The notes below the pieces were generated by a model. The model did no database searches. It was given only the letters and a program-made list of their open reading frames with translations, and was not told where the DNA came from. Both the position numbers and the translations under genes were made by a program. A stretch of DNA of 63,905 bases, the filler included, from Malassezia furfur (lineage: Eukaryota): assembly GCA_052055015.1 (NCBI GenBank). It is 7 parts of 7 records of this genome, joined end to end, with 100 filler letters (N's around TTAATTAATTAA, not from the genome) between each part and the next. Parts side by side here need not be neighbours in the genome. Positions count along the whole stretch, not along the records: positions 37,270 to 46,445 come from JBQJIT010000434.1; 6 more parts are not named here. The stretch is one strand, 5' to 3'. Within the stretch, counting starts at the first letter, position 1; every line of letters starts with the position of its first letter. This document shows, in pieces, positions 1 through 63,905 of the stretch.

Positions 1-3000
1 CGGCCGTGGGTGGTGTCGTGGGCCGCGGCGCGGCGGGCAGCAGCAGGTCGGCGCGCAGGCGCTCCATTTCGCGGAGCGCGTCGAGCGACAAGGCATTGGC
101 TTCGAGCACGCTCCAAAGATGGCGTCGCATTGTGATGCGCAGCGCGAAGTGGTCCATGAGGTGCACCGCGCGGCACAGCAGCGTCGGGTTGCGGAACCGC
201 TCCGGGTATTTTGTGTGTACTTTGGCGAGTGCGTGCCAAGCCGTGCTGGCGACCACGGCGTTGCCGAGGCTTGTCATCAGCGACCAGATGTGGGCCTCCT
301 CGACGTTCGCTGCAGGCACCATGCGTGGCACCGGCGCGGCGGGTGGGCTCGGTGGCTGGGGTATCTAGGTGAGGCACGGCACGTACATGGAGCAAGTCGC
401 TGCCCTCGGTCGGGAGGCAAAGCGAGAGGTCGGCGTCGGTGTGCAGCGCGTACCATCCGTAGCGCTTCAGCGCCTCTGCGCCCTGCTGTGTCTCAGTGAG
501 TAGGTTCAGCGCATAGAAGCACGTCGCGCGCACCGACACGACGGGCGCCGTATCAGCGAGCGCGGTGATGGCAGCGACCGCGTTGCGTTGTTCGAGCAGC
601 GCCAGGCCATGGTCCGAGGAGCCGGCGTGTCCCTGCGCGTGAGTGTGTCAACGTACCAGCGCCCAGAGTGCGGCCTTGCAGTGCAGCACGGCATCGGTAC
701 TCGCGGTGGTGCGCAGCGCCGCGAGGAGGCGCTCGAGGTGGCCCGTGCGTGCAAGGAACGCCGCGCCCGCCTCGGTCGCAACGAGCTGTGCGTAGAGGTG
801 CACGGGCAGCGGAAGTGCGTCGACGTCCAGTGTGCGCTGGAGCACCTGCTCGGCGTCGGCGACGTAGGCCACATTGCGGTAGTGGAGCCAGTGCTCGGCG
901 CAGCGTGCGACGAAGCCCTCGTCGTGCAGCTCGGCAAAGCCGTTGGGGTGCGACAGGAAGCGGAGCAGCAGCTCGTCGTCCTCCTCGCCGAGCAGTGCAA
1001 GGAGCGGGCGCTGCGCCATCACCGCGGCCAGCATCGCCGGGTGTGCACATGCGTCGCGGAGCAGCTGCGCGGCGAGGCGACGGACCTGCGGCGCGACGTC
1101 GTGCAGCTGCGCGAGCAGCAGCGCAATGGCCCACGTCTGTGGCTCGGCATCGAGCCAGAGGTGCTGCGACACGCACAGCGTCGCCGACAGACGCACCTGT
1201 GCGACGCCCGCCGTGAGTGCGCGCTGCAGAAACAGCCGCGTCGGCGCGTCGTGTGTGTAGTCGAGCGCCTGCACGAGCGTCTCGGTGACGAGCGCCGTGT
1301 GGTCGTCCAAACTACACAGGGCGAGCAGCGGCGTGTAGATGCGTGCGCGGTAGAGCAGGTCGAGGCCCGCGGTGCTCTCCGAGAACACTTGCAGGAAGTC
1401 GACGTAGCCGCCCACGAGCGTCGAGCGCATCGCGCGTGCCGACAGCAGCGCGTCGGGTGCACGAGCGACGAGCTGCTCGAGCGCCTCGCGCAGCTCGGTG
1501 AGGAAGCGGTCCTCGGCAAGGAAGCGTACGCCGTCGGTATGGAGGAGCACGGTGCGGAAGTACTTGCGCCCGATCGCCGTCCACACCTCGTTGCCCGCGT
1601 TCGCTCGGAGCGCTGCGTAGCGCTGCGAAAAGGGCCTGAAGAAGGACAGGAGGCGCCGCACGAGTTTCGTGTTGGTCAGCGCCTCGTCGAAGCGGCGCGG
1701 GTCGCGCAGCGGCCCATCGAGCAGCTCGTGGAGCACCGCCTGGTTCCACGCCTGGTGCTCCTTCGTGGCCATCACCATCGAGTCGCGCAGCAGCGCGCGG
1801 AAGTGCGCATCGTCCACCAGCGCGTCCTTCTGCATGCGCACGTCGTCCAGGTAGTGCTGCTGGTGCTCGGACGCGACGAGCGAGCTGCTGCGCAGGCGCG
1901 ACTCGACTGCGTCGATCGCCTGCAGCGCCGTCTTGGCCGCGAGCTGGTCGAGCGGCGCGTTGTGCGTGTCGCGCGCGGGATGTACGAGCTGCGGGAAGGC
2001 GTGCAGCTCGCTGCTTGATGCCGGGAACACGCGCTGCGCCGCGTGCAGCACGAGGTAGAGCAAGTGACTCGCCGGAGCGCGCAGCGCCGGCGCATCACGC
2101 ACAATCGCCACAAGCGCATCGAGCAGGTGCGCGTCGAGCAGCAGCTTGAGCACCAGCGCAAGGTACTGGTCGCGCGGGAGTGTGCGTGGAATGGGCGGTG
2201 CGCTGTGCCGTTGGGCGTGTGAGCGTCTCCGCGGCGGCGGCCGCGGCTCGGTCGGGCGGAAGAGCGCCGTGAGCGTCGCCAGGATGCGCATCTGCGTGCG
2301 CTCCTGGTCCAGACGCAGTGCCGCGACGAGCGCACGCAGTGCCACGCCGTCGTCTAGGCACAGGTAGAGCAGGCCCTGCCATGTGGACAGCAGCCGCAGC
2401 ACGACCTGCTCTGTGGTGCGCAGGCGCTGGTCGTAGTGGTCCTGCGTCGCGAGCGGCACGTTGGTGAAGCCCGCAAGGACTGCAGCCAGGTCCATGTTGG
2501 CACCGACCAGCCTGCGCGTCTCGGGGCGCTCCAGCAACCCCAGCAGGCCGTCGGCGAGTGCGAGCGACCGCGCCGGGGGCATGTCACAGATCGCGCGCCA
2601 GAGCGGCTCGAGCGCGAGCGTGCGGCCGAGAAGCGGCGCATCGAGCATCGCGAGCTCGGCGAGCGTCTCGATGACTGAGGCATACAACGGGTCTTCGGGC
2701 TCTTGTGCGATCGCCGTAAGCGTGCGCACGAGCCCTTCGGTGACGAGCGTCTCGCCGAGCCCGAGGCGCTCGGTCCACGACACAAGTGCGCGCATGCACT
2801 TGAGCGCCTGCTCGCGCTCGTGTGCATCGGTGCGCTCGCGTACGAGTGCGCGGCTGAGCAGCAGCGGCAGCACGGCCGCATACGACTCGGCGAGGCGCAG
2901 GACGGCGTCGCGGTGCAGCAGGTAGCGCACGAGGTGCACGGCGTGTGCACGGACGCGGTCGTTGCCCCCGTGGCCCATCAGCTCGAGCAGGCTGGGTGAG

Positions 3001-3580
3001 TGGCGGCGACGTACGCTGGCAAAAGTTCGGGCACGTCGCGGTCGAGCGGTGCGCGCAACGACGCATGGGTGCGCAACAAGCTCAGAAGGCACAGGAGGGT
3101 GTCGATCTGCGCACGCGTCGTGCGCCGTGCGCCGCCGTCGCGTGCTCCGGGCGCCTCCCTGCTTGCGCTGTGTGCGGTGCTCGTGAGCACGCGTGCAAGC
3201 GACGTGGCGAGCCGGCCGACACGCGCTTCGGTGCCCTCGTCGGTGGGCATTGCATAGCGCAGCTCGGGCCGGTTGAGATCCTCGAGCCCCTGGACGGCGC
3301 GAATCGCGCGTGGTTTCAAAAATGTGCCGCTGGGATCGGACGGGACGCTGGGCTGGAGTACGTCGCGGCGCGCCTGAAGCGCGGCGATCTGTTCTTCGGC
3401 CACGTCGAGCTCACGCTGGATCTGCGAGCGGAGCGCGCCGCTTTCGGCGCCTTGTGCGTCCAGCACACGGAGAATGCTTTCTGCTCCATGCTTGATGCGC
3501 AACTCGAGCTCCAAGCGCTCTGCGACGTCCGCGAACTGCGTCAGGGGCCCAGCGCCTGCCTCGTTCGCGCGCGCCGCCAT
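1..3580 (-). CDS. AVO3: TORC2 subunit Rictor (Avo3/Ste20), 3' end runs off window; introns 2992-3014, 633-656, 365-386
   Basis: N-terminal HR1-like segment (LELELRIKHGAESIL), EREQALK motif, KAALWALGHAGSS and SVRATCFYAL...GAEALKRYGW motifs, all in frame after removing three GT-AG introns. Confidence 0.9.
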
Positions 3581-3630
3581 CGCGTTGGGGCCCACGTGGC
3601 AGTGGAGGTGGGGCAAGGCGTGCCGCGACG

Positions 3631-5543
3631 ATGTGGCTGTGGCAACTGGGGCTCGCTGCGTTGGCGGGCGTGGTGTCGGTGGGTGCCGCGCCCGTGGCGC
3701 ATGACAGCCGCTTTCCCGAGGGACGTACGCTGACCGATTCCAACTTCACGTCGGTGCAGCACGGCGCCTGGCTCGTCGAGTTCTACTCGCCCAAGTGCCC
3801 CACGTGTCAGCGGTTCGCTCCCGTGTGGGCGCAGCTGGGCGATGCCAAGGACGCATTGCGCATGGATCCCGTCGCGCCGCTGACGATCGCGCGCGTCAAC
3901 TGTCTGATCTCAATGGATCTGTGTGTGCAGGAGCAGGTGCAGTCCTATCCGCAGATCACGCTGTATCACGACGGCACCAAGATGGATGCGGATATCGACC
4001 ACGACTTCTCGCTCGACAACCTCGCCGCGTACGTGGATAAGGCCGCGGAGGCGTATCGCGTGAAGAAGACAACGGGTGCGACGGATGCACAGAGCGCCGC
4101 CCCACCCGCGCCCCTGTCGACGTCGGCCCCCGCATCTGAGGCCGTTGCGTCGACCACGGCCACTGCCGCGCCGGCCTCCACGACGCCGGCCGCCGTTGCG
4201 CAGGGCACATCTGACGCATCGAAGTCGGGCATGTCGCTTGCTCCTCTGCCGGGGCTCACCGAGTACGGCTCTTCGACGCTGCCGAACGAGGCGTCGCTCG
4301 AGGCGTACCTCGGCACCGACCACGGCCAGGGTCCCTCGTTTGTAAAGTGTACGTGACGGCGACTAACCCAGTCTATGCCCCCTGGTGCCACCACTGCCGC
4401 GCGATGGCGCCCGAGTACGCCAAGGTCGCCGTTTCGGTCAAGGGCCAAGTGAATGCGATCGCGGTCAACTGTGAAAAGTACAGCGATCTGTGCCTCAAAT
4501 ACAACATCAAGGGCTTCCCCACGCTCCGCGTGTACGCCAACGGCAACAGCACCGCGTTCCAGGGCGAGCGCACCAAGCAGACGATGCTCTCCTTCCTCCA
4601 GGAGCAGGGCGCGTACACCTCGCTGCATGGCATCCGTGCGCAGGAGCTCGACGCGGAGCTGAGCCGCGCGCGCGTCTCGCTCCTGTACCTCGTGTCGCCC
4701 ACGGCGCCTGCCACCGAGAAGGATGCGGTCGACCTGGCGGCCATCGCGTACGACCACGGCTCGGTGCTGCACGCGACCGACCCCGAGCTGCTGCGCCGCT
4801 TCCCTGCGGCGTCGCGCGCCGGGGCCAGTGACGGCAGCAGCGGCTCGCGCCTGCTCGTGTTCAAAGAGTACCAGTCGCAGCCGTCGGCGGCGCTCGAGCT
4901 GCAGACGCTGCCGACGAATGCCGCAGACGCCAGCGCCCAGATCGAGCAGTGGTTCGAGCGGCATGGCCACGAGCGCCTTGCGCAGGTCGACGGCGACTCG
5001 CTGCAGCACACGCTCGAGAACGCCCAGGGCCAGCCTGTGGTGTTGGCGGTGCTGGGTGCCGACACCAACGATGCGACGGCCCTCAATGCGCAGGTCGACA
5101 GCGTGCGCCAGCTGGCGAACGCATGGGCGCAAAAAGAGGCGCTGGATCAGGACACGACGCTGCGCTTTGTGTGGCTCGACGCGGAGCGCCACCGCGACCT
5201 GCTGGACGAGTACAGTGTGAACGTGGCCAAGGTGCCGCAGCTGCTCTACTTCCGCCCGACCGACCACATGGTCGTCGCGTACGACGGCGACACGTGGCTC
5301 GAGCAGAACGCAGCACTGGCGTGGCTGACACGCGCGCAGACGGGCGGCGTGTCGGGCGGGCGCTACGGCTCCATGCTGGGCCGGACGATGTCGACGGTGC
5401 GGCACTCGGGCCGCAAGGCGGGGTCGGTGGTGCAGGAGCACCCGCTGTTTGTGGTGCTGCTGGTCGTGCTAGGCCTGCTACTGAACCCCAAGACGCGCCG
5501 GATGCTGCGTCCGGTGACGCGCGGCTATAGGAAACTGGTGTAA
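3631..5543 (+). CDS. Membrane-anchored protein disulfide isomerase-like thioredoxin protein (Eps1-like); intron 4349-4371
   Basis: Signal peptide, WLVEFYSPKCPTC and (after splicing) FVKFYAPWCHHC thioredoxin motifs, C-terminal TM helix. Confidence 0.85.
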
Positions 5544-5558
5544 TGACAGCGACGAATC

Positions 5559-6368
5559 TTAGTCCTCTTCGACAAACTTCTTGACGTTTTCGAGCCAGCT
5601 GCAGTACTCGCGCTGCTCCTTGAGCTCGGCGTAGTTGGGGATGAAGAGCGCGAGGCCGGTGGCGATGCCGCGCTCCGCCAGGTAGCTCTCAAACTGAGCC
5701 TGGACGTTTTCGTCGAGCGTCTCAAACTGCGGACCCATGTACAGGCCGCGGCGCTGCCAGTCCGCGTCGGAGGTCAGCTCGGTGGCGAGCACATCGTCCT
5801 TGTAGAAGGTGATGTTCTCAATCATAAATTGGCCGTCCTGCGCCTGGGCGTCGATGTTGAGCGAGCCCTTGTTCTGCTTGGTGACGTTGATGGCACAGCG
5901 CACGGGGAAGCTGCCCTCAAACTCGTCCTCCCCAGTGGCCCCGACTTGGTCGCTCTCGTCCTGGTCGAGCTCGTGCGAGGGGTCCGTGGTATCGATCTCG
6001 CCAATGCTGAATAGCACGCGGATGTTCTCGTTGCCAAACTCACGCGTGAGCGCAATTTCGTCCGAGCCGCTCTTGTCCTCGATGTGCCACACACCCTCAG
6101 ACTTGAACTGGCGCAGCCAGTCCGGCTCGTAGTCCTTGCCGCCCGCGGCCTCGGCGGCCTCCTTCTCGTAGTTGATCTCCTGCTGCAGGCTCGCGGCGAG
6201 CTCAGAGTCCGACTCGCCCTCGCCGCAGCGGCGCACAGACGTGGTGAAAGCACGCGGCACCGGCGCACACACAGCACGCGGCGCAACCGCAACACGCACA
6301 GCCGCACCGCGCATCGTCGCGCGCGACACCGCAGGAAGACGCTGGATCGCTGCACGGAAGCTCGACAT
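5559..6368 (-). CDS. MAM33: Mitochondrial acidic matrix protein Mam33/p32 (C1QBP family)
   Basis: Arg/Ala presequence, YMGPQFETLDENVQ...YLAERGI...KEQREYCSWL motif. Confidence 0.9.
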   Translation of the reverse strand: MSSFRAAIQRLPAVSRATMRGAAVRVAVAPRAVCAPVPRAFTTSVRRCGEGESDSELAASLQQEINYEKEAAEAAGGKDYEPDWLRQFKSEGVWHIEDKSGSDEIALTREFGNENIRVLFSIGEIDTTDPSHELDQDESDQVGATGEDEFEGSFPVRCAINVTKQNKGSLNIDAQAQDGQFMIENITFYKDDVLATELTSDADWQRRGLYMGPQFETLDENVQAQFESYLAERGIATGLALFIPNYAELKEQREYCSWLENVKKFVEED

Positions 6369-6477
6369 GGTCACAAACGGTGAAAGGGTGGAGTGGCAAC
6401 GCGCGGCCGACGCTTCCTCGCACGTGGGGGCTGAGTCAGCCACCACGGGCGGCCCTGGCTTGCCGCTCGTCTCCAGC

Positions 6478-7301
6478 ATGCGTGGGAGTCTCTGGCTTGC
6501 GCCGTTTGTCGTGGCGTGCGCATCGCTCGCGCACGCGCGTGACGCGCCCATGCTGGCGTTCCTGTCTCCCCGCACCGATGCCAATGTCCTGCGTGCTCCC
6601 GAGGTGGACGCACGCGCGCCGCGCTCGCCCAACGTCCCGGCGGACCGTGCCGCGGCACGGCTGATGCACCACTGCCACGACAATGGCGTCCCGGAGGTGT
6701 GCAACCTGGATGCACTGGTGCACATGGAGGTGGATGCGGTATGTGCCACAGACTTACCCAGCGCGACCATGCGTCGTTCGCACAGCAGATCGATGCCCAG
6801 CCGTCGCTGCGGAAGCGCGCGCTGCAGGCGCCGCACCAGCTCGTGCTGCCGGCCATCGACCAGAGCGCGCAGAGCTTTGGCGATGCGCTCAAGAATGCGA
6901 TACAGACCAAGTGCAGTGGATGGCGCTCCGTGTCCCACCGCGACTACGACGCGTCCCACCGGACGCTCATCTCGGTCGATGCCCAGGGTATGTCGGATGC
7001 CGAGATGCTGCGCACGCTCGAGGACATTGAGCGTGCCTCTCCATCGCACGCTGTTGTGATCACGGCTGCGTCACCCAAGCTACAGAGGCGCTACATCCCC
7101 GTCCAGCCGGAGCAGCTGCATTCGCATGGCAAGTTTTTGGAGCGCTACCAGCTGTTCTCGTCTGCGACCGTGTTGTCACTCGGCGTCGGTAGCTTCCTGG
7201 TCTTCTTCGTGCTCGTCGCCGTGCACCTTCTCAGCACGACTGAGACTCCCGATAAGCTCGGCAGTGGGCGCGGCGTGTCCCACGAAAAGAAGCGGCAATA
7301 G
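6478..7301 (+). CDS. ER type-I membrane protein, V-ATPase assembly factor Voa1/Big1 (Ac45-like); intron 6739-6761
   Basis: Signal peptide, FLERYQLFS before a C-terminal TM helix, terminal di-lysine KKRQ ER-retrieval motif. Confidence 0.6.
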
Positions 7302-7393
7302 TCTCCTGATAGGGCCCGATCGATCCCTGGCTCTCGGCGCGCGAATTTGGGTTTATCGCGTGGTCTTGACACGCGCCTAAATCCGGAGACATC

Positions 7394-9042
7394 ATGTCGA
7401 CCCAGGGTTCAGCATCGTCCAAGCGGCCGCTCACCAACGGCTCGGCCGCCACCAACCAATCACACATGCAAGTGGAAAAGGTGGGGCGCGACGTCGTATC
7501 GCGCCCAAACTCTTCCCTGAGCATGCGTACGGTGAACGTTGATCATGTCGAAGACGTCGCCGCGCACAACATGTCCATGTACACCCACGTCGACAACCAC
7601 TTTGATGGTACGCACGACCTGCTCACCTCAGAGAATACCACGCTAGTCCAGCGACACATACCTGGCAACGAACGCCCTGACATTCTCCGCAATCCGCGGT
7701 TTTGGATCTCGCAAACCCTCGCAGTCATCGTTTCTTCCGTGATCCTGTTGGCAGTCGTATGCGTCGGTCTGATGCACCGCTCTCTTGGTCTTATTCCGCG
7801 CCTCATCCGTCTCAAGGGCACGCCCTTGCGCAGCTGGGACTGCCATGGGCGCTGGAAAGGCGAGAAACTCGTCAAGAGCCCACAGTACTATGCGCGCAGC
7901 TGCGGCTTTGACATCGCTGACGAGCAGGTCGAGACCAAGGACGGCTATTATCTGCGCATTCACCGCGTCATCTGCAACGACACTGAGCAGATGCGCCGCG
8001 GACCGGGTAAGGGCTACCCTATACTCATCCTTCACGGCCTGTTTCAGTCCTCGGGCTCATTCATTACCTCAGAAGAGCGCAGTCTCGCCTTCTGGCTTGC
8101 CGCACAAGGATACCAGGTATACTTGGGGAACAACCGCGCTGCCTACGACATGGGACATCGGCGGTTCAGCCGGTATGCGCCCGAGTTTTGGGACTACAAC
8201 ATTCGTGACCTTGCTTTGTACGACCTTCCTGCAATGGTTGACTATGTCCGCCAACGCACCGGGTACGAAAAGATTGCCTTTATCGGGCATTCCCAGGGCA
8301 ACGCAACCGGATTCATTGCACTCTCGCGCTGGTTTGTGCCCGAGCTGGGGACCAAGCTTTCGTACTTTGGTGCACTGGCGCCCGCGGTGTTTGCAGGGCC
8401 GTTGACCAAATGCTTCCCTCTGAGCTACATGTGCAAGCTTGATTGGCCGACGTGGCGCCGTCTTTTTGGCGTCCTGGACTTTATTCCGTTGATGAAGTGT
8501 ATGTCGTGAGTCTCATTCCAGTTTCGTACGATTGGACGCCCGCTGCGCCATATGCGGCGCTTGGCTACCAGATGTTTGGTACGCAAGGATGTATCTAACC
8601 CAGCCTACCTGTTTGAGTGGAACGACACCAACTGGCTTTCTCGGCGCAAACCTAAAATGTTCCGGTTCACACCGCAGCCTGTATCGTCTGCGGCCATGTT
8701 CTGGTGGGGCGGCAAAGACAGCTTTGTGACACGTGGCTCGCTCTTTGAGCCGGACCAGCAGTGGTTTGAGGAACACTTCCCGCCCTTGGCCCTCTATGGC
8801 GGTGGCCGAGACCGACTTGTCCTCACTGAGCCATTGGTGGAGCACATTCGCAAGCATGAGCCGAACGTGCGTCTGTTGAGGGTGAAAATCCAGCCGGAAG
8901 CAGAGCATTGCGACCATTACTGGGCAGCAGATGCCGTTGAATGGTGTTTCATGGACATTGTCGGTACGTGGACGATTAACCGTCAGATGATATCGAAAAT
9001 ACACGATATGATCGGCAAGACGCCCAACTGGTCTCTGTATAA
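7394..9042 (+). CDS. AB-hydrolase lipase / steryl ester hydrolase (Tgl1/Yeh family); introns 8499-8521, 8579-8603, 8964-8986
   Basis: VETKDGYYLRIHR, LHGLFQSS, GNNR, GHSQG nucleophile elbow, EHCD His motif; N-terminal TM segment. Confidence 0.85.
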
Positions 9043-9215
9043 TGACTCTCCTCTCCCTTCTTTATTTTTTACGCATTTCGCAGCAGTATACTATAGACGC
9101 TAGTCTGATCAGGTTGGCTGACATGCGGACACGCAAGCCAAGATGGCCAGGGTAAGGTGGTAGAGGTGGGCGCAATCCGTTATATATGTTCGCATCTCCG
9201 AGATGAACAGCAGCT

Positions 9216-9262
9216 GGGGAATTAGCTCAGTGGTAGAGCGCTTGCTTAGCACTTGTGAATGC
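9216..9262 (+). tRNA. tRNA-Ala(AGC), 5' part with probable short intron, truncated by contig end
   Basis: GGGGAATTAGCTCAGTGGTAGAGCG D-arm/A-box, CTTGC-TT-AGC-A anticodon arm; TATA-like TTATATAT about 30 nt upstream. Confidence 0.8.
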
Positions 9263-9362
9263 NNNNNNNNNNNNNNNNNNNNNNNNNNNNNNNNNNNNNN
9301 NNNNNNTTAATTAATTAANNNNNNNNNNNNNNNNNNNNNNNNNNNNNNNNNNNNNNNNNNNN
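9263..9362. other. Artificial contig linker N44-TTAATTAATTAA-N44
   Basis: Identical 100-nt spacer with stops in all six frames. Confidence 0.97.
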
Positions 9363-10309
9363 TTTTTTCGCCGTTCGTCGACTCCAGTTTGCAGAACAAC
9401 TACTGGGACTTTGGCGGGCACACGATCGTCGACACCAACCGCTACGTGCGCCTGACGCAGGACCGTCAGAGCGAGCGTGGCTGGCTCTGGTCGCGCCTGC
9501 CGATCGAGGCGAACGACTTTGAGATCACGACCGAGTTCGTGATCAAGGGCGACTCGCCGACGCAACACGGCGACGGCTTCGCGATGTGGCTCACCACGAC
9601 GCGCGCCAAGGAGGGGCCCGTGTTTGGCAACCAGGACCACTTCAAGGGCCTGGGATTGATCTTTGACACCTACCCGAACACGCCGCACCGCAGCGTCTTT
9701 CCGCGCATCTCGGCCGTGTACAACAACGGCGACATGAGCTACGACATGGCGCACGACGGCGAGAACCAGGAGATTGTGTCGTGCACGGAACAGCTGCGCC
9801 GGACACCGGTCGAGACGCGTCTGCGCTTCACCTTCGTCCGCGACGTGTACATGGAACTGGCCATCCAGAACCGCCAGTGGAACCAGTGGACAAGCTGCTT
9901 CCGCGTGCCGGCCGTCGACCTGCAGCACCCGTACCTCGGCTTCACGGCGAGCACGGGCGGCGTGAGCGACTCGCACAACATCGTGTCGGTGTGGACCAAC
10001 AGCCTCGTCTACCACTCGCGCTCGCCCGAGGACCTCGAGCGCGAGCGCCTGCACATCTTTGGCGACAAGCAGGGCTCGCGCAAGTCCAACTGGTGGGGCG
10101 GCTCGGGCGCCTCGGACACCTCGTCGACCGCCCAGCGCGTGGCGCGCGACGACCTGCGGCGCCCGTCGATCATCAAGCGTTTCTTCCTGGGCGTGGCACT
10201 CTTGATCAAATGGACGCTCATCCTCGTCGTCGTGGGCGCGGCAGGCTACTTTGGATACCAGTACTACACAGCGCGCACGCGGCGTCACACGCGGCGCACG
10301 CTTGCCTAA
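9363..10309 (+). CDS. L-type (legume-like) lectin cargo receptor, VIP36/ERGIC-53/Emp47 family, 5' truncated
   Basis: WDFGG, VRLTQDRQS.RGWLWS, GDGFAMW, FDTYPN, GFTASTG...HNI motifs; C-terminal TM helix. Confidence 0.88.
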
Positions 10310-10955
10310 GTACATACCCTGTCGACAAAAACCGTTTTCCTGTAGAAAGCAAGTTCTGCGTGAGTTCGCGGCGTACCAGCAATCGATCCACGAATGTCGT
10401 CCAGTGCACGGTGCCGCACGGCGTCTTTAGGCGGCGCCCAGACGCGCTCGGCGCCGTACCAGCGCCGCACGAGCTCCTTGATGGTGCTCACGTCGACGAT
10501 CCGGTAGTGTAGGTGCGCGACCAGCTCCGGCATCTCGTTCACCAAAAAGCTCTTGTCCGCATGCACCGTGTTGCCCGCCAGGCACGCGTCGCCTTTCCCA
10601 GGCACGCGGTCCAACACGTATGCAAGCAGCGCCGTGCGCACGTCGTTGTGCGACGGCGCATCGGGCGCAAGACAAGCATCGGTGAGCCCGGTCTCTTTGT
10701 GTGTCGACGTGCACCACGCGTCCATCTGCGCCAGCACTGCGGGCGGCGTCGCGATCACGTACGACACACCCTCGTCGACGGGGCGCAGATCGCCATCGGT
10801 AATCACGCACGCGACCTCCAGCAGCCGCTCCTTGCGAGGATCCAGTCCCGTCATCCTGTGTCAGCGTGCACAACACACTCGCAGTCAATCCACACTAGCG
10901 GGCCGTCTTCGCGGCCCAACACGCGCGTCGGCGCCGGCGGGGGGATGGGCGCCAT
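10306..10955 (-). CDS. REX2: Oligoribonuclease (DEDDh exonuclease); introns 10856-10878, 10356-10376
   Basis: PLVWIDCEMTGLD and HRALDDIRGSIAELAFYR motifs are restored by splicing; LAGNTVHADK, HYRIVDVST. Confidence 0.92.
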
Positions 10956-10986
10956 GGTGCGAAATCGGGGATCGGGCGTCCGTGCG

Positions 10987-13227
10987 CTACGACGGGTGCA
11001 GCGCAAGCGGCTGCGCGCTATAGACGTCCAACGTGCGGCGCGTGCCAGGCGGGCTCACAAGCACCGTATAGTTTCCCGCGGGCAGCATGCGCATCTGCAG
11101 CGCAACACACGTCGACACAGGCGACTCGGGCGCCGCCGAGGCCAGGGCCGTATGCACATCGTACACAGACACGTGCAGCGCCTCGGCCTCGTCGCTACTC
11201 ACCACCAGCTCGACGCTCATCGGGCGCTCAAGCATAAGCTCCCAGCGAGTATCGCTGATTGCCGTGCGGTGGTACATCCCGGCGCCCTCGGCGGGCAGGC
11301 GCTCCACGTCGATCGGTGCGCTGCACTCGACCGTCAGTGCAAAGCGCGCATGCGCCGGCGCGAGCGTAGACAGGATCAGGGTATAGTCGCCAGGCTGGAC
11401 CGCCGGCACGTCGCACAGCGCTAGGCCTCGTGTGTAGGGGCCACTGCTCGTGATGAGCGCCGGCGGGCCAAGGTAGGTGATACGCTGCTTGCCGCGGACG
11501 AGCGCAAGTTGGACCGGCAGCTGCGCCTGCGTCGTCACACGCACCACCAGCTGCGGCAGGCTGCCCGGGACCGAATGCACCATGACAGCGTACTGGGGAT
11601 TGTGCCGGAACCGCGCCGAGAGCGCATGCCCGCCTTCGCCCTGCCACGCGCCGTGGAGCTGCGCACGATGCGTCAGCATCGCCGGCATGCGCTGCAGCGT
11701 AAAGGGACTCTGCGAAAAAACGCGCAGCGAGTACAACGGAAAAGGGCGCATTGCGGATCCATGCCGCGACACAGCCAGCGTGTAGTGTGCAGCATCGGCC
11801 TGCGCGGTGATGCGCAGCAGCGTGTGTCGACCATCGACGTACACGCCCATCTCGCCCCCGTGCTCTACATGCGCAAGCTTGCGCTGGGCGTTGGTCTGGA
11901 AGGCATGCACGGCAATGTACTCGGGCGTCTCACGCGCATCGTACATCCGGTGCCGCTCCAGATGCACAAACAGTTCCTGCGAACCCGGCGGGAGCTCGAG
12001 ATGGTACTGGTCGCTCACTGCCGTCTCGACATGGTCGGGGCATACTCCGGCGTCGGCGCTCCAGTCCCACGACGCATGCGCCGCATCGGTGTGCCCGAAC
12101 GCGTCCGGGTTCCAGTTCACGGCAATCGTGTCGAAGAGCGCACAGACCTCTTCCCATGCACACGCCAGTATGGCAGGGGTATCGTCCACGGCAAACGGCG
12201 CGGATGCCCCTTGCGTCTTCCACGGATTGACGAGCGTCACAGTCCGTTCGCCGTTGCGTTCGTCGAGCGACAATATCGCATAGCAGTGGAGCGGAATAAA
12301 GGTGCGCAGCTGATCCGAGACAGTGGTATCCACCACGGCGCCAGTGCCGAGTGACAACAAACATGTGCCTTGTTGCCATGCACCGAGCAGGCGCTGCCAC
12401 GTCTTTTCGCGCTGAAAGCCGGGCGCATGCAGCGCAATGTGCTCCGGAATCCAGCCCGTGAGCATGTACAAGTCCGCAGCAGCGTCTGAGCCATGGAACG
12501 CATAGCTCGATCCGTGCGCAACCAGGAACGCCTTCTCGAGCAGCGCAGGCCATAGCTGAGGCGCCTCGCACGTCGAGGCACACACAAGGTTCCCCTTCGC
12601 ATCGATCGGAAGTTCGTCGTTGATAGTGATGCAGCGCCTCGCCCCATCGACAAACAACGACACAGCGTACACACCGTCGGCGCTTTGGCATGGATCCCCG
12701 CCGTGACGCGGATGCAGCGCACCATGCGCTAGCTGTGTATGCCACCGCGCGTCGTATTCCGCGGCAACTTCGAGCGCAGCAACAAAGGAGCAGTCTGTTA
12801 CAGCTCCCTGTCGAATATCGCCGCCGCGCACACGCACGTCGCGGCGAAAGACGGGCAGGGCGCTGCGTCCATACGAAGCGCCTTGCTCCACCTGCAACGG
12901 CGACAGAGCCGGATTCGACAGCGGCGCACCACTATGTGGCCAGAGCGGCCAGTTTTGTTCTTCATGCGCCGACAATGCAATGCGCGCACCCAGAGGGTGA
13001 TTAAGTGCGCGCTTGAGGCGCTCAGCGCGAGAGAGTAGACGCGAAGCAAGACGCTTGTGTTGCTCGGCGTCAGCGGCGTGCGCCTTGTTGGGTATACGAA
13101 GCAGATCCAGGTAGGCCTGTGCAGCGTTGGTATACAGCCGGAGCGCCTCGGCATAGGCGCCCTCCAGCTCCTGCTGCACCGCCAGCGACGCACACGCCCG
13201 TGCGCAGTCCACACCCCCAACCACCAT
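10987..13227 (-). CDS. palB: Calpain-like protease PalB/Rim13 (MIT + CysPc + calpain III domains)
   Basis: QGAVTDCSFVAAL catalytic Cys, WPALLEKA, LTGWIPE, HCYA His, NPW Asn, NPQY motif. Confidence 0.88.
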   Translation of the reverse strand: MVVGGVDCARACASLAVQQELEGAYAEALRLYTNAAQAYLDLLRIPNKAHAADAEQHKRLASRLLSRAERLKRALNHPLGARIALSAHEEQNWPLWPHSGAPLSNPALSPLQVEQGASYGRSALPVFRRDVRVRGGDIRQGAVTDCSFVAALEVAAEYDARWHTQLAHGALHPRHGGDPCQSADGVYAVSLFVDGARRCITINDELPIDAKGNLVCASTCEAPQLWPALLEKAFLVAHGSSYAFHGSDAAADLYMLTGWIPEHIALHAPGFQREKTWQRLLGAWQQGTCLLSLGTGAVVDTTVSDQLRTFIPLHCYAILSLDERNGERTVTLVNPWKTQGASAPFAVDDTPAILACAWEEVCALFDTIAVNWNPDAFGHTDAAHASWDWSADAGVCPDHVETAVSDQYHLELPPGSQELFVHLERHRMYDARETPEYIAVHAFQTNAQRKLAHVEHGGEMGVYVDGRHTLLRITAQADAAHYTLAVSRHGSAMRPFPLYSLRVFSQSPFTLQRMPAMLTHRAQLHGAWQGEGGHALSARFRHNPQYAVMVHSVPGSLPQLVVRVTTQAQLPVQLALVRGKQRITYLGPPALITSSGPYTRGLALCDVPAVQPGDYTLILSTLAPAHARFALTVECSAPIDVERLPAEGAGMYHRTAISDTRWELMLERPMSVELVVSSDEAEALHVSVYDVHTALASAAPESPVSTCVALQMRMLPAGNYTVLVSPPGTRRTLDVYSAQPLALHPS

Positions 13228-13327
13228 GGCCGCAAGTTGTGGAGGTGGAGCCAACGGCCACAAAAATGCCCATGTGATTCGACACTCAAATCGTAACACG
13301 GCAGGTGCCAACCCAACCCACCTCTAT

Positions 13328-13627
13328 ACCTGTCATGGGTGCAACGAAGGAATGAATCCTCCTGTGGCGCGCCCCACGCAATGTTAGCCGTTCCTATGGA
13401 TGATTGAGGTTGGCTGGCGCACTGGCGTGCTTCACAGCATGTCGGTCCCAGCTGTAAACGGGGGAGACTAAGGAGCCGTTCTGCGGCTTGTAGGATCAGT
13501 CGGTACTGCCGAGCACTCCACTCAACCGACCTCAGTCGCACGTATTCGTAGGGCTCTCGGTAAGCAGGGAGCACTTAGCTTGAAAGCGCGCCCAGGCCTC
13601 ATGAGGATTCAAACTGTTTCTTTTTTT
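13328..13627 (+). ncRNA. Structured Pol III RNA, probably signal recognition particle (SRP/7SL) RNA of non-canonical basidiomycete type
   Basis: 5' ACC-TGTCAT-GGGT (Alu UGU-motif-like); nested long-range helices TGAATCCTC/GAGGATTCA, GGCGCGC/GCGCGCC, CCTATGGAT/ATTCGTAGG, GATTGAGGTTGG/CCGACCTCAGTC with G-U pairs favouring the + strand; CAG-TCGG..CCG-AGCA helix-8-like motif; T7 terminator 13621-13627. Confidence 0.65.
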
Positions 13628-13652
13628 GCCACGTGCACTCGACTTATTGGTA

Positions 13653-14768
13653 ATGATTCCTGCCTGGAGGGCGAGCATCCGTGCGCCAGGTTGTCGCGCG
13701 TTTGCAGCGCACGCAACACTATGCACAAGCGCTGTCCGGCAAAGTGCATGGCCCACACCACCGCGCACGTCCGACGTGAGCATGAATACCTCAGGCCCCG
13801 TCTCGGTGGCGAGCCTTACGCGGCAGATGGCTGAGAAGAAACCCATCGTGTGCATAACCGCTTACGACTACCCCACTGGTCTGGCTGTCCGTGCGGCCGG
13901 CGCTGAGATCTGTCTTGTGGGCGACTCACTAGCGAATGTGGCATTGGGACATTCGTCCACACGGAGCCTCTCGCTCGAAGCGATGATTCACCACAGCACC
14001 GTCGTCCGTGATGCAATTCGGGCGAACGACTTGAAATACGACTCCCTATGTCCCCCTGAACCCCTCCTTGTTGTGGACATGCCGTTTGGAACATGCGAAG
14101 TTTCCGTCGAGGATGCAACGCGTAACGTGCTGCGGGTTGTGCAAGAGACGCAAGCACAAGCAGTCAAAATTGAGGGCTCGCGCGAGCTGGTGCCCCTCGT
14201 GGAGAAGCTCGCTACGTACGGGATCTCGGTCATGGCCCATGTCGGCTTGCAGCCGCAACGCTTTGGCGATGCCGCCTCGCTCCGTGTTCAGGCAGCACGG
14301 GCGGATAGCGCCTTTAAGCTGTTCGAGGACGTGCTTGCGCTGCAAGAAGCAGGCAGTTTTGCGATCCTGCTCGAGTGCGTACCATCGCGCATTGCCGAGG
14401 CGATCAGTGAGCACGTATCAATCCCTGTCATTGGAATTGGCGCAGGGCCTCACACGCACGGCCAAGTGCTGGTGGGTAGTGACCTGGTGGCCGATCTCGA
14501 GAGCCCTGCGCATGTCTCTGCGGCGCTGCGTACCCAGCCCCAGGACGTGCAAGGCGTGGATACACCAACCGAGTGGCCGGCGCCGCCCAAGTTTGTGCGC
14601 TCTTTTGCTCCTATGAGTTTAGGCGCTCTACGTATCCAGGCCTTCCGTGCATTTGCCGATGCAGTGCGCGCACGCACCTTCCCCGAAGTCACCCGCGAAG
14701 CGTACCGCATCAAGTCCGAGGAATTGGCCAAATTCCGGGCGATGCTGGAGGCGCGTCATAGCTCCTAA
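13653..14768 (+). CDS. ECM31: 3-methyl-2-oxobutanoate (ketopantoate) hydroxymethyltransferase, PanB family
   Basis: ITAYDYP, LVGDSL, VVDMPFG, VKIEG, HVGLQPQ, IGIGAG motifs; mitochondrial-type presequence. Confidence 0.93.
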   Translation: MIPAWRASIRAPGCRAFAAHATLCTSAVRQSAWPTPPRTSDVSMNTSGPVSVASLTRQMAEKKPIVCITAYDYPTGLAVRAAGAEICLVGDSLANVALGHSSTRSLSLEAMIHHSTVVRDAIRANDLKYDSLCPPEPLLVVDMPFGTCEVSVEDATRNVLRVVQETQAQAVKIEGSRELVPLVEKLATYGISVMAHVGLQPQRFGDAASLRVQAARADSAFKLFEDVLALQEAGSFAILLECVPSRIAEAISEHVSIPVIGIGAGPHTHGQVLVGSDLVADLESPAHVSAALRTQPQDVQGVDTPTEWPAPPKFVRSFAPMSLGALRIQAFRAFADAVRARTFPEVTREAYRIKSEELAKFRAMLEARHSS

Positions 14769-14804
14769 TGACTAGGTACGAATGTGGAGATGCACTCCAC
14801 CAGC

Positions 14805-16676
14805 ATGCGTCTCGTCTGGCTTCGCGGGGGAAGGGCGTCGTTGCATACGTCCGTACGTGCCGCAACGGCGCGGCCACCGTTGTTTCACCTGGAGAATGCG
14901 GCGATCCCACATGCCAAAAGTGTAGGTGGAACGCCAGCACAGGGTCTTTCGTGGACGATTGAAGACCTTGGGAAGGACCAGTGCTGGGCAGTCATTGGGC
15001 CGTCCGGCGAGACCGGCGGCGCAGTGCGGAATGCGCTTCGCGCGCTGCTTCTAGGAGAGTCGCGTGCGCGGCGAGCCGACGAGGACAAGTCACTTCATGC
15101 ACCCGCGCATCGTTTCCTAGAGTCAAGTGGACAGGCACCACAGCATGCCATTGCACATGTCTCATTTGGCACCCGTCCGTCGCAGAGCGGCGATTTTGTC
15201 GACTACTCTACGCGCTATGGCTCGATACGTGGCGAGGACCGTGTGACGCTACTCGAGAGCCTGCTGGAATCGCTGGGGGTGTACACAGGGATCGTCGCGC
15301 AGCAGCACATGCGCCCGGATCCACTGGCCCCCGACGACTCCGAGTCGGCGTCGGGCGTCGGATTGCTCAAGTGGCCCAACGAGGAGGCACGGCGCAAGGC
15401 CAAAGAAGATGCACATGCAGCCCTCGCACGAATTCGGGAAACTGCGCCCCTCTTGCACATCGATGAGGCGCTCCTGCAGCGCCCGGTCGTTGCACTGTCC
15501 AACGGACAGACACGCCGTGCGCGTATCCTGCGGGCGCTCGTATCGGGTGCTCAATTTGTGGTGCTGGATGAGCCGTTCACGGGTTTGGATCCAGTGACGC
15601 GCGACGACATATCCCGCCTCTTTTCTGAGGTGCATGGCGCGCGTCGTCCCCGACTCCTTTTGATTTTGCGCGAGCAGGACCAAGTGCCGTCGTTTATTAC
15701 GCACGCGCTTCGCATTGACGATGAGGGGCACATTGTGCATGGCCATATGGACGAGGTTGCCCCCGCCCCGTCAACGGCGTATGCACCCGGTAGCTATGAG
15801 CGTGTGCAGGCGAACTATGCGGCCGGCACCGGTGTCGGGGATGCGACGCAGCCGCCGGTGGTGGAGATGCACGACGTCTCGATCGAATATGGCGGTGTGC
15901 GTGTGCTGAACAACATTTCGCTGACGCTACGCCCCGGCGCGCGTCTCGTGCTGGTGGGAGACAATGGCAGTGGAAAGACGACGCTGCTGTCACTGCTGCT
16001 TGGCGATAACCCCCGGTCGTACGCGCTGGACGCGTCGCAGCTCGCGCTGTTTGGCGCGGCACGCGATGCTCCGCGCAACGCACATGTGCTTCTGCAGCGC
16101 CGGATGGGCCACCTGTCACCGGAGCTCTTCAACGCGTTCCCGCGGCGCAGTCTCGAAGCGGGCGGGCTGACAGTCGAGGAGGCCGTCGCGAGTGGCTTTG
16201 ACGGCATCTTCACGCGGCGCAAGCTGACACCCGAGCGCCGGGCGCGCGTGCACCAGCTGCTGGGTCTGTTTGTGGACGTCCTGGTGGCACACGAGCAGCA
16301 CTCGACCGGTGCGGCGTTTGGCGGGGTTGAGGCACTGGCCGAGTCGTCGTTTGCCTCGCTCACGCACGGGTCCCAGGCGCTGGTCCTGCTGCTCCGTGCG
16401 ATTGTGCATCGGCCGCAGTTTGTGGTGCTCGACGAGCCGTTCCAGGGGATGAGTGCGAAGCAGTCGGCGCGTGCGCGCGAGTTTCTTGACGGCGGCGTGG
16501 TGCCGACGAGCGACGGCTTCTGGATGGAGGGGCTGTCTGAGGAGGAGCAGGCGCAGGAACGCTCGTGGCGGCAAAAGTTAGTCCTGGTCATGGTGAGCCA
16601 CTACCATAGCGAGTGGCTCTTGTCATGTGGCCGCCTGCTGCGTTTGCAGCGCGGGCATGCCGTAGAGCAGCTGTAG
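14805..16676 (+). CDS. Soluble double-NBD ABC ATPase, ModF/YDR061W-like
   Basis: LSNGQ signature and LDEPFTGLD in NBD1 (Walker A degenerate), GDNGSGKT and LDEPFQGM in NBD2; no TM domain; start could also be 14790. Confidence 0.8.
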   Translation: MRLVWLRGGRASLHTSVRAATARPPLFHLENAAIPHAKSVGGTPAQGLSWTIEDLGKDQCWAVIGPSGETGGAVRNALRALLLGESRARRADEDKSLHAPAHRFLESSGQAPQHAIAHVSFGTRPSQSGDFVDYSTRYGSIRGEDRVTLLESLLESLGVYTGIVAQQHMRPDPLAPDDSESASGVGLLKWPNEEARRKAKEDAHAALARIRETAPLLHIDEALLQRPVVALSNGQTRRARILRALVSGAQFVVLDEPFTGLDPVTRDDISRLFSEVHGARRPRLLLILREQDQVPSFITHALRIDDEGHIVHGHMDEVAPAPSTAYAPGSYERVQANYAAGTGVGDATQPPVVEMHDVSIEYGGVRVLNNISLTLRPGARLVLVGDNGSGKTTLLSLLLGDNPRSYALDASQLALFGAARDAPRNAHVLLQRRMGHLSPELFNAFPRRSLEAGGLTVEEAVASGFDGIFTRRKLTPERRARVHQLLGLFVDVLVAHEQHSTGAAFGGVEALAESSFASLTHGSQALVLLLRAIVHRPQFVVLDEPFQGMSAKQSARAREFLDGGVVPTSDGFWMEGLSEEEQAQERSWRQKLVLVMVSHYHSEWLLSCGRLLRLQRGHAVEQL

Positions 16677-16763
16677 ACGTACGCACCGTCCCTACTTACC
16701 CCGCACTCGGAAGATGGCGAATTTGGGCGGATGTGGAGAATGTGCCGAATTTACCGGATGAGC

Positions 16764-18592
16764 CTACTTCCACTCTATGATCCAGTCGTCGGCGATCAGC
16801 ACGCGCGGGTCGCGGATGACCAGCTCCGACGCGCGCATCTGGCTGCTATCGGTGTCCGAGTGCGCGACCTTCTCTGCGGCGTGCCACGCGAACTCGAGCG
16901 GCGTGGCGTTGCCATTGGTGTCGATCGCCGTGACCGACTTGGGCGCCTGCTCGAGGCCCAACACGACGATGCGCTCGACGCGCGCGCGCGTCGAGCGCAC
17001 GTACGCATTGTTGGCCACCTGGAGCGCCTCGCCGTGGCTCTCGAGCGACGAGGCCGCGAGGCGGTGCCGCCCGCTGTCCTGCTGGACGACCCACTGGCGC
17101 GCAATAAAGGCGTTCGCGTCGCGGTACGCAAACGTCTGCCCGTCGTCCATGTACAGCTCGCCGCGCGCGCGCACGCCGTGGCGGTTGCGCGCGAGTGCGA
17201 TGATCAGCGTGTACGGGTCGCCGTGCTGCAGCTCGGCGGCGCGGCGGTTGCGTGCGTGCGTGGGCACAATCGAGCCGCCGCGGAGCAGCACGGGCAGCTC
17301 GTGCGTGAGCGGCGCCGGGACGGTGACGTTGAGCCCGGTGGGCGCGCCGCGGTACTCGTGCTTGGTATAGTAGTGGTAGTAGCGCTGGTCCTCGGCGAGG
17401 TACACCTGCACGCTCTTGGCGCCGCGCACGACGGGCGGCTTGACGAGCAGGCCGGCGTCGCCGACGTAGAACTGGTCGTCGATCGCAAAGCCGTGCGTGT
17501 CGAGCGGGAAGAGGAGGTGCTGCGGGCGGAGCACGGGCTGGCCGGTGGTGCCGCTCTTCCAGAACGCCGTGTACCACACCGGGAGCAGCTGGTAGCGCAG
17601 CTGCAGCAGCCGGCGCAGCGCGTCGCGCGTCGCGCCCTGGTACAGGTACGGCTCGCGGCGCTTGGTGTCGATGTGGGCGTGCGCACGGAAGAACGGCTCA
17701 AAGATCCCGGCCTGGTACCAGCGCACGAGCAGCTCCTCGTCGGGGTTGCCGAAGAACCCGCCGATGTCCGCGCCGCAGAAGCTCATGCCGCCCAGGCCGT
17801 TCTGCAGGAGCATGGCGACGGTGCCTGCAAAGTGCTCCCACGTGCCGAGGTTGTCGCCGGTCCACACCGCGCCGAAGCGCTGCGAGCCGAGCCACCACGC
17901 GCGGCTCAGCACGAACGGCCGGCGCTCGATACCCGGCTGGCCGTGCGCGTCGGTGGTGCCGAGCTCGCGGCGCGTGAGGCCGATCGCGGTGAGGTTCTGC
18001 AGGATCATGCCGTTGAGGTTGTGGATGTCGCGGTTCTCCCAGTGCGGGTAGTGGATCACGTCCTTCGGCGAGGTCACCTCGGGGCCCGTGAAGATCGCCG
18101 GCTCGCTCATGTCGTTCCAGATGAACACGTTGCGCGCGTTGGCCTCGAGCTTCTTGGTGGCGAGCAGGTGCTGCTCGATCCACCATGGCCACGTCTTGGG
18201 GTTGAACACGTCGACCCAGCTCGCGTCGCCGCTCCAGCACACCGCCTCGTAGTCCGACTGGCCATCTGCGTTGCGCACGAGCAGGCCCTTTTCCTTCGCC
18301 TCGTTGTACAGGTAGTAGTTCTTGGTCTTTTTCAGGTGGGGGTCGATGATGATGACGAGCTTGCGCCCGCGCTCGTCGAGCGCACGCACCATCCCCGCGG
18401 GGTCCTTGAACGCGTGCTTGTCCCACACGCCGTACATGTGGTCCTTGCTCCACTCAATGTCGAGCCACATGACGTCCATCGGCATGTCGGCCTCGTCAAA
18501 GTCCTCACTGACGTGCACGACGTCCGCGTCGGTCAGGTAGTTCCAGCGCGACTGGTGGTAGCCGAGCGCAAAGTACTGCGGCAGCGCCGTGC
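16764..18592 (-). CDS. ROT2: ER glucosidase II alpha subunit (GH31), 5' truncated
   Basis: DVMWLDIE, WNDMSEP, WTGDN, GADIGGF, FFRAHAHIDTKRREP motifs. Confidence 0.9.
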
Positions 18593-18692
18593 NNNNNNNN
18601 NNNNNNNNNNNNNNNNNNNNNNNNNNNNNNNNNNNNTTAATTAATTAANNNNNNNNNNNNNNNNNNNNNNNNNNNNNNNNNNNNNNNNNNNN
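18593..18692. other. Artificial contig linker
   Basis: Same 100-nt spacer. Confidence 0.97.
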
Positions 18693-18983
18693 CAGTGGGG
18701 CACTGCGCGCCCCGTGGGCCAGGCGGCGCTGCCTGTAGCCCCGGTGCGCGATGCCGGTGCGCCGTACGGCGACGACGCCGCCCTGTACGACGCCGCCGAC
18801 GCCTTCTACCAGCCCGCCGACGCGCCCTACGCACCGGACGCACCCGACGCACCCGACCCATCCGAATACACCCCGCACGTCCTCTACGACGACCCGGCCG
18901 CACGCAAAGAACGCACGCGCCTCCTCGCCCTCGTCGATGGGCCGCCGCCCAAGCGTCAGCGGGGGCGCGCAGTGCCCCACTGA
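18693..18983 (+). CDS. C-terminal fragment of an unidentified Pro/Ala/Asp-rich protein
   Basis: Frame open from the contig start with GC3-rich codons; ends in an NLS-like PPPKRQR. Confidence 0.4.
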   Translation, partial: QWGTARPVGQAALPVAPVRDAGAPYGDDAALYDAADAFYQPADAPYAPDAPDAPDPSEYTPHVLYDDPAARKERTRLLALVDGPPPKRQRGRAVPH

Positions 18984-19818
18984 AACACGGCAAGCAGCAC
19001 CCACTGTGCACGCTCGCCGATGTCGCCCATCTCGTCGTCCACACGCTGCCACGCGCGTGTCGTACCGTCGAAGCGCCGCTCGTATACGCCGCCATACGGC
19101 GCGTCCGCGGCATACTCCAGCCCCGCGGCCAGCGCCGCGTCCAAAAACCGCGCAATCGCGGGGCGGCCCGTGTGGAAGCCGGCCACCAGCACGAACCGCG
19201 CGTCGCGCGTGTGCGCGAGCAGCGCCGTGACCGTCGCGAGGAGTGCATCGTGCATCGAAGATACCCATAGCACGTCGGCGGCCACAACCAAGTCGGCCTG
19301 CCCATGTGTCTGTACAAAACTGCCCTGTGAGCCCGTGCGACGTACGAATCGAGCGCCTCGCCCCATGCCAGGCCCGCGACGTCGAGCGCAAGGGGCGCGG
19401 GCGCCTGCGCCTGCAGCGCCGCCGCGTTCTCGCGCAGGTTGGCAAGGATCTCGGGGTCGGGGTAATCTGTCACCGTCGTATGCCGCGCGCCGAGCGCCGC
19501 GGCCGCCAGCGACGGCAGGCCCGTGCCCGCGCCGAGCTCGACGACCGTGCGCCCGCGTACATCGGCCCACGCAGGCGTGTCGGCCAGCACCTCGGCCAGG
19601 TAGACGCCCGCGTCCCACTGGTGGTGCGCAAAGAGCTTGGTGTTGGCGCTGCTCGCGTCCGCAATGCGGTACGCGATCTGCCGCACACCGTCGCGCGCAC
19701 ACCACGCCGGCAGCGCCGCGTGCGTCCACACGTCGCGCGAGCCGGGGTCGCCACGTGCCGGCTGGTGGTGCGCAAACACGGTGAACAAGGCGTCCTCAAA
19801 AATGTCCAGGTCGGCCAT
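18956..19818 (-). CDS. SAM-dependent protein methyltransferase, Nnt1/Efm7 (METTL21-like) family; intron 19320-19345
   Basis: LFAHHQWDAG, VVELGAGTGLPS, TDYPD, AADVLW, AGFHTGR motifs. Confidence 0.82.
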
Positions 19819-19869
19819 GCGCCTAGTCGAAGAAATGCGGCCCAATTTACGGAAGTGGAGGAAGAATCG

Positions 19870-21552
19870 CTATTCCATGTTCTCGTCCGACTCGGCGTCG
19901 TCTTCTACCTGGACAACGTCGGGGCGCGCCCCTTCCCCATCCTCCTCGTCCAGACGCGGCACAGAGACAGGCGCCGCGTGACGGTCCGCGTACTGGTCCA
20001 TCCGGCGCAGCCGGTCACCAAACGTCCGGCGCATGCCGGGGTTCGACAGCGTATCCCAGATCTGCAGCTTGCCGTTCGAGCCACCCACTGCGACAGTGAG
20101 CGGGTCGTTCGGCGAGAAACTCGCCGTGAACACCTTGCCCACGTCCAGGTCGCGCGCCGCGACCAGATTGATGCTCCGCGGCTTCGCCGCGCCTTCGTCC
20201 TCCACACTCCACAATTTCACCTGGCGGTCGGTGCCGCCGGTGAGCAGGCAGCCGGGGATGTGCGGCGAGATGTCGAGCGTCGTGCACGCTGCGTCGTGCG
20301 CAACAAGCGTGAACTGCGCAGCATCGGACGTGAGCGTCGACGAGAGCTGCCGCGCGTCAAACCCTTGCACGACACCGTTCTCCATCGCGACCACAAACGA
20401 CTCGTTTTTCCACCCGTTCCAGCGCACGGCCTCCACATCCGCGCCGATCCCGGCCACGAGCGCCTGCTCGGGCATGCGCGTGTCAAACACACGGATCGTC
20501 TTGTCGTAGCTACCCGTGAGCAGCACCGCAGGGTTCGCGGCCCCGGACGAGACTCCGGCGCCGCTCACCTGCCACGCGACGCTCTGCACCTTGTCGGTGT
20601 GCACCTGGAAACTGCGCAGCGCCGTCGCGTCCGCGCCACTCGCGGGGCGCGACAGATCCCAGATCTTGACCGTGGTGTCCGCCGATGCAGACGCCAGCAG
20701 GTTCCGCACCTGCCGGTTCCACGAGAGACTCAGCACCGCATCGACGTGGTACGCCGCGTTGGGGACGCGCGCCTTGGGCTGCTTGCGCTTTTTCTTGCCC
20801 GTGCCTGCCGGGCCCTCGAGCGCACTCGTGGCGTCCTTGCGGCCAAGCACCGCGTCAGGGTACACGCCCTCGATCGTGTCCATGTCCCAGATCTCAATCT
20901 CGGGATCCATCGTACCGACGGCGACAAAGTTGCCCATCGTGCCCGCGGCACGGCGCGGCGTCCCATCCGCACCGTCCGTCACGGGCGCAGGCGCATAGTC
21001 AAGCCACTCGAGGTGCAGTGGGAACGCGGGGAGCAGCAGGTCGTGGTGCACGTAGAGGTTCTGGTCCTGCGCCGAGTACAGGTACGCCTCGATCATCGAG
21101 ATATCGTCCTCCGTCTTGGAAACATACACCAGATTGTCGGTCGGCAGCACCTCGAGCTGCTCGCGCTCCTCCTCCTCGTCCACGGCGTCGTCCTGCAGCG
21201 AGACGTACGGGTCGTCGTCATTCGTACGGTACGCAGACAGACCGCGGATGTTGCTCAGCGCACCCAGCGCAATGCTCTGACTCGGCTCCTCATCGTACGA
21301 ATCCAGGCGGTAGCGACTCAGGTCGTCGGGGTCGTTGTTCGTGTCCTCTTCCTCCATAGCCTCGTCACTGTCATCGACGTCTTCCCAGCCGTCTCCCGAC
21401 GCCTGTTGCGCCGCCGAAAGCTGCAGATTCGCATCGTTCAGCTCCCTGTTTGCGAGCCGGCTCACACGTGCAAGCTCGGCCTCGTCTAGCTCCTGCTTCT
21501 TGGGATGCCGCGCGGCAAGACCGCGGCTCACCCAGGCCGCCGACGAAATCAT
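19870..21552 (-). CDS. PWP1: Periodic tryptophan protein 1 (WD40 ribosome biogenesis factor)
   Basis: MISSAAWVSRG start, NLYVHHDLLLPAFPL.LEW, GNFVAVGTMDPEIEIWD, WD repeats. Confidence 0.92.
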   Translation of the reverse strand: MISSAAWVSRGLAARHPKKQELDEAELARVSRLANRELNDANLQLSAAQQASGDGWEDVDDSDEAMEEEDTNNDPDDLSRYRLDSYDEEPSQSIALGALSNIRGLSAYRTNDDDPYVSLQDDAVDEEEEREQLEVLPTDNLVYVSKTEDDISMIEAYLYSAQDQNLYVHHDLLLPAFPLHLEWLDYAPAPVTDGADGTPRRAAGTMGNFVAVGTMDPEIEIWDMDTIEGVYPDAVLGRKDATSALEGPAGTGKKKRKQPKARVPNAAYHVDAVLSLSWNRQVRNLLASASADTTVKIWDLSRPASGADATALRSFQVHTDKVQSVAWQVSGAGVSSGAANPAVLLTGSYDKTIRVFDTRMPEQALVAGIGADVEAVRWNGWKNESFVVAMENGVVQGFDARQLSSTLTSDAAQFTLVAHDAACTTLDISPHIPGCLLTGGTDRQVKLWSVEDEGAAKPRSINLVAARDLDVGKVFTASFSPNDPLTVAVGGSNGKLQIWDTLSNPGMRRTFGDRLRRMDQYADRHAAPVSVPRLDEEDGEGARPDVVQVEDDAESDENME

Positions 21553-21666
21553 CGCGTGGGCCAACCACCAAAAAAAAAAAAAAGTGGAGGACTGACTTCG
21601 CTGTTTTCGCGCGCACATTTTTCTTCTTCCTACTCGCTCGTGCCTTCGGACCCCGCAACGACGACC

Positions 21667-22848
21667 ATGCTCCGGATCGGCAAGCCTAAGAATGCACGCT
21701 CGAAGCGCGCGCTCGAGCACCGTGAGTCCAAGGACTACGAGAATGCCAAGACTGCTGTGTTCGTCAAGGGCCACCGCACCTCGGAGAAGGTGAACACTGC
21801 ACTTGCGGAACTGGCGGCGCTCAAGAAGCCCGACTCGATCCCATTCAACAAGCACAATGACGTGCTCCCGTTCGAAGACGCGTCGACCATCGAGTTCTGG
21901 GGGCAGAAGAACGACGCGAGCCTGTTTGTTGTGGGCAGCAGCCAAAAGAAGCGACCCGACAACCTGTGCTTTGTGCGCCTCTTTGACGGACAAGTGCTCG
22001 ACATCCTTGAAATGGGCATCCTCGACGCCCAGAGCATGACCGCTTTCAAGACGTCCAAGCCGGGCGTCGGCATGCGCCCTCTTTTCCACTTCTCAGGGCC
22101 GGAGTTTGCCGCCGATGCCGCCGAGGGCGACCGTCTGACCGAGGCCGGCGCCAGTCTCATGCCCTCGGGCTGCTTCCTGCACCTCAAGTCGCTCCTTCTT
22201 GACTTCTACCGCGGCGAGGAGCTCCATCCGAACCAGATTGCGCTCGGCGGACTCGACTATGTGATCTCCGTGAGCGTTTCGCCGCTCTCGGCCAAGCCGG
22301 ACCAGGAGGACGGTGGGAACGACCTCGCGAGCCTTTACCGCGCGGCAGGCATCTCGGATAAGATCACGGGCGGTACTTCGGTGCACCGCTGCCCGCCGTG
22401 CGTGATCCATTTCCGTGTGTACACGACCAAGATGATTGCATCGGGCACCAAGACGCCCCGCATGGAGCTGGAGCTGTGTGGCCCGTCATTTGATTTCGAG
22501 CTGCGTCGCCGCATGCCGGCCAGCGACCGCATGACGCAGGCGCTTCGCCGGCCCAAGACTGCCGAGCAGAAGAACACGCAGGGCAAGGGCAAGCGCAAGA
22601 ACATTGACACTGACGAAATGGGTGACATGGTCGGCCGCGTGCATCTTGGGAAGCAGGATCTCTCTGCGCTGAATGTGAAGAAGGTCAAGGGTCTTCGTGG
22701 TCCCAAGTTTGACGACGAGGACGAGAACCCTGCATTTGACGAGGAGGACGAGGAAGACGAGGAAGACGAGGAGGAGTATGAGGATGATGAGGACGAAGAG
22801 GACGAAAAGGACGAAGAGGATGAAGAGGATGAAGAGGATGAAGAGTAG
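21667..22848 (+). CDS. RPF2: Ribosome production factor 2 (Brix domain) with acidic C-terminal tail
   Basis: KPKNARSKRAL, PFED..IEF...KNDASLF, KKRPDNL, ELCGPSFDF, GRVHLGKQDL motifs. Confidence 0.93.
   Translation: MLRIGKPKNARSKRALEHRESKDYENAKTAVFVKGHRTSEKVNTALAELAALKKPDSIPFNKHNDVLPFEDASTIEFWGQKNDASLFVVGSSQKKRPDNLCFVRLFDGQVLDILEMGILDAQSMTAFKTSKPGVGMRPLFHFSGPEFAADAAEGDRLTEAGASLMPSGCFLHLKSLLLDFYRGEELHPNQIALGGLDYVISVSVSPLSAKPDQEDGGNDLASLYRAAGISDKITGGTSVHRCPPCVIHFRVYTTKMIASGTKTPRMELELCGPSFDFELRRRMPASDRMTQALRRPKTAEQKNTQGKGKRKNIDTDEMGDMVGRVHLGKQDLSALNVKKVKGLRGPKFDDEDENPAFDEEDEEDEEDEEEYEDDEDEEDEKDEEDEEDEEDEE
22711..22845 (+). repeat. GAN-rich low-complexity repeat encoding a poly-Asp/Glu tail
   Basis: Imperfect GAAGAGGAT / GAGGAAGAC 9-nt units. 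Confidence 0.7.
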
Positions 22849-22976
22849 ACCGTTGGTAGGCAATCTATACCCAGTGCTATGAACATGCACAACCAAGGGG
22901 TGGCTGAAGCCATGGCACTGCGCTGTAAGGTGCCGAGCGTTCAAGTATGCACGGAGTATGATGCCCACTAGCCGAT

Positions 22977-23066
22977 GACTTTATAACTCAGTTGGTTAGA
23001 GTACCACGTTAACAACGTGGAAACGGTTTACCGTGGAAGTCCCCGGTTCGAGCCCGGGTAAAGTCA
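22977..23066 (+). tRNA. tRNA-Val(AAC) with probable 16-nt intron 23015-23030
   Basis: Acceptor stem GACTTTA/TAAAGTC, D-arm, CCACG-TT-AAC-A anticodon arm, GGTTCGAGCCC T-arm, TTTTT terminator downstream. Confidence 0.9.
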
Positions 23067-23616
23067 TTCTTTTTGTCCAGCTCCGGAGCTTAGAGATGCC
23101 ACGAGTTTTTTATTTTTATTTTTATTTTTTTCCGTATCCGTCTCATCAGATTACATAATCCCAGCGGCCGCGGGGCAGAAGGCCCCCCCAACCCGTGGTA
23201 TATGCATACGTGACGTGAATTTAGCAAACTATGCATCAGATACGCATGACTTGAACGCGTTCCCCACGCAGAATTACTTGTTTAGGAAAAAACAAACCTG
23301 CATCTCGGCGGTTGTTTTGGCGGGGGTGCGCGGGAATGGCAAGCGGCGCGCGTCACGCAAAACAACCGTATGCGGCTTGCCGATCGCATTGGACGGACTA
23401 GATCATGCCATATGCAGGCGGGTACTGGGTATGAATCCGGCGGAGCGCGTTGGATCGGCCTGGCTTGCATGCCCGGAAATATATCGGATGCGTGTTTGTT
23501 GTTAACTCTTGCCTCAAGTCGGTAAGGCTTTCGCAGTGTTCCCTACTTGAACCGGGTTTTGCTCTTACCATCGCAACCCTTCCCACCTCGTTGCACGAAC
23601 TTTTCAATACTATACC

Positions 23617-24200
23617 ATGGTCGACCTCAGCTCTGCCGTCCGTCGCGGTCACCCGATCGCTTTCGGTATCTTCACCGTGATTGCCCTCATTGTGGCTATC
23701 ATCGCCTCGGCGGTCGTCGCCGACTTCAACTCCAACGGCCAGCCCGCCTCGAAGCTTGTCCGTGACTCGACTCGTTTCATGGTCTTCGCCGGCTGGTGGG
23801 GCTTCCTCTTCTCGCTGGTTTACGTACGTACACGACAAACGCGAGCAGACATACTAACCGTTAGATTGGTCTCTTCCTTTCGGGCATTGGTGGCTTCCTT
23901 TCTTCGATTGCCTCGCACGCTGTGTTCATCTTTGTTACCTGGGTCTTCTGGCTGTCCGGCTCGGCGGCCCTCTCGACCAAGGTCGGCAGCGCGGACTGCG
24001 ATGCGAGCGACAACGGCATTCCGGACTGCTCGGCTCTCCGTGCCATCTGCGCCTTCGGCTGGATTGGCTGGTACGTACTCTAAAGGGGGAAAAATGGCTA
24101 ACACTCCAGGGTTGAGCTCACCTGCATGCTCGGTGTCATTTGCTACCTTGCGTACAAGGCGTTCAGCGGCGGCCGCGGCATGAACGATGGCTTCGCGTAA
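23617..24200 (+). CDS. MARVEL-domain four-TM membrane protein; introns 23824-23864, 24071-24109
   Basis: Four hydrophobic helices, WVFWLSGSAAL..C..C..LRAICAFGWI pattern after splicing. Confidence 0.75.
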
Positions 24201-25153
24201 GCGCAAGAGGCCCATTTTGATACACCTCGTTGATGTTTTGCCTGTGCTCGGCAGCAAGACACCTATGAGCCTTGCTAATTGATAATTTCCTGCCCCGTTT
24301 GCCCACTCTTTATCCCCTTTATCCGCGACTGTGATTCCGCATACTCTGGGTGTTGCCTTCGAAACATACCCACGAGAGCTATGGTGATTGTTGCGTCGTG
24401 CGCACGCACGCGTTTTCGGGCAGGGCGCCGTCGCTGGTGCCGTACACGAGCGCAGGTGCGCACGAAGCCGTCACGTTGACGAGTTCGCTGTAGTTGTTAG
24501 AGCCTCCTGGTAGCCTCGCAGTCGTTTCCCTCTCCATCTATGGTGTGTCTATTGTCCGGGCCCCGCCTTGGGCGCGCGTGCGGGCGTGTATGGCGTGTTC
24601 GGTGTGTGGCGTGTATTGGACGGGCCGCCCCGCGCGGCGGGCCGCCCGCCCCGTGACGGCTGCCTCGTGACAACTGCCAGCGGGGCCCACGGCGCGTCAG
24701 GCGCGTCGGCGCGCGCGAGTCACCTGCGCGTGCGGCGGCGGGGGGCCTCTGGATCGCCCCCGCTGTTGGGCGGCGACCCACCGCGCGCTGGTTCGCCCGC
24801 CGCAGCCCGCGACGCAGCACATGGGTCGGGCGCTGCGCGGTGCCTGCCGCACGCTTACGGCAGCGCTGGGGGCTGTCCGGTGTGGCCCGGAGGACATGGG
24901 GGGTATCCATTGGGCCCGTATCATTTCGGCCGAGATGCGCTGGCCGCCTCGCGCGGCCGCGCGCGGGACGCGTGGGTTGTGCGAGCGACGCGCCCATTAA
25001 GTTGCGTTTGCGACGCGTCGCGCGCGTGGGCGACGCGCCGCGTGCGCGATCGATGAACGCGTCGCGTGCGCGCGTCGGGCGGCCCTTTTTAAACGCGGAC
25101 TCGCTCGGGGGCGGTACTGTGTCCTGACCTCGGTGTCGCTCGGTGCTGGAACG

Positions 25154-27847
25154 ATGATCTACGTGTACAAGCGAGGTGCGTGTGTCCCCCCCACTTACCC
25201 ACAGACGGACGCAAGGAGGAGGTCCGGTTCGACAAGGTCACTGCCCGTGTGGCAAAACTGTGCTATGGCCTGGACATGAACTATGTCGACCCCATCGAGA
25301 TCACGCGCAAGGTGATTGATGGCATCTACGAGGGTGTTACCACCGTGGAGCTTGACAACCTCGCGGCAGAGACGGCGGCGTACAAGACGACGACGCACCC
25401 CGACTATGCCGTGCTTGCTGCGCGTATTGCGATCAGCAACCTGCACAAGGAGACGAAGAAGACGTTTAGCCAAGTCGTGCAGGACCTGTACGAGTACGGT
25501 ACGTGGCGCCCACTCACACGCAGTCAACCCCCGCACCGGCAAGCACAGCCCGATGATCTCGGACGAGACGTACAAGGCGGTGATGGACAACAAGACGCGC
25601 CTCGACTCGGCGATCATTTACGAGCGCGACTTCCACTATGTATGTGCCAGTGACTGACTCACGCAGAACTTTTTCGGGTTCAAGACGCTTGAGCGCTCGT
25701 ACCTGCTGCGCATCAACGGCAAGGTGGCCGAGCGCCCCCAGCACATGCTCATGCGTGTGGCGGTGGGCATCCACGGCACCGACGTCGAGAGCGCGATCGA
25801 GACGTACAACATGATGTCGGAGAAGGCCTTTACGCACGCCTCGCCGACGCTCTTCAACGCGGGCACGCCGAGCCCGCAGATGTCGTCGTGCTTCCTGGTG
25901 TGCATGAAGGACGACTCGATCGAGGGCATCTACGACACGCTCAAGTCGTGTGCGATGATCTCCAAGACGGCGGGCGGCATTGGTCTCAACATCCACTGCA
26001 TCCGCGGCACGGGCTCGTACATTGCCGGCACGAACGGTGTGAGCAACGGCATTGTGCCCATGCTCCGCGTGTACAACAACACGGCGCGCTACGTCGACCA
26101 GGGTGGCAACAAGCGCCCCGGCGCCTTTGCCATCTACCTCGAGCCGTGGCACTCGGACGTGTTTGAGTTTATCGACCTGCGCAAGAACCACGGCAAGGAA
26201 GAGGTGCGCGCGCGCGACCTGTTCTACGCGCTGTGGGTGCCGGACCTGTTTATGCGCCGTGTCGAGCAGGGCGGCGACTGGACGCTGATGTGCCCCGCCG
26301 AGGCGCCCGGCCTCGCCGACTGCTACGGCGAGGAGTTTGACGAGCTGTACGAGCGCTACGAGCGCGAGGGCCGCGGCAAGCGCACCGTCAAGGCGCAGAA
26401 GCTCTGGTACGCGATCCTCGAGGCGCAGATTGAGACGGGCACGCCGTTCATGCTCTACAAGGACGCCGCGAACCGCAAGAGCAACCAGAAGAACGTCGGC
26501 GTGATCAAGAGCTCGAACCTGTGCACCGAGATCATGGAGTACAGCTCGCCCGACGAGACGGCGGTGTGCAACCTCGCGTCGATTGCGCTCCCGACCTTTA
26601 TCGAGGGCACGGGCGCGCACAAGACGTACAACTTCCAGCGCCTGCACGACACGGCCAAGGTCGTGTGCAAGAACCTGAACCGCATCATCGACATCAACTA
26701 CTACCCCATCGAGTCGGCGCGCCGCTCCAACATGCGCCACCGCCCGATCGGCATCGGTGTCCAGGGCCTGGCGGACGCGTTCATGATCATGGGCTACCCC
26801 TTTGACAGCCCCGAGGCGCGCCGTCTCAACCTGCAGATCTTTGAGACGATCTACCACGCGGCGCTCGAGCGCTCCTGCGAGCTCGCCGCCACCGACGGGC
26901 CGTACGAGACGTACGAGGGGAGCCCTGCGTCGCAGGGCCTGCTGCAGTACGACCTCTGGAACAAGACGCCTACCGACCTCTGGGACTGGGCGTCGCTCAA
27001 GGCCAAGATCGCCGAGCACGGCCTGCGCAACTCGCTGCTCCTTGCGCCGATGCCCACGGCGTCCACGAGCCAGATCCTCGGCTTCAACGAGTGCTTTGAG
27101 CCGTACACGAGCAACATTTACATGCGCCGCGTCCTTGCGGGCGAGTTCCAGGTGGTGAACCCGTGGCTGCTGCGCGAGCTCGTCGAGCAGGGCCTGTGGA
27201 ACGAGCAGATGAAGCAGCGCATCATTGCGCACGGCGGCTCGATCCAGAACGTGCCGGGCATCCCCGACCGCATCAAGGCGCTCTACAAGACGGTCTGGGA
27301 GATTTCGCAAAAGGTCATTATCGACATGGCCGCCGACCGCGGCGCGTTTATCTGCCAGAGCCAGAGTCTCAACATCCACCTCAGCGCCCCGACGTTTGGG
27401 CAGCTCACCTCGATGCACTTCTACGGCTGGAAGAAGGGGCTCAAGACGGGCACCTACTACCTGCGCACGCGCCCTGCCGCGCAGGCCATCCAGTTTACGG
27501 TGAGCAACGAGGACATTGTCGCCGCCAAGCAGTCCAAGAAGAATGCCGCCGCACAGGCCAAGGCCGAGGCCGCCGCCGCCAAGGCCAACCTCCACAACGC
27601 CGGCGACGCGCACGCCGCGACGCCCGCGGCACCCACACTGGACGCCCCGGCGCAGTACGAGCAGGTCGTCCAGGGCGTCGGCCGCCTCGGCGTGGACGGC
27701 ACCGTCACCCAGGACGGGCCGGGCCGCGAGGGCGACGATGCCGGCTTCCAGGCCGCGCTCGAGCGGCAGCGCCGCCGGCAGGAGGAGGCCGACCGCCTTG
27801 CGTGCTCGCTCGAGAACAAGGAGGCGTGCCTGATGTGCTCTGGTTAG
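25154..27847 (+). CDS. RNR1: Ribonucleotide reductase large subunit; introns 25176-25204, 25499-25523, 25640-25666
   Basis: ATP cone (VYKRDGRKE..FDK), SSCF, SNLCTEI, VCNLAS, YYLRT, C-terminal CLMCSG. Confidence 0.97.
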
Positions 27848-27892
27848 ATAGATGGATAGATGATTGGTCCCCTGCCCCCGGAACCGTTTCCC

Positions 27893-27992
27893 NNNNNNNN
27901 NNNNNNNNNNNNNNNNNNNNNNNNNNNNNNNNNNNNTTAATTAATTAANNNNNNNNNNNNNNNNNNNNNNNNNNNNNNNNNNNNNNNNNNNN
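27893..27992. other. Artificial contig linker
   Basis: Same 100-nt spacer. Confidence 0.97.
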
Positions 27993-30775
27993 GGACGATG
28001 GACACCAACTTTATGGAGACCGAGTGGTGGGTGTTCAAGACGCTCTTTGAGAAGGGCCAGGTGTACCGTGGTCTGCGCGTGATGCCCTATTCCACGGGCC
28101 TCACCACGCCGCTGTCCAACTTCGAGGCTGGCAGCAACTACAAGGAGGTCCAGGACCCGGCCGTGACGGTGGCCTTTGTGCTGCGCGACGACCCCACGAC
28201 CGCGTTCCTGGCGTGGACGACCACGCCCTGGACACTGCCGAGCAACCTCGCGTTGTGTGTGCACCCCGACCTAGACTACGTCAAGATCTGGGACGAGGAG
28301 CGTCAGCGCCACTTCATTCTGTGCGACAAGCTGCTTGGCACCGTGTACAAGGACCCGAAGAAGGCCAAGATCAAGACTGTGGAGAAGTACAAGGGCAAGG
28401 ATTTGGGTGGCATCAAGTTTGTGCCGCTGTACAACTACTTCTACGAGCAGTTCAAGGACCGCGCCTTCTGTGTGCTGGTCGACACGTACGTCACGGCCGA
28501 GACGGGTACGGGTGTTGTGCACCAGGCGCCTGCGTTCGGTGAGGACGATTACCGTGTTGCCCTCGAGCACGGCGTGATTGACAAGGAGACGCAGCCGCCG
28601 TGCCCGATCGACGAGAGCGGCCGCTATCTGCCGGTGGTTACCGACTTCGCAGGCCAGTATGTCAAGGATGCGGACAAGAACGTGCAGAAGGACCTCAAGG
28701 CACGCGACCTGCTCATTGTCCAGAGCACGATTCGCCACCAGTACCCCTTCTGCTGGCGCTCTGGCACGCCGCTCATCTACCGTGCGATCCCGGCGTGGTT
28801 CGTGCGTGTGGAGAGCATCCAGGGCGAGTTGCAGGCAAACAACCAGCAGACGCGCTGGGTGCCGCAGACCATCGGCGAGAACCGCTTCGGGAACTGGATT
28901 GCGGCCGCCCGCGACTGGAACGTGTCGCGCAACCGCTACTGGGGTACACCCATCCCGCTGTGGGTCAGCGACGACTTTGAGGAGGTGGAGTGCATCGGCT
29001 CCATCGCCGAGCTCGAGGAGCGCTCCGGGCGCACGGGCATCACCGATTTGCACCGCGACCACATCGACCCCATCACGCTGCCGTCGCGCCAGGGCAAGGG
29101 TACGCTGCGTCGCGTTGAGGAGGTGTTCGACTGCTGGTTCGAGTCGGGGAGCATGCCATATGCGCAGGCGCACTATCCGTTTGAGAACCGCGAGACGTTC
29201 GAGGCGAGCTTCCCGGCCGACTTCATCTCGGAGGGTCTCGACCAGACGCGTGGGTGGTTCTACACGCTGCTCATCCTCGGCACGCACCTGTTTGGCACCG
29301 CGCCGTGGAAGAACCTGATTGTGTCGGGCCTTGTGCTCGCCGCGGACGGCAAGAAGATGAGCAAGTCGCTGCGCAACTTCCCCGACCCGAGCCTGGTGAT
29401 CGACCGGTACGGCGCGGATGCCGTGCGCATGTACATGATCAACTCGCCCATCGTGCGCGCCGAGAACCTGCGTTTCCGCGAGGAGGGCGTGAAGGACATG
29501 ATCGCCTCCGTGTTCCTCCCGTGGCTGAACAGCTTCCGCTTCTTCCTTGCGCAGGTCGTCCTGCTCAAGAAGGACACGGGTATTGACTTCCAGTTCGACC
29601 CGAAGGCGCCGCTCTCGGAGAACGTCATGGACCGCTGGGTGCTGGCGCGGTGCCAGAGCCTGATCGCGTTTGTGCGCCAGGAGATGGAGAACTACCGTCT
29701 CTACACGGTCGTTCCGCGCCTGCTCACCATGATCAACGAGCTGACCAACTGGTACATCCGCTTCAACCGCAAGCGCCTCAAGGGTGAGAACGGCCAGGAG
29801 GACACCGTCGCTGCGCTCAACACCCTCTTTGAGACGCTCATGACCGTGTGCCGCACCATGTCGAGCTTCACGCCCTTCCTCACGGAGAACCTGTACCAGG
29901 GCCTGCGCAAGTTCCTTCCGCCGGCGGCGGACGACGGCATCGACTACCGCTCGGTGCACTTCTTGCCCTTCCCCGAGGTGCGCGAGGACTGCATGGATCC
30001 GGTGATCCAGCGCCGCTTCAGCGCGCTGCAAAGCGTCATCGAGCTCGGCCGCGCGATGCGCGAGAAGAAGAATCTTCCGCTGCGTGTGCCGCTGCGCGAA
30101 CTCACCGTGTTCCACTCGGACAAGCAGTTCCTCGACGACGTGCAGTCGCTCGCCGGCTACGTCGAGGAGGAGCTCAACATCCGCGACCTGGTCCTGTCGC
30201 AGGACGAGGACCTCTGCGCGGTACGCTTCAAGCTCCTCGCCGACTGGCCGACGCTCGGCAAGAAGCTGCGCAAGGACATGGGCAAGGTCAAGAAGGGCCT
30301 CGACCAGGTCAACTCGGCACAGGCCAAGGAGTACATGCAGTGCAACCAGATCACCATCGAGGGCATCCCGCTCGGCGAGGGCGACCTGCGTGCGCAGCGC
30401 TATGTCGACGAGGCAGCGCTTGCGTCGCACATTCTCAGCGACACCGACGGCCAGGTCGTTGTTCTGCTCGACACCGAGGTGCATCCCGAGCTCCAAGCGG
30501 AGGGCGCTGCCCGCGATGTGATCAACCGCATCCAGCGTCTGCGCAAAAAGGCGGGGTTACAGCCCACGGACACCATCGACTACTTCTACCGCTTCACCGA
30601 GGGCATGGCCGATGCACTCGACGACGTGATGAAGACGCAGTCGGAGGTGTTTACGCGCAACTTGCGCCGTGTCCCGCGCCCCGCCGCCGAGCTCCCGGAA
30701 GGCGCCGATGTCGTCTTCGAGGAGGAGCAGGAGGTGAACGACGCCAAATTTATGCTGACGTTGGTGCGTGCATAG
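27993..30775 (+). CDS. ILS1: Cytosolic isoleucyl-tRNA synthetase, 5' truncated
   Basis: WTTTPWTLPSN, GTGVVHQAPAFGEDD, DWNVSRNRYWGTP, EGLDQTRGWFY, KMSKS. Confidence 0.96.
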
Positions 30776-30786
30776 AAAAATCCCAG

Positions 30787-31464
30787 CTAGCGTCTACTGG
30801 ACCCAAAATTCGCAAACCCCATCGCCGCCATCATCGACGCATCGTCCGGCGTTGCGGGCGGCGGCGTCGGTGCTCGCTTCGCTTCCTTGCGCCGCGCACG
30901 CTCCTCGCGCCGCCGCTGCCGCTGCGCTTCGTGCTCGGTGCGCTGCTCCTGCGCAATCTGCCGGATACGCGCGTCGAAGTCGTACCGGTCGGCGGCCGTA
31001 CGGCCCAGCGCGCGTTCCGCACGGACTGCCGCAAGCTTGGCGCGCACCTGGTCGAGCGTCGAGCGCGCTGTTTGCGTCGTTTGGCCCAGGCGGCGCAGGT
31101 GCATTCGCCCGTTGATGTGATCCAGGTAGCCGACGCTGTCCTTGCACATGCGCTTGCACAGCTCGCAGTAGTAACCCGGTCCCCGCTGCCCACCACGCGC
31201 GTCATCGACCATTGTGGTGGTGCCCAGATTCGCATCCAGCGACAGGTCGCCGTGCGCCTGCATCGTCTGCGTCGGCTTCGGCAGGTCGTTGCGCCGGCGT
31301 CCGAGCGGGCGCTTGCCCTCCTTAACGCGTTCCTCATTCTCTGCTGCACGCTCGCGGTGCTCACGATCGCGCTCGCGTGCTCGCTGTGTGTACGCCTCGA
31401 CGTCCCACTGCCGCCGCGAGGGGCCGACGCCGGCGCCGCCAGCGGCGGTCGCGTGGCCGCTCAT
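30787..31464 (-). CDS. SNU23: U4/U6.U5 tri-snRNP zinc-finger protein Snu23/ZMAT2
   Basis: RRQWDVEAY, GYYCELC...KDS..YLDHINGRMH matrin-type zinc finger, MAAMGFANFG C-terminus. Confidence 0.9.
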   Translation of the reverse strand: MSGHATAAGGAGVGPSRRQWDVEAYTQRARERDREHRERAAENEERVKEGKRPLGRRRNDLPKPTQTMQAHGDLSLDANLGTTTMVDDARGGQRGPGYYCELCKRMCKDSVGYLDHINGRMHLRRLGQTTQTARSTLDQVRAKLAAVRAERALGRTAADRYDFDARIRQIAQEQRTEHEAQRQRRREERARRKEAKRAPTPPPATPDDASMMAAMGFANFGSSRR

Positions 31465-31496
31465 GGTGGAGGAAGCGGCGCGTGGCTCCTCCACCC

Positions 31497-32052
31497 ATGG
31501 CGCAGGTCAATCCGTACGTGGGCGCACCGCTCACCCAGCGTGCTGGCATTGGTCAGCCGCGCCGACTCGCTGGCGAACGGTAGGTTGATGCGCTGACGCA
31601 GGCTTCAATAACGTGTACCAGCAGACGCTCCCGGCAGTCGATGCGCTTGCGCCGCTGCACCCCGACGATCCCCAGTGCGAACCGCTTTTGCAGGTGCTGC
31701 GCGACGGCCTGACGGCGATGGAGGGGCACACGGAGCAGATGGTCAATATGCTTTACGAGGTCGACGTGTACCTTGCTCCATCTGTGACGCAGTCCGCTGC
31801 GGGCTTCAACCCGCAAGAGGCGCTGTCGCACGTCTCGGACCTCTTTCACGTACGTCGGCGCGCGCCGCGCAGGCTGACCCGCAGAGCTACCAGGCCGAGC
31901 AACTCGCCAAGCGCGAGGCGCTGGCCGATTACACGTGCGAAGACATCACGCCGCAGCAGTTTGCTGCGCAGTGGCGCACGCTCGACGAGGTCCAGGCCGG
32001 GCGCAAGCAGGAGATGGACGACTTGGCCGACTTGTTGGCTCAATTTGGCTAG
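31497..32052 (+). CDS. Small helical protein of unknown function (about 157 aa); introns 31514-31538, 31580-31601, 31850-31884
   Basis: Three canonical GT..CT(C/G)AC..AG introns join four exons into one ORF. Confidence 0.65.
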
Positions 32053-32060
32053 CTACGGAC

Positions 32061-33419
32061 CTACAGGTGAGCTTGCATTTGCGACGCACCCACGGGCACG
32101 TGCTGTGCGGCGCCGCGCATCGCCTTGTAGCGCAGCACCTGCTGCACGTAGTCGACAAACAGCTCGTTGGTATCTTCGGGTCCGCCAGCATGCTCGGGGT
32201 GGAACTGCACGCCCCACACGGGTGCCTTGCTGGTGTCGCCCTCGAGCGCCTCGGTGCGCACGATGCCCTCAATGCTCCAGTCGTTGGCGTTGACGAACCA
32301 CGGCTTCCAGCCCTCGGGCCATGCATCCTCGCCGGTCTCGGAGTAGGCCAGCGCATACCCATGGTTTTGCGACGTGATGTACACGCGGCCCGCCTGCACA
32401 CTCATGTTGCCCGAGCCGAGCGCGAGCACGGGCTGGTTGTGGCCACGGTTGCCAAACTTCATGCGATACGCACGCAGCCCAATGGCGCATCCAATCACCT
32501 GGCTGCCCATGCAGATCCCAAACACCGGGCGGTCCCACTCGGCGATCGTCTGGGCGACCGTAGCGATGGCCGGCGCGATCGAGTTGGGACTGCCTGGTCC
32601 GTTGCTCAAGAACAGGCCATCAAACTGGTCGCGCACGGCGTTGAAGTCGTAGTTCCACGGCAGCACAGTCACCGCGACGCCCTGGCGCAGCAGCGAGCGG
32701 AGGATGTTGGCCTTGGAGCCAAAGTCGAGCAGCGCAATGTGCGCGCGCGCCGCCGCCGCGCCGCCAACCGGCTGGATGGTGTACGGCTCCTTGGTGGAGA
32801 CGCGTGCAATCAGGTTCTCGGCCATCGGGTCATGGTACTCGGCAGCGTCCGGCACGCGCTGGGCATCCTCACCGACAAGAATCGCACCGAGCGTCGAGCC
32901 CTGGTTGCGCAGCAGCGTCGTGAGCGCACGCGTGTCGACGCCCTGGATTCCGGGCACGTTGTGACGCGCACACCAGCTCGCCAGCGACTCGTACGCCTGG
33001 AAGTGCGAGAAGCGCTCGCACAGCTCGCTCACAATCACGCCGGCGGCCTGCACGCCGCGCGACTCAAGGAAGCAGCCCACGTCGACGTCCGCGGGGTGCT
33101 CACGCGCGGAACCCGGCGTGCTGTTGTCCGGCACGCCGTAGTTGCCGATCAGCGGCGTGGTAAAAGCCAGCAGCTGACCCTGGTACGAAGGGTCGGTGAG
33201 CGAGTCGGTGTACGACGTGATCGCCGTGGTGAACACTGTCTCGCCAAACACACTGTGCTGCGCACCGAACGAACGGCCTGGGAACGTCTGGCCCGTTTTG
33301 AGGCGGAGCACCGCTGGTTGCGGCGTGGGGGCCGGTGACCAGGTGGTCAGGGTGCGCTGCGCTGCCGCCCAGCGAGCTGGCCGAGCGGCGATACGAGAAG
33401 CGAAATAGATAGGAAGCAT
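32061..33419 (-). CDS. CPA1: Arginine-specific carbamoyl-phosphate synthase small chain
   Basis: GETVFTT, TDPSY.GQ, LSNGPG, FGICMG, FGNRGHNQP, QFHPE. Confidence 0.95.
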   Translation of the reverse strand: MLPIYFASRIAARPARWAAAQRTLTTWSPAPTPQPAVLRLKTGQTFPGRSFGAQHSVFGETVFTTAITSYTDSLTDPSYQGQLLAFTTPLIGNYGVPDNSTPGSAREHPADVDVGCFLESRGVQAAGVIVSELCERFSHFQAYESLASWCARHNVPGIQGVDTRALTTLLRNQGSTLGAILVGEDAQRVPDAAEYHDPMAENLIARVSTKEPYTIQPVGGAAAARAHIALLDFGSKANILRSLLRQGVAVTVLPWNYDFNAVRDQFDGLFLSNGPGSPNSIAPAIATVAQTIAEWDRPVFGICMGSQVIGCAIGLRAYRMKFGNRGHNQPVLALGSGNMSVQAGRVYITSQNHGYALAYSETGEDAWPEGWKPWFVNANDWSIEGIVRTEALEGDTSKAPVWGVQFHPEHAGGPEDTNELFVDYVQQVLRYKAMRGAAQHVPVGASQMQAHL

Positions 33420-33433
33420 GAACGGTGGGTGGA

Positions 33434-33499
33434 TTATGCAGCAGTCGACTTGAACACGGAAACAATGATGTAGTCGTCCCTGGTCAGCTGGGTGAACAT
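33434..33499 (-). promoter_or_regulatory. Upstream ORF encoding an arginine attenuator peptide-like sequence MFTQLTRDDYIIVSVFKSTAA
   Basis: 21-codon uORF ending 14 nt before the CPA1 ATG; aligns gap-free and in stop-codon register with the fungal AAP core (T..DYI....(W/F)K). Confidence 0.75.
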
Positions 33500-33608
33500 C
33501 AGTTGCCAAGCTGCGCCGGCGCCGCGCGCCGTGATAAGGCAGCAGCGGCCCAGGTTAGTCAGCATGACTCGGTGTGCGGGGCCGCGCTTCGTGGCTCGAG
33601 CGACCTGC

Positions 33609-35393
33609 ATGCCGGACGTGGCGCCCGTGCTCGCGTCGTGGCGCGAGCTGCGGTTCGCGACCCTCCAAGCGGAGCTGGCCGCGCTCGCGCCGCAGCTCGC
33701 CGATGCACAGCGACATGCACTTGTCTCGCGCAAGACCCTCGCGGACCGCACGCGCGAATTCAAGCGGCAGTCGCCCGAGAGCCAGCTCGAGGGGATCCGT
33801 GCGCTGCTCAAGGCGTACCAGGGCGAGATTGACGCACTCACCTCGCGCGCCAAACATGCCGAGGGTGTCGTAATGGATCTCGAGGCGCGCCTGCGGCCAG
33901 CCACCGATCCCTTCCCAGTGCTGGAAACGCTGGCAAGCCAGGCAGATGCGGCACAAGACATCGACGCTTTGCGTGCCGAACTCGCGCACGTTACGGAGCA
34001 GCGTGACGCCGTACAAAGACAATACGCAGCCGCTGAGGCGCGTATCGGTGAGCTCGTCCAGCGCGACGCCGCCGTCGCATCCGAAGCCGCGGCACGCGTC
34101 GACGAGGCGCGCGCCGACGCCGAGCGGCGTGCCGCGGACCGGGAAACATCCCTGCGCCGCGAGATTGCCGCACTGCAGGGGCACCTGCGTGAGCTGCGCG
34201 CGAGCCACGAGCAACTCTCGACGCAACTTCTCTCGGCCTCGTCCGAGGCGCCGAGCAACGCGCATACCGAGCAGATCGAGACGCTCATGCGGCACCTACA
34301 GGACGCTAATGCTCGTGCCGCTCAGGCTGAGCGCCGCGTCGCCGCTCTTCGCGCTGAATCCGAGCAGGCGCGCACCGAAGAGGCCCAGCTGCGGCGTCAG
34401 CAGGTCGAGCACCTCCAGGCGCGTCTCGCCGAGCTCGAGCAAACTCGGGCGCAGCAACGCGACGCACAGGCGCAGCAGGAGGCAGATGCCCAGCGTGCCA
34501 GCGATGCACAACGTATGCAACTCGTGCAGCGCGTCGAGACGGCCGAGGCAGATGTAGCGGCCCTTCGGCAGGCACTTGCGCAGCGCGCCGACTACGACGA
34601 GATGAAGCGCGAGCTCGCCGTGCTCAAAGCCGTCGAGTTTGCGGGGGAGGACGACGAAATGGACGACGAGACGGGTGGCGCATCGCGCGGAGCATCGTCA
34701 CTCGAGACGCACCTTGTGCGGCGCAATCGCAAGCTGCAGGATGAGTTGGCAACGCTGCGTGCGAGCGTGACCGATTTCCAGCGGCGCACGGCCCAGAACG
34801 ATGCGGAGCTGGACGCACAGCGCACGCGCATCCATGAGCTCGAGGCGCTCGCGAAGCGTCTCGAGACCGACCTGCTGCGTGCTGCGCCCGAAGCGCCCGA
34901 GGCGCCTCACACCGGCACGTCGGGCCTGTTGCCGATTGTCACGAGCCAGCGCGACTGCTTCCGGCAGCGGAACGCGGAACTAGAGCAGGAGCTGCGTACC
35001 CAGCTCGAGGCCATGTCCGAGCAGCGCGCCGAGATCAAGCGACTCCAGGCGGACAACGTTTCTATGTACGAAAAGGTGCGCTACCTGCAAAACTACGGCA
35101 AGAGCGCACCGACCGAGATGCCCTACCCTCCCACGGCGCGTGGCAACACCGAGAGTGCCTACCGCGCGCGCTACGAGCAGAGCATCAACCCATTCGAAGT
35201 GTTCCGTGGCCAGGAGCAGTCACGCGCGCTGGCGAGTCTGAGCCCGGTCGACCGTTTGCTACATGTATTTACGAGCGCAGTGCTGGGCAATGCACAGATG
35301 CGCCTGATCTTTGTGTGTTATGCAGTGGTGCTGCATCTGCTTGTGTTTGGCATCCTGCTCGACGTCGGCCACCGTGCAGTGGAGGCTCAGTAG
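33609..35393 (+). CDS. COY1: Golgi coiled-coil membrane protein CASP/Coy1
   Basis: SRK.LA.RTREFK, LLKAYQ.EID.LT, DYDEMKREL, LLPIVTSQRD.FR.RN.ELE, DNV.MYEKVRYLQ, C-terminal TM with YAVVLH. Confidence 0.9.
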   Translation: MPDVAPVLASWRELRFATLQAELAALAPQLADAQRHALVSRKTLADRTREFKRQSPESQLEGIRALLKAYQGEIDALTSRAKHAEGVVMDLEARLRPATDPFPVLETLASQADAAQDIDALRAELAHVTEQRDAVQRQYAAAEARIGELVQRDAAVASEAAARVDEARADAERRAADRETSLRREIAALQGHLRELRASHEQLSTQLLSASSEAPSNAHTEQIETLMRHLQDANARAAQAERRVAALRAESEQARTEEAQLRRQQVEHLQARLAELEQTRAQQRDAQAQQEADAQRASDAQRMQLVQRVETAEADVAALRQALAQRADYDEMKRELAVLKAVEFAGEDDEMDDETGGASRGASSLETHLVRRNRKLQDELATLRASVTDFQRRTAQNDAELDAQRTRIHELEALAKRLETDLLRAAPEAPEAPHTGTSGLLPIVTSQRDCFRQRNAELEQELRTQLEAMSEQRAEIKRLQADNVSMYEKVRYLQNYGKSAPTEMPYPPTARGNTESAYRARYEQSINPFEVFRGQEQSRALASLSPVDRLLHVFTSAVLGNAQMRLIFVCYAVVLHLLVFGILLDVGHRAVEAQ

Positions 35394-36694
35394 AGCAGTA
35401 CCCCCACCGATGCCAGTCCGAGGAGCAACCCGGCCAGGCAGGGCACGCCGAGTGACGCCACACCCGCCGTGTGGATCGCCGGGCCGAACAGTGTGCCATT
35501 GTTGTTCGTCTCGCGCAGCGCCGCGAGGCCAACGCGCCGTGGTTCGTCGCCGTCCAGAATCGTATAGACATTCTTCATAAAGGACGCACCCATAAGCCAC
35601 CGCTTGGCGTTCGCGGTGCCCTGCATTGCGAACAGCGCGCCCATGCACTGTTCGCCCTCGATCGCATCGTTGTCGGTCTGGATAACCATGGCGCGGAAGT
35701 CGGCATTGTTCAGGTAGTACTTGCGCTGCCCGAACGAGAAGGAGATGTTGGGCTGCGTCGCGCATGGGTATGTAAAATGCCCCTTGTTCTGTGGCATAGG
35801 TTTCGATCCGGGGATCTTGGCGTACAGGCGGTGCACCACATCGCTTGGGCCGCCAATCAGCGCCGTCCCTGTATCGAAAAACGCCTGGGTATCACGGGGA
35901 AGGTGGATGTGGGTGGCCCCCACCGCCAGTCCGTTTAGCGGCACCTGCCAGTGCCGGCTATCGGTGACTTGAATGTAGTCGATGTCGCCCTCGTACAGCG
36001 ACGCATTTACGCCGCCTAGCGTTAGAATACCACCGGCCTTGTTGTTGGCACCTTGGCCGGGATGCGGATCGCGTTTCAGGTACAGACCCATCACGCGCGG
36101 ACTCATGCTGGATGCGGCCCAGAATGGCTGTGTATGCAGCACAGACAAGTCTGGCAATGCGAGGCCCAGAATACCTGTCACATTGATAGGCAGCGTGAGG
36201 TTTTCGCTGTGGTTGACGACGCCAAAGTACTGCGGGTCGGCCACGACGTCGCTGATCGCCACGCGGTCGCTTGCCGCATACCCTCGTACGGAGCCGATGT
36301 TGTAGGTGAGCGAAAATGGCTTGTCGAGCGCCTTGTAAGTGCGAGATTTCTTAGGTACGTAAGACCGCGACGAGAGCCACAGGTCGGCGGAGCCCGTATC
36401 GACGATGACCTGGTACTCTTTTGACGGCGTACCGACATCGATTGTTGCCGTCCACATCCCGTCGTGCCGGTAGTTAAGCAGCGGCGCCGCCTGCAAATCC
36501 CGGCGGTCGTAGCGTGCATATTTGCGGTGCACGTAGTCGTCGTGAGCATCGACCCATGCTGCGGCCTCCACGAACGACGCAACGCTTGCAGGCGCTGCGG
36601 GCGGGGTCAGTACGACCTGCACAAATTGCGCAGAGCACACCCATGCCAGGAGTGGCGCAAGGAGCGCTATCCAGCGCACGAGGCCATCCGCCAT
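35387..36694 (-). CDS. Secreted / possibly GPI-anchored pepsin-like aspartic protease (family A1)
   Basis: Signal peptide, DTGS and DTGT catalytic motifs, hydrophobic C-terminal tail. Confidence 0.9.
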   Translation of the reverse strand: MADGLVRWIALLAPLLAWVCSAQFVQVVLTPPAAPASVASFVEAAAWVDAHDDYVHRKYARYDRRDLQAAPLLNYRHDGMWTATIDVGTPSKEYQVIVDTGSADLWLSSRSYVPKKSRTYKALDKPFSLTYNIGSVRGYAASDRVAISDVVADPQYFGVVNHSENLTLPINVTGILGLALPDLSVLHTQPFWAASSMSPRVMGLYLKRDPHPGQGANNKAGGILTLGGVNASLYEGDIDYIQVTDSRHWQVPLNGLAVGATHIHLPRDTQAFFDTGTALIGGPSDVVHRLYAKIPGSKPMPQNKGHFTYPCATQPNISFSFGQRKYYLNNADFRAMVIQTDNDAIEGEQCMGALFAMQGTANAKRWLMGASFMKNVYTILDGDEPRRVGLAALRETNNNGTLFGPAIHTAGVASLGVPCLAGLLLGLASVGVLLY

Positions 36695-36786
36695 CGACCA
36701 GGCACCGCCGGCGCGACAAGGAAAGTCAGGGGCGATGCCTCCACCCTTAGTCAGCGAGGGTTGCGGTGCCGCGCGTCGTCACAACC

Positions 36787-37169
36787 ATGAAGCTGTTGGT
36801 GAAGTCGTTGGCTGGTGGCAATTTCCACCTGGACGTGGAGCCGAGCGAGACGGTAGGTCATCAGCCCCACTCACACAGATCGGCGCTGTGAAGGAGTCGA
36901 TCCACAAACAGCAGGGCCACGCCGTCGAGCTGCAGAAGCTCATTTTCTCGGGCAAGATCCTCGAGAATGACAAGACGATCGAGTCGTACGGGATCAAGGA
37001 AAAGGATTTCCTGGTGGTGATGGTGTCCAAGGTACGCCGTAGCTCTCACCCAGCCGAAAGCCGCCAAGCCCGCGCCCAAGGCCGAGGAGCCCAAAAAGGA
37101 GGACGCAGCCGCCGCGGCTCCGAGCGCCGCGGCCGATGCGCCGTCGGCTGCCCCGGCAGCGCCTGCTGC
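36787..37169 (+). CDS. RAD23: UV excision repair protein Rad23 (UBL domain), 3' truncated; introns 36853-36878, 37032-37053
   Basis: QKLIFSGKIL.NDKT.ESY.IKEKDFLVVMVSKPK ubiquitin-like domain followed by a Pro/Ala linker. Confidence 0.85.
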
Positions 37170-37269
37170 NNNNNNNNNNNNNNNNNNNNNNNNNNNNNNN
37201 NNNNNNNNNNNNNTTAATTAATTAANNNNNNNNNNNNNNNNNNNNNNNNNNNNNNNNNNNNNNNNNNNN
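37170..37269. other. Artificial contig linker
   Basis: Same 100-nt spacer. Confidence 0.97.
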
Positions 37270-38186
37270 GCACCGCCGCCCGCCTCGGCCGCGGCACTGA
37301 CCGTGGCGGCGCGCGGCGCGCGGCGCATCAGCGCCAGCTCGCCAAAGTAGTCGCCGCGCTGCAGCCGCGTCACGGGGTCGTGGGGGTCGCTCGCCTTGTG
37401 CACCTCGGCGATGCCGTTGACGATCATGTAGAAGTGCGTCCCGACGTCGCCCTCGCGCACGACCACCTCGCCCGCGTGGAAGTCTTGCACCTCGATGGCG
37501 TCCAGGACACGCTCGCGCTCCTCGTCGCTCAGGTGGTGCAGCAGCGGCACCTGCTTCAGGAACGTGGCAAACAAGTCGCGGCGCGTCAGGTTCGTCTCGG
37601 CGAGGATCGAGCGGAAGGTGAAGCGGTCCACGGCCCACAGCGTGCACGGCGCGGTGGCCACGACCGACGCCGCGCGCGGCTGCATGTACAGGAGCGCCAG
37701 CTCGCCAAACGACGCGCCGGGGCCGTAGGTGACGACCTTGGTGCCGAGCTGGTCGGCGGGCGCCGCGAGCGCATCGGCCGCCGACGTGCCGGGCGGCTGC
37801 AGGTACACGTCAAGCTCGCCGCTCTCGACAATGTAAAAGTAGTCGCCCTGGTCGCCCTGCTTGATGACCACGTCGCCCGGCTGCCGGTGCACCTCTTCGA
37901 GCGCCAGCAGCGCCGCCTGGTACTGCTCCGGCTCCAGGTTGCGGAAAAGCAGGCTGTCGGCCGTCGCTGCACGGATCCGCCGCTCCTGGTCCTCCGTTTT
38001 GGGGATGTGCGCGCGCGTGGCACGCGCGCGCGTCTCGGCATCGCGCGGCGTCATCGACTCGGCAGACACCGACGTGCGCCGCGCAAAGTTGAAGTTGGGG
38101 GGGAAATCGCCGTCGGCGGGCGCACCCGACTGCTGTGCGCCGGGGTCGCCGTATAGACCGCGGAACTGGACTTGCGGAACGTGCAT
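37270..38186 (-). CDS. BCY1: cAMP-dependent protein kinase regulatory subunit, 3' truncated
   Basis: RRTSVSAES inhibitory site; two cNMP domains with FGELAL...PRAA motifs. Confidence 0.9.
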
Positions 38187-38541
38187 GCTCGCTTTCCACA
38201 CAGCCTGCACGGGTCGGTGGTCGCTCGTCCAACCGCTCCACCCCGCGCGTCCGCAGGCACGGCCGGCCGGGCACGCCCGCCACACCACGTGGCACGGCCG
38301 GCAGAACTCCACCCCGCCGCGCCCGGCGCCGCTGGGCGCCCGTGGCCCCTGTGCGGCGGCACAGGGCCCTGTGGCCCGCACCGGCGCGCTAGGTTGACCA
38401 TGGCATGGCACACACGCACGCGCACGACACGCTCGACTATGGCACGACACGCCCATGCACCATGGGCACCGCCGCATGCTCCACCGGACCCCAGCAGCTG
38501 GATAGCTTGATCGCGCTGATCTACAAAGATGGTACGGCCGA

Positions 38542-39251
38542 TTAGGCGAGCGCAAGGCCTGTAGGTTAGCATCCACGCCGGGAGCGCATGTACGTACTGC
38601 CAAACTTCTCGTCGTAGCCAGGCAGGGTCCACTTGCCCTTCTTGACCATCGCCTCGATGGTCTTGGCAATCTCGGGGCGGGCGTTGATAACGTCCGTCGC
38701 CGTGAGCTGGTCAAAGGGACGCGCGTTCTCAATGTTGCTCAGCGTCTCCTTGAGGTCCTTGAGCTCGGCCTCGATCTTCTTGGCGCTCTCCTGGGCTTGC
38801 TCAACCTGTCAACCATGTGCGCCCCATATCCGCGGCGCAGCGCCGCACCGGCGCAGCGTGCGGACCCCGGGCATGCGTGTCAGTCTCTGCTCTCGCGCAG
38901 GTGTATATCAACGTACCGCCGTAGCCTCGAACGAGTCGAGCGACTTGAGCTGCGCAGCCACATCGTACGTCTTCGGCTTGAAGTCGCTGATGATCTTTTC
39001 GGCCTGCGCGACCACGTCCTTGTTCTGCGCGGTCAGTACTGTTCCGGACAAACGCGCGTGCACGCGCTACACACCTTCAGCACGTTCTTGTAGTGCGAGA
39101 AGTCGACGGTGCTCGGCAGCTGCTTGAGCTGCGAAACGACGCGCTTCGCCTCGTCACTGCGCTTGCGGAACGCGACGAGGTCCGCCGCCGTCTGCTTGCC
39201 CAGGCCCGAAGCCAGGACCTTGCTGAAATCAACCGCAGCCTTCGATGCCAT
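38542..39251 (-). CDS. ATP7: Mitochondrial ATP synthase subunit d; introns 39025-39074, 38806-38916, 38559-38597
   Basis: AFRKRSDEA, VDFSHYKNVLKNK, NIENARPFDQLT, KGKWTLPGYDEKFG motifs. Confidence 0.92.
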
Positions 39252-39402
39252 TTTCTCGGTGGTCGCGAACAAGAGCGCGGGTTCCGCTGCACGCTGCTCC
39301 GGGCACGTCCGGCCAGCGGGTCGGTCCTCTCGGCCGAATTAGTCAACATCGTGTGGAGGGCAACACGGCGCCGCGCGGCGCGTGCGGCGTCTGTGCGCGG
39401 TC

Positions 39403-40166
39403 ATGGCGGTCCTGTCGGAGCTGCGCGCGGAGGATGCCGCGGACGGCGACACCATCGTTTTGGAGGAACAAGGCTCGACCGAGGTACGCACATTCACGGT
39501 CGGGCCCAACGGTGAGCCGGTGGAGGTCGCCAACGCGCCCACGGAATGGCTTCTCGAGGACTCCGACGAGGAGCTCGCGAGCGACGAGGCGCTCTCGGAC
39601 GACGAGCCGAGCGCGCAGACACTGTACGAGCGCGTCGAGGACAACCGGCTCAATCCATCGATCGAGTCCAAGCTTGATCTGGTGATTTGGTGCATGCCCT
39701 TTGTGTTCCTGTTCGAGATCATGAACATTCTCATCCAGCAGCAGTACCAAATGGACATCACCTGGCGCACCGAGGCCACAACCATGCTCAAGCGACTTCC
39801 ACGTACGTACGATGCTACGAACCGAGGCTGACACGCGATGCGGCGCAGTGCTCATTCTCCTGATCTGGTGGTGTACGTATGGCTCTCCCGGAGCTGACCG
39901 CAGCGCAACACGAGCGGCGCCGGTGGCTTGCACAAAGCGTCGTCTTTGTGCTGGGCTCCGTGTGTGGCGCGCGTTTTATCTATCTCATCAACGAGGTACG
40001 CAGCAGGCTCACACAGGCGCCCTTCGGAGAAACCGTCACACAGACCCCCGCGCTCGGCACCGTGTGGGTGTACAGCATCGTGAAGCTCGACCTCGCGTGG
40101 GCGTGCCTGAGCCTCGCACTCACCTTCGCTTACGTCAGCTACGCCGGGCTGCACCTGCTGCTCTAG
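39403..40166 (+). CDS. Fungal multi-pass membrane protein of unknown function; introns 39803-39848, 39873-39903, 39996-40016
   Basis: Acidic N-terminus and several TM segments (..ILIQQQY.., TPALGTVWVY..V.LDL..A) joined by canonical introns. Confidence 0.6.
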
Positions 40167-40299
40167 GGGTCATAGTCACGTGAGAAATTCTAGTTTTGGC
40201 GGCCTGCCTTGGGCGCGCAAGCGCCGTTTGCTTTCTCGTTAGCAACGACAAGGTACGTGCCCGGGACGCCTTCCTTGTGCAGACGCTAACCATTTGCAG

Positions 40300-40644
40300 A
40301 TGCCTCCCAAGAAGTCTGCTATCGCTGCTGCGGCCTCCAAGACGGGCAAGAAGAAGAAGTGGTCGAAGGGCAAGGTTAAGGACAAGGCGCAGAACGCCGT
40401 TGCCCTTGACAAGGCTCTGTACGAGCGTGTGCTGAAGGAGGTGCCGACGTTCAAGATGATCACCCCCTCGGTGCTCATTGACCGCCTGAAGATCAACGGC
40501 TCGCTCGCCCGTGTCGCGATCCGCCACTTTGCGCGTGAGGGCCAGATCAAGCCCCTCATCCACCACCACGGCCAGCTCGTCTACAGTACGTGATCGTTTT
40601 GCGGCACATCATACTAACCCCCAGCTCGCACGGGCAGCGACTAA
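40300..40644 (+). CDS. RPS25: 40S ribosomal protein S25; 5'UTR intron 40253-40299 and coding intron 40586-40624
   Basis: KKKKWSKGKVKDKAQNAV, LKINGSLAR motifs. Confidence 0.95.
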
Positions 40645-41073
40645 ATGGTTTCGTGACGGAGCGGCATGGCGATGGCATAATCCGATGGATTGTGCAAGCC
40701 GTGTCTTGACCTCATAGCAGATGTAGGAGCCATGGGCTCCTATGTACTGTACCAAAATGCCACACGTTACAGAGCATGCGACGATAGTCACGATGAAGGC
40801 ACGAAGGCGTGTGCCGCAGGCACGCGGTCGTCTCGCCGAGCCGCGGCCTTGCCGTCGTCCGTAGCGGCCATGGTGCGCGAGGGACGGTGGCCGCGGTCAC
40901 GACAGCGGCACAGATCGATAGCTAGGGTGGCCTGCGCGATCGCAGGCGATGCCGTGCCGCGCTGGATGCACATGCTTGGTGCGACCGTGGCGAGCGCCGT
41001 ACCCTTCTAGCCTGCTTCGGGAACCAGAGCAACGTCGCGGTCTGGCCGTGGTACATGTCTACAAACCCCACGC

Positions 41074-41618
41074 CTACTGGCTCAGAATCTGGCGAACAAA
41101 GGTCTCGTAGTGGATCGTGCCGTCGCTGGGTGAGTCGCGTGGTACATACGGCCCGACCGTAACGCCCTTGAGCAGCTCGTCGACCTCGTCGTCGCTGAGC
41201 TTCTCGCCGAGGCTCGTGAGCACGTAGCGCAGCTCGCCAACGCCGATGTAGCCAGTGCCCTCCTTGTCGAACACCTGGAATCCACGCACAAACTCCTCTG
41301 TGGTCAGCGCGCGCGCAGGACCTACCCGGCGTGCCGGCGGGCTTGAACCCGTTTGGCCGGTTCAGGATGTTGACGAACGTGGGAAAGTCGACTGCGGTCA
41401 GCGTCGGTGCGTCGGCGCACTACGTACTCTGTGCGGGCGCGCTCTGCGTGAGCTCCTTGACCTCGGCCTGCGTCGGGTTCTGGCCCAGGGCGCGGAGCAG
41501 GTCGCCGAGGTTTTCGCCGTCGATCTTGCCCGTCCCCTTCTTGTCGAAGAGCGAGAATGCTTCCTTCCACTCGGCTTCAGACTGCGGGTTAGCCGCGCGA
41601 CGGGCGGGCACGTACCAT
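41074..41618 (-). CDS. cdc4: Myosin light chain (Cdc4/Mlc1, EF-hand); introns 41582-41615, 41392-41427, 41298-41325, 41126-41149
   Basis: [58 protein letters not shown]; first coding exon is ATG only. Confidence 0.9.
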
Positions 41619-41816
41619 CGTTGCGTGCGGAGACCTGGTTGGGAAGAGGAAGCGTCGCGCGTGTTGCGTGCGGGCGCCGCGCGCGTCGGGGCAATAAACA
41701 ACGGGGCTATGTACAACACGGGCCTAGCAGGCCGCCAACGTGTTTTTGCGTGGGGTTATTTGCAGTTCTCCCGACGCGCGCGCGCACCGTGCGGGTTTGC
41801 GTTGCGCTTGGCGAAC

Positions 41817-43055
41817 ATGCCGTTCGGGGTCGCGTCGTCTGCCGACTCGGTGCGGAGCGCGGGTGCGCTGACGCAGTCGTCGTCCATCAAGCCGTCCAAC
41901 TGCCCCGACGTGTACATCCGGCGCGCCGACATCGACGACTCGCTTGCGGCCTACGAGCGCCTGCTGCAGGCGTCCAAAGCGTACACCAACACGATGCTGG
42001 CCATGTCCAAGGCCTCGTCCGAGCTTGCGCAGGCGCTCGAGGACTGCTCGCGCGTCAAGGGCGCACACGCGTGCGGCCCGAGCTTCCAAGCCGCGTGTGG
42101 GCTGCACTATCTCAAGGCGAACTACGAGCAGGTGCTGTGCGATACGTTCTGGAAAGAGTTCTCCATCCCCCTGCTGAGCCAGCTCGACGTGTACCGCACC
42201 ACGGTGCGCGAGCGCCAGGCAGCGCACGAAAAGGCGATCGCGGAAAAGAGCCGCCTGCTCAAGGAGATCGAGGCGCGGCACCACCGCGAGGGCAAACGGC
42301 GCACGCGCGACCTGAACAGCTTCCGCCTGATGCTCAGTGAGCTCCAGGCGAAGATCAACGAGCTCGAGGAGCTCAAGGCACAGCACTACACAGACGCGCT
42401 CGAGTACGAGGAGCAGACGTGGGACTTTTTGGCGTCCAAGGTCGGCTTGTTGGTGCGCGCGCAGATCGAGATCGCCGAGCGCTTATCGGCCAAGGCCAGC
42501 TCGGACCCGGTGCTCGAGTCGGTCACGGCCGCGATCCCCGACCCGTTCCACACGTACGGGCCGCCGAAGCGCGAGGACCAGCTGTTTACGATCCTGCAGC
42601 CGTCGCCCGTGACGAGCCAGGGCCTGCGCATCGTCTCGGAGGACGCGAGCGGCGCCGCAGCGAGTGCGCGGCGCGCCGCCAGCGCCCCGGAGCGCGACGA
42701 CGCGGCGCCGGCCTCTCCGGACGACGTCGAGACACGCAGCGCGCACGATGCGCTCTTTACGCCGCGCGCCGAAGCGCCGCCGAGCGTGCCGAGTGCGCCG
42801 CCATCGCCCTCGCGCTCGTTTGTCGTGGCGCAGCTGCACGCCCAGCCGTCGTACGGCTCGCTGTTTGGCTACCGCCGCGCGTCCGAAGCGCGCACGGACG
42901 ACGGCGCGGCGGACGACGACGCGGCAGACGAGCTGGCCGCCGCGCTCCCTGCCGAGCTGCGCATCCGCGACGACGAGACGCCGACGCGCATCACGCCGCC
43001 ACCGCCGCTCTCGCCGCAGCGGCATTGGCCCAGCGACCGCGAGATGTGGGAGTAG
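41817..43055 (+). CDS. Ivy1-like I-BAR/IMD-domain protein
   Basis: RADI..SL.AYE.LL..SK.Y...M..MS.AS...A.ALE.C.R.KG helical domain, RDL.SFR..L..LQ. Confidence 0.65.
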   Translation: MPFGVASSADSVRSAGALTQSSSIKPSNCPDVYIRRADIDDSLAAYERLLQASKAYTNTMLAMSKASSELAQALEDCSRVKGAHACGPSFQAACGLHYLKANYEQVLCDTFWKEFSIPLLSQLDVYRTTVRERQAAHEKAIAEKSRLLKEIEARHHREGKRRTRDLNSFRLMLSELQAKINELEELKAQHYTDALEYEEQTWDFLASKVGLLVRAQIEIAERLSAKASSDPVLESVTAAIPDPFHTYGPPKREDQLFTILQPSPVTSQGLRIVSEDASGAAASARRAASAPERDDAAPASPDDVETRSAHDALFTPRAEAPPSVPSAPPSPSRSFVVAQLHAQPSYGSLFGYRRASEARTDDGAADDDAADELAAALPAELRIRDDETPTRITPPPPLSPQRHWPSDREMWE

Positions 43056-43123
43056 CCGATCAATACCCGGAGCGATGGCGTATGTATAGTACAGACGTAT
43101 GGAGGTGCGCGCCGGTGGCGGCG

Positions 43124-43799
43124 CTACGCCAAGGCGCTTTTCCACGCCACGTAGTCGGCCCACGTCACGCTGGTCTTGGTGCTGGTGTAGCGGTAGACGT
43201 GCACGGCGCGCAGCGTCGCGGCGGTGATCGGCCCATGCCACCCCGCCTTGCGCATGGCCGTCTCGATGGTCTCCTGCTGGGACCACCCCTGCGCACTGGC
43301 CACCTCGGGCAGGAAGGTGGCTGTGAGCTCCTCGCGCCCGTTCGCCGGGTCACGGAAGCGGATGTACACGCCATGCACGCCCAGGGTCCAGTCCAGGTAG
43401 TCCGCACACGGCTCAAACGGGCTCAACAAGCTCACCGAGCACTCGAGCCGCGGCGCTTCGTCCGCGGTGATCGGCGCAAAGCGGTGGTCGTGGAAGGCTG
43501 CCTGCCGCGCAAAGTACGCGAGGCCCGGCGCGAGGTCCTGCGGCGTGAATGTCCCGATGCAGCCGCGCAGGCGCGGCGTGCCGGAGGGCGCACCATCGCG
43601 CAGGCTCGGGTAGAGGTACCACGACACGAAGAGGCTCCTGTGGTCAGCGCGGCACGTACAGCTTCGCGTGCACGTCGGGGAACGGCACCTGCGCAGGCAC
43701 GGACCGGTGCGCCAGGTCGGCCGCTAGCACCTCGCAGCAGTAATAGCAGTGTTCGGCGCGCGCGACGTACGTCGCGTCTTCCTTTGCGGGCGCGTCCAT
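43124..43799 (-). CDS. AMMECR1-family protein; intron 43638-43659
   Basis: LFVSW, LRGCIGTF, D.RF.PI, GVHG..I.F, ATFLPEVA motifs. Confidence 0.9.
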
Positions 43800-43854
43800 G
43801 ACCGCCACTGGACACCGGCGCGGACGCACAGGCCCACGTGACCACGCACAGACG

Positions 43855-45147
43855 ATGCTCCGACGAAGCGTGGGCGCGGGCGCCCTGGGCGCGCTGCGTG
43901 CCGCGGTGCGTGGACCGCGGTGGGTGTCGACACTGCGCAAGATCGAGGCGGACCCAGATGCCGCGCGCGAGGTGCCGACGCCGCTCCTGTTTGTCGCCGC
44001 GCCCGCATGGACGGGCGGGAAGGATGCGCAGACGTACGTGGGCCGCTGACGCAGGCAATTTGCGCCGCTGCTCGCGCAGGTACGGCGCCATGGCTTTACC
44101 TCGCTGCTGCTCGACCTCGATGTGCCGCGCGGACCCCCGCGCGATGCCCTCGCGCGGCTCGAGGCCGAGATGGCGGCGACGCTGGCACACCCGCCGCAGG
44201 ACGTCGGACCCGTGCCGTTCCCCCCGGCGCTCGTGGCGCTTGGGCCGGTGTGTGCGGTGGCCGAGGCGTACGCGTCGTCGCACCCGCTGACCGCGCTGCA
44301 GCTCATCAACCCTCCGCTGTCGATGCAGCGTGCCGTCGAGGCCCACCCCGAGCTGTTTGGCGAGGCGCCGCTGCCCGAGTTCGACTTTGAGGCGCACTTC
44401 CCCGTGCGTGTTGTGTGGCTGCGCGAAGAGCTGGTGCGGCACGCGGACGCGGGCATCCCGTGGTACGAGGTGCACCGCATCGAGCACGCGCGCGAGGAAG
44501 AGGCCGACGCGAGTTTGGACCGCTACGCATGGGCGTCGATGGACGACGGTGCGGACGAAATGGTGCAGTGGCTCGAGGACGAGGCCGGCGTGTATGTCGC
44601 AGAGGGCTTAACGGCAGGTAGGCACGGCCAGGCAAGCGAGGGCCTCGCGGAGGCGGCGGCCGAAGGCGCCGAGGGGGCCGAGGGAGCCGAGCAGGCCGAG
44701 CGGGAGGCGAGCGCGGCGTACGTTGCGCCAGGTACCGTGCCTGAGTGGTTCGCCCGGGGTGAGTATGCGTTCGCGCCCGACAACTCCAAAAAGATGCCCG
44801 TCGTGCTGGACGAGCGCGACTTGGAGGAGCGGTTCATCCGCGGCTCCGGTCCCGGCGGCCAGGCGATCAACAAGCTCGCGACCAACGTTGAGCTGGTACA
44901 TACGCCGACCGGCATACGCATCACGAGCCAGCCGACGCGCAGTCGCGAGCAGAACCGCGTCGCGGCGCGGCGGACGCTGTCGCAGCGGCTCGAGTGGCTC
45001 ATCAAGAAGGACTGGGCACCGACGCCCCGCGGTGCATCGCGCGCCCTCGCCCCCAGCGTGCTTGCCTCCCAGTGGGACAAGGCACGGCGGCGCAAGGCAA
45101 AGAAGAAGAAGAAGCAGCGCCGGCGCGCCGCCGACGCCGCGCCGTAG
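43855..45147 (+). CDS. Mitochondrial protein with a degenerate alpha/beta-hydrolase-like domain followed by a GGQ release-factor domain (C12orf65/MTRFR-like); intron 44034-44054 and alternative intron 44592-44617/44621
   Basis: Arg-rich presequence; DLEERFIRGSGPGGQAINK....V.L.H.PTGI......TRSREQNR and a basic C-terminal tail. Confidence 0.7.
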
Positions 45148-45358
45148 CGCCGTAGCATCCTCCCGCCGGAGGCGCATAGTTCCCAGGTCCCACGTGCATC
45201 AATCCCCGCCGGCGCGGCGCGGCGCCGTGTTGCTCAACACGCAACGCGCCTCGCCNNNNNNNNNNCGGCGGGAGGATGCTACGGCGCTACGGCGCGGCGC
45301 GTTTTTGTGCCGACGACCCTGGCGAGGCGCGTTGCGTGTTGAGCAACACGGCGCCGCG
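45135..45358. repeat. Two interleaved perfect inverted-repeat pairs around a 10-N gap
   Basis: 45135-45168 is the reverse complement of 45266-45299 (34 nt); 45218-45255 is the reverse complement of 45321-45358 (38 nt). Confidence 0.9.
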
Positions 45359-45387
45359 GGTGTGCATTGCGCAGAAACCGGTGCTGC

Positions 45388-46445
45388 ATGTCGGCGACGG
45401 CAGCGAGCCTGCCAGCCTCCGTGGGCCGTGATTCGGCGCGCGCCGGCCCCTCGTCCGGCGCCGCCGCTTCCTCGGCGCCGTTGAGCGTCGTGCCCAAGGC
45501 AGAGCAGACGGACGCGTGGCCGTCGGGCAGCGGCGCCGACGACCCTAGCCAGGGTGCGGCCGCTGCGCCCGACGGCCCGATCCGCGCGTACGCCAAGCTC
45601 GAGTTCCCTGGGTTCTCGTACTACGTCCAGACGCTCCAAGTCACCATCGGCCGGCGCCCAGGCCAGCTGCAAGGCGCCCACGCCGCGCCTGTGCGTGCGC
45701 CGACGCCGTCCGCGCGGCACGGCGACGTGGACGTCGACCTGGGCCCACTGAAATCCATTTCGCGCCTGCACGCGCGCATCTTTTACTCGACGCAGCCGCA
45801 TGCGTACCGGCATCGGACGCACCTCTCGCCGATGCTCACGCCCGGCGGCACGGCGCCCGACGCACGGGACGCCGCGAGCGACGCCGGCACGCCCGGTGCG
45901 GACGAAGGGCGCTTCCTGCTCGAGGTGCTGGGGCGCAACGGCGCGTTTGTGGACGACGTGTGGGTGCGCATGAACGGCGTTGCGCCGCTTGGGCGGCGCA
46001 CCAAGATCCAGATCGCGGAGCGTGTCTTCTACTTTGTGCTGCCGCCGCCCGCGCCCGTCGACGACGACGCGGCGAGTGTGTCGGGCTCCGAGAGCGGCGT
46101 CGCGCTGTCGGACGACGGCTCCGCCTCCTCCTCCGAGCTGTCCGACGTCGAGCACGACGAGGCGCCGGCGCCGACGCCGACGTCGCCCGCGGCGCCCAAG
46201 CTCGTGCTCAAGGCGCGCGCAAAGCTCTCGCCCCCGCGCAAGGACGCACCCAAGCGCGCGCACGACGCGTCGCCGGACGACGCACACGCCAAGCGGCGGC
46301 GCGCAGGCTCCGACGGTCCGGCGCCGCTGCCCGTCGGCACGCCGATCGGCATCGAGGCGCTCAAGCCGCCGCGCGGCAAGGGCAAGGGCAAGGGCAAGAG
46401 CAAGGCCGAGGCGCCGCCCGACGCGCCGGCTGAGGCGCCGCCCGC
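45388..46445 (+). CDS. FHA-domain (forkhead Fhl1/Fkh-like) transcription factor, 3' truncated
   Basis: AYAKLEF....YYVQTL.VTIGRR, DVDLGPLKSISRLHARIFY, LEVLGRNGAFVDD FHA motifs. Confidence 0.8.
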
Positions 46446-46545
46446 NNNNNNNNNNNNNNNNNNNNNNNNNNNNNNNNNNNNNNNNNNNNTTAATTAATTA
46501 ANNNNNNNNNNNNNNNNNNNNNNNNNNNNNNNNNNNNNNNNNNNN
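46446..46545. other. Artificial contig linker
   Basis: Same 100-nt spacer. Confidence 0.97.
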
Positions 46546-49500
46546 GCGCCACGCGGCGCACCGCGGGGGCGCGGCGTGCCACGCACCGCGCCCTGCATGC
46601 GGCCGGACTGCTCGATGCGCGCGACGTGCACCGCCGAAGTGGTCAGGCTCGAGAGGAACGCCTTGCTCTCCTTCGTGAGCGCGTCGTCGTCGCCCAGGCG
46701 CTCGTGGAAGATGCGCCATGCGTCCTTCTCGACGCGGATCGCGTTTTTCAGGTCGCCGCTCAGCGTCAGCGCCTGGCTCAGCTCGTGCGCCATGTTGCCC
46801 GTGTAGATGCTGTCGGGGCCAAACAGGCCCTGCGCGAGCTCGTGCGCACTCTCGTAGACCTTGAGCGAGGTACGGAAGTCGCGCTTCGCCTGCAGCAGCA
46901 GCGCAATCGACGACAGCGTGTGCACCGCGTCGGGGTGATTGTCGCCGTACAGCAGCTGCCACAGCGCAAGCACGCGGTGCTGGTAGCGCAGCGCCGCGTC
47001 CAGGTTGCCCGCGGTGCGCTCAATCACCGCCAGGTTCATGTACTGCATCATCGTGTCGGGGTGGTCCAAGCCGAGCGTACGCTCCGAAATGGTCACCGCC
47101 TGGCGCTGGAAGCGCAATGCGTTGTCAATGGTCACCGTCTCGGCGACGATGGCAGGCAGGTCGTCCAGCAGGGACGCACCGTTCGCAGCGTCCGTACCGT
47201 TGGCCTGCGTCTCGCCAGACTGCGGCTCGGACGCCTTTTCGTCCAAGGCCTTTTCGTCCGAGGCCTTGTCGTCCGAGGCCTTCTCGCCCTCGGCCTTTTG
47301 CTCGCCCTCGGCCTTTTGCTCGCCCTCGGCCTGCTCGCCCTCGGCCTTCTCCGCCTCCTTCTTGGCCTTTTCACGCGCAACCTCCGTAGCAAAGTGGTGC
47401 GCGAGCGAGGCAAACAGCGCGTAGCAGCGCGCCGTCTCGGGGTGCACAAGACCGTACACCTGCTCGTGGAAGCCGATGCCCTCGAGCAGCAGCTCCGTGC
47501 CGAGCTCGCGGTCGCCGCGCGCAAACGCAAGGCGCCCCGCCTCGAACGCCTCCTCGACCAGCGCGCTCTTGGGCGTCGACGTCTTGACGAGCGGCACGAC
47601 GTTCAGCACGTCGTCCGGCACAAAGGTCGTCGACCGCGGCGGCGGCGCCTGCGCGAGCGTCTTCTTCTTGCCGCCCTGCTTCTTGGGCGCGGCCGCAGGC
47701 GTGGTGGGCGCAGCGTCCTTCGTAAACAGGTACTCCTGCACACGCAGCTGGATGCCCATGGCCATGCACAGCTCGCGCAGCACCTGCTGCTTGTGCAGCG
47801 TCGCCAGCGCGTCCTCGGGCAGCTCGAAGCGGAAGCGCGTACGCACGCACGCACGCAGCTCGTCCGCCAGCGCCGCGGGCGTCAGCGAGGCCCACGCCGA
47901 CGTGCCGCGCTCGCCAAACGGCGCCGCGGGCACAACCGGCTTCGGGCTCGCCTCGACCTCGGTGCCGAGCAGGCAGTTGAAGAAGTGCGCGATGCACGGC
48001 GCAACGGCGGTCGGCAGCGCACCGCGCAGCTGGCGGCGCAGCACATGCTTCGCGGCACGCACCACCATCGTCTGGATCGCGACGCGGCGCATCGACGCAA
48101 GGAGCGCCTCGTGGCCGGGGCCCAGCTTCGCGACGATGCGCTCGTCGAGCTGCGCCTTTTGCGATGGCTGGCTCAGGTGCGCGACGCGGCCGAGGTAGCG
48201 CAGGTTGATGCCGCGCGAGTGCAGCTGCTGCGCCAACGCCACGCCGTCCGCACACGACACAAGGCCGGCCGCGGCGTCGCTCACGAAGCGCGGGATCGCC
48301 GTGTCGCGCAGGTACGCGCCCGCGTCGCGCACCGCACGCACGCTCGGGTCGCTCTCGTCGCGCACCGGCACAGTGACGTTGCCCTGCACGCTGTACTCGA
48401 CAAACGCATCGGGGTTGAACGTGAGGCGGAAGTCGGCGACGTCGATACGCGCGGGCGTCTCCTCGTTCGGGTCCTTGTTCGCGAGCTTGGCGCGCGCAAA
48501 CTCGCGCAGCGCGTGGTCGTAGTACAGCTCGATCAGCTCGGGGCGCAGCAGCGTCAGGCGGTGCGGGTACGCCGGCGCGTCGGTGCCCTCGAGCACCGCG
48601 CCGTCGATGTCGCGCTCCAGGAACGCCACGTCCACCGGGCACGTCCGCGACACGTCCAGCAGGTACTTGCGTCCGTCGGCGCCGCGCAGGCCCTTGCAGT
48701 CCACACTGACGCACAGCGAGTGCTCCTCGCCGGCCGCGTCGGGCACGGCGTGCTCGGCGAGGTGCAGACGCTCCGCGGCGGGGCGCAGCACCTCGGCAAA
48801 CGCCGCGTCCGTGTGGATCACGTCGGGGCCCTCGACGCCGCCGTACGCGACCGAGGCGGCCGAAGCCGCCTCGGTGGTTTCTGCGGCGTCCGAGGCCGGC
48901 GCCGCCTCCTCGCCGTCCGGCGCCGTGGCAGCCGCCGCCGCGGCCTGCTCCTGGCTCTTGAACAGGCCCGGCACGATCGTCTGCACCACCCAGCGCTCCC
49001 CGAGCCAGTCGACCACGACCGTGCCGAGCAGGTACAGACCATCGACGTCCACACCGGCAAACATGCGCACGCCCTGCACGTCCTTGCTCACCGCGACGTG
49101 CGCCGCTTCGTCGCCGCCGAGGTAGGGGTAGATGTGCACGCCGTCCACACCCTTGGACACGAACAGGTTGTTGAAGAGGTACATGTGCGCCTCGGGCGCG
49201 TCCGCAGGGTTCATCGGCACCACGTCGCCGGCCGCGACGCGCGGCACAGCGCGCGCCGCAGCGAGGCTCAGCTCGGCGTACAGGCGGTTCAGCACGCGGT
49301 CGCGCATCAGGCGCTCGGCAAGCGTGCCACGCGGCAGCTCGCGCGAGGACTGCAGCTCCTCGTTCCAGTCGCGTGCGGCGTCGAGCGTGTCGGACGACAT
49401 GGCGCCCGTCAGCAGGAACGCCGTCTGCGAGCGGAGCAGGTCCGCGTCGTGCCGCGGCATGCGCGCGAGCCACGGCGCGGCCGGCATCGTATTCATCACA

Positions 49501-50384
49501 GGCAGCGCCGAGAAGTAGTCGCGCGTCGACACGGGGTCGTTGAAGAGCTTGGCAAAGTTGCGCAAGAAGAGCGGCGACGCGGCGCACAGCACGTCGAACA
49601 GCGACGCGGACGCCAGCTCCGCCTTGTCCTCGCGCGGCTGCGGGTCAAAGCGGTTCGCCGCGCTCTTGTTCACAAAGAAGCCGTGCACACACGCGGTGAT
49701 GTGCAGCGCCTCGCCCTCGAGCGTCTCGGCGACGAGGTAGAGCAGGTGGCCCTGCAGCGCCAGCGGCTGTGGCGGCGGGTTCCACGCACTCAGGTACAGG
49801 TTGCGCAGGCACCGCGGCAGCGCACGCACGCCACGGCACGCCGCAGGGTACAGCAGCGCCGTGCTGCTCGCCGGCCAGCCGTTCCACTGGTCCACCGACG
49901 GCACCGGCGCCTCGGACGGCCACTCTTCGGGGTGCGCCACGGCGTCGTGCACCGTCGCTCCCGCATCGATGCTCAGCGCCGACGGGTCCGCCTGGCCACC
50001 GGTGAGCAGGTCGCGCAGGCGCTGCAGGTGCGTGCGCACCGCCATGTCCGTGTAGGGCACATGCACCACATCGAGCACGCGGCGCTCCACGGGCACGTCG
50101 GCAAACACCTCGGCAAGCGGCGCCCACTCCTTCACACGCTCGTCCGACTTGGGCTGCTTGAACGCAAACGCCCCGAGCCAGTAGCCCTCGGGGCTGTCGT
50201 TGATCGTTGCGCGCAAGTCGTTCAGCGTCTCGGTGGGCGTCACAGCGATGCGCAGCGGCGACGGCGTCTCCGGCAGGCCAAGCTGTGCCACCTTCTTCGG
50301 CAGCAGCGGCCGCGCCGGCAGCCGCAGCTGCAGCTCAAACGTCTGGGCCTCTGCGTCCACGGGGGTCGGACCTGCCTCGTCCAT
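46546..50384 (-). CDS. CLU1: Clustered mitochondria protein Clu1/Tif31 (CLU + TPR domains), extreme 3' end truncated
   Basis: SAWNPPP..L.LQGHLLYL..ETLEG, RDWNEELQSSRELP, KGL.G.DGRKYLLD..R, YPHRLTLLRPEL, SERTLGLDHPDT. Confidence 0.93.
47245..47350 (-). repeat. Short tandem coding repeats (AEGEQK / ASD(D/E)K units)
   Basis: Repeated CTCGCCCTCGGCCTTTTG 18-mers and 15-mers inside CLU1. Confidence 0.7.
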
Positions 50385-50462
50385 TTTGCGCAAGAAGAAC
50401 CCCCACGGCGCGCGCGGACTTGGGCCGGCTTAACGCTGACAAAACCTCCACTCCCCCGCAGC

Positions 50463-51938
50463 ATGGAGCGCTGGGAGCGCTGGGAGGTGCGCGCTGCGGA
50501 CGTGCGCGCGGCGCTCGCGCCAGGCGAGGCGCTCGTTGCCGAGCAGAGCGGCGTGGGGATGTACGACCGGCAGGAAAAGGTGCCGCTGCGTGCCGTAGGC
50601 ACCGCCGTCCTCACTACGCACCGCCTGGCGTACGTCGACGCCGCGCAGGCTGCCGAACAGTCGTGCTTTGTGCGCCTCGATGCCATTCGGCAGACGGAGC
50701 ACTATGCGGGGTTTTTGAAGAGCAGCCCCAAGGTCACCATCGTGCTGCGTGAACAGACCGCAGCACCGAGCGGGCCGTGGACGTGTGCGGTGTGCGGCTT
50801 CCAGAATACCAGGGCGACGTCGCTCGACGTGTGCGCCCTGTGCGGCGTCGCGCGGCCCGCGGAGACGACCAGCGCCACACCCAGTGCGCAGGCCGCAGCT
50901 TCCACATCGGCGAGCACCGTGCCTGCGCCGGTGGTGCCCGAGAAAGGGTGCCCGCGCTGCACCTTTCTCAACCACCCGGCGATGACCCACTGCGAGATGT
51001 GCGAGGCGCCACTCGCGACAGCCCCTGCGCCACCCACGCCTACCCCGACCCCAGCCGTGGCCCCGGTCGTGGCCCCTAGCTCGCCCCCTTTCGTCAAGTT
51101 CAGCTTCCGCAAGGGCGGCGACAAGGCCTTCTATGCACAGCTGCGCTCCACCCTCCAGTCCAAGCCGTGGCTCGTCGAGCCGCGACGGCGGCCGGCCGCG
51201 GGCATCGACGGCGTGCTCAGCCAGGACACAGCGCCCGCGGCCCCTGCCCCCGACGCCTTCCAGGACCTCGAGGCGCTGATGAAGCAGGCGAAGCAGATGG
51301 TCGATCTCGCCGCGACGCTGCGTACGCAGCTCGAGCGCCGCGAGCGTCTCTTGGCGCACGACGGGCAGCAGTCGCACGACGATACCGTCTCGATGATCCA
51401 GTCGGCGCTCGTCCAGCTCGGCCTCGCGGCGCCCGCCGTGACGCCCGAGATGGTCAAGAGCGAGCGCGAGTACCATGTCGAGCTGGCGCGCGAACTGGCG
51501 AGTCTGCTCACCGCACCGAATGGCATGCTTGACCGTGGCGTGCTGGCGCTCGACGAGGTGTGGGGTCTATGGAACCGCGCGCGCGGGACCGGTACGTGAC
51601 ATGCTTACGCAGCGCTCGTCTCGCCCAAGGTGCTGCGCCATGCCGTGGCGTACCTACCCGAGGTCACCTCGCCGCCGATCGCGCTGCGCGTGCTGCGCTC
51701 GGGCCGCACGATCCTGTATACCCCCCGCTTTGCAGACGCGGCCTTCGAGGCGCGCGTGTACGAGCACCTCGCCACGCCTCAGACCACGCTGCAGCTCGCG
51801 GCGGCCGAGCAGCTGCCGCTCGCCCTGCTCTCCGAGCTGCTGCACACCGTCGCGCAGCAGACGACACGCATCGCGCGCGACGACTGCGACCTGCGCGACA
51901 CGCGCTGGTTCCGAAACACGGTGCTGCTGGCTACATAG
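50463..51938 (+). CDS. VPS36: ESCRT-II subunit Vps36 (split GLUE domain with two NZF zinc fingers); intron 51592-51612
   Basis: LTTHRL, W.C.VC.F.N and CPRCTFLNHP..T.CEMC, KFSFRKGG, AFQDLEALM, NRARGTALVSP. Confidence 0.92.
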
Positions 51939-53007
51939 GCTTGCGTGCGTAGAAGAAGTAGTTGCACTGCTCCGTCCACCGCTGCGTGCCGCCGAGCAGC
52001 GGCGGCAGCCACGACGTCACGGGCTGCGCCGTGGCCGCCGCGTCGGCGACCGACGGGCGGGCGAGCACCCACTTTTCCAGCACAGGCAGGTACATGGTGC
52101 CGCGCGTCTCGTACTGCAGGCGCAGCGGCAGCGGCGCGACGGGCGCGCCGTCGGGCAGCGTCGCACGCCCGGTCGGCTGGGCGGCCTCAGGGCCGAACCA
52201 GCGGAGCTCGTCGCGGAAAAAGGACACAAGCTCCTCGGGGTTGATGTACTGCGCGTGGCGGTGCGTGCCGCGGCTCACCACACGCAGGAGGTCCTCGGCG
52301 AGGAAGATGGTCAGGAAGTAGGACAGGGCCGTACGCGACATGGTCGACATAAACACCATCCCACCGGGGCGCACAAGGTCCGCGACGCACCGCAGAAACT
52401 CGGCAGGGTCGTGGACGTGCTCTACGACCTCCATCGCGGTCACAACATCGTACTGCTGCCCCTCGTTGCGCAGCGCCTCGGCCGTCGCTGCAACGTACGC
52501 CAGCGAATGCGGCTCAAACGCGCGGGGGTCCGCACGCAGACGCAGCCCGGGGTCCTGCTGCGCATGCACGGTCGCCACCTTGACGTTCTCCGCCGAGGCG
52601 TCCACGCCCGTGACGCACGCGCCGAGCCGCGCAGCGCTCTCCGTGAGGATGCCACCGCCCGAGCCGATGTCGAGCATCGACAGGCCGGACAGGAACGACG
52701 CAGGCGGCGGCGACGGCGGTGCCTCTTTGCCCAGCACGTCGGCGAGCGCCGCGTCCCAGCCGCGCATCTCGTCGAGCTTCTCGCGCATAAACTCGATGCG
52801 CACGCGGTTCATGCGGTGCAGCGGCTTAAATTCCCCGTCCTCGTCCCACCAGTGCTCCGAGAGCCGGCTAAAGTGGGCAATGTCCGCAGGGTCGATCGAC
52901 GAGTAGCTCGCGCGTGCGACCGACGTGTGCAGCGCGCGCGGTACGCACGGCGCACGGCGCACGGCGCGCGACACCGGCGCAGCCCACCGGCACGGCGGGC
53001 GGATCAT
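51931..53007 (-). CDS. COQ3: Ubiquinone biosynthesis O-methyltransferase
   Basis: WWDEDGEFKPLHRMN.VR, LDIGSGGGIL, MEVVEHV, GTH....YINPEEL. Confidence 0.92.
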   Translation of the reverse strand: MIRPPCRWAAPVSRAVRRAPCVPRALHTSVARASYSSIDPADIAHFSRLSEHWWDEDGEFKPLHRMNRVRIEFMREKLDEMRGWDAALADVLGKEAPPSPPPASFLSGLSMLDIGSGGGILTESAARLGACVTGVDASAENVKVATVHAQQDPGLRLRADPRAFEPHSLAYVAATAEALRNEGQQYDVVTAMEVVEHVHDPAEFLRCVADLVRPGGMVFMSTMSRTALSYFLTIFLAEDLLRVVSRGTHRHAQYINPEELVSFFRDELRWFGPEAAQPTGRATLPDGAPVAPLPLRLQYETRGTMYLPVLEKWVLARPSVADAAATAQPVTSWLPPLLGGTQRWTEQCNYFFYARKPM

Positions 53008-53030
53008 GTGGAGAAGCCAACGCCTACCTT

Positions 53031-55296
53031 CTACATGGCCAGCACATACAGGCAGCACGCCGCGGCCCCCTCCACGACCACGGGCAGGTAGCCCAGCAGC
53101 ACGATGGGCAGCGTCGAGGCGCGCAGCACATGGTAGTCCCACGCGGCCAAGTCGATCGCGGCCGGCAGCTGCGCACGCACGTACTGCAGCGTATGCGACG
53201 CCGGCGCCCACGACACGGCAGCGGCCAGGAGGGCGATGAGCGCCACGGGCGTCACCAGCACAAGACGCACATAGCTGGCAAAGTAGCGCGCGCGAGCGGC
53301 CCAGCCACGCGCGATCGGCACGGCGGCGTGCATGCCCCACGGCGGCACAAGGGGGTACAGCGCGAGCGTCAGCAGCAGCGCCATGGTCGTCGCCTGCGCA
53401 AAGTTGAGCGTGCTCAGCACACTCACGACCATGCCCGCGTGCAGCAGCGCAAACGCCTGCAGACACGTGCCGAGCTGCACGAGGTCGAGGCGCAGCGCAC
53501 GCGCCGCGGCGGCCAGCGCCCACGGCAGCACCGCCGGCACCGCGCCGAGCCAGACTAGCGCGTGGCACGCGCCCCACCCCCGCACGGCGCAGTCGACGGG
53601 CGCATGCACCGCGATCGCGAGACACACAAGCCCGCCGGCATGCGCCGCGGCGATGCACCCGAGCGCGGACCACACCGGGCGCGCCATCTCGCGGTACGCC
53701 CGGAGCGCAATGCCGCGCAGCTCGGCCGGCACGTTGGCCAACGCGCGCTCGAGCTCGGCATACACGGGGCGCTCGAGGCGCGGCGCATCCGACGCAGGCA
53801 CGACGCGCTCCGCGAGCTTGGTGCGCAGCCGATCGCGGCGCGCGCCGAGCGCGTTCCACAGCGCAAGGCCCGTGAGCGTCAGCGCGGCACCGAGGAGCAG
53901 CGGCACAACGAGGTACGTGCCGATCGGGACAAACAGCCGCGGCGAGAGCAGCAAATAGAAGAACTGCGAGTGGTGCAGCCGCTCGTGCAGGTTCGAGAAG
54001 GCCCGCAGCGTCAGCTCCACCACCCCGCCCAGGTCGTAGAACCCGCGGGGGCCGGGCGCCGGCTCGGCAAACAGCGTGAGCGCATCGACGTGGAAGGGCA
54101 GCAGCACCCCGTGCACGCCGCTGGGGTGCCCGGCCAGCTGCAGGCGCCACTGCGCCGCAAGCGCGCGCCAGCCGGCCAGGAAGCGGTGCACGGCGACGGG
54201 CGACAACACGCGCTGCTCGAGCCACACGAGCGGCGCGCGCGGCACGCCCTTGGCCACGAGCGTGTCGAGCGTCGGCACGGCATGCTCCACCTCCTCGTAC
54301 GTCGCGCCGTGCAGGCCCATGGGCGGATCAAAGTAGAGGCCTTGGAGGATGTGCGTCACCGTGTTCAGGGTATCGAGGTTCGGCAGCTGCGCGTCGCGCC
54401 CTTCGTGCAGGAGCGACACCGAAGAATAGGAGTCGGCGGGGTAGTCGAGTGCGACGGCGTTCCAGATGTGCGCGCCGCCGCTGTGCACCTCGTCGGCGAC
54501 GAGCGTCGGCTGCGGCTTGGCAAAGTACGCCGTGGCCCACGCCTGCATCCCATCCAGGAAGCCATCGCTGAACACCACCAGCAAATCCTTGCTCCAGTAC
54601 GCCGACGTGGACAAGCGGCGCACAAGCGCCAGCGTGATGGCCACGCCGCGCACGTTGGCCGCACGCACAGCGCCGGGCGCGGTGTAGGGCAGTCCCGCAC
54701 CGTTGGCACGGGGGTCCTTCCAGCGGCTCAGCCAGCTCGCGGCGAGCACGGTGGCCTCGCGCCCGTCGATACGCGGCGCACGCACGCGCGCGTACACATT
54801 GGTGCCGTGGATCGGCGCGCCGTGGGGGACGTAGAAGGTGTAGTTCTGGGTATGTGTTTCGAGGCCGAGGCGCTCGAGCTCCGCGCTGAGGTACGCAATG
54901 CGCCCGGCCGTGTCGTTGGCACGCGCAAACGCCTCCAGTGCGTCCGAGGCGCGGTCCGCGTAGTGCACGTCGTCCCAGCCCCAGGTCCGCTTCACCTGCC
55001 CGGGCTGCAGCGCGTTTTCATCCACATACACGCCCCGCGAAAACGGCGGGCCGGGCACAGCAAGCAGCACGAGCCAGATCAGGGCGGCCACGACGAGCGC
55101 AGCGCTGGGTGAGCGCAACAGCGACGTACCGCAGGACCGGTGCCAAGCGGCGCAGCGCCGCAACGATGCGCTGCCGACGCCGCACCTGCGCCGCGACGCG
55201 CGTCAGCGACACGTCGTCATACGCGTCCGCGTCGGGTGCGGCATCGTCCGCGAGCTTCTCGGGCGTCGGATGGCGTACTGCATTCATGGGATCCAT
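53031..55296 (-). CDS. GAA1: GPI transamidase subunit Gaa1; intron 55105-55129
   Basis: YVDENALQPGQ, RAPR.DG.EA, WSKD, QLPNLD..N, NLHERLHHSQFFYL, multi-TM C-terminus. Confidence 0.9.
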
Positions 55297-55403
55297 GTTC
55301 CTATTGACCGGCGAGCGCGTGGGCGCTGTCTATGCACTGTCAGTATCTGCACACATGGGGGAGGAGGGAGGGGGAGCGATCAGGAGCAAGGCCAATAGCG
55401 TAA

Positions 55404-55697
55404 ATGCCCGCTCGGGAAAGTTCTCGGCACGATGCATACGACTGGTGCCAGCAAAGCGTTGGGTTCATCACGCCGTACAGAGAGGGACGCAACTTACCTG
55501 GGTCGTGGAAGAAGCCAAGGGACGTAAGCGATGGAGGTGTGTACCTAGTACCACCCGCCGTTCGTGCGCCAGCGGTCGGCGCGGCGCGGCGCGGCCGGCG
55601 CCGGTGCCGGTGCTCCCCAAGCTGCGGCGCCCGCGCCGCCCAGGCCAGGGATGGTATCGTACTGCGCCGCAGCGCCCTCGGGCTCGCGGCGCGCAAG
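55404..55697 (+). CDS. Possible N-terminal fragment of an unidentified protein
   Basis: ATG-started ORF open into the contig end, divergent from GAA1; no recognised motif. Confidence 0.3.
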
Positions 55698-55797
55698 NNN
55701 NNNNNNNNNNNNNNNNNNNNNNNNNNNNNNNNNNNNNNNNNTTAATTAATTAANNNNNNNNNNNNNNNNNNNNNNNNNNNNNNNNNNNNNNNNNNNN
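55698..55797. other. Artificial contig linker
   Basis: Same 100-nt spacer. Confidence 0.97.
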
Positions 55798-58006
55798 GCT
55801 TGTCGAGGTCGTGCCGCGGGAAGAGGTCGTCGAGCTGCTCGTACAGCTGCTCAGTCGGCGGACGGAATGCCCACAGCTGATCGCGGTTCGCAAACGAGCT
55901 CGTGCGCTCCACCGCCCGCCCACGCTCGGGCGCCGGCACGAGCGGTGCGGCGCGCTGTGCGGTGGTCGGCGAGATGCTCAGCGTCAGCACCGGGCGGCTC
56001 GTCTCGTCGCGCACCGTCGATGCGCCACTGCGGTCCGCGCGCAGCGTGTCGCTGTCGCGCAGCGTCGACGCGTCGAGTGACTGTGCAAACGTGCCGCCGA
56101 GCGTGTCGTCCGAGAACGAGTCGAACGTCGGCATGGTCGCGTCCGGCTTGCGCTCCTCGGTGAGGCGCATGTGCTGCACGAGGCGCTGCACCGACGCCTG
56201 CCGCTCGTCCTCGCTGACGTCCGAGTGCGGCGTCGAGATGCTCGTCGCCGTCGTGCCCGACGAGCCCCGCTCGCGGCTCCACGAGAGCCGCTGCGCGGTC
56301 GCCTCGCCGTGCGCCGACGAGGGCGCACCCGAGTCGAGGTGCCGCACACTGCTCCCGGACGCGGACACGGGCGAGGGCACGATCGGCAGCGGACGCACAC
56401 TCCGCTCGGACTCGCGCCCGTCGGCGGCATCGAGCCGCTCGTCGCTTTTGAACAGGGGGTATACACTCGGACGCTCGTCCGACATGGCGCTCGCACTGCC
56501 CGAGTCGGCACGCGCCATGGGGGATGATGCCACGGGCGCTGCGCGGGACTCGGCAGAGCTCGGCGTCGTCAGTGCACGGAACGCAGACATACGCGCATCG
56601 AGCGACGAGTGCGAAGACGTGCGTGACTTGGGCGCAGGCGTCTGCATCACCTGCTCGTACCCTGGCGGCGGCGCCTCGGCCGTGGACGACGGCACGGGCG
56701 ACGGCGGCAGCGCCACAGCCGCGGGCGTCGGAATCGACGGCGCAGGCGGCTGCCGGTATGCGGGGTGCGCCGGCTGCAGCGACGCGGGCGCCTCGGGTGG
56801 TGCCGCGGGCTTGGGTGTGGCGTTCGGCGACGGGACGCCCAAGGCACTCTGCACCGTCATGCCGGGCTGCAGATTGGGGGCGGTCATCCGCTGGAGCTGC
56901 GCGACTTGGCGGTTGCTCGACGACGCATACGTGGGCGGCCCGCCTTGTGCGGCGCCCGCGCTCCACGCGGACGTGGCGTTGGGCGGTGCGCGGCGCAACG
57001 GCGACGGCGCCGGCCACTGCCCGAGGGCCATAGCCTCGTGCACGCTCGATGGCGCCGCGTACGTACCGCCCCACGGCACGCCCGCGTTCGACATGGGCAC
57101 CTGCCGCGGCGCCACGGACGTACGGGACGCACCGGCGCTCGGCGAGGCTGTCGCGCGCAGTCGCGGCGACTCGTACGCCCACAATGCGCCCGGCACCGGC
57201 GGCGCGGGCTGCGGCTGCGGCTGCGGCGTTGACGGCGGGGCGAGCGGCTGTACAAGAAACTTGATCGTGCCCTTGTCGTCGCCGAGCTGCAAACACAGCG
57301 CAAGGAGCGTGTCGTCGTCGATCAGCGGCGAGTTGCTCAGGTCCGAGGAGCCGATCTCTGTGCGTACGAGGCCCCACTGGTTCGCGTCCTGCGTGGCGAT
57401 CTGTAGCTTGTGCAGGATACACGCCTTAATGGCTGGCGCAGAGTTGAGTCCTGACACGTTCACCACCGAAAAGTGCTCGTTGTCGCGCGTCGCCTGGATG
57501 AGTACGCGGTCCGTCGCGCCGTGGTCACTGCTCGACGCCGAGCTCTGACTGTGCATGGACGATGACGAAAAGGGGCGCGTCGCACTCATTGGGCGCATCG
57601 ACGGGACCGTCGGCGACATGACGCGCTCGCCCTCAGAGCTCATCCGCACTGGCGTCGTGCGCGGCTGCAAGACGTGCGAGCGGCGACGTGGCGAGTGGAT
57701 CGCGGCAGCACTCCACGGCGCGCCCGCACTCGGCGGCGTCGGCGACGTCCATGCCGGATCGGCGTACCGATCGTGGACACCTGCCGGGCTCGAGCTGTTG
57801 CGCATGTGCCGCACAAACGGGGCGCGCGCATCGTCGATGTAGCCACGCGTGCTCTGCGCGGCGCTGGCGTCGGCTGCATGCATCGTCGGTGGCGACGAGG
57901 TATGCATGGCGCCGGGCGTCGGCGACATATGGTAGGCCATGGGGTATGGCAGGGCGGCATACTCCCCGCCCGCGGCGTACTCTGTACCCCGCGGCAAGTG
58001 ATTCAT
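55798..58006 (-). CDS. BCK1: MAP kinase kinase kinase Bck1/Mkh1, N-terminal regulatory region (kinase domain lost at contig end)
   Basis: WAFRPP.EQLYEQLDDLFP.HDLDK motif that precedes the Bck1-family kinase domain; QAT.DNEHF.VV.VSG...A..IK..IL.KL domain. Confidence 0.7.
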
Positions 58007-58182
58007 GCCTCCCACTCGCGGCTCGTGGCCAGACAAGGCCCCGGTCCAAGGAAGGAATTATTAGGCGTCGGGCATTTAAGCGCCGGCGCGACTTTGCGGC
58101 GGCCTCCCCACACTTGGGCACCGGCACCCCTTCCGCTCGCCCCGCGTTTGTTTTCTTCGGCTCGTACGCACACACGCCGCGC

Positions 58183-58683
58183 ATGGTCATGCAAGGGTCG
58201 ACTGGTGCAAGCAAACGTCTCCTACACGAGCTCGCCGCCGTGCACAAGGAGCGCGCACGCGGCCAGGCCGAGCTCGTCGCGGCGCTGGAGCCGGTCAACG
58301 AAGACGACCTCATGGAATGGCACGCAGAGCTCATTGCACCGCAAACGGGCACGTATGGCGGTGGCCGTTTTGCGCTCCGCATCCAGGTCCCGCCCACATA
58401 CCCGACCAAGCCGCCCACGATGCGCTTCACCACGCGCATCTTCCACCCTAACGTCGACTGGAAGACGGGCGAAATCTGTCTCGACGTCCTCCAGTCGCAG
58501 TGGTCGCCTGCGTGGACGTTGCAAAGTGCATGCACCGCCATCCTAGCCCTGATGGACGTCCCTGAGCCGGACAGCCCGCTGAACGTCGACGCAGCGAACC
58601 TCGCGCGCTGCGACGAGGTCGCTTACCGCGCACTGTGCCAGATGTACACCCAGCTCTACGCTACGCCCACCCCACCGTCTTGA
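58183..58683 (+). CDS. Ubiquitin-conjugating enzyme E2, probably Pex4-like
   Basis: YP.KPP..RF.T.IFHPNV.WKTGEICLDVL...WSPAWTL, PEPDSPLNVDAANL. Confidence 0.8.
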   Translation: MVMQGSTGASKRLLHELAAVHKERARGQAELVAALEPVNEDDLMEWHAELIAPQTGTYGGGRFALRIQVPPTYPTKPPTMRFTTRIFHPNVDWKTGEICLDVLQSQWSPAWTLQSACTAILALMDVPEPDSPLNVDAANLARCDEVAYRALCQMYTQLYATPTPPS

Positions 58684-58720
58684 TGAACTGAAGCTTGTAC
58701 ACTATAAAGACCACGATAGA

Positions 58721-59388
58721 TTAGCAGCACCCTCCCTTCTTCTGCTGGCCACCGTCGTCGGCGCTCGGCTGGACCGAAATGGTCTCACCGCCGGTCGGCT
58801 TGATGACATCGTCCGACGACTGCAGCTGCTTGTTCGAAACAATACGGTAGATTTCTGGATGAGCCCACACCACCACGTACCCGTCAAGATATTCTGGAAC
58901 GCCTGCTCGACGTTGGACGCATCCAGCGCCGACGTCTCGATGAACGACAGGTTGTTCTCGGCCGCGAACGCCTTGGCCTCCTCGGTGGGGACCGCACGCA
59001 GGTGCCGCAGATCGCTCTTGTTACCGACAAGCATCACCACAATGTTGCTGTCGGCATGGTCACGCAGCTCCTTGAGCCAGCGCGAGACGTTGACGTACGT
59101 CGAGTGTTTCGCGATATCGTACACAAGCAGCGCACCCACCGCGCCACGGTAGTACGCCGAGGTGATCGCACGGTAGCGCTCCTGGCCCGCCGTGTCCCAA
59201 ATCTGCGCCTTCACCGTTTTGCCGTCGACGTTGATGCTGCGCGTCGCAAACTCAACACCAATGGTGCTGCGACTCTCGAGGCTGAACTCGTTGCGCGTGA
59301 ACCGCGACAGCAGGTTCGATTTACCCGTGCCCGAATCACCAATGAGCACCACCTTGAACAGGTAGTCGTAGTTCGATTCGGCGGCCAT
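58721..59388 (-). CDS. ypt3: Rab11-family GTPase (Ypt3/Ypt31); intron 58855-58880
   Basis: [43 protein letters not shown]-terminal GGCC prenylation motif after splicing. Confidence 0.95.
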
Positions 59389-59498
59389 CGTTCCAGAAGC
59401 CCCACGCACACAATCGGACGTGGCTGGGAAACCCTTCACGCGTGTTGCCCCGCCGTGTTCGGGCACTTCGGCCGAATGACTAATCATCCCTGCTACGT

Positions 59499-62016
<2,518 letters not shown>

Positions 62017-62080
62017 CGCCGCGCACGTTAAACGACGAGCCGCGACGACGCGCCTATGCCACGTGCGCCCACGTGCTACG

Positions 62081-63086
62081 CTACACCCCGCGGCGTGCAC
62101 GCAAGCTACCGAGCTCCACCAGCTGTGTGAGGGGCGGCGCACGTACCTCGTGGAGCGTGTGCAGGTTGTTGGTCAGGTCGGCGAGGTAGTCAATCATATG
62201 TGCATAATCAGCATCCTGTGTAAGCGGATGCATCGGACGTGCGCGTACGTACGCGTTCCTGGAGTGCGTCAAAGCGCGGGGGTGCGCGGCTGCCCTGGTT
62301 CGCGACAGCGGCCGCGAGCCGGCGGAGCAGTGCATCGTCGTGCGGGTGTGTCCCGCGCTGAACACCCTCGACGTATGCGCAGGCGCTTTGGAGACGCTCA
62401 TGGAGCGCCTGCATGGCCCCGCGCTCGGCGGTGAGCGCGGCGAGGATCGCGTTGCTCTCTGCAGACGACTCGTCGCCCGTGTGCCGAGCGCGGCTGTTGG
62501 CATCGTTCAGTACGACGTGCTCTGCGGGTGCTGTACCGAGCGCGGCCGTCGTCGGCTCCAGCTTGCCGTTACTAGGCAGGTAGGCCGAGATCGGCAGGGT
62601 GCCTGTTTTCTGTGCATATGTGTAGGCCGCGGCGCTGGGGTGCAGCACAATCGCCAGCGGTTCCGGTGTGTAGGTTTCGAGCGCCCGGGAGATGGTCTCG
62701 GCCGCGGGGGGGAGCTGCTGCACCGTGTACCAGCCGAGGACGTCCCATGCGGGGAAGACCTGCTGGACTGCGTGTGAGTGCGGTGTGCGACGTACACTGC
62801 TCCTGTCTCCGCTGCAGAAACGCAGTATCGATGAGCGCTTCTTCTGACGAGGCCGCGGCGGGCACCTCAAATGCGCTGTGCACCTCGATGTGCGAGCCCG
62901 ACGAGGTGCCAAGGAGGATGCCAAAGGCTGGGTCAGCATGCGCGGCACCTACCATGCGGTTCCTGCGCAAGCTGCAAGCGCGTGAGGTGCTCGACCATGA
63001 TCATGAGCGGTAGCGCGTGTCTGTGTGAGGCGCAAGACGTACACCACGACGCGTGCGCCGTGCGCCGCCGGGTCCACCTCGTCCAT
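62081..63086 (-). CDS. CSN6: COP9 signalosome subunit 6 (MPN domain); introns 63021-63042, 62928-62952, 62768-62795, 62216-62252, 62123-62146
   Basis: VHALPLM...EHLTR, FGILLG....IEVHSAFE, FL.RR.EQFQQVFP.WDVLGWY after splicing. Confidence 0.75.
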
Positions 63087-63202
63087 CGTGGTGGCCGCAC
63101 TGCGTAATTCCCAATCTTCTCAAATATCCCTGCCTCCTTTTCTGTCGCCACTGGGCGGGGCACGCTCGAATTGCGCCGTGGCACGCCCGACGGACAGCGT
63201 GC

Positions 63203-63905
63203 ATGAGCGAGAGCGAAGAGCGCACGGCCGCCGCGGCGGACGTGCATGCGGAGCATGCGCCTGCGCCACAACCTGTACACGAGACTAAGGACACGGCACC
63301 GGCGGAGCAAAGCAGCCCTGCGGCGCCCAGTACCGTCGGCGCCGACCCGGCCGCGGGCGTGAACGCCAAGGAGCGCGGCGCGGACGCGAACGCACCGAAA
63401 CCCGCTGAGCCCGCTGCATCCGAACGCACGGCGCCGGCGGAGAGCGCAGCGCCGGACACGCACGAGCCCCGTGCAACGCCTGCGGCTTCCGACGCGTCGC
63501 AGCGTGCGGAATCGGCGACCTCTGCGACCGGCGCGCCGCAGAACGCGGAAGCGGCGCCGGCACGCGACACGCCGACCGATGCGCCCAGCACCGGCAACAC
63601 CGCGAGCGCCGACAACTCGCCGCGCCTTGCGTCCGCGCACCCCAAAAAATTCTCGTCGCTGAACATCAACCAGCGGTTCTTGCAGAACGCGAGTGCCGCT
63701 GCGGCCCAGGCGACGCAAAAGCCTGCGGCGCCCGCGCCCGCGCCGGCCGTGACCAGCCGGCTGACGACGATGCGCCCCGCGGTGCGCCCCGCGCCCCGCT
63801 CCGAGTCGCCGATGGCGTCGTGGGCGAACCGGAGCGGCGCGTCGACAGCGGCCAGCAGCGCCACACCGACCGCGCCGGCGGCCGATGCCAAGGGCACGAC
63901 CACGG
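63203..63905 (+). CDS. Low-complexity protein, 3' runs off window; possible PRRC2/BAT2-like N-terminal motif
   Basis: Open frame from ATG 63203; Ala/Pro/Thr-rich with the island PKKFSSLNINQRFLQ. Confidence 0.5.
   Translation, partial: MSESEERTAAAADVHAEHAPAPQPVHETKDTAPAEQSSPAAPSTVGADPAAGVNAKERGADANAPKPAEPAASERTAPAESAAPDTHEPRATPAASDASQRAESATSATGAPQNAEAAPARDTPTDAPSTGNTASADNSPRLASAHPKKFSSLNINQRFLQNASAAAAQATQKPAAPAPAPAVTSRLTTMRPAVRPAPRSESPMASWANRSGASTAASSATPTAPAADAKGTTT

Follow-up and report, generated by a model that had tools for sequence, protein, structure and literature searches.

Results

Genes and introns of the window

The window, by which we mean the whole stretch of DNA analysed (63.9 kb, from one Malassezia genome), holds 41 predicted genes, among them those for RICTOR, a PDI-like protein, a lipase, an oligoribonuclease, RNR1, RPS25, a Cdc4-like myosin light chain, Vps36, MCM3 and a JAB/MPN protein. 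We curated 43 introns in it, or about one per gene, with a median length of 25 nt and a mean of 29.9 nt. The shortest measures 21 nt; 31 of the 43 fall in the 21-29 nt class (30 if the low-confidence segment 7608-7631 is omitted), 11 are 30-50 nt long and one has 111 nt. A previous sequence-only reading had put the 21-29 nt class at about 32, in agreement with this count, and its term 'ultra-short' fits these 31 introns but not the other 12. All 13 segments that it had named recur here with the same coordinates and lengths, and each runs from GT to AG on one strand, with a donor of the form GT[AG]NG[TC] and, 5-7 nt before its 3' end, a CT[ACGT]AC motif.

Sequence comparison places the host in the furfur clade of Malassezia. 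An RNR1 exon is 89% identical to M. psittaci, 83-87% to six other named Malassezia and 79% to Ustilago, and the best named match of the JAB/MPN gene is M. furfur, at 88%.

Splice signals and their excess over chance

All 43 introns begin with GT and end with AG. In the donor, the third base is A in 40 introns and G in the other 3, the fifth is always G, and the sixth is T in 38 and C in the remaining 5; such donors would belong to the GURNGU class of extended 5' splice sites, able to pair with U1 and U6. A branch motif CT[ACGT]A[CT] is present in 42 of the 43, the remaining intron having TTGAC, and the branch A is followed by 5-8 nt in 41, which is what would be expected of a YURAY-class branch point just upstream of the 3' site. 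In the short class the donor G is separated from the branch A by 16-23 nt, rather than by the 13-17 nt that had been proposed.

A strict motif (GTAYGY, CTNAC and YAG within 45 nt, both strands scanned) occurs 33 times, against 1.8 ± 1.3 occurrences expected from 100 third-order Markov simulations, in which the maximum was 7. Thirty-two of the 33 lie in sense orientation in a predicted gene and none is antisense; the single match scored as intergenic, 10356-10376, actually lies in sense inside the oligoribonuclease gene. A two-strand gene model blind to the motifs, whose input was coding potential and GT..AG only, predicted 44 introns, of which 27 have at most 45 nt. Donor and branch motifs are both found in 15 of these 27, against 0.54% of all 12,450 GT..AG pairs. 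Of our 43 introns, this motif-blind model found 15 exactly and had one boundary in common with 10 more. Seven calls of a motif-aware model were discarded as artefacts, so the gene strands of that model are not fully independent of the motif.

Reading frame and homology across the junctions

Removal restores the frame and the homology for 24 of the 43 introns, which are covered by homologue, Pfam, PDB or motif evidence; for the other 19, with 7608-7631 among them, the basis is motif, frame and coding potential. Pfam profiles run on over at least 10 junctions, and gap-free alignment or profile continuity is regained in RNR1, RICTOR, oligoribonuclease, PDI, MCM3 and other genes.

RNR1 has three introns on the plus strand, at 25176-25204 (29 nt, GTGCGT donor), 25499-25523 (25 nt) and 25640-25666 (27 nt). 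Once spliced, it aligns without gaps over the three junctions with Ustilago, Sporisorium, Meira, Termitomyces and Pisolithus (over the first with Ustilago, Meira and Pisolithus). The position of the first intron is kept in four related contigs (L001-L004), and the exon after it opens at ATP-cone position 8. The second and third, both called exactly by the motif-blind model, are missing base-for-base from the same four contigs. The second intron of the MARVEL gene, 24071-24109 (39 nt, plus strand), is likewise absent base-for-base from them, its exons being joined flush, while the first, 23824-23864 (41 nt, plus strand), keeps its position there with a varying length and a conserved GTACGT, CTAAC and YAG. 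This first intron was also called exactly by the motif-blind model and separates positions 7-56 and 66-124 of the MARVEL profile.

In RICTOR, on the minus strand, tblastn with homologues switches frame from -1 to -3 and back to -1 with contiguous residue numbers. At 365-386 (22 nt, GTACGT..CTCAC..TAG), five homologues pass from frame -3 to -1 and the alignment of the spliced protein crosses the junction; at 2992-3014 (23 nt), the homologues pass from -1 to -3, again with an alignment over the junction, and retention would lead to a stop 34 nt downstream. The intron at 633-656 (24 nt) would bring an in-frame stop if kept, was called exactly by the motif-blind model and leaves a gap-free alignment with homologues, the next exon opening at position 11 of the RICTOR_V profile.

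Two conserved motifs that the sequence-only reading had quoted are indeed regained on removal. In the PDI-like gene, excision of 4349-4371 (23 nt, plus strand) yields FVKFYAPWCHHC and sets position 26 of the Thioredoxin profile on residue 1 of the downstream exon; if retained, it meets a stop 5 nt downstream. In the oligoribonuclease gene, excision of 10856-10878 (23 nt, minus strand, GTGTGT donor) restores WIDCEMTG, which matches EMTGLD of REXO2, and the exon after it opens at RNase_T position 7.

Profile spacing points the same way in several other genes. In MCM3, MCM_OB positions 2-22 lie upstream of 61568-61595 (28 nt, minus strand) and 24-124 begin with the opening residue of the exon that follows. 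In the Rad23-like gene, on the plus strand, the motif-blind model found both 36853-36878 (26 nt) and 37032-37053 (22 nt) exactly; the exon before the former has 22 aa and Ubiquitin position 22 is residue 2 of the exon after it, while at the latter the ubiquitin profile stops at the exon end and the coding potential is 31.5/11.9. The ATP synthase subunit d gene, on the minus strand, has introns at 38559-38597 (39 nt, strict motif, internal stop if kept), 38806-38916 (111 nt, the sole long outlier, motif-blind exact) and 39025-39074 (50 nt, GTGTGT..CTGAC..CAG), and the spacing of Mt_ATP-synt_D (6-58, a 36-aa exon, 97-143) fits the latter two. In the AMMECR1 gene, 43638-43659 (22 nt, minus strand) is followed by a stop 13 nt downstream if retained, and position 33 of the profile is residue 2 of the downstream exon. 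The Methyltransf_16 profile (17-111 and 118-154) spans 19320-19345 (26 nt, minus strand) of the methyltransferase-16 gene, an intron of medium confidence. The earliest AG here lies 3 nt past the branch A and is bypassed, and the 26-nt version alone has a GTACGT donor while keeping the ORF of 279 aa intact. In RPS25, retention of 40586-40624 (39 nt, plus strand) leads to a stop 5 nt downstream, and Ribosomal_S25 has reached 98 of 101 by the exon end; in the Ras/Rab GTPase gene, 58855-58880 (26 nt, minus strand, CTCAT branch) is motif-blind exact, and the Ras profile stands at 157 of 162 by the exon end.

The Cdc4-like myosin light chain gene is on the minus strand. Its intron 1, 41582-41615 (34 nt, strict motif), follows a first exon consisting of ATG only, and the next exon opens SEAEWKEAF, without Met. 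Introns 2 (41392-41427, 36 nt, with a stop 5 nt downstream if retained) and 3 (41298-41325, 28 nt, with exon spacing that agrees with Cdc4p) are both motif-blind exact. The JAB/MPN gene, also on the minus strand, encodes, once spliced, a protein of 290 aa; the annotated M. japonica orthologue has the same length and aligns with it over its whole extent, although the orthologues used for comparison are themselves predictions. That alignment supports introns 1 (63021-63042, 22 nt, where the M. brasiliensis N-terminus also aligns over the junction), 2 (62928-62952, 25 nt, GTAGGT donor, stop 17 nt downstream if retained), 3 (62768-62795, 28 nt) and 4 (62216-62252, 37 nt), the last two being motif-blind exact, as well as intron 5, discussed below.

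In gene 6478-7301, to which no family is assigned, 6739-6761 (23 nt, plus strand) has the strict motif and good coding potential on both sides and is motif-blind exact. The small gene 31497-32052, on the plus strand, has introns at 31514-31538 (25 nt, strict motif in sense, chosen by the motif-aware model), 31580-31601 (22 nt, GTAGGT donor, stop 14 nt downstream if retained, acceptor in common with the motif-blind model) and 31850-31884 (35 nt, strict motif, donor in common with the motif-blind model). The RF-1-domain gene has one at 44034-44054 (21 nt, plus strand, stop 13 nt downstream if retained, coding potential 16.3/10.5), and the Gaa1 gene one at 55105-55129 (25 nt, minus strand, strict motif, motif-blind exact). 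In the Vps36 gene, 51592-51612 (21 nt, plus strand) is motif-blind exact and its retention leads to a stop 5 nt downstream; against human VPS36 chain 3CUQ_B, which has 218 residues, the exon before the intron stops at residue 110, and the exon after it, of 107 aa, has no sequence match. A search for PDB homologues found none for the downstream exons of Vps36 and of the lipase.

Segments that leave the frame intact

The length is a multiple of three in 14 of the 43 introns, a small sample, and five of these 14 lack an in-frame stop. For these five (7608-7631, 10356-10376, 39996-40016, 41126-41149 and 62123-62146) the frame is uninformative, because it does not demand removal. It is unlikely, but conceivable, that some of 7608-7631, 39996-40016, 41126-41149 and 62123-62146, perhaps with 10356-10376, are short coding insertions that stay unspliced and resemble introns by chance. 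Among them, 7608-7631 (24 nt, plus strand, strict motif in sense) is a possible intron of low confidence which lies in the unconserved N-terminal region of the lipase and could be coding. Chance, however, would yield just about 1.8 strict-motif matches in the whole window. In PDB alignments, reading through 10356-10376 (21 nt, minus strand, strict motif) adds exactly 7 residues that neither human REXO2 nor bacterial Orn has. The DUF7719 profile (2-22 and 28-68) is continuous over 39996-40016 (21 nt, plus strand, strict motif), and the residues encoded by 62123-62146 (24 nt, minus strand, JAB/MPN intron 5) are missing from the annotated orthologues, as the alignment with the M. japonica protein shows. 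Intron 4 of the myosin light chain gene, 41126-41149 (24 nt, minus strand), follows an exon 4 equivalent to residues 77-123 of the 140 of S. pombe Cdc4p, and the last exon supplies the remaining 17 aa.

Closely spaced short introns

Two pairs of short introns lie close together. In the lipase gene, 8499-8521 (23 nt, plus strand, CTCAT branch, stop 8 nt downstream if retained) and 8579-8603 (25 nt, plus strand, strict motif) enclose a 57-nt exon. In the DUF7719 gene, splicing of 39803-39848 (46 nt, plus strand, medium confidence, stop if kept, branch A 17 nt from the 3' end) yields a 24-nt micro-exon reading LLILLIWW before 39873-39903 (31 nt, plus strand, strict motif, chosen by the motif-aware model). 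Some such pairs might instead be single longer introns with distant sites, for example 8499-8603 (105 nt) or 39803-39903. The motif-blind model favoured 8499-8603 and 39807-39937, and the region downstream of the lipase junction is covered by no PDB homologue. We consider this quite unlikely, since both members of each pair have complete signals, the enclosed micro-exons give plausible protein, and the short version was always correct where homologues or relatives allow a check (RNR1, RICTOR, MARVEL and JAB/MPN).

Discussion

We argue that the segments in the window are canonical U2-type spliceosomal introns of a furfur-clade Malassezia in a minimal-signal form, a reading to which we give a probability of about 0.93. 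That spliceosomal GT-AG introns of about 21-29 nt exist in this fungus, as had been claimed, is backed by the signals and their statistics, the motif-blind model, Pfam continuity, alignment with homologues and intron-less relatives. They would be ordinary major-type (U2-dependent) introns reduced to barely more than three recognition signals. The 5' splice site is GTACGT or a near variant, followed by a spacer of about 6-13 nt, the branch motif CT[ACGT]AC and, 3-6 bases past it, the terminal AG, nearly always as CAG. Such introns offer no room for a polypyrimidine tract, and the 3' site behaves as the earliest AG to lie 5 nt or more past the branch A. From these features of the DNA we strongly infer that U1 and U2 recognise the introns, that lariats form and that the segments are removed from the mRNA. 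That the segments are instead frameshift insertions in pseudogenes, assembly errors or substrates of non-spliceosomal removal (Ire1/HAC1-type or tRNA-type) has next to no probability, as the hosts are essential single-copy genes (RNR1, MCM3, RPS25) with exons clearly under purifying selection, all segments have canonical U1 and U2 recognition signals with a strict strand bias, and M. sympodialis has the same architecture verified by RNA-seq, according to the excerpts available of PMC5389616.

Very short introns are a published hallmark of the genus Malassezia, and the observation is thus correct and already known. According to the excerpted PMC5389616, M. sympodialis has 5350 introns with a mean of 30 bp, 99% of them supported by RNA-seq, at 0.58 genes/kb; according to excerpts of PMC6473144 and PMC9241646, M. 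restricta KCTC 27527 has a median intron of 30 bp and was annotated with the minimum intron length set at 15-20. The window resembles these published cases in genus, in compact gene density, in having about one intron for each gene and in mean length (29.9 nt against 30 bp in M. sympodialis), and differs from M. restricta in its median (25 against 30, with only 43 introns sampled here). No description of the donor, branch and acceptor architecture was found in the excerpts of these three papers. The background of the sequence-only reading, in which fungal introns usually exceed 40 nt and sizes of about 20-25 nt belong mainly to ciliates, nucleomorphs and microsporidia, overlooks this published fungal exception, and for that reason the novelty is well below what had been assumed. 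Its word 'genome-wide' leans on the literature, since the DNA examined comprises the 64-kb window and three 14-kb related contigs.

The ultra-short introns of ciliates, chlorarachniophyte nucleomorphs and microsporidia, of about 15-30 nt (in part after PMC5014332), are alike in length class, in GT-AG ends and in having no room for a polypyrimidine tract. Their hosts are unrelated lineages, however, and the window introns have an explicit, strong CTNAC branch and a floor of 21 nt. In ciliates, stop-free ultra-short introns with lengths divisible by three are depleted through translational surveillance. Such depletion is not seen in our small sample. Typical basidiomycete introns, for example those of Cryptococcus neoformans (mean 63 bp; PMC8476143), have the same signals and presumably the same machinery, but the window introns are about half as long, with a GTACGT donor consensus and a branch A that mostly lies 5 nt away from the 3' end.

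More tentatively, the GC-rich furfur-clade Malassezia may have an intron mode of 21-25 nt with a sharp floor at 21 nt, below the published medians of the genus and near the limits of ciliates and nucleomorphs. It is possible, if doubtful, that the near-invariant GUACGU donor reflects co-evolved U1 and U6 and that the use of the earliest AG to lie 5 nt or more past the branch A marks a measurable steric limit. The floor is the sum of a donor G-branch A distance of 16 nt and a further 5 nt, and the AG skipped at 19320-19345, at 3 nt, lies short of the latter. A spliceosome adapted to minimal lariats, as the sequence-only reading had proposed, is conceivable. Our literature search found no paper on how the Malassezia spliceosome handles minimal lariats. 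Malassezia is transformable, and if the suggestion is true the genus would be a tractable fungal model for a full spliceosome acting on minimal lariats. That a complete spliceosome can handle introns barely beyond donor, branch and acceptor is already implied by the published RNA-seq-validated Malassezia annotations.

The practical value lies in annotation. Gene finders or ORF callers that bar introns of 21-30 nt yield truncated, fused or frameshifted Malassezia proteins. The mis-annotation that had been predicted is borne out, the excerpts of PMC5389616 and of the M. restricta annotation papers being in agreement, and we met several faulty Malassezia protein records of these kinds in public collections.

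Short introns in the window and their signals

The short-intron feature in the window is real and lies well above chance. We searched both strands for a strict pattern consisting of a GTA[CT]G[TC] donor, a CT[ACGT]AC branch motif and the first pyrimidine-preceded AG 3-10 nt past the branch A, all within at most 45 nt. The pattern matched 33 times, as against 1.8 +/- 1.3 expected matches (maximum 7) in 100 third-order Markov simulations. Of these matches 32 are in sense orientation within predicted genes and none is antisense; the 33rd, 10356-10376, is likewise sense, within the oligoribonuclease gene. Two of the 33, 62216-62248 and 62216-62252, have one acceptor in common. The 13 segments named in the sequence-only reading were all found in place, running from GT to AG on one strand each, with a GTAYGY-type donor and a CTNAC near the 3' end. 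Three matches to a more general motif (492-533, 1494-1529 and 29846-29887) are not introns but pieces of conserved coding sequence.

A motif-aware model pass called 47 introns; seven were rejected and three were added (10356-10376, 19320-19345 and, with low confidence, 7608-7631), giving a curated set of 43. Their median length is 25 nt and their mean 29.9 nt (range 21-111 nt), with 31 introns of 21-29 nt (30 without the low-confidence 7608-7631), 11 of 30-50 nt and one above 50 nt (111 nt); the 31 agree with the earlier count of about 32 introns of 21-29 nt. The donors are GTACG[TC] (33), GTATGT (6) and GTAGGT (4), the branch motifs CTCAC (17), CTGAC (12), CTAAC (7), CTTAC (4), CTCAT (2) and TTGAC (1), and the acceptors CAG (41) and TAG (2). 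In the short class the branch A lies 16-23 nt from the first G, so that the donor-to-branch distance of 13-17 nt proposed before is slightly low if counted in this way. The distance from the branch A to the intron end is 5 nt in 23 introns, 6 nt in 6, 7 nt in 9 and 8 nt in 3. Since only 5-8 nt follow the branch A, there is no space for a polypyrimidine tract.

Five of the rejected calls (10487-10521, 35254-35275, 37143-37159, 46316-46434 and 52024-52072) are artefacts that either have no signals or go against Pfam continuity, and 19325-19341 was replaced by 19320-19345. The seventh, 14755-14775, is an artefact of the same kind, a signal-less 21-nt 'intron' through which the model 13983-16676 (+) fuses the ketopantoate hydroxymethyltransferase gene (panB) to an ABC-ATPase gene. 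This model probably represents two genes; in the first, the Pfam match begins only at profile position 76 of 259, and its N-terminal end as modelled is provisional.

We have also used a gene model that is blind to the donor and branch motifs, namely a two-strand Viterbi model built solely on codon usage and on start and stop codons, in which every GT..AG of 15-150 nt incurred a flat penalty. It took the place of a single-strand version, which fused genes and read shadow frames; an ORF-joining scan was dropped because its noise was too high in GC-rich DNA. The motif-blind model called 44 introns, 27 of them of at most 45 nt. Both donor and branch motif are present in 15 of these 27, compared with 0.54% of 12,450 GT..AG pairs of 15-45 nt. 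Fifteen of the curated 43 were recovered with identical coordinates, 10 with one boundary in common and 8 by overlap only, while 10 were missed; 13 additional calls outside the curated set were not accepted.

Homology across the intron sites

Removal of the segments from mRNA is what we infer from the sequence, and homologous proteins provide much of the evidence. When its introns of 29, 25 and 27 nt are taken out, RNR1 aligns without gaps over the three junctions to Ustilago, Sporisorium, Meira, Termitomyces and Pisolithus. In matches between the window and RICTOR homologues from a representative library, the frame goes from -1 to -3 and back to -1, and residue numbering runs on unbroken at both 2992-3014 and 365-386; the spliced RICTOR protein aligns over all three junctions. 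Reading through 10356-10376 would add seven residues that are missing at exactly that place in human REXO2 and bacterial oligoribonucleases. The motifs FVKFYAPWCHHC and WIDCEMTG, which the sequence-only reading had quoted, are both restored by intron removal. Exon 4 of the myosin light chain gene corresponds to residues 77-123 of 140 in S. pombe Cdc4p, which fits a 141-aa product of five exons. Without its five introns, the JAB/MPN gene encodes 290 aa; these align over their full length with the M. japonica orthologue, which is annotated with 290 aa as well and is itself a prediction.

Pfam profile positions run on across the following junctions. Residue 1 of the next exon takes up Thioredoxin at position 26 (4349-4371), RNase_T at position 7 (10856-10878), RICTOR_V at position 11 (633-656) and ATP-cone at position 8 (25176-25204), and residue 2 takes up Ubiquitin at position 22 (36853-36878) and AMMECR1 at position 33 (43638-43659). 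The matched positions pass from 2-22 to 24-124 in MCM_OB (61568-61595), from 2-22 to 28-68 in DUF7719 (39996-40016) and from 7-56 to 66-124 in MARVEL (23824-23864). In ATP-synthase-d they pass from 6-58 through a 36-aa exon to 97-143 (39025-39074 and 38806-38916).

Related Malassezia contigs and public records

As natural controls we used four metagenome contigs, L001-L004, which come from related Malassezia with protein identities of 83-86% and are collinear with positions 19,000-27,850 of the window. The segments 25499-25523, 25640-25666 and 24071-24109 are missing base for base in all four, with the exons joined flush; 25176-25204 and 23824-23864 keep their positions and signals there and vary in length, the first from about 27 to 31 nt and the second from about 28 to 66 nt. 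RNR1 is essential and highly conserved, and its 25-nt insertion, if not removed, would shift the reading frame. The presence or absence of three window introns differs among Malassezia species.

It had been predicted that such genes would be mis-annotated, and this is visible in public Malassezia protein records. Seven of them (P0001, P0003, P0004, P0081, P0122, P0123 and P0124) have read-through, skipped or fused exons exactly at short introns. The RNR1 record of M. psittaci lacks 18 residues beside junction 2, that of M. sympodialis has one surplus residue at junction 1, and in Malassezia sp. CBS 17886 RNR1 is fused with the upstream MARVEL gene. In P0001, an ORF call from the closest relative, RNR1 introns 2 and 3 are read through, and the product contains about 55 nonsense residues. 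According to this call and the M. psittaci record, RNR1 introns 2 and 3 exist in the furfur clade. The JAB/MPN records of M. brasiliensis and M. furfur are without internal or N-terminal parts.

Less certain introns and unusual exons

For 19 of the 43 introns the evidence consists of motif, frame and coding potential; of the 13 named segments, 6739-6761, 31580-31601, 37032-37053 and 44034-44054 belong to this group. In the Vps36 gene, the exon upstream of 51592-51612 (+) ends at residue 110 of 218 in the human VPS36 chain 3CUQ_B, and the downstream exon of 107 aa is of fitting length; a PDB search detected no similarity for the latter. In the lipase gene there may be either two short introns (8499-8521 and 8579-8603) flanking a 57-nt exon or a single 105-nt intron, and a PDB search with the downstream exon gave no match. 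The segment 7608-7631 in the same gene may be coding sequence.

In the methyltransferase gene, the obvious 21-nt form 19325-19345 breaks the frame. Extending it to the next AG yields the 26-nt form 19320-19345 (-), with which an intact methyltransferase of 279 aa is encoded. It would seem that the AG lying just 3 nt past the branch A is skipped and that the AG 8 nt past it is used. In the other curated introns the AG lies at least 5 nt from the branch A; the exception is 38806-38916 (-), which belongs to the ATP synthase subunit d gene. This is the sole long intron (111 nt); near its 5' part there is a CTGAC, and immediately ahead of the terminal AG only a TTGAC.

Several exons are very small. 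The first exon is 22 nt in RNR1 (25154-25175, +) and 17 nt in the gene starting at 31497 (31497-31513, +), and in the myosin light chain gene it is the ATG only (41616-41618, -). Internal micro-exons of 24 nt (39849-39872, +) and 57 nt (8522-8578, +) are predicted.

Probable splicing and the published introns of Malassezia

The best explanation for the segments in the window is that they are ordinary spliceosomal introns like those already published for Malassezia. Judged by its motifs, the intron anatomy is canonical U2-type, stripped down to the signals. GUACGU would be recognised by U1 and later by U6, U2 could pair with the CUNAC region with the A bulged, and the AG to be taken would be the first that lies 5 nt or more downstream, no polypyrimidine tract assisting. 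That the spliceosome may be adapted to such introns is a hypothesis of the sequence-only reading. A search for snRNA genes with Rfam in the window and L001-L003 found tRNAs only.

Short introns like those of the window are already known for the genus. A review describes all haploid Malassezia species as having compact genomes and very short introns (PMC7426719). The curated annotation of M. sympodialis is reported to hold 5350 introns with a mean of 30 bp, 99% with RNA-seq support, and adding RNA-seq to homology-only prediction is reported to have given 2585 (156%) more supported introns (PMC5389616). For M. restricta, a re-annotation is described with a minimum intron length of 20 and then 15 (PMC6473144), and the average and median intron lengths are listed as 37.2 and 30.0 (Table 1, PMC9241646). 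The window mean of 29.9 nt matches the mean cited for M. sympodialis; the window median (25 nt) may lie a little below the one tabulated for M. restricta, in a small sample (n=43). Because they are already published for Malassezia, the short introns are a correct rediscovery, and the remaining value of the finding lies in the details of the architecture and in the annotation warning. No paper dealing with how Malassezia short introns are spliced, or with the architecture of their signals, came up in our literature search.

Genomic context

The window is 60-71% GC and densely packed with eukaryotic genes. Its Pfam families include RICTOR, PDI-like, oligoribonuclease, calpain, GH31, RNR large subunit, Ile-tRNA synthetase, CPSase small chain, Rad23-like, RPS25, Cdc4-like myosin light chain, AMMECR1, CLU, Vps36, Gaa1, Rab/Ras GTPase and MCM3, among others. 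The largest RNR1 exon has 89% protein identity to Malassezia psittaci, 83-87% to six other named Malassezia and 79% to Ustilago, and the JAB/MPN protein has 88% identity to its M. furfur orthologue; on account of these identities we assign the window to a Malassezia of the furfur clade.

Thirteen N runs occur in short clusters about 9.3 kb apart (among them 9263-9362, 18593-18692, 27893-27992, 37170-37269, 45256-45265, 46446-46545 and 55698-55797) and represent masking, not biology. Several gene models are broken by them, including that of the Rad23-like gene and, at its start, that of the Ile-tRNA synthetase.

A tRNA-Val(AAC) gene was identified by ARAGORN at 22977-23066 (+), with counterparts in L001 (3748-3844), L002 (3731-3826) and L003 (3515-3610). 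The gene is 90-97 nt long, enough for a tRNA intron, and its DNA identity of 79-83% in the related contigs is higher than that of the flanking coding sequence.

Follow-up and report, generated by a model that had tools for sequence, protein, structure and literature searches.

A candidate non-canonical SRP RNA gene in the spacer between palB and ECM31 of a Malassezia genome

An unannotated stretch of about 300 nt, lying in the spacer between a divergent MIT-calpain (palB-like) gene and the ketopantoate hydroxymethyltransferase gene ECM31, raises the question of whether it encodes a structured RNA and, if so, of which family. A previous sequence-only reading had suggested a non-canonical signal recognition particle (SRP) RNA at positions 13328–13627 (+ strand) of a 63,905-nt stretch of DNA, here called the window. 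Our analysis leads to the same answer: we consider it probable that the spacer holds the SRP RNA gene (7SL/scR1-type) of a Malassezia yeast, either M. furfur itself or one very closely related to it, in a non-canonical basidiomycete form. Coordinates of the candidate, its parts, and its neighbours are collected in Table 1.

Table 1. Features of the candidate locus, in window coordinates, with the evidence on which each assignment rests.
Feature	Position	Strand	Basis
Whole candidate SRP RNA gene	13328–13627	+	rod-like fold, purine start, T7 end
Helix 2-like 5' hairpin ACCUGUCAUGGGU, reduced Alu domain	13328–13340	+	mean pair probability 0.78
Helix 5, 5' strand	13346–13410	+	block probability 0.57–0.99
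Weak helix 10-like hairpin in helix 5	13380–13392	+	probability 0.16
Helix 6-like arm, expected Srp19 site	13412–13453	+	probability 0.89–0.98
Helix 8-like arm, expected Srp54 M-domain site	13459–13528	+	basal stems ~0.5, tip 0.99
Inserted hairpin in helix 8 asymmetric loop, 17 nt	13473–13489	+	probability 0.97
Symmetric-loop core and tip of helix 8	13497–13515	+	fold, sequence
Helix 5, 3' strand	13529–13623	+	fold
Helix 11-like hairpin in helix 5 3' strand	13553–13572	+	probability 0.73
T7 run, likely RNA polymerase III terminator	13621–13627	+	rarity of T7+ runs
palB/Rim13-like gene	10987–13227	-	746-aa ORF with MIT and calpain (Peptidase_C2) domains
ECM31, ketopantoate hydroxymethyltransferase	start Met at 13782	+	public protein record

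The host can be placed through the downstream neighbour. In protein comparisons, the ECM31 product is 98% identical to that of M. furfur and 88% identical to that of M. brasiliensis, with identity falling to 56–59% for M. sp. CBS 17886 and M. caprae, to 52% for M. cuniculi, and, among the matches listed, to 46–51% for proteins of Ustilago, Sporisorium, and Moesziomyces. On the 98% identity to the M. furfur protein, we place the host in Malassezia (Basidiomycota, Ustilaginomycotina), nearest to M. furfur. G+C content near the locus is about 60–67%. ECM31 also has an upstream in-frame ATG at 13653, which would add 43 residues (13653–13781) to the protein; the public record starts at 13782 instead, and if the upstream ATG were used, coding would begin only 26 nt past the T run of the candidate.

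Folding of the + strand yields a rod of nested long-range helices—13346–13372 paired with 13586–13623 (26 bp in four blocks) and 13393–13410 paired with 13529–13552 (18 bp)—that ends in three apical hairpins, at 13421–13446 (UCAC loop), 13473–13489 (UCU loop), and 13500–13512. Pair probabilities of 0.87–0.99 are given for the main helices, and those of the helix 5 blocks alone span 0.57–0.99. The predicted folding energy of the + strand is -119.3 kcal/mol (z -2.56), which was equalled by 2 of 200 shuffled sequences and by 0 of 200 in a second shuffle set, as compared to -101.3 kcal/mol (z -1.10; 25 of 200 shuffles as good) for the - strand. Moreover, G-U pairs make up 15 of the 102 predicted, and these become mismatches when read on the opposite strand. 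The rod, the apical hairpins, the preference of the G-U pairs for the + strand, the terminal run of seven Ts, and the position between palB and ECM31 had all been described in the sequence-only reading, and each was recovered here.

The limits of a transcript can be proposed from the DNA itself: it likely runs from A13328 to a point inside the T run, for a length of ~295–298 nt. Runs of seven or more Ts occur three times in the window (both strands, 127.8 kb), where Markov simulations lead to an expectation of 0.45, and one of the three is the run at 13621–13627; within the candidate RNA itself there are no runs of four or more Ts. The promoter evidence counts against the SRP reading. A scan with consensus motifs found no TATA box and no well-placed A or B boxes at the candidate; its matches were imperfect and lay in unusual places—within the RNA, a B-box-like GGAATGAATCC at 13349–13359 (+22; three mismatches to the consensus), a second B-box-like element, GATTCGACACT, at 13276–13286, about 50 nt upstream of the RNA (two mismatches), and an A-box-like site at 13415 within it (one mismatch). 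Either B-box-like element (13276 or 13349) could form part of a TFIIIC-type promoter. Scans for bacterial-type promoters and terminators found 0 sites of each kind, in keeping with a eukaryotic host.

Could such a fold arise without any RNA gene? The spacer might simply be the shared promoter/5' UTR of two divergent genes, folded by chance, with the T run serving as a promoter poly(dT) tract. Several measurements are compatible with this explanation. When adjusted for G+C content, the folding energy of the candidate ranks 19th among 636 real 300-nt genomic windows (z -2.0), such that energy alone is not exceptional, and its nesting depth is matched by 12 of 200 shuffles. Individual motifs are equally unremarkable: across both strands of the window, the helix 8-like core motif occurs 21 times (21.2 expected) and the core with an outer helix four times (4.3 expected), while hairpins with a UGUNR loop number 70 against 67.6 expected. 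Other T runs in the window also look promoter-like, for example a run of 14 Ts at 21570–21583 (- strand), just upstream of an apparent coding region; it probably represents a promoter poly(dA:dT) tract, and shows that a long T run here need not be a terminator. Given that single motifs are common by chance and that energy does not set the candidate apart, the signal of the candidate lies instead in the combination and order of its features—a UGUNR hairpin at the very 5' terminus, paired ends that reach into a rare T7 run, and a helix 8-like element placed as the second apical arm. The joint occurrence of these ordered features with the absence of internal T4+ runs, strand-specific G-U pairing, and a helix 8-like motif with outer helix (~0.01 expected per 300 nt on one strand, from 4.28 per 127.8 kb) argues against a chance fold, as does the agreement with Malassezia entries in a published table considered below. 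We therefore regard the absence of an RNA gene as distinctly unlikely.

The published basidiomycete SRP RNAs provide the closest standard of comparison. Dumesic et al. (2015, PMC4605306) purified the SRP of Cryptococcus neoformans, whose RNA is 280 nt long with a purine first and poly-U last, and predicted 152 basidiomycete SRP RNAs. The size, purine 5' end, and poly-U 3' end of the candidate, with its ends taken from the DNA, agree with this description, as they do with the ~280–300 nt of the described C. neoformans RNA and the M. globosa and M. sympodialis predictions. In the Alu domain, both helix 3 and helix 4 are described as broadly missing from basidiomycete SRP RNAs and UGUNR as kept in a loop (PMC4605306). 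Here, UGUCA at 13331–13335 matches UGUNR and is located in, or at the edge of, the loop of the 5' hairpin, helix 5 begins 5 nt after that hairpin, and helices 3 and 4 are absent. Helix 5 is long, as in the described RNAs, comprising 44 bp in blocks at 13346–13410 and 13529–13623. For helix 6, the published description points to an adenosine that is conserved as the third nucleotide of the loop (PMC4605306); the helix 6-like arm of the candidate is capped by a UCAC tetraloop (13432–13435) in which that position is A13434. Counting against the assignment, no clear counterpart is seen for the 5e loop, a 3-nt asymmetric loop in helix 5 that is described as diverse in fungi (PMC4605306): near the junction, the only asymmetric helix 5 loop is a 3'-side bulge of 6 nt, GCACGU at 13538–13543, which on the predicted fold is a possible 5e/5f-type loop.

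For helix 8, the sequence-only reading had noted a helix 8-like CAG..AGCA element that is preceded by an extra stem-loop and lacks a GNRA loop, and had stated that basidiomycete SRP RNAs carry an altered helix 8 with stem-loop insertions; the first statement matches the core, tip, and hairpin in our fold, and the second is borne out by the published account, in which the asymmetric loop may contain zero, one, or two inserted helices or be truncated, and the insert of C. neoformans is 17 nt (PMC4605306). In the candidate, the 5' strand of this loop consists of ACUA, the inserted hairpin, and a single A, while the 3' strand is A13520 alone; a GGA/UCC stem comes next, followed by a 4x4 internal loop. 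In this symmetric loop, C13497, A13498, and G13499 face G13513, C13514, and A13515, placing A13498 opposite C13514 and G13499 opposite G13513 (pairs assigned from position). The A-C pair is invariant in all predicted basidiomycete SRP RNAs, whereas the neighbouring guanosine, also kept here on the 5' side, is changed in four named species (PMC4605306). Table S4 of the same paper records a single inserted helix for M. globosa and M. sympodialis, and a symmetric loop that lacks the 1-nt insert; the candidate likewise has a single insertion and a symmetric loop left at 4x4. This likeness is one of described features rather than of sequence. M. furfur is not among the Ustilaginomycotina rows of Table S4 that were consulted. 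Taken together, the candidate shares with the described basidiomycete RNAs the UGUNR loop, helices 5, 6, and 8, the A-C pair with its adjacent G, the absence of helices 3 and 4 and of the 1-nt insert, and invisibility to canonical SRP models. The Malassezia host and the agreement with Table S4 thus lend support to the non-canonical basidiomycete reading that had been proposed. One point of the fold weighs against it, namely that the basal stems of the helix 8-like arm reach a probability of only ~0.5.

That invisibility is evident from covariance model searches, which the sequence-only reading had proposed as a check and which returned no SRP match. With Rfam 15 at the gathering score, no SRP family was found in the whole window, tRNA being the sole family detected, and the SRP models (RF01502 Fungi_SRP, RF00017 Metazoa_SRP, and others) did not match the candidate even with a limit of E<=10, whether 551, 311, or 81 nt were searched. 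The only match at E<=10 was mir-4435 (E 9.4; 13674–13747, - strand), which lies outside the candidate RNA and which we consider a chance match. The lack of a match counts against the SRP reading; the same failure of standard covariance models is reported for SRP RNAs across the whole basidiomycete phylum (PMC4605306).

The same searches bear on two other identities for the RNA. One is a known RNA polymerase III product of similar size, RNase P or RNase MRP RNA, for which the length and the T-run terminator would be suitable. RNase P and MRP RNAs have a branched architecture. By contrast, the candidate is a single long rod with paired ends, and no Rfam family of any kind, RNase P and RNase MRP included, matches it at E<=10; this identity appears highly unlikely. 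The other is a real, structured product of RNA polymerase III, ~300 nt long but distinct from SRP RNA, that is, an undescribed Malassezia non-coding RNA that happens to resemble a rod. In its favour, no SRP covariance model recognises the candidate, helix 8 lacks a GNRA tip, and no clear 5e loop is seen. Weighing on the other side are the elements arranged in SRP order (UGUNR hairpin, helix 5, helix 6-like arm with adenosine at loop position 3, helix 8-like CAG/AGCA arm), the lone insertion that agrees with the published Malassezia SRP RNAs, and the phylum-wide failure of standard models described in PMC4605306, on the strength of which we judge a non-SRP transcript of this kind to be unlikely.

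To look at the distal part of helix 8 separately, we built a covariance model from bacterial sequences. Among 121 genomes sampled from one phylum, 118 had an RF00169 match, and 51 of these matches (the 31 best-scoring and 20 lowest-scoring) supplied 29 distinct proteobacterial 34-mers, for a model with 1.48 bits per position. Applied to the whole window, it gave 14 matches at E<=10, none of them at 13493–13519, and applied to the 300 nt of the candidate alone it gave five weak matches, none corresponding to the helix 8 tip. Such a narrow, sequence-specific model is a weak test, and we view its miss as a failure of the narrow model, while still counting it, lightly weighed, as a negative. Set beside the bacterial 4.5S (RF00169) helix 8, the candidate has the same succession of a 4-pair stem, a 4x4 loop with CAG facing AGCA, a 3-bp stem, and an apical loop, and it keeps all seven symmetric-loop columns (C, A, G / A, G, C, A) that are invariant in the 29 bacterial sequences. 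It differs at the fourth 5' loop position, where U replaces the bacterial G or A, and in a U-C mismatch at a place taken by U-G or C-A in the bacterial sequences. A further difference is at the tip. Whereas the bacterial helix ends in a G..A tetraloop, the candidate has a 3-bp CGG/CCG stem (probability 0.99) capped by a UACUG pentaloop (13504–13508), or, if U13504 and G13508 pair, by an ACU triloop; both invariant tetraloop columns are missing, and the fourth loop position is a U instead of the adenosine of a GNRA-type loop.

Ascomycete SRP RNAs (RF01502; Schizosaccharomyces pombe, Saccharomyces cerevisiae scR1) resemble the candidate in other respects, according to the published descriptions used here. 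They share its reduced Alu domain, UGUNR hairpin, and absence of helices 3 and 4, and small extra helices of the helix 10/11 type are common in their helix 5, as in the candidate. On the other hand, their helix 8 is canonical and without an inserted hairpin, and their models give no Rfam match to the candidate at E<=10.

If the candidate is indeed an SRP RNA, its parts can be assigned provisional roles. RNA polymerase III would start at or near A13328 and stop in the T7 run, releasing an RNA of ~297 nt. A reduced Alu domain lacking helices 3 and 4 would be made up of the UGUCA-bearing 5' hairpin and the paired ends, providing the Srp14/Srp21 site for elongation arrest. Helix 5 would be the rod's long spine, and Srp19 would be bound by helix 6 at its distal end. 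For helix 8, the expected partner is the M domain of Srp54, contacted through both the symmetric loop (C-A-G / G-C-A) and the asymmetric loop. The extra hairpin would leave the asymmetric loop at the place where basidiomycete Srp54 proteins carry an insertion in the M domain, a basidiomycete-specific insertion that the published work positions at the site of this hairpin (PMC4605306). A further, more tentative proposal, to which we lean slightly less than to its opposite, concerns the tip: with a UACUG pentaloop, or a U-G-closed ACU triloop, in place of GNRA, the Malassezia S domain might have a remodelled or missing contact between helix 6 and helix 8, in addition to the inserted hairpin.

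How much of this is new can be gauged from the literature. The candidate is most likely the M. furfur-type orthologue of the published class and not a new class of RNA, and the published set of 152 sequences may well contain a near-identical one. The non-GNRA tip of helix 8 may be the single feature that is undescribed: the words 'tetraloop' and 'GNRA' each occur zero times in the main text of PMC4605306, which discusses neither a UACUG tip nor a 6-nt helix 5 bulge. A literature search, judged by titles and abstract openings, found among the papers listed no work on Malassezia SRP RNA, and nothing on the GNRA loop of helix 8 in fungal SRP RNA. A helix 8 pattern with 20 specified bases had no matches in metagenome contigs and none in viral contigs; its single match in a prokaryote genome falls at the end of a 403-aa ORF in a Pseudomonadales MAG, has no accompanying Rfam match, and is attributed to chance. 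A metagenome search for the locus based on ECM31 recovered three loci at 38–39% identity, too distant in our view to be close relatives.

SRP RNA is universal, and no knock-out could be obtained in Cryptococcus. Since the candidate has no Rfam 15 match at the thresholds tried, an annotation pipeline relying on those models would miss the locus, and marking it fills an annotation gap for a skin-associated Malassezia. The candidate further provides a case from Malassezia of the single-hairpin variant of helix 8, and its non-GNRA tip is of interest for the assembly of Srp19 and Srp54 on basidiomycete SRP RNA.

Two other features of the window deserve mention. A tRNA-Val (AAC) within 22976–23130 spans ~90 nt, compared with a model of 71 positions, and so probably contains an intron; its B box, at 23045, is perfect, and the gene is followed by a T5 run at 23070 and then by four more runs of T5–T7 up to 23125. 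Elsewhere, at 45135–45358, where several long ORFs meet, two perfect inverted repeats are interleaved in the order A-B-A'-B'—A at 45135–45168 with A' at 45266–45299 (34 nt, 100%), and B at 45218–45255 with B' at 45321–45358 (38 nt, 100%). On each of the two strands, no other part of the window deviates as far in folding (z -5.25 and -4.36) as this region, which could be an assembly artefact or a rearrangement of the template-switch type.

Follow-up and report, generated by a model that had tools for sequence, protein, structure and literature searches.

MTRFR/C12orf65 in human and Pth4 in yeasts are codon-independent mitochondrial GGQ rescue factors. They combine a GGQ-bearing RF-1 domain with a basic C-terminal tail and have no codon-recognition domain. 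Among alternative 3' splice sites, NAGNAG acceptors lie 3 nt apart, so that one residue is gained or lost, and AGs this close compete in the second splicing step. The passages on Pth4 in PMC7940416 and PMC3919214 describe it as related to C12orf65.

Two fungal genes described in PMC3597508 make two proteins each through splicing. SKI7/HBS1 of pre-duplication yeasts and other fungi uses a proximal and a distal 3' splice site of one intron to produce two distinct proteins linked to ribosome rescue or quality control; there the sites are far apart and both products retain the C-terminal domain. In PTC7 of Saccharomycetaceae, retention or removal of an in-frame intron gives two proteins.

The gene considered here (positions 43,855 to 45,147) lies in the window, a stretch of 63,905 nucleotides of the Malassezia furfur assembly GCA_052055015.1. 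It shares with MTRFR/C12orf65 and Pth4 the GGQ RF-1 domain, the missing codon-recognition domain and the basic C-terminal tail. It differs from them in two respects: throughout Ustilaginomycotina the GGQ domain follows, within a single gene, an alpha/beta-hydrolase-fold domain of ~240 aa, and in the window's lineage it would be out of frame in the default-spliced mRNA. As in SKI7/HBS1, proximal and distal 3' splice sites belong to one intron of a fungal gene, and the two products would be distinct proteins linked to ribosome rescue, with use of both sites being a candidate feature here. In contrast to SKI7/HBS1, the sites are 4 nt apart, the frame is shifted and a stop codon holds the second AG. 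Compared with NAGNAG acceptors, the 4-nt spacing flips the frame and so decides the presence of a whole domain. Unlike in PTC7, retention and distal splicing would both lead to the long form and default splicing to the short one.

The 4-nt spacing, the frame switch and the stop codon bearing the second acceptor set the locus apart from SKI7/HBS1 and from tandem acceptors, and none of the papers listed by full-text literature searches dealt with this gene. Should both acceptors be in use, a shift of 4 nt in splicing would let a single fungal gene make two proteins, a compact example that is easy to test.

Gene Layout and Predicted Products

The start codon is ATG at 43855-57 on the plus strand, with coordinates re-read from the window sequence. 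The gene comprises the following features:

43855..44033, plus strand: exon 1, with the start codon, a presequence-like N-terminus and strand 1 of the N-terminal domain (N-domain); phase 2 at its end
44034..44054, plus strand: intron 1, 21 nt, GTACGT...GCTGAC...CAG, with donor 44034 and acceptor AG 44053-54; fits the compact motif defined below
44055..44591, plus strand: exon 2, the remainder of the alpha/beta-hydrolase-fold domain, ...WLEDEAG plus GT; phase 2 at its end
44592..44617, plus strand: intron 2 to the proximal acceptor, 26 nt, with GTATGT at 44592-97, TTAAC at 44608-12 and the CAG ending at 44617
44619..44621, plus strand: TAG with two possible roles, as the stop (GTG TAG) of the proximal-AG mRNA and, through its AG at 44620-21, as the distal acceptor
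44622..44720, plus strand: linker of low-complexity Ala/Glu/Gly with the GGQ frame open; not conserved between species (alignment A1)
44721..45147, plus strand: GGQ (RF-1) domain, with a conserved N-terminal block ..PGTVPEWF.., a basic C-terminal tail and the stop TAG at 45145-47

Every coordinate and frame in the earlier note's description of the locus, tandem acceptors included, was re-derived from the sequence. The first 30 residues encoded by exon 1 include seven R/K and no D/E (script count). This N-terminus, shared by M. brasiliensis P0001 and M. furfur P0136, is presequence-like and was assigned as a putative mitochondrial presequence. Intron 1 contains an in-frame TGA (44047-49) supplied by its branch-point motif. 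Its removal joins ...DAQT to QFAPLL, matching P0001, and the close relatives P0008 and P0100 have ...DAHT joined to QFAPLL at this point.

The products of each splice choice were computed with a script that joined exons by coordinate. Splicing to the proximal AG gives 239 aa ending in ...WLEDEAGV followed by TAG, without the GGQ domain, which is left in the +1 frame of this mRNA. Splicing to the distal AG removes a 30-nt intron, restores the frame and gives a 413 aa fusion with the GGQ domain; retention of intron 2 gives 423 aa, likewise with GGQ. Retention of both introns ends the ORF at 64 aa. The two AGs (44616-17 and 44620-21, 4 nt apart) are reachable from one branch point and set different reading frames, as expected of alternative 3' splice sites. 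One frame is open over the whole of 44050-45147 and ends at TAG 45145-47. Within it, GC content of the linker by codon position is 0.91/0.61/0.91, which fits coding sequence and weighs little in a triplet-like low-complexity run.

Intron 2 Among the Short Introns of the Window

According to Table 2 of PMC5389616, the curated M. sympodialis annotation counts 5,350 introns, which average 30 bp and are backed by RNA-seq in 99% of cases. Introns of Malassezia approach the lower size limit of spliceosomal introns. We defined a compact intron motif as GTANGT, then YTRAC, then the first AG, with a total length of <=50 nt, and searched both strands of the window. The motif occurred 20 times against 1.14 expected from 200 first-order Markov randomisations (sd 1.14, max 5). 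The introns that it defines measure 21-47 nt, and 15 of the 19 matches other than intron 2 connect open frames of >=46 codons on either side.

The distance from the branch-point A to the 3' end was 5 nt in five of the 20 matches, 6 nt in five, 7 nt in six, 8 nt and 9 nt in one each, and 10 nt in two. The proximal AG of intron 2, at 6 nt, is typical (modal 5-7 nt), and the distal AG, at 10 nt, falls within the local range. A rival AG <=5 nt away with a differing frame accompanies two window introns (31850 and 41325), and in these the longest frame comes from the first AG. Intron 2 carries the local donor, branch point and spacing, and it is very likely a genuine intron, because its position and phase are common across Ustilaginomycotina. 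The tiny intron proposed in the earlier note is supported by the motif excess, the 6-nt spacing and this shared seam position.

Identity of the Two Domains

The C-terminal part of the ORF (residues 251-357) matched the Pfam family RF-1 (PF00472) with 73.9 bits against a cut-off of 35, and its translation contains the GGQ motif in ..RGSGPGGQAINK.. (codons 44854-44862). A codon-recognition (PCRF) domain was absent, with no PF03462 match at E <=1, whereas bacterial RF1/RF2 relatives have PF03462. The best solved relative of the GGQ part is human C12orf65 (7a5h_C, E 2e-14), with 2rsm_A at 5e-14. Matches to ArfB were far weaker (E 2e-4 to 7e-4), and no ICT1-named chain was present among the 49 structure-chain matches of the GGQ part. 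Judged by these matches, the C-terminal part is a GGQ peptidyl-tRNA hydrolase domain of the C12orf65/MTRFR/Pth4 type, putatively mitochondrial, and the C12orf65-like label originally given to it holds on both the RF-1 score and the closest solved structure.

The N-terminal part was modelled through the orthologue P0008. An AF2 model built from a 54-sequence alignment reached pLDDT 92.3 and pTM 0.87 (a 10-sequence alignment gave pLDDT 49.4, too poor for use), and its last helix finishes at the junction. Foldseek with this model returned 164 matches at E <=0.001, which were alpha/beta hydrolases; the top matches were thioesterases, esterases and lipases with E 1e-5 to 2e-4, TM 0.41-0.55 and identity 9-17%. 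The predicted fold agrees with the hydrolase-like domain of the initial description.

No nucleophile elbow (G-x-S-x-G) or catalytic triad is conserved in alignment A1, where the elbow position, taken from the secondary structure of the P0008 model, follows the central strand with LGPVC, YGAAC, KGPAA, RHASC and similar segments and holds no constant Ser, Cys or Asp. We therefore describe the N-terminal part, at the level of its predicted fold only, as a non-catalytic-looking alpha/beta-hydrolase-fold domain and not as a hydrolase, because the elbow has no conserved nucleophile. The Pfam family DUF7368 gave 26.2 bits for the window ORF, under the gathering cut-off of 27, and 21.3 bits for P0008, the only one of 32 scanned proteins (mostly profile-search relatives) that matched at E <=0.01.

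Taxonomic Range of the Fusion and Its Seam Intron

The closest proteins, near-identical over the ORF in the case of M. furfur CBS 9595 (CBS9595_003909) and 90% identical in that of M. brasiliensis (MBRA1_003740), place the window in the M. furfur lineage. Both parts occur in one protein in 19 NCBI-named proteins of Ustilaginomycotina; beyond this subphylum, matches span the GGQ part only. The profile search, with 194 matches, recovered stand-alone relatives of the N-domain, ~205-250 aa long. All eight named matches from outside Ustilaginomycotina that were looked up (Suillus, Rhodotorula, Rhizoctonia, Crepidotus, Fomitopsis, Mrakia, Mycena and Sporobolomyces) are stand-alone N-domain proteins of 223-250 aa. 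These proteins of Agaricomycotina and Pucciniomycotina resemble the predicted 239 aa isoform in domain family (E to 1e-30), length and end point; they differ in being separate genes and are uncharacterised.

From these matches we take the halves to be encoded separately in other basidiomycetes and to have been joined in Ustilaginomycotina, where a phase-2 intron marks the seam. Many N-domain ORFs of Ustilaginomycotina terminate precisely at ...G[VLM], and Malassezia ORFs that read past the donor go on with G[LV]YV, the translation of a GTATGT donor. The phase-2 intron at the seam is, by this pattern, old and placed at the exact domain border across the subphylum. The fusion would tie an alpha/beta-hydrolase-fold family to mitoribosome rescue and provide a first functional hypothesis for the stand-alone basidiomycete relatives.

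Scanning genome contigs revealed no relative, and a metagenome scan yielded one locus, L001 (62% identity), from another Malassezia. Its intron is 23 nt long, from GTAAGT to CAG; when spliced it leads in frame into the GGQ domain and when retained it runs into a stop, TTG-TAA. The fusion is judged to be the ancestral product, because the L001 intron splices in frame and its retention stops translation. For orthologues, the earlier note had contemplated either separate genes or a kept CAGGTAG acceptor pair. In Ustilaginomycotina the halves are fused, and a stop of the N-TAG form directly after the junction recurs in M. globosa-like sequences and not in L001.

We also considered Ustilaginaceae N-domain ORFs ending in ...EVGV as examples of the short isoform. 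These were rejected: the ORFs lie on long genomic contigs with a separate GGQ ORF beside them, and the ...EVGV ending is a stop at the beginning of the unspliced intron.

RNA-Derived Sequences of Relatives

Logan contigs of RNA size (1.44-1.6 kb) from an M. globosa-like lineage encode a 250 aa protein with the ending ...EDEAGL, found as four 250-aa sequences on 8 contigs. The upstream intron is removed in them, and the genomic ORF P0122 reads through the same intron. A second ORF from this source, 208 aa long and present on 14 contigs, has an N-terminus equal to the +1 frame of the C-terminus of the 250 aa protein and reads over the junction and into GGQ. The 250 aa and 208 aa proteins have one contig size, 1468 nt, in common, and the M. 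globosa model MGL_4114 has the same junction.

Decoded from these two protein frames rather than from DNA, the M. globosa-like junction is forced to ...GGT CTC TAG R... The M. globosa-like mRNA thus has a genuine TAG stop, with GGQ in the +1 frame. Splicing to an AG that lies 4 nt past the junction would continue the protein with Leu-Phe-Pro... and bring GGQ into frame. The stop-at-junction arrangement with a second AG 4 nt on, proposed from the M. furfur DNA, is in this way forced by the RNA-derived ORFs of a relative. It poses a puzzle, as a conserved GGQ domain lies out of frame in these RNA contigs. N-TAG stands at the junction in two of the three readable lineages (chance 1/64 each). This layout is not general: L001 and annotated Ustilaginaceae obtain the fusion by simple splicing.

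In P0008, which belongs to a sister M. furfur lineage, intron 1 has been removed and the sequence ends in ...EDEAGV; around the donor the RNA is thus either spliced or heterogeneous. As proof of proximal-AG use it was rejected; a contig break at the donor would end alike. No separate M. furfur-type GGQ ORF was found in a further set of 49 protein matches, though a full-length proximal-spliced contig should yield one. Neither a distal-AG fused protein nor a presequence-plus-GGQ protein derived from RNA was seen for any Malassezia among 98 + 49 protein matches (38 of the latter 49 sequences examined); for fused proteins such absence is weak evidence, since assemblies keep the dominant path and drop minor isoforms.

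Proposed Mechanism and Alternative Explanations

Drawing on the sequence features, the fusion and its range, both folds and the equivalent M. globosa-like mRNA, we lean slightly towards a two-product model, in which proximal splicing yields the 239 aa protein and the distal AG or retention yields the fusion with GGQ. Following the rule that the first AG after the branch point is used, the proximal acceptor would dominate in M. furfur: a 26-nt intron would be removed, GTG-TAG would be written and the protein would stop at 239 aa. This product would be a complete fold comparable to that which other fungi make as a stand-alone protein. Given its strong conservation, the GGQ domain must be translated. 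Its frame has no ATG across the 159 codons before 44794 (script, window), and a start at ATG 44794 would lose the conserved ..PGTVPEWFxxGxYxF.. block (alignment A1), so the routes that remain for it would be the AG inside the TAG (30-nt intron, 413 aa) or retention (423 aa). We infer one or both of these as the source of the fusion, and either would place it behind the exon 1 presequence.

The strongest of the rival explanations, though unlikely in our assessment, is that the gene makes essentially only the fused protein, with the distal AG as the true acceptor or the 30 in-frame bases left unspliced and exonised, and the GTG-TAG isoform as rare noise. The public models of M. brasiliensis (P0001) and M. 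furfur CBS 9595 (P0136) treat intron 2 as coding and read through it; they do not count as independent evidence, because gene predictors favour long ORFs. The wholly open 44050-45147 frame, the in-frame length changes by which the linkers of three M. furfur-group lineages vary, and production of the fusion elsewhere (Ustilaginomycotina, L001) also agree with a single product, as does the distal AG, whose 10-nt distance to the branch point is found in 2 of the 20 motif matches. Against it stand an intact donor, branch point and CAG that match the 19 other local motif occurrences, the use of the first AG as a rule within the window, the stop-creating junction in M. globosa-like RNA contigs and the end of P0008 at the donor. 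It is improbable that the two domains are translated separately, with only the 239 aa protein made from spliced mRNA and the GGQ protein started independently, whether on an internal transcript, after reinitiation or by leaky scanning. Some public models are split in this manner (M. globosa MGL_4114, M. pachydermatis 166 aa, M. furfur GLX27 63 + 319 aa), the M. globosa-like +1 frame has ATGs 5' of the junction that open a basic peptide, and many Malassezia linkers begin with ATG. However, the window's GGQ frame offers no such start short of 44794, where the conserved block is lost; a start in the linker would give an acidic N-terminus and no presequence, and the ancestral form is fused.

Programmed +1 ribosomal frameshifting at the junction TAG, for which bacterial prfB provides the analogy of frameshifting at a stop, would join both ORFs on the dominant mRNA. 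The geometry agrees: in both clades a TAG comes right after the junction, and the GGQ frame relative to it is exactly +1. We nevertheless give this very little credence: neither GTG, the P-site codon here, nor CTC, its M. globosa-like counterpart, can re-pair in the +1 frame, a stimulatory element was not noticed, and a 4-nt acceptor shift is a simpler explanation of the same geometry. Equally hard to accept is the skipping of exon 2, which the earlier note had raised as a source of a presequence joined to the GGQ domain alone. The hypothetical 44033-44622 junction has agreeing phases and gives 234 aa in frame, but it would need an intron of 588 nt against the 21-47 nt of motif introns in the window, and this architecture occurs in none of the 98 + 49 protein matches. 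Taking that interpretation as a whole, the intron, the domain labels and the stop-at-junction layout are supported, and the skip from presequence to GGQ is unsupported.

Within the two-product model, a more specific reading, which we put forward tentatively and regard as doubtful, assigns the TAG the role of a divider, being both the default stop and an alternative acceptor. Most transcripts would then give the stand-alone protein, and a minority would carry the fusion, with the sole MTRFR-like domain, into mitochondria; AG-N-TAG after a phase-2 donor would have been kept or reinvented in two Malassezia clades. Acceptor choice might plausibly set the dose of the rescue factor. If this reading is true, choosing between acceptors 4 nt apart would split an anciently fused gene again at the level of its RNA, and would set that dose.

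Public Gene Models

Public gene models are unreliable at this locus. Entries for M. furfur conflict with one another, being given as 63 + 319 aa, 382 aa and 408 aa. In the CBS 14141 model P0100, the protein shows an odd junction at which GV is followed by ERRARRS...

Gene structure and divergent neighbour

Intron 1 of the hydrolase-fold/GGQ gene (44034-44054, 21 nt, GTACGT..GCTGAC..CAG) is near the known lower size limit of spliceosomal introns. Its removal agrees with both the M. brasiliensis model and P0008, the RNA-derived orthologue from a sister M. furfur lineage.

The gene forms a divergent pair with an AMMECR1-family gene (Pfam E 2.8e-39). The two ATGs are separated by just 54 nt, so that the promoter and 5' UTR space common to both genes is tiny. 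The 22-nt intron of the neighbour carries an acceptor pair, CAG/GAG, at its 3' end, with a spacing of 3 nt.

Features of the divergent neighbour
43124-43800, - strand: AMMECR1-family gene
43659-43638, - strand: intron of the AMMECR1-family gene
43801-43854: interval between the AMMECR1-family ATG and the ATG at 43855

Public gene models

Public models of the locus from M. furfur, M. pachydermatis and M. globosa conflict strongly with one another.

Public models of the hydrolase-fold/GGQ locus
P0099/P0125, M. furfur: locus split, 63 + 319 aa
P0100, M. furfur: 382 aa, odd junction
P0136, M. furfur: 408 aa, first intron wrong
P0158, M. pachydermatis: 166 aa, GGQ part only
P0201, M. globosa: 248 aa, start placed in the N-domain's +1 frame

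Hydrolase-fold family

The hydrolase-fold domain (43855-44591) belongs to an unnamed family (alignment A3), whose members in Agaricomycotina and Pucciniomycotina are stand-alone proteins of ~205-250 aa. That Ustilaginomycotina have the domain fused to a GGQ factor suggests that this family acts in mitochondrial translation or ribosome rescue. One fused protein, P0027, is recorded under the plant Cichorium endivia; judging by its near-identity to Moesziomyces sequences, it probably represents fungal contamination of the plant assembly.

Inverted repeats at the 3' end

Two perfect inverted repeats, arranged in the order A..B, A'..B', bracket a 10-N gap downstream of the gene, and the last codons and stop of the gene fall within the first repeat arm. 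There are two readings of the repeats: an artefact of assembly where scaffolds were joined, or a genuine structure of the 3' region.

Features of the 3' end
45135-45168 and 45266-45299: inverted repeat A/A', 34 nt, 100% complementary
45218-45255 and 45321-45358: inverted repeat B/B', 38 nt, 100% complementary
45256-45265: 10-N gap

Elsewhere, paired 44-N runs recur ~9.3 kb apart along the window (e.g., 9263-9362, 18593-18692 and 27893-27992) and look like deliberate masking rather than biology.
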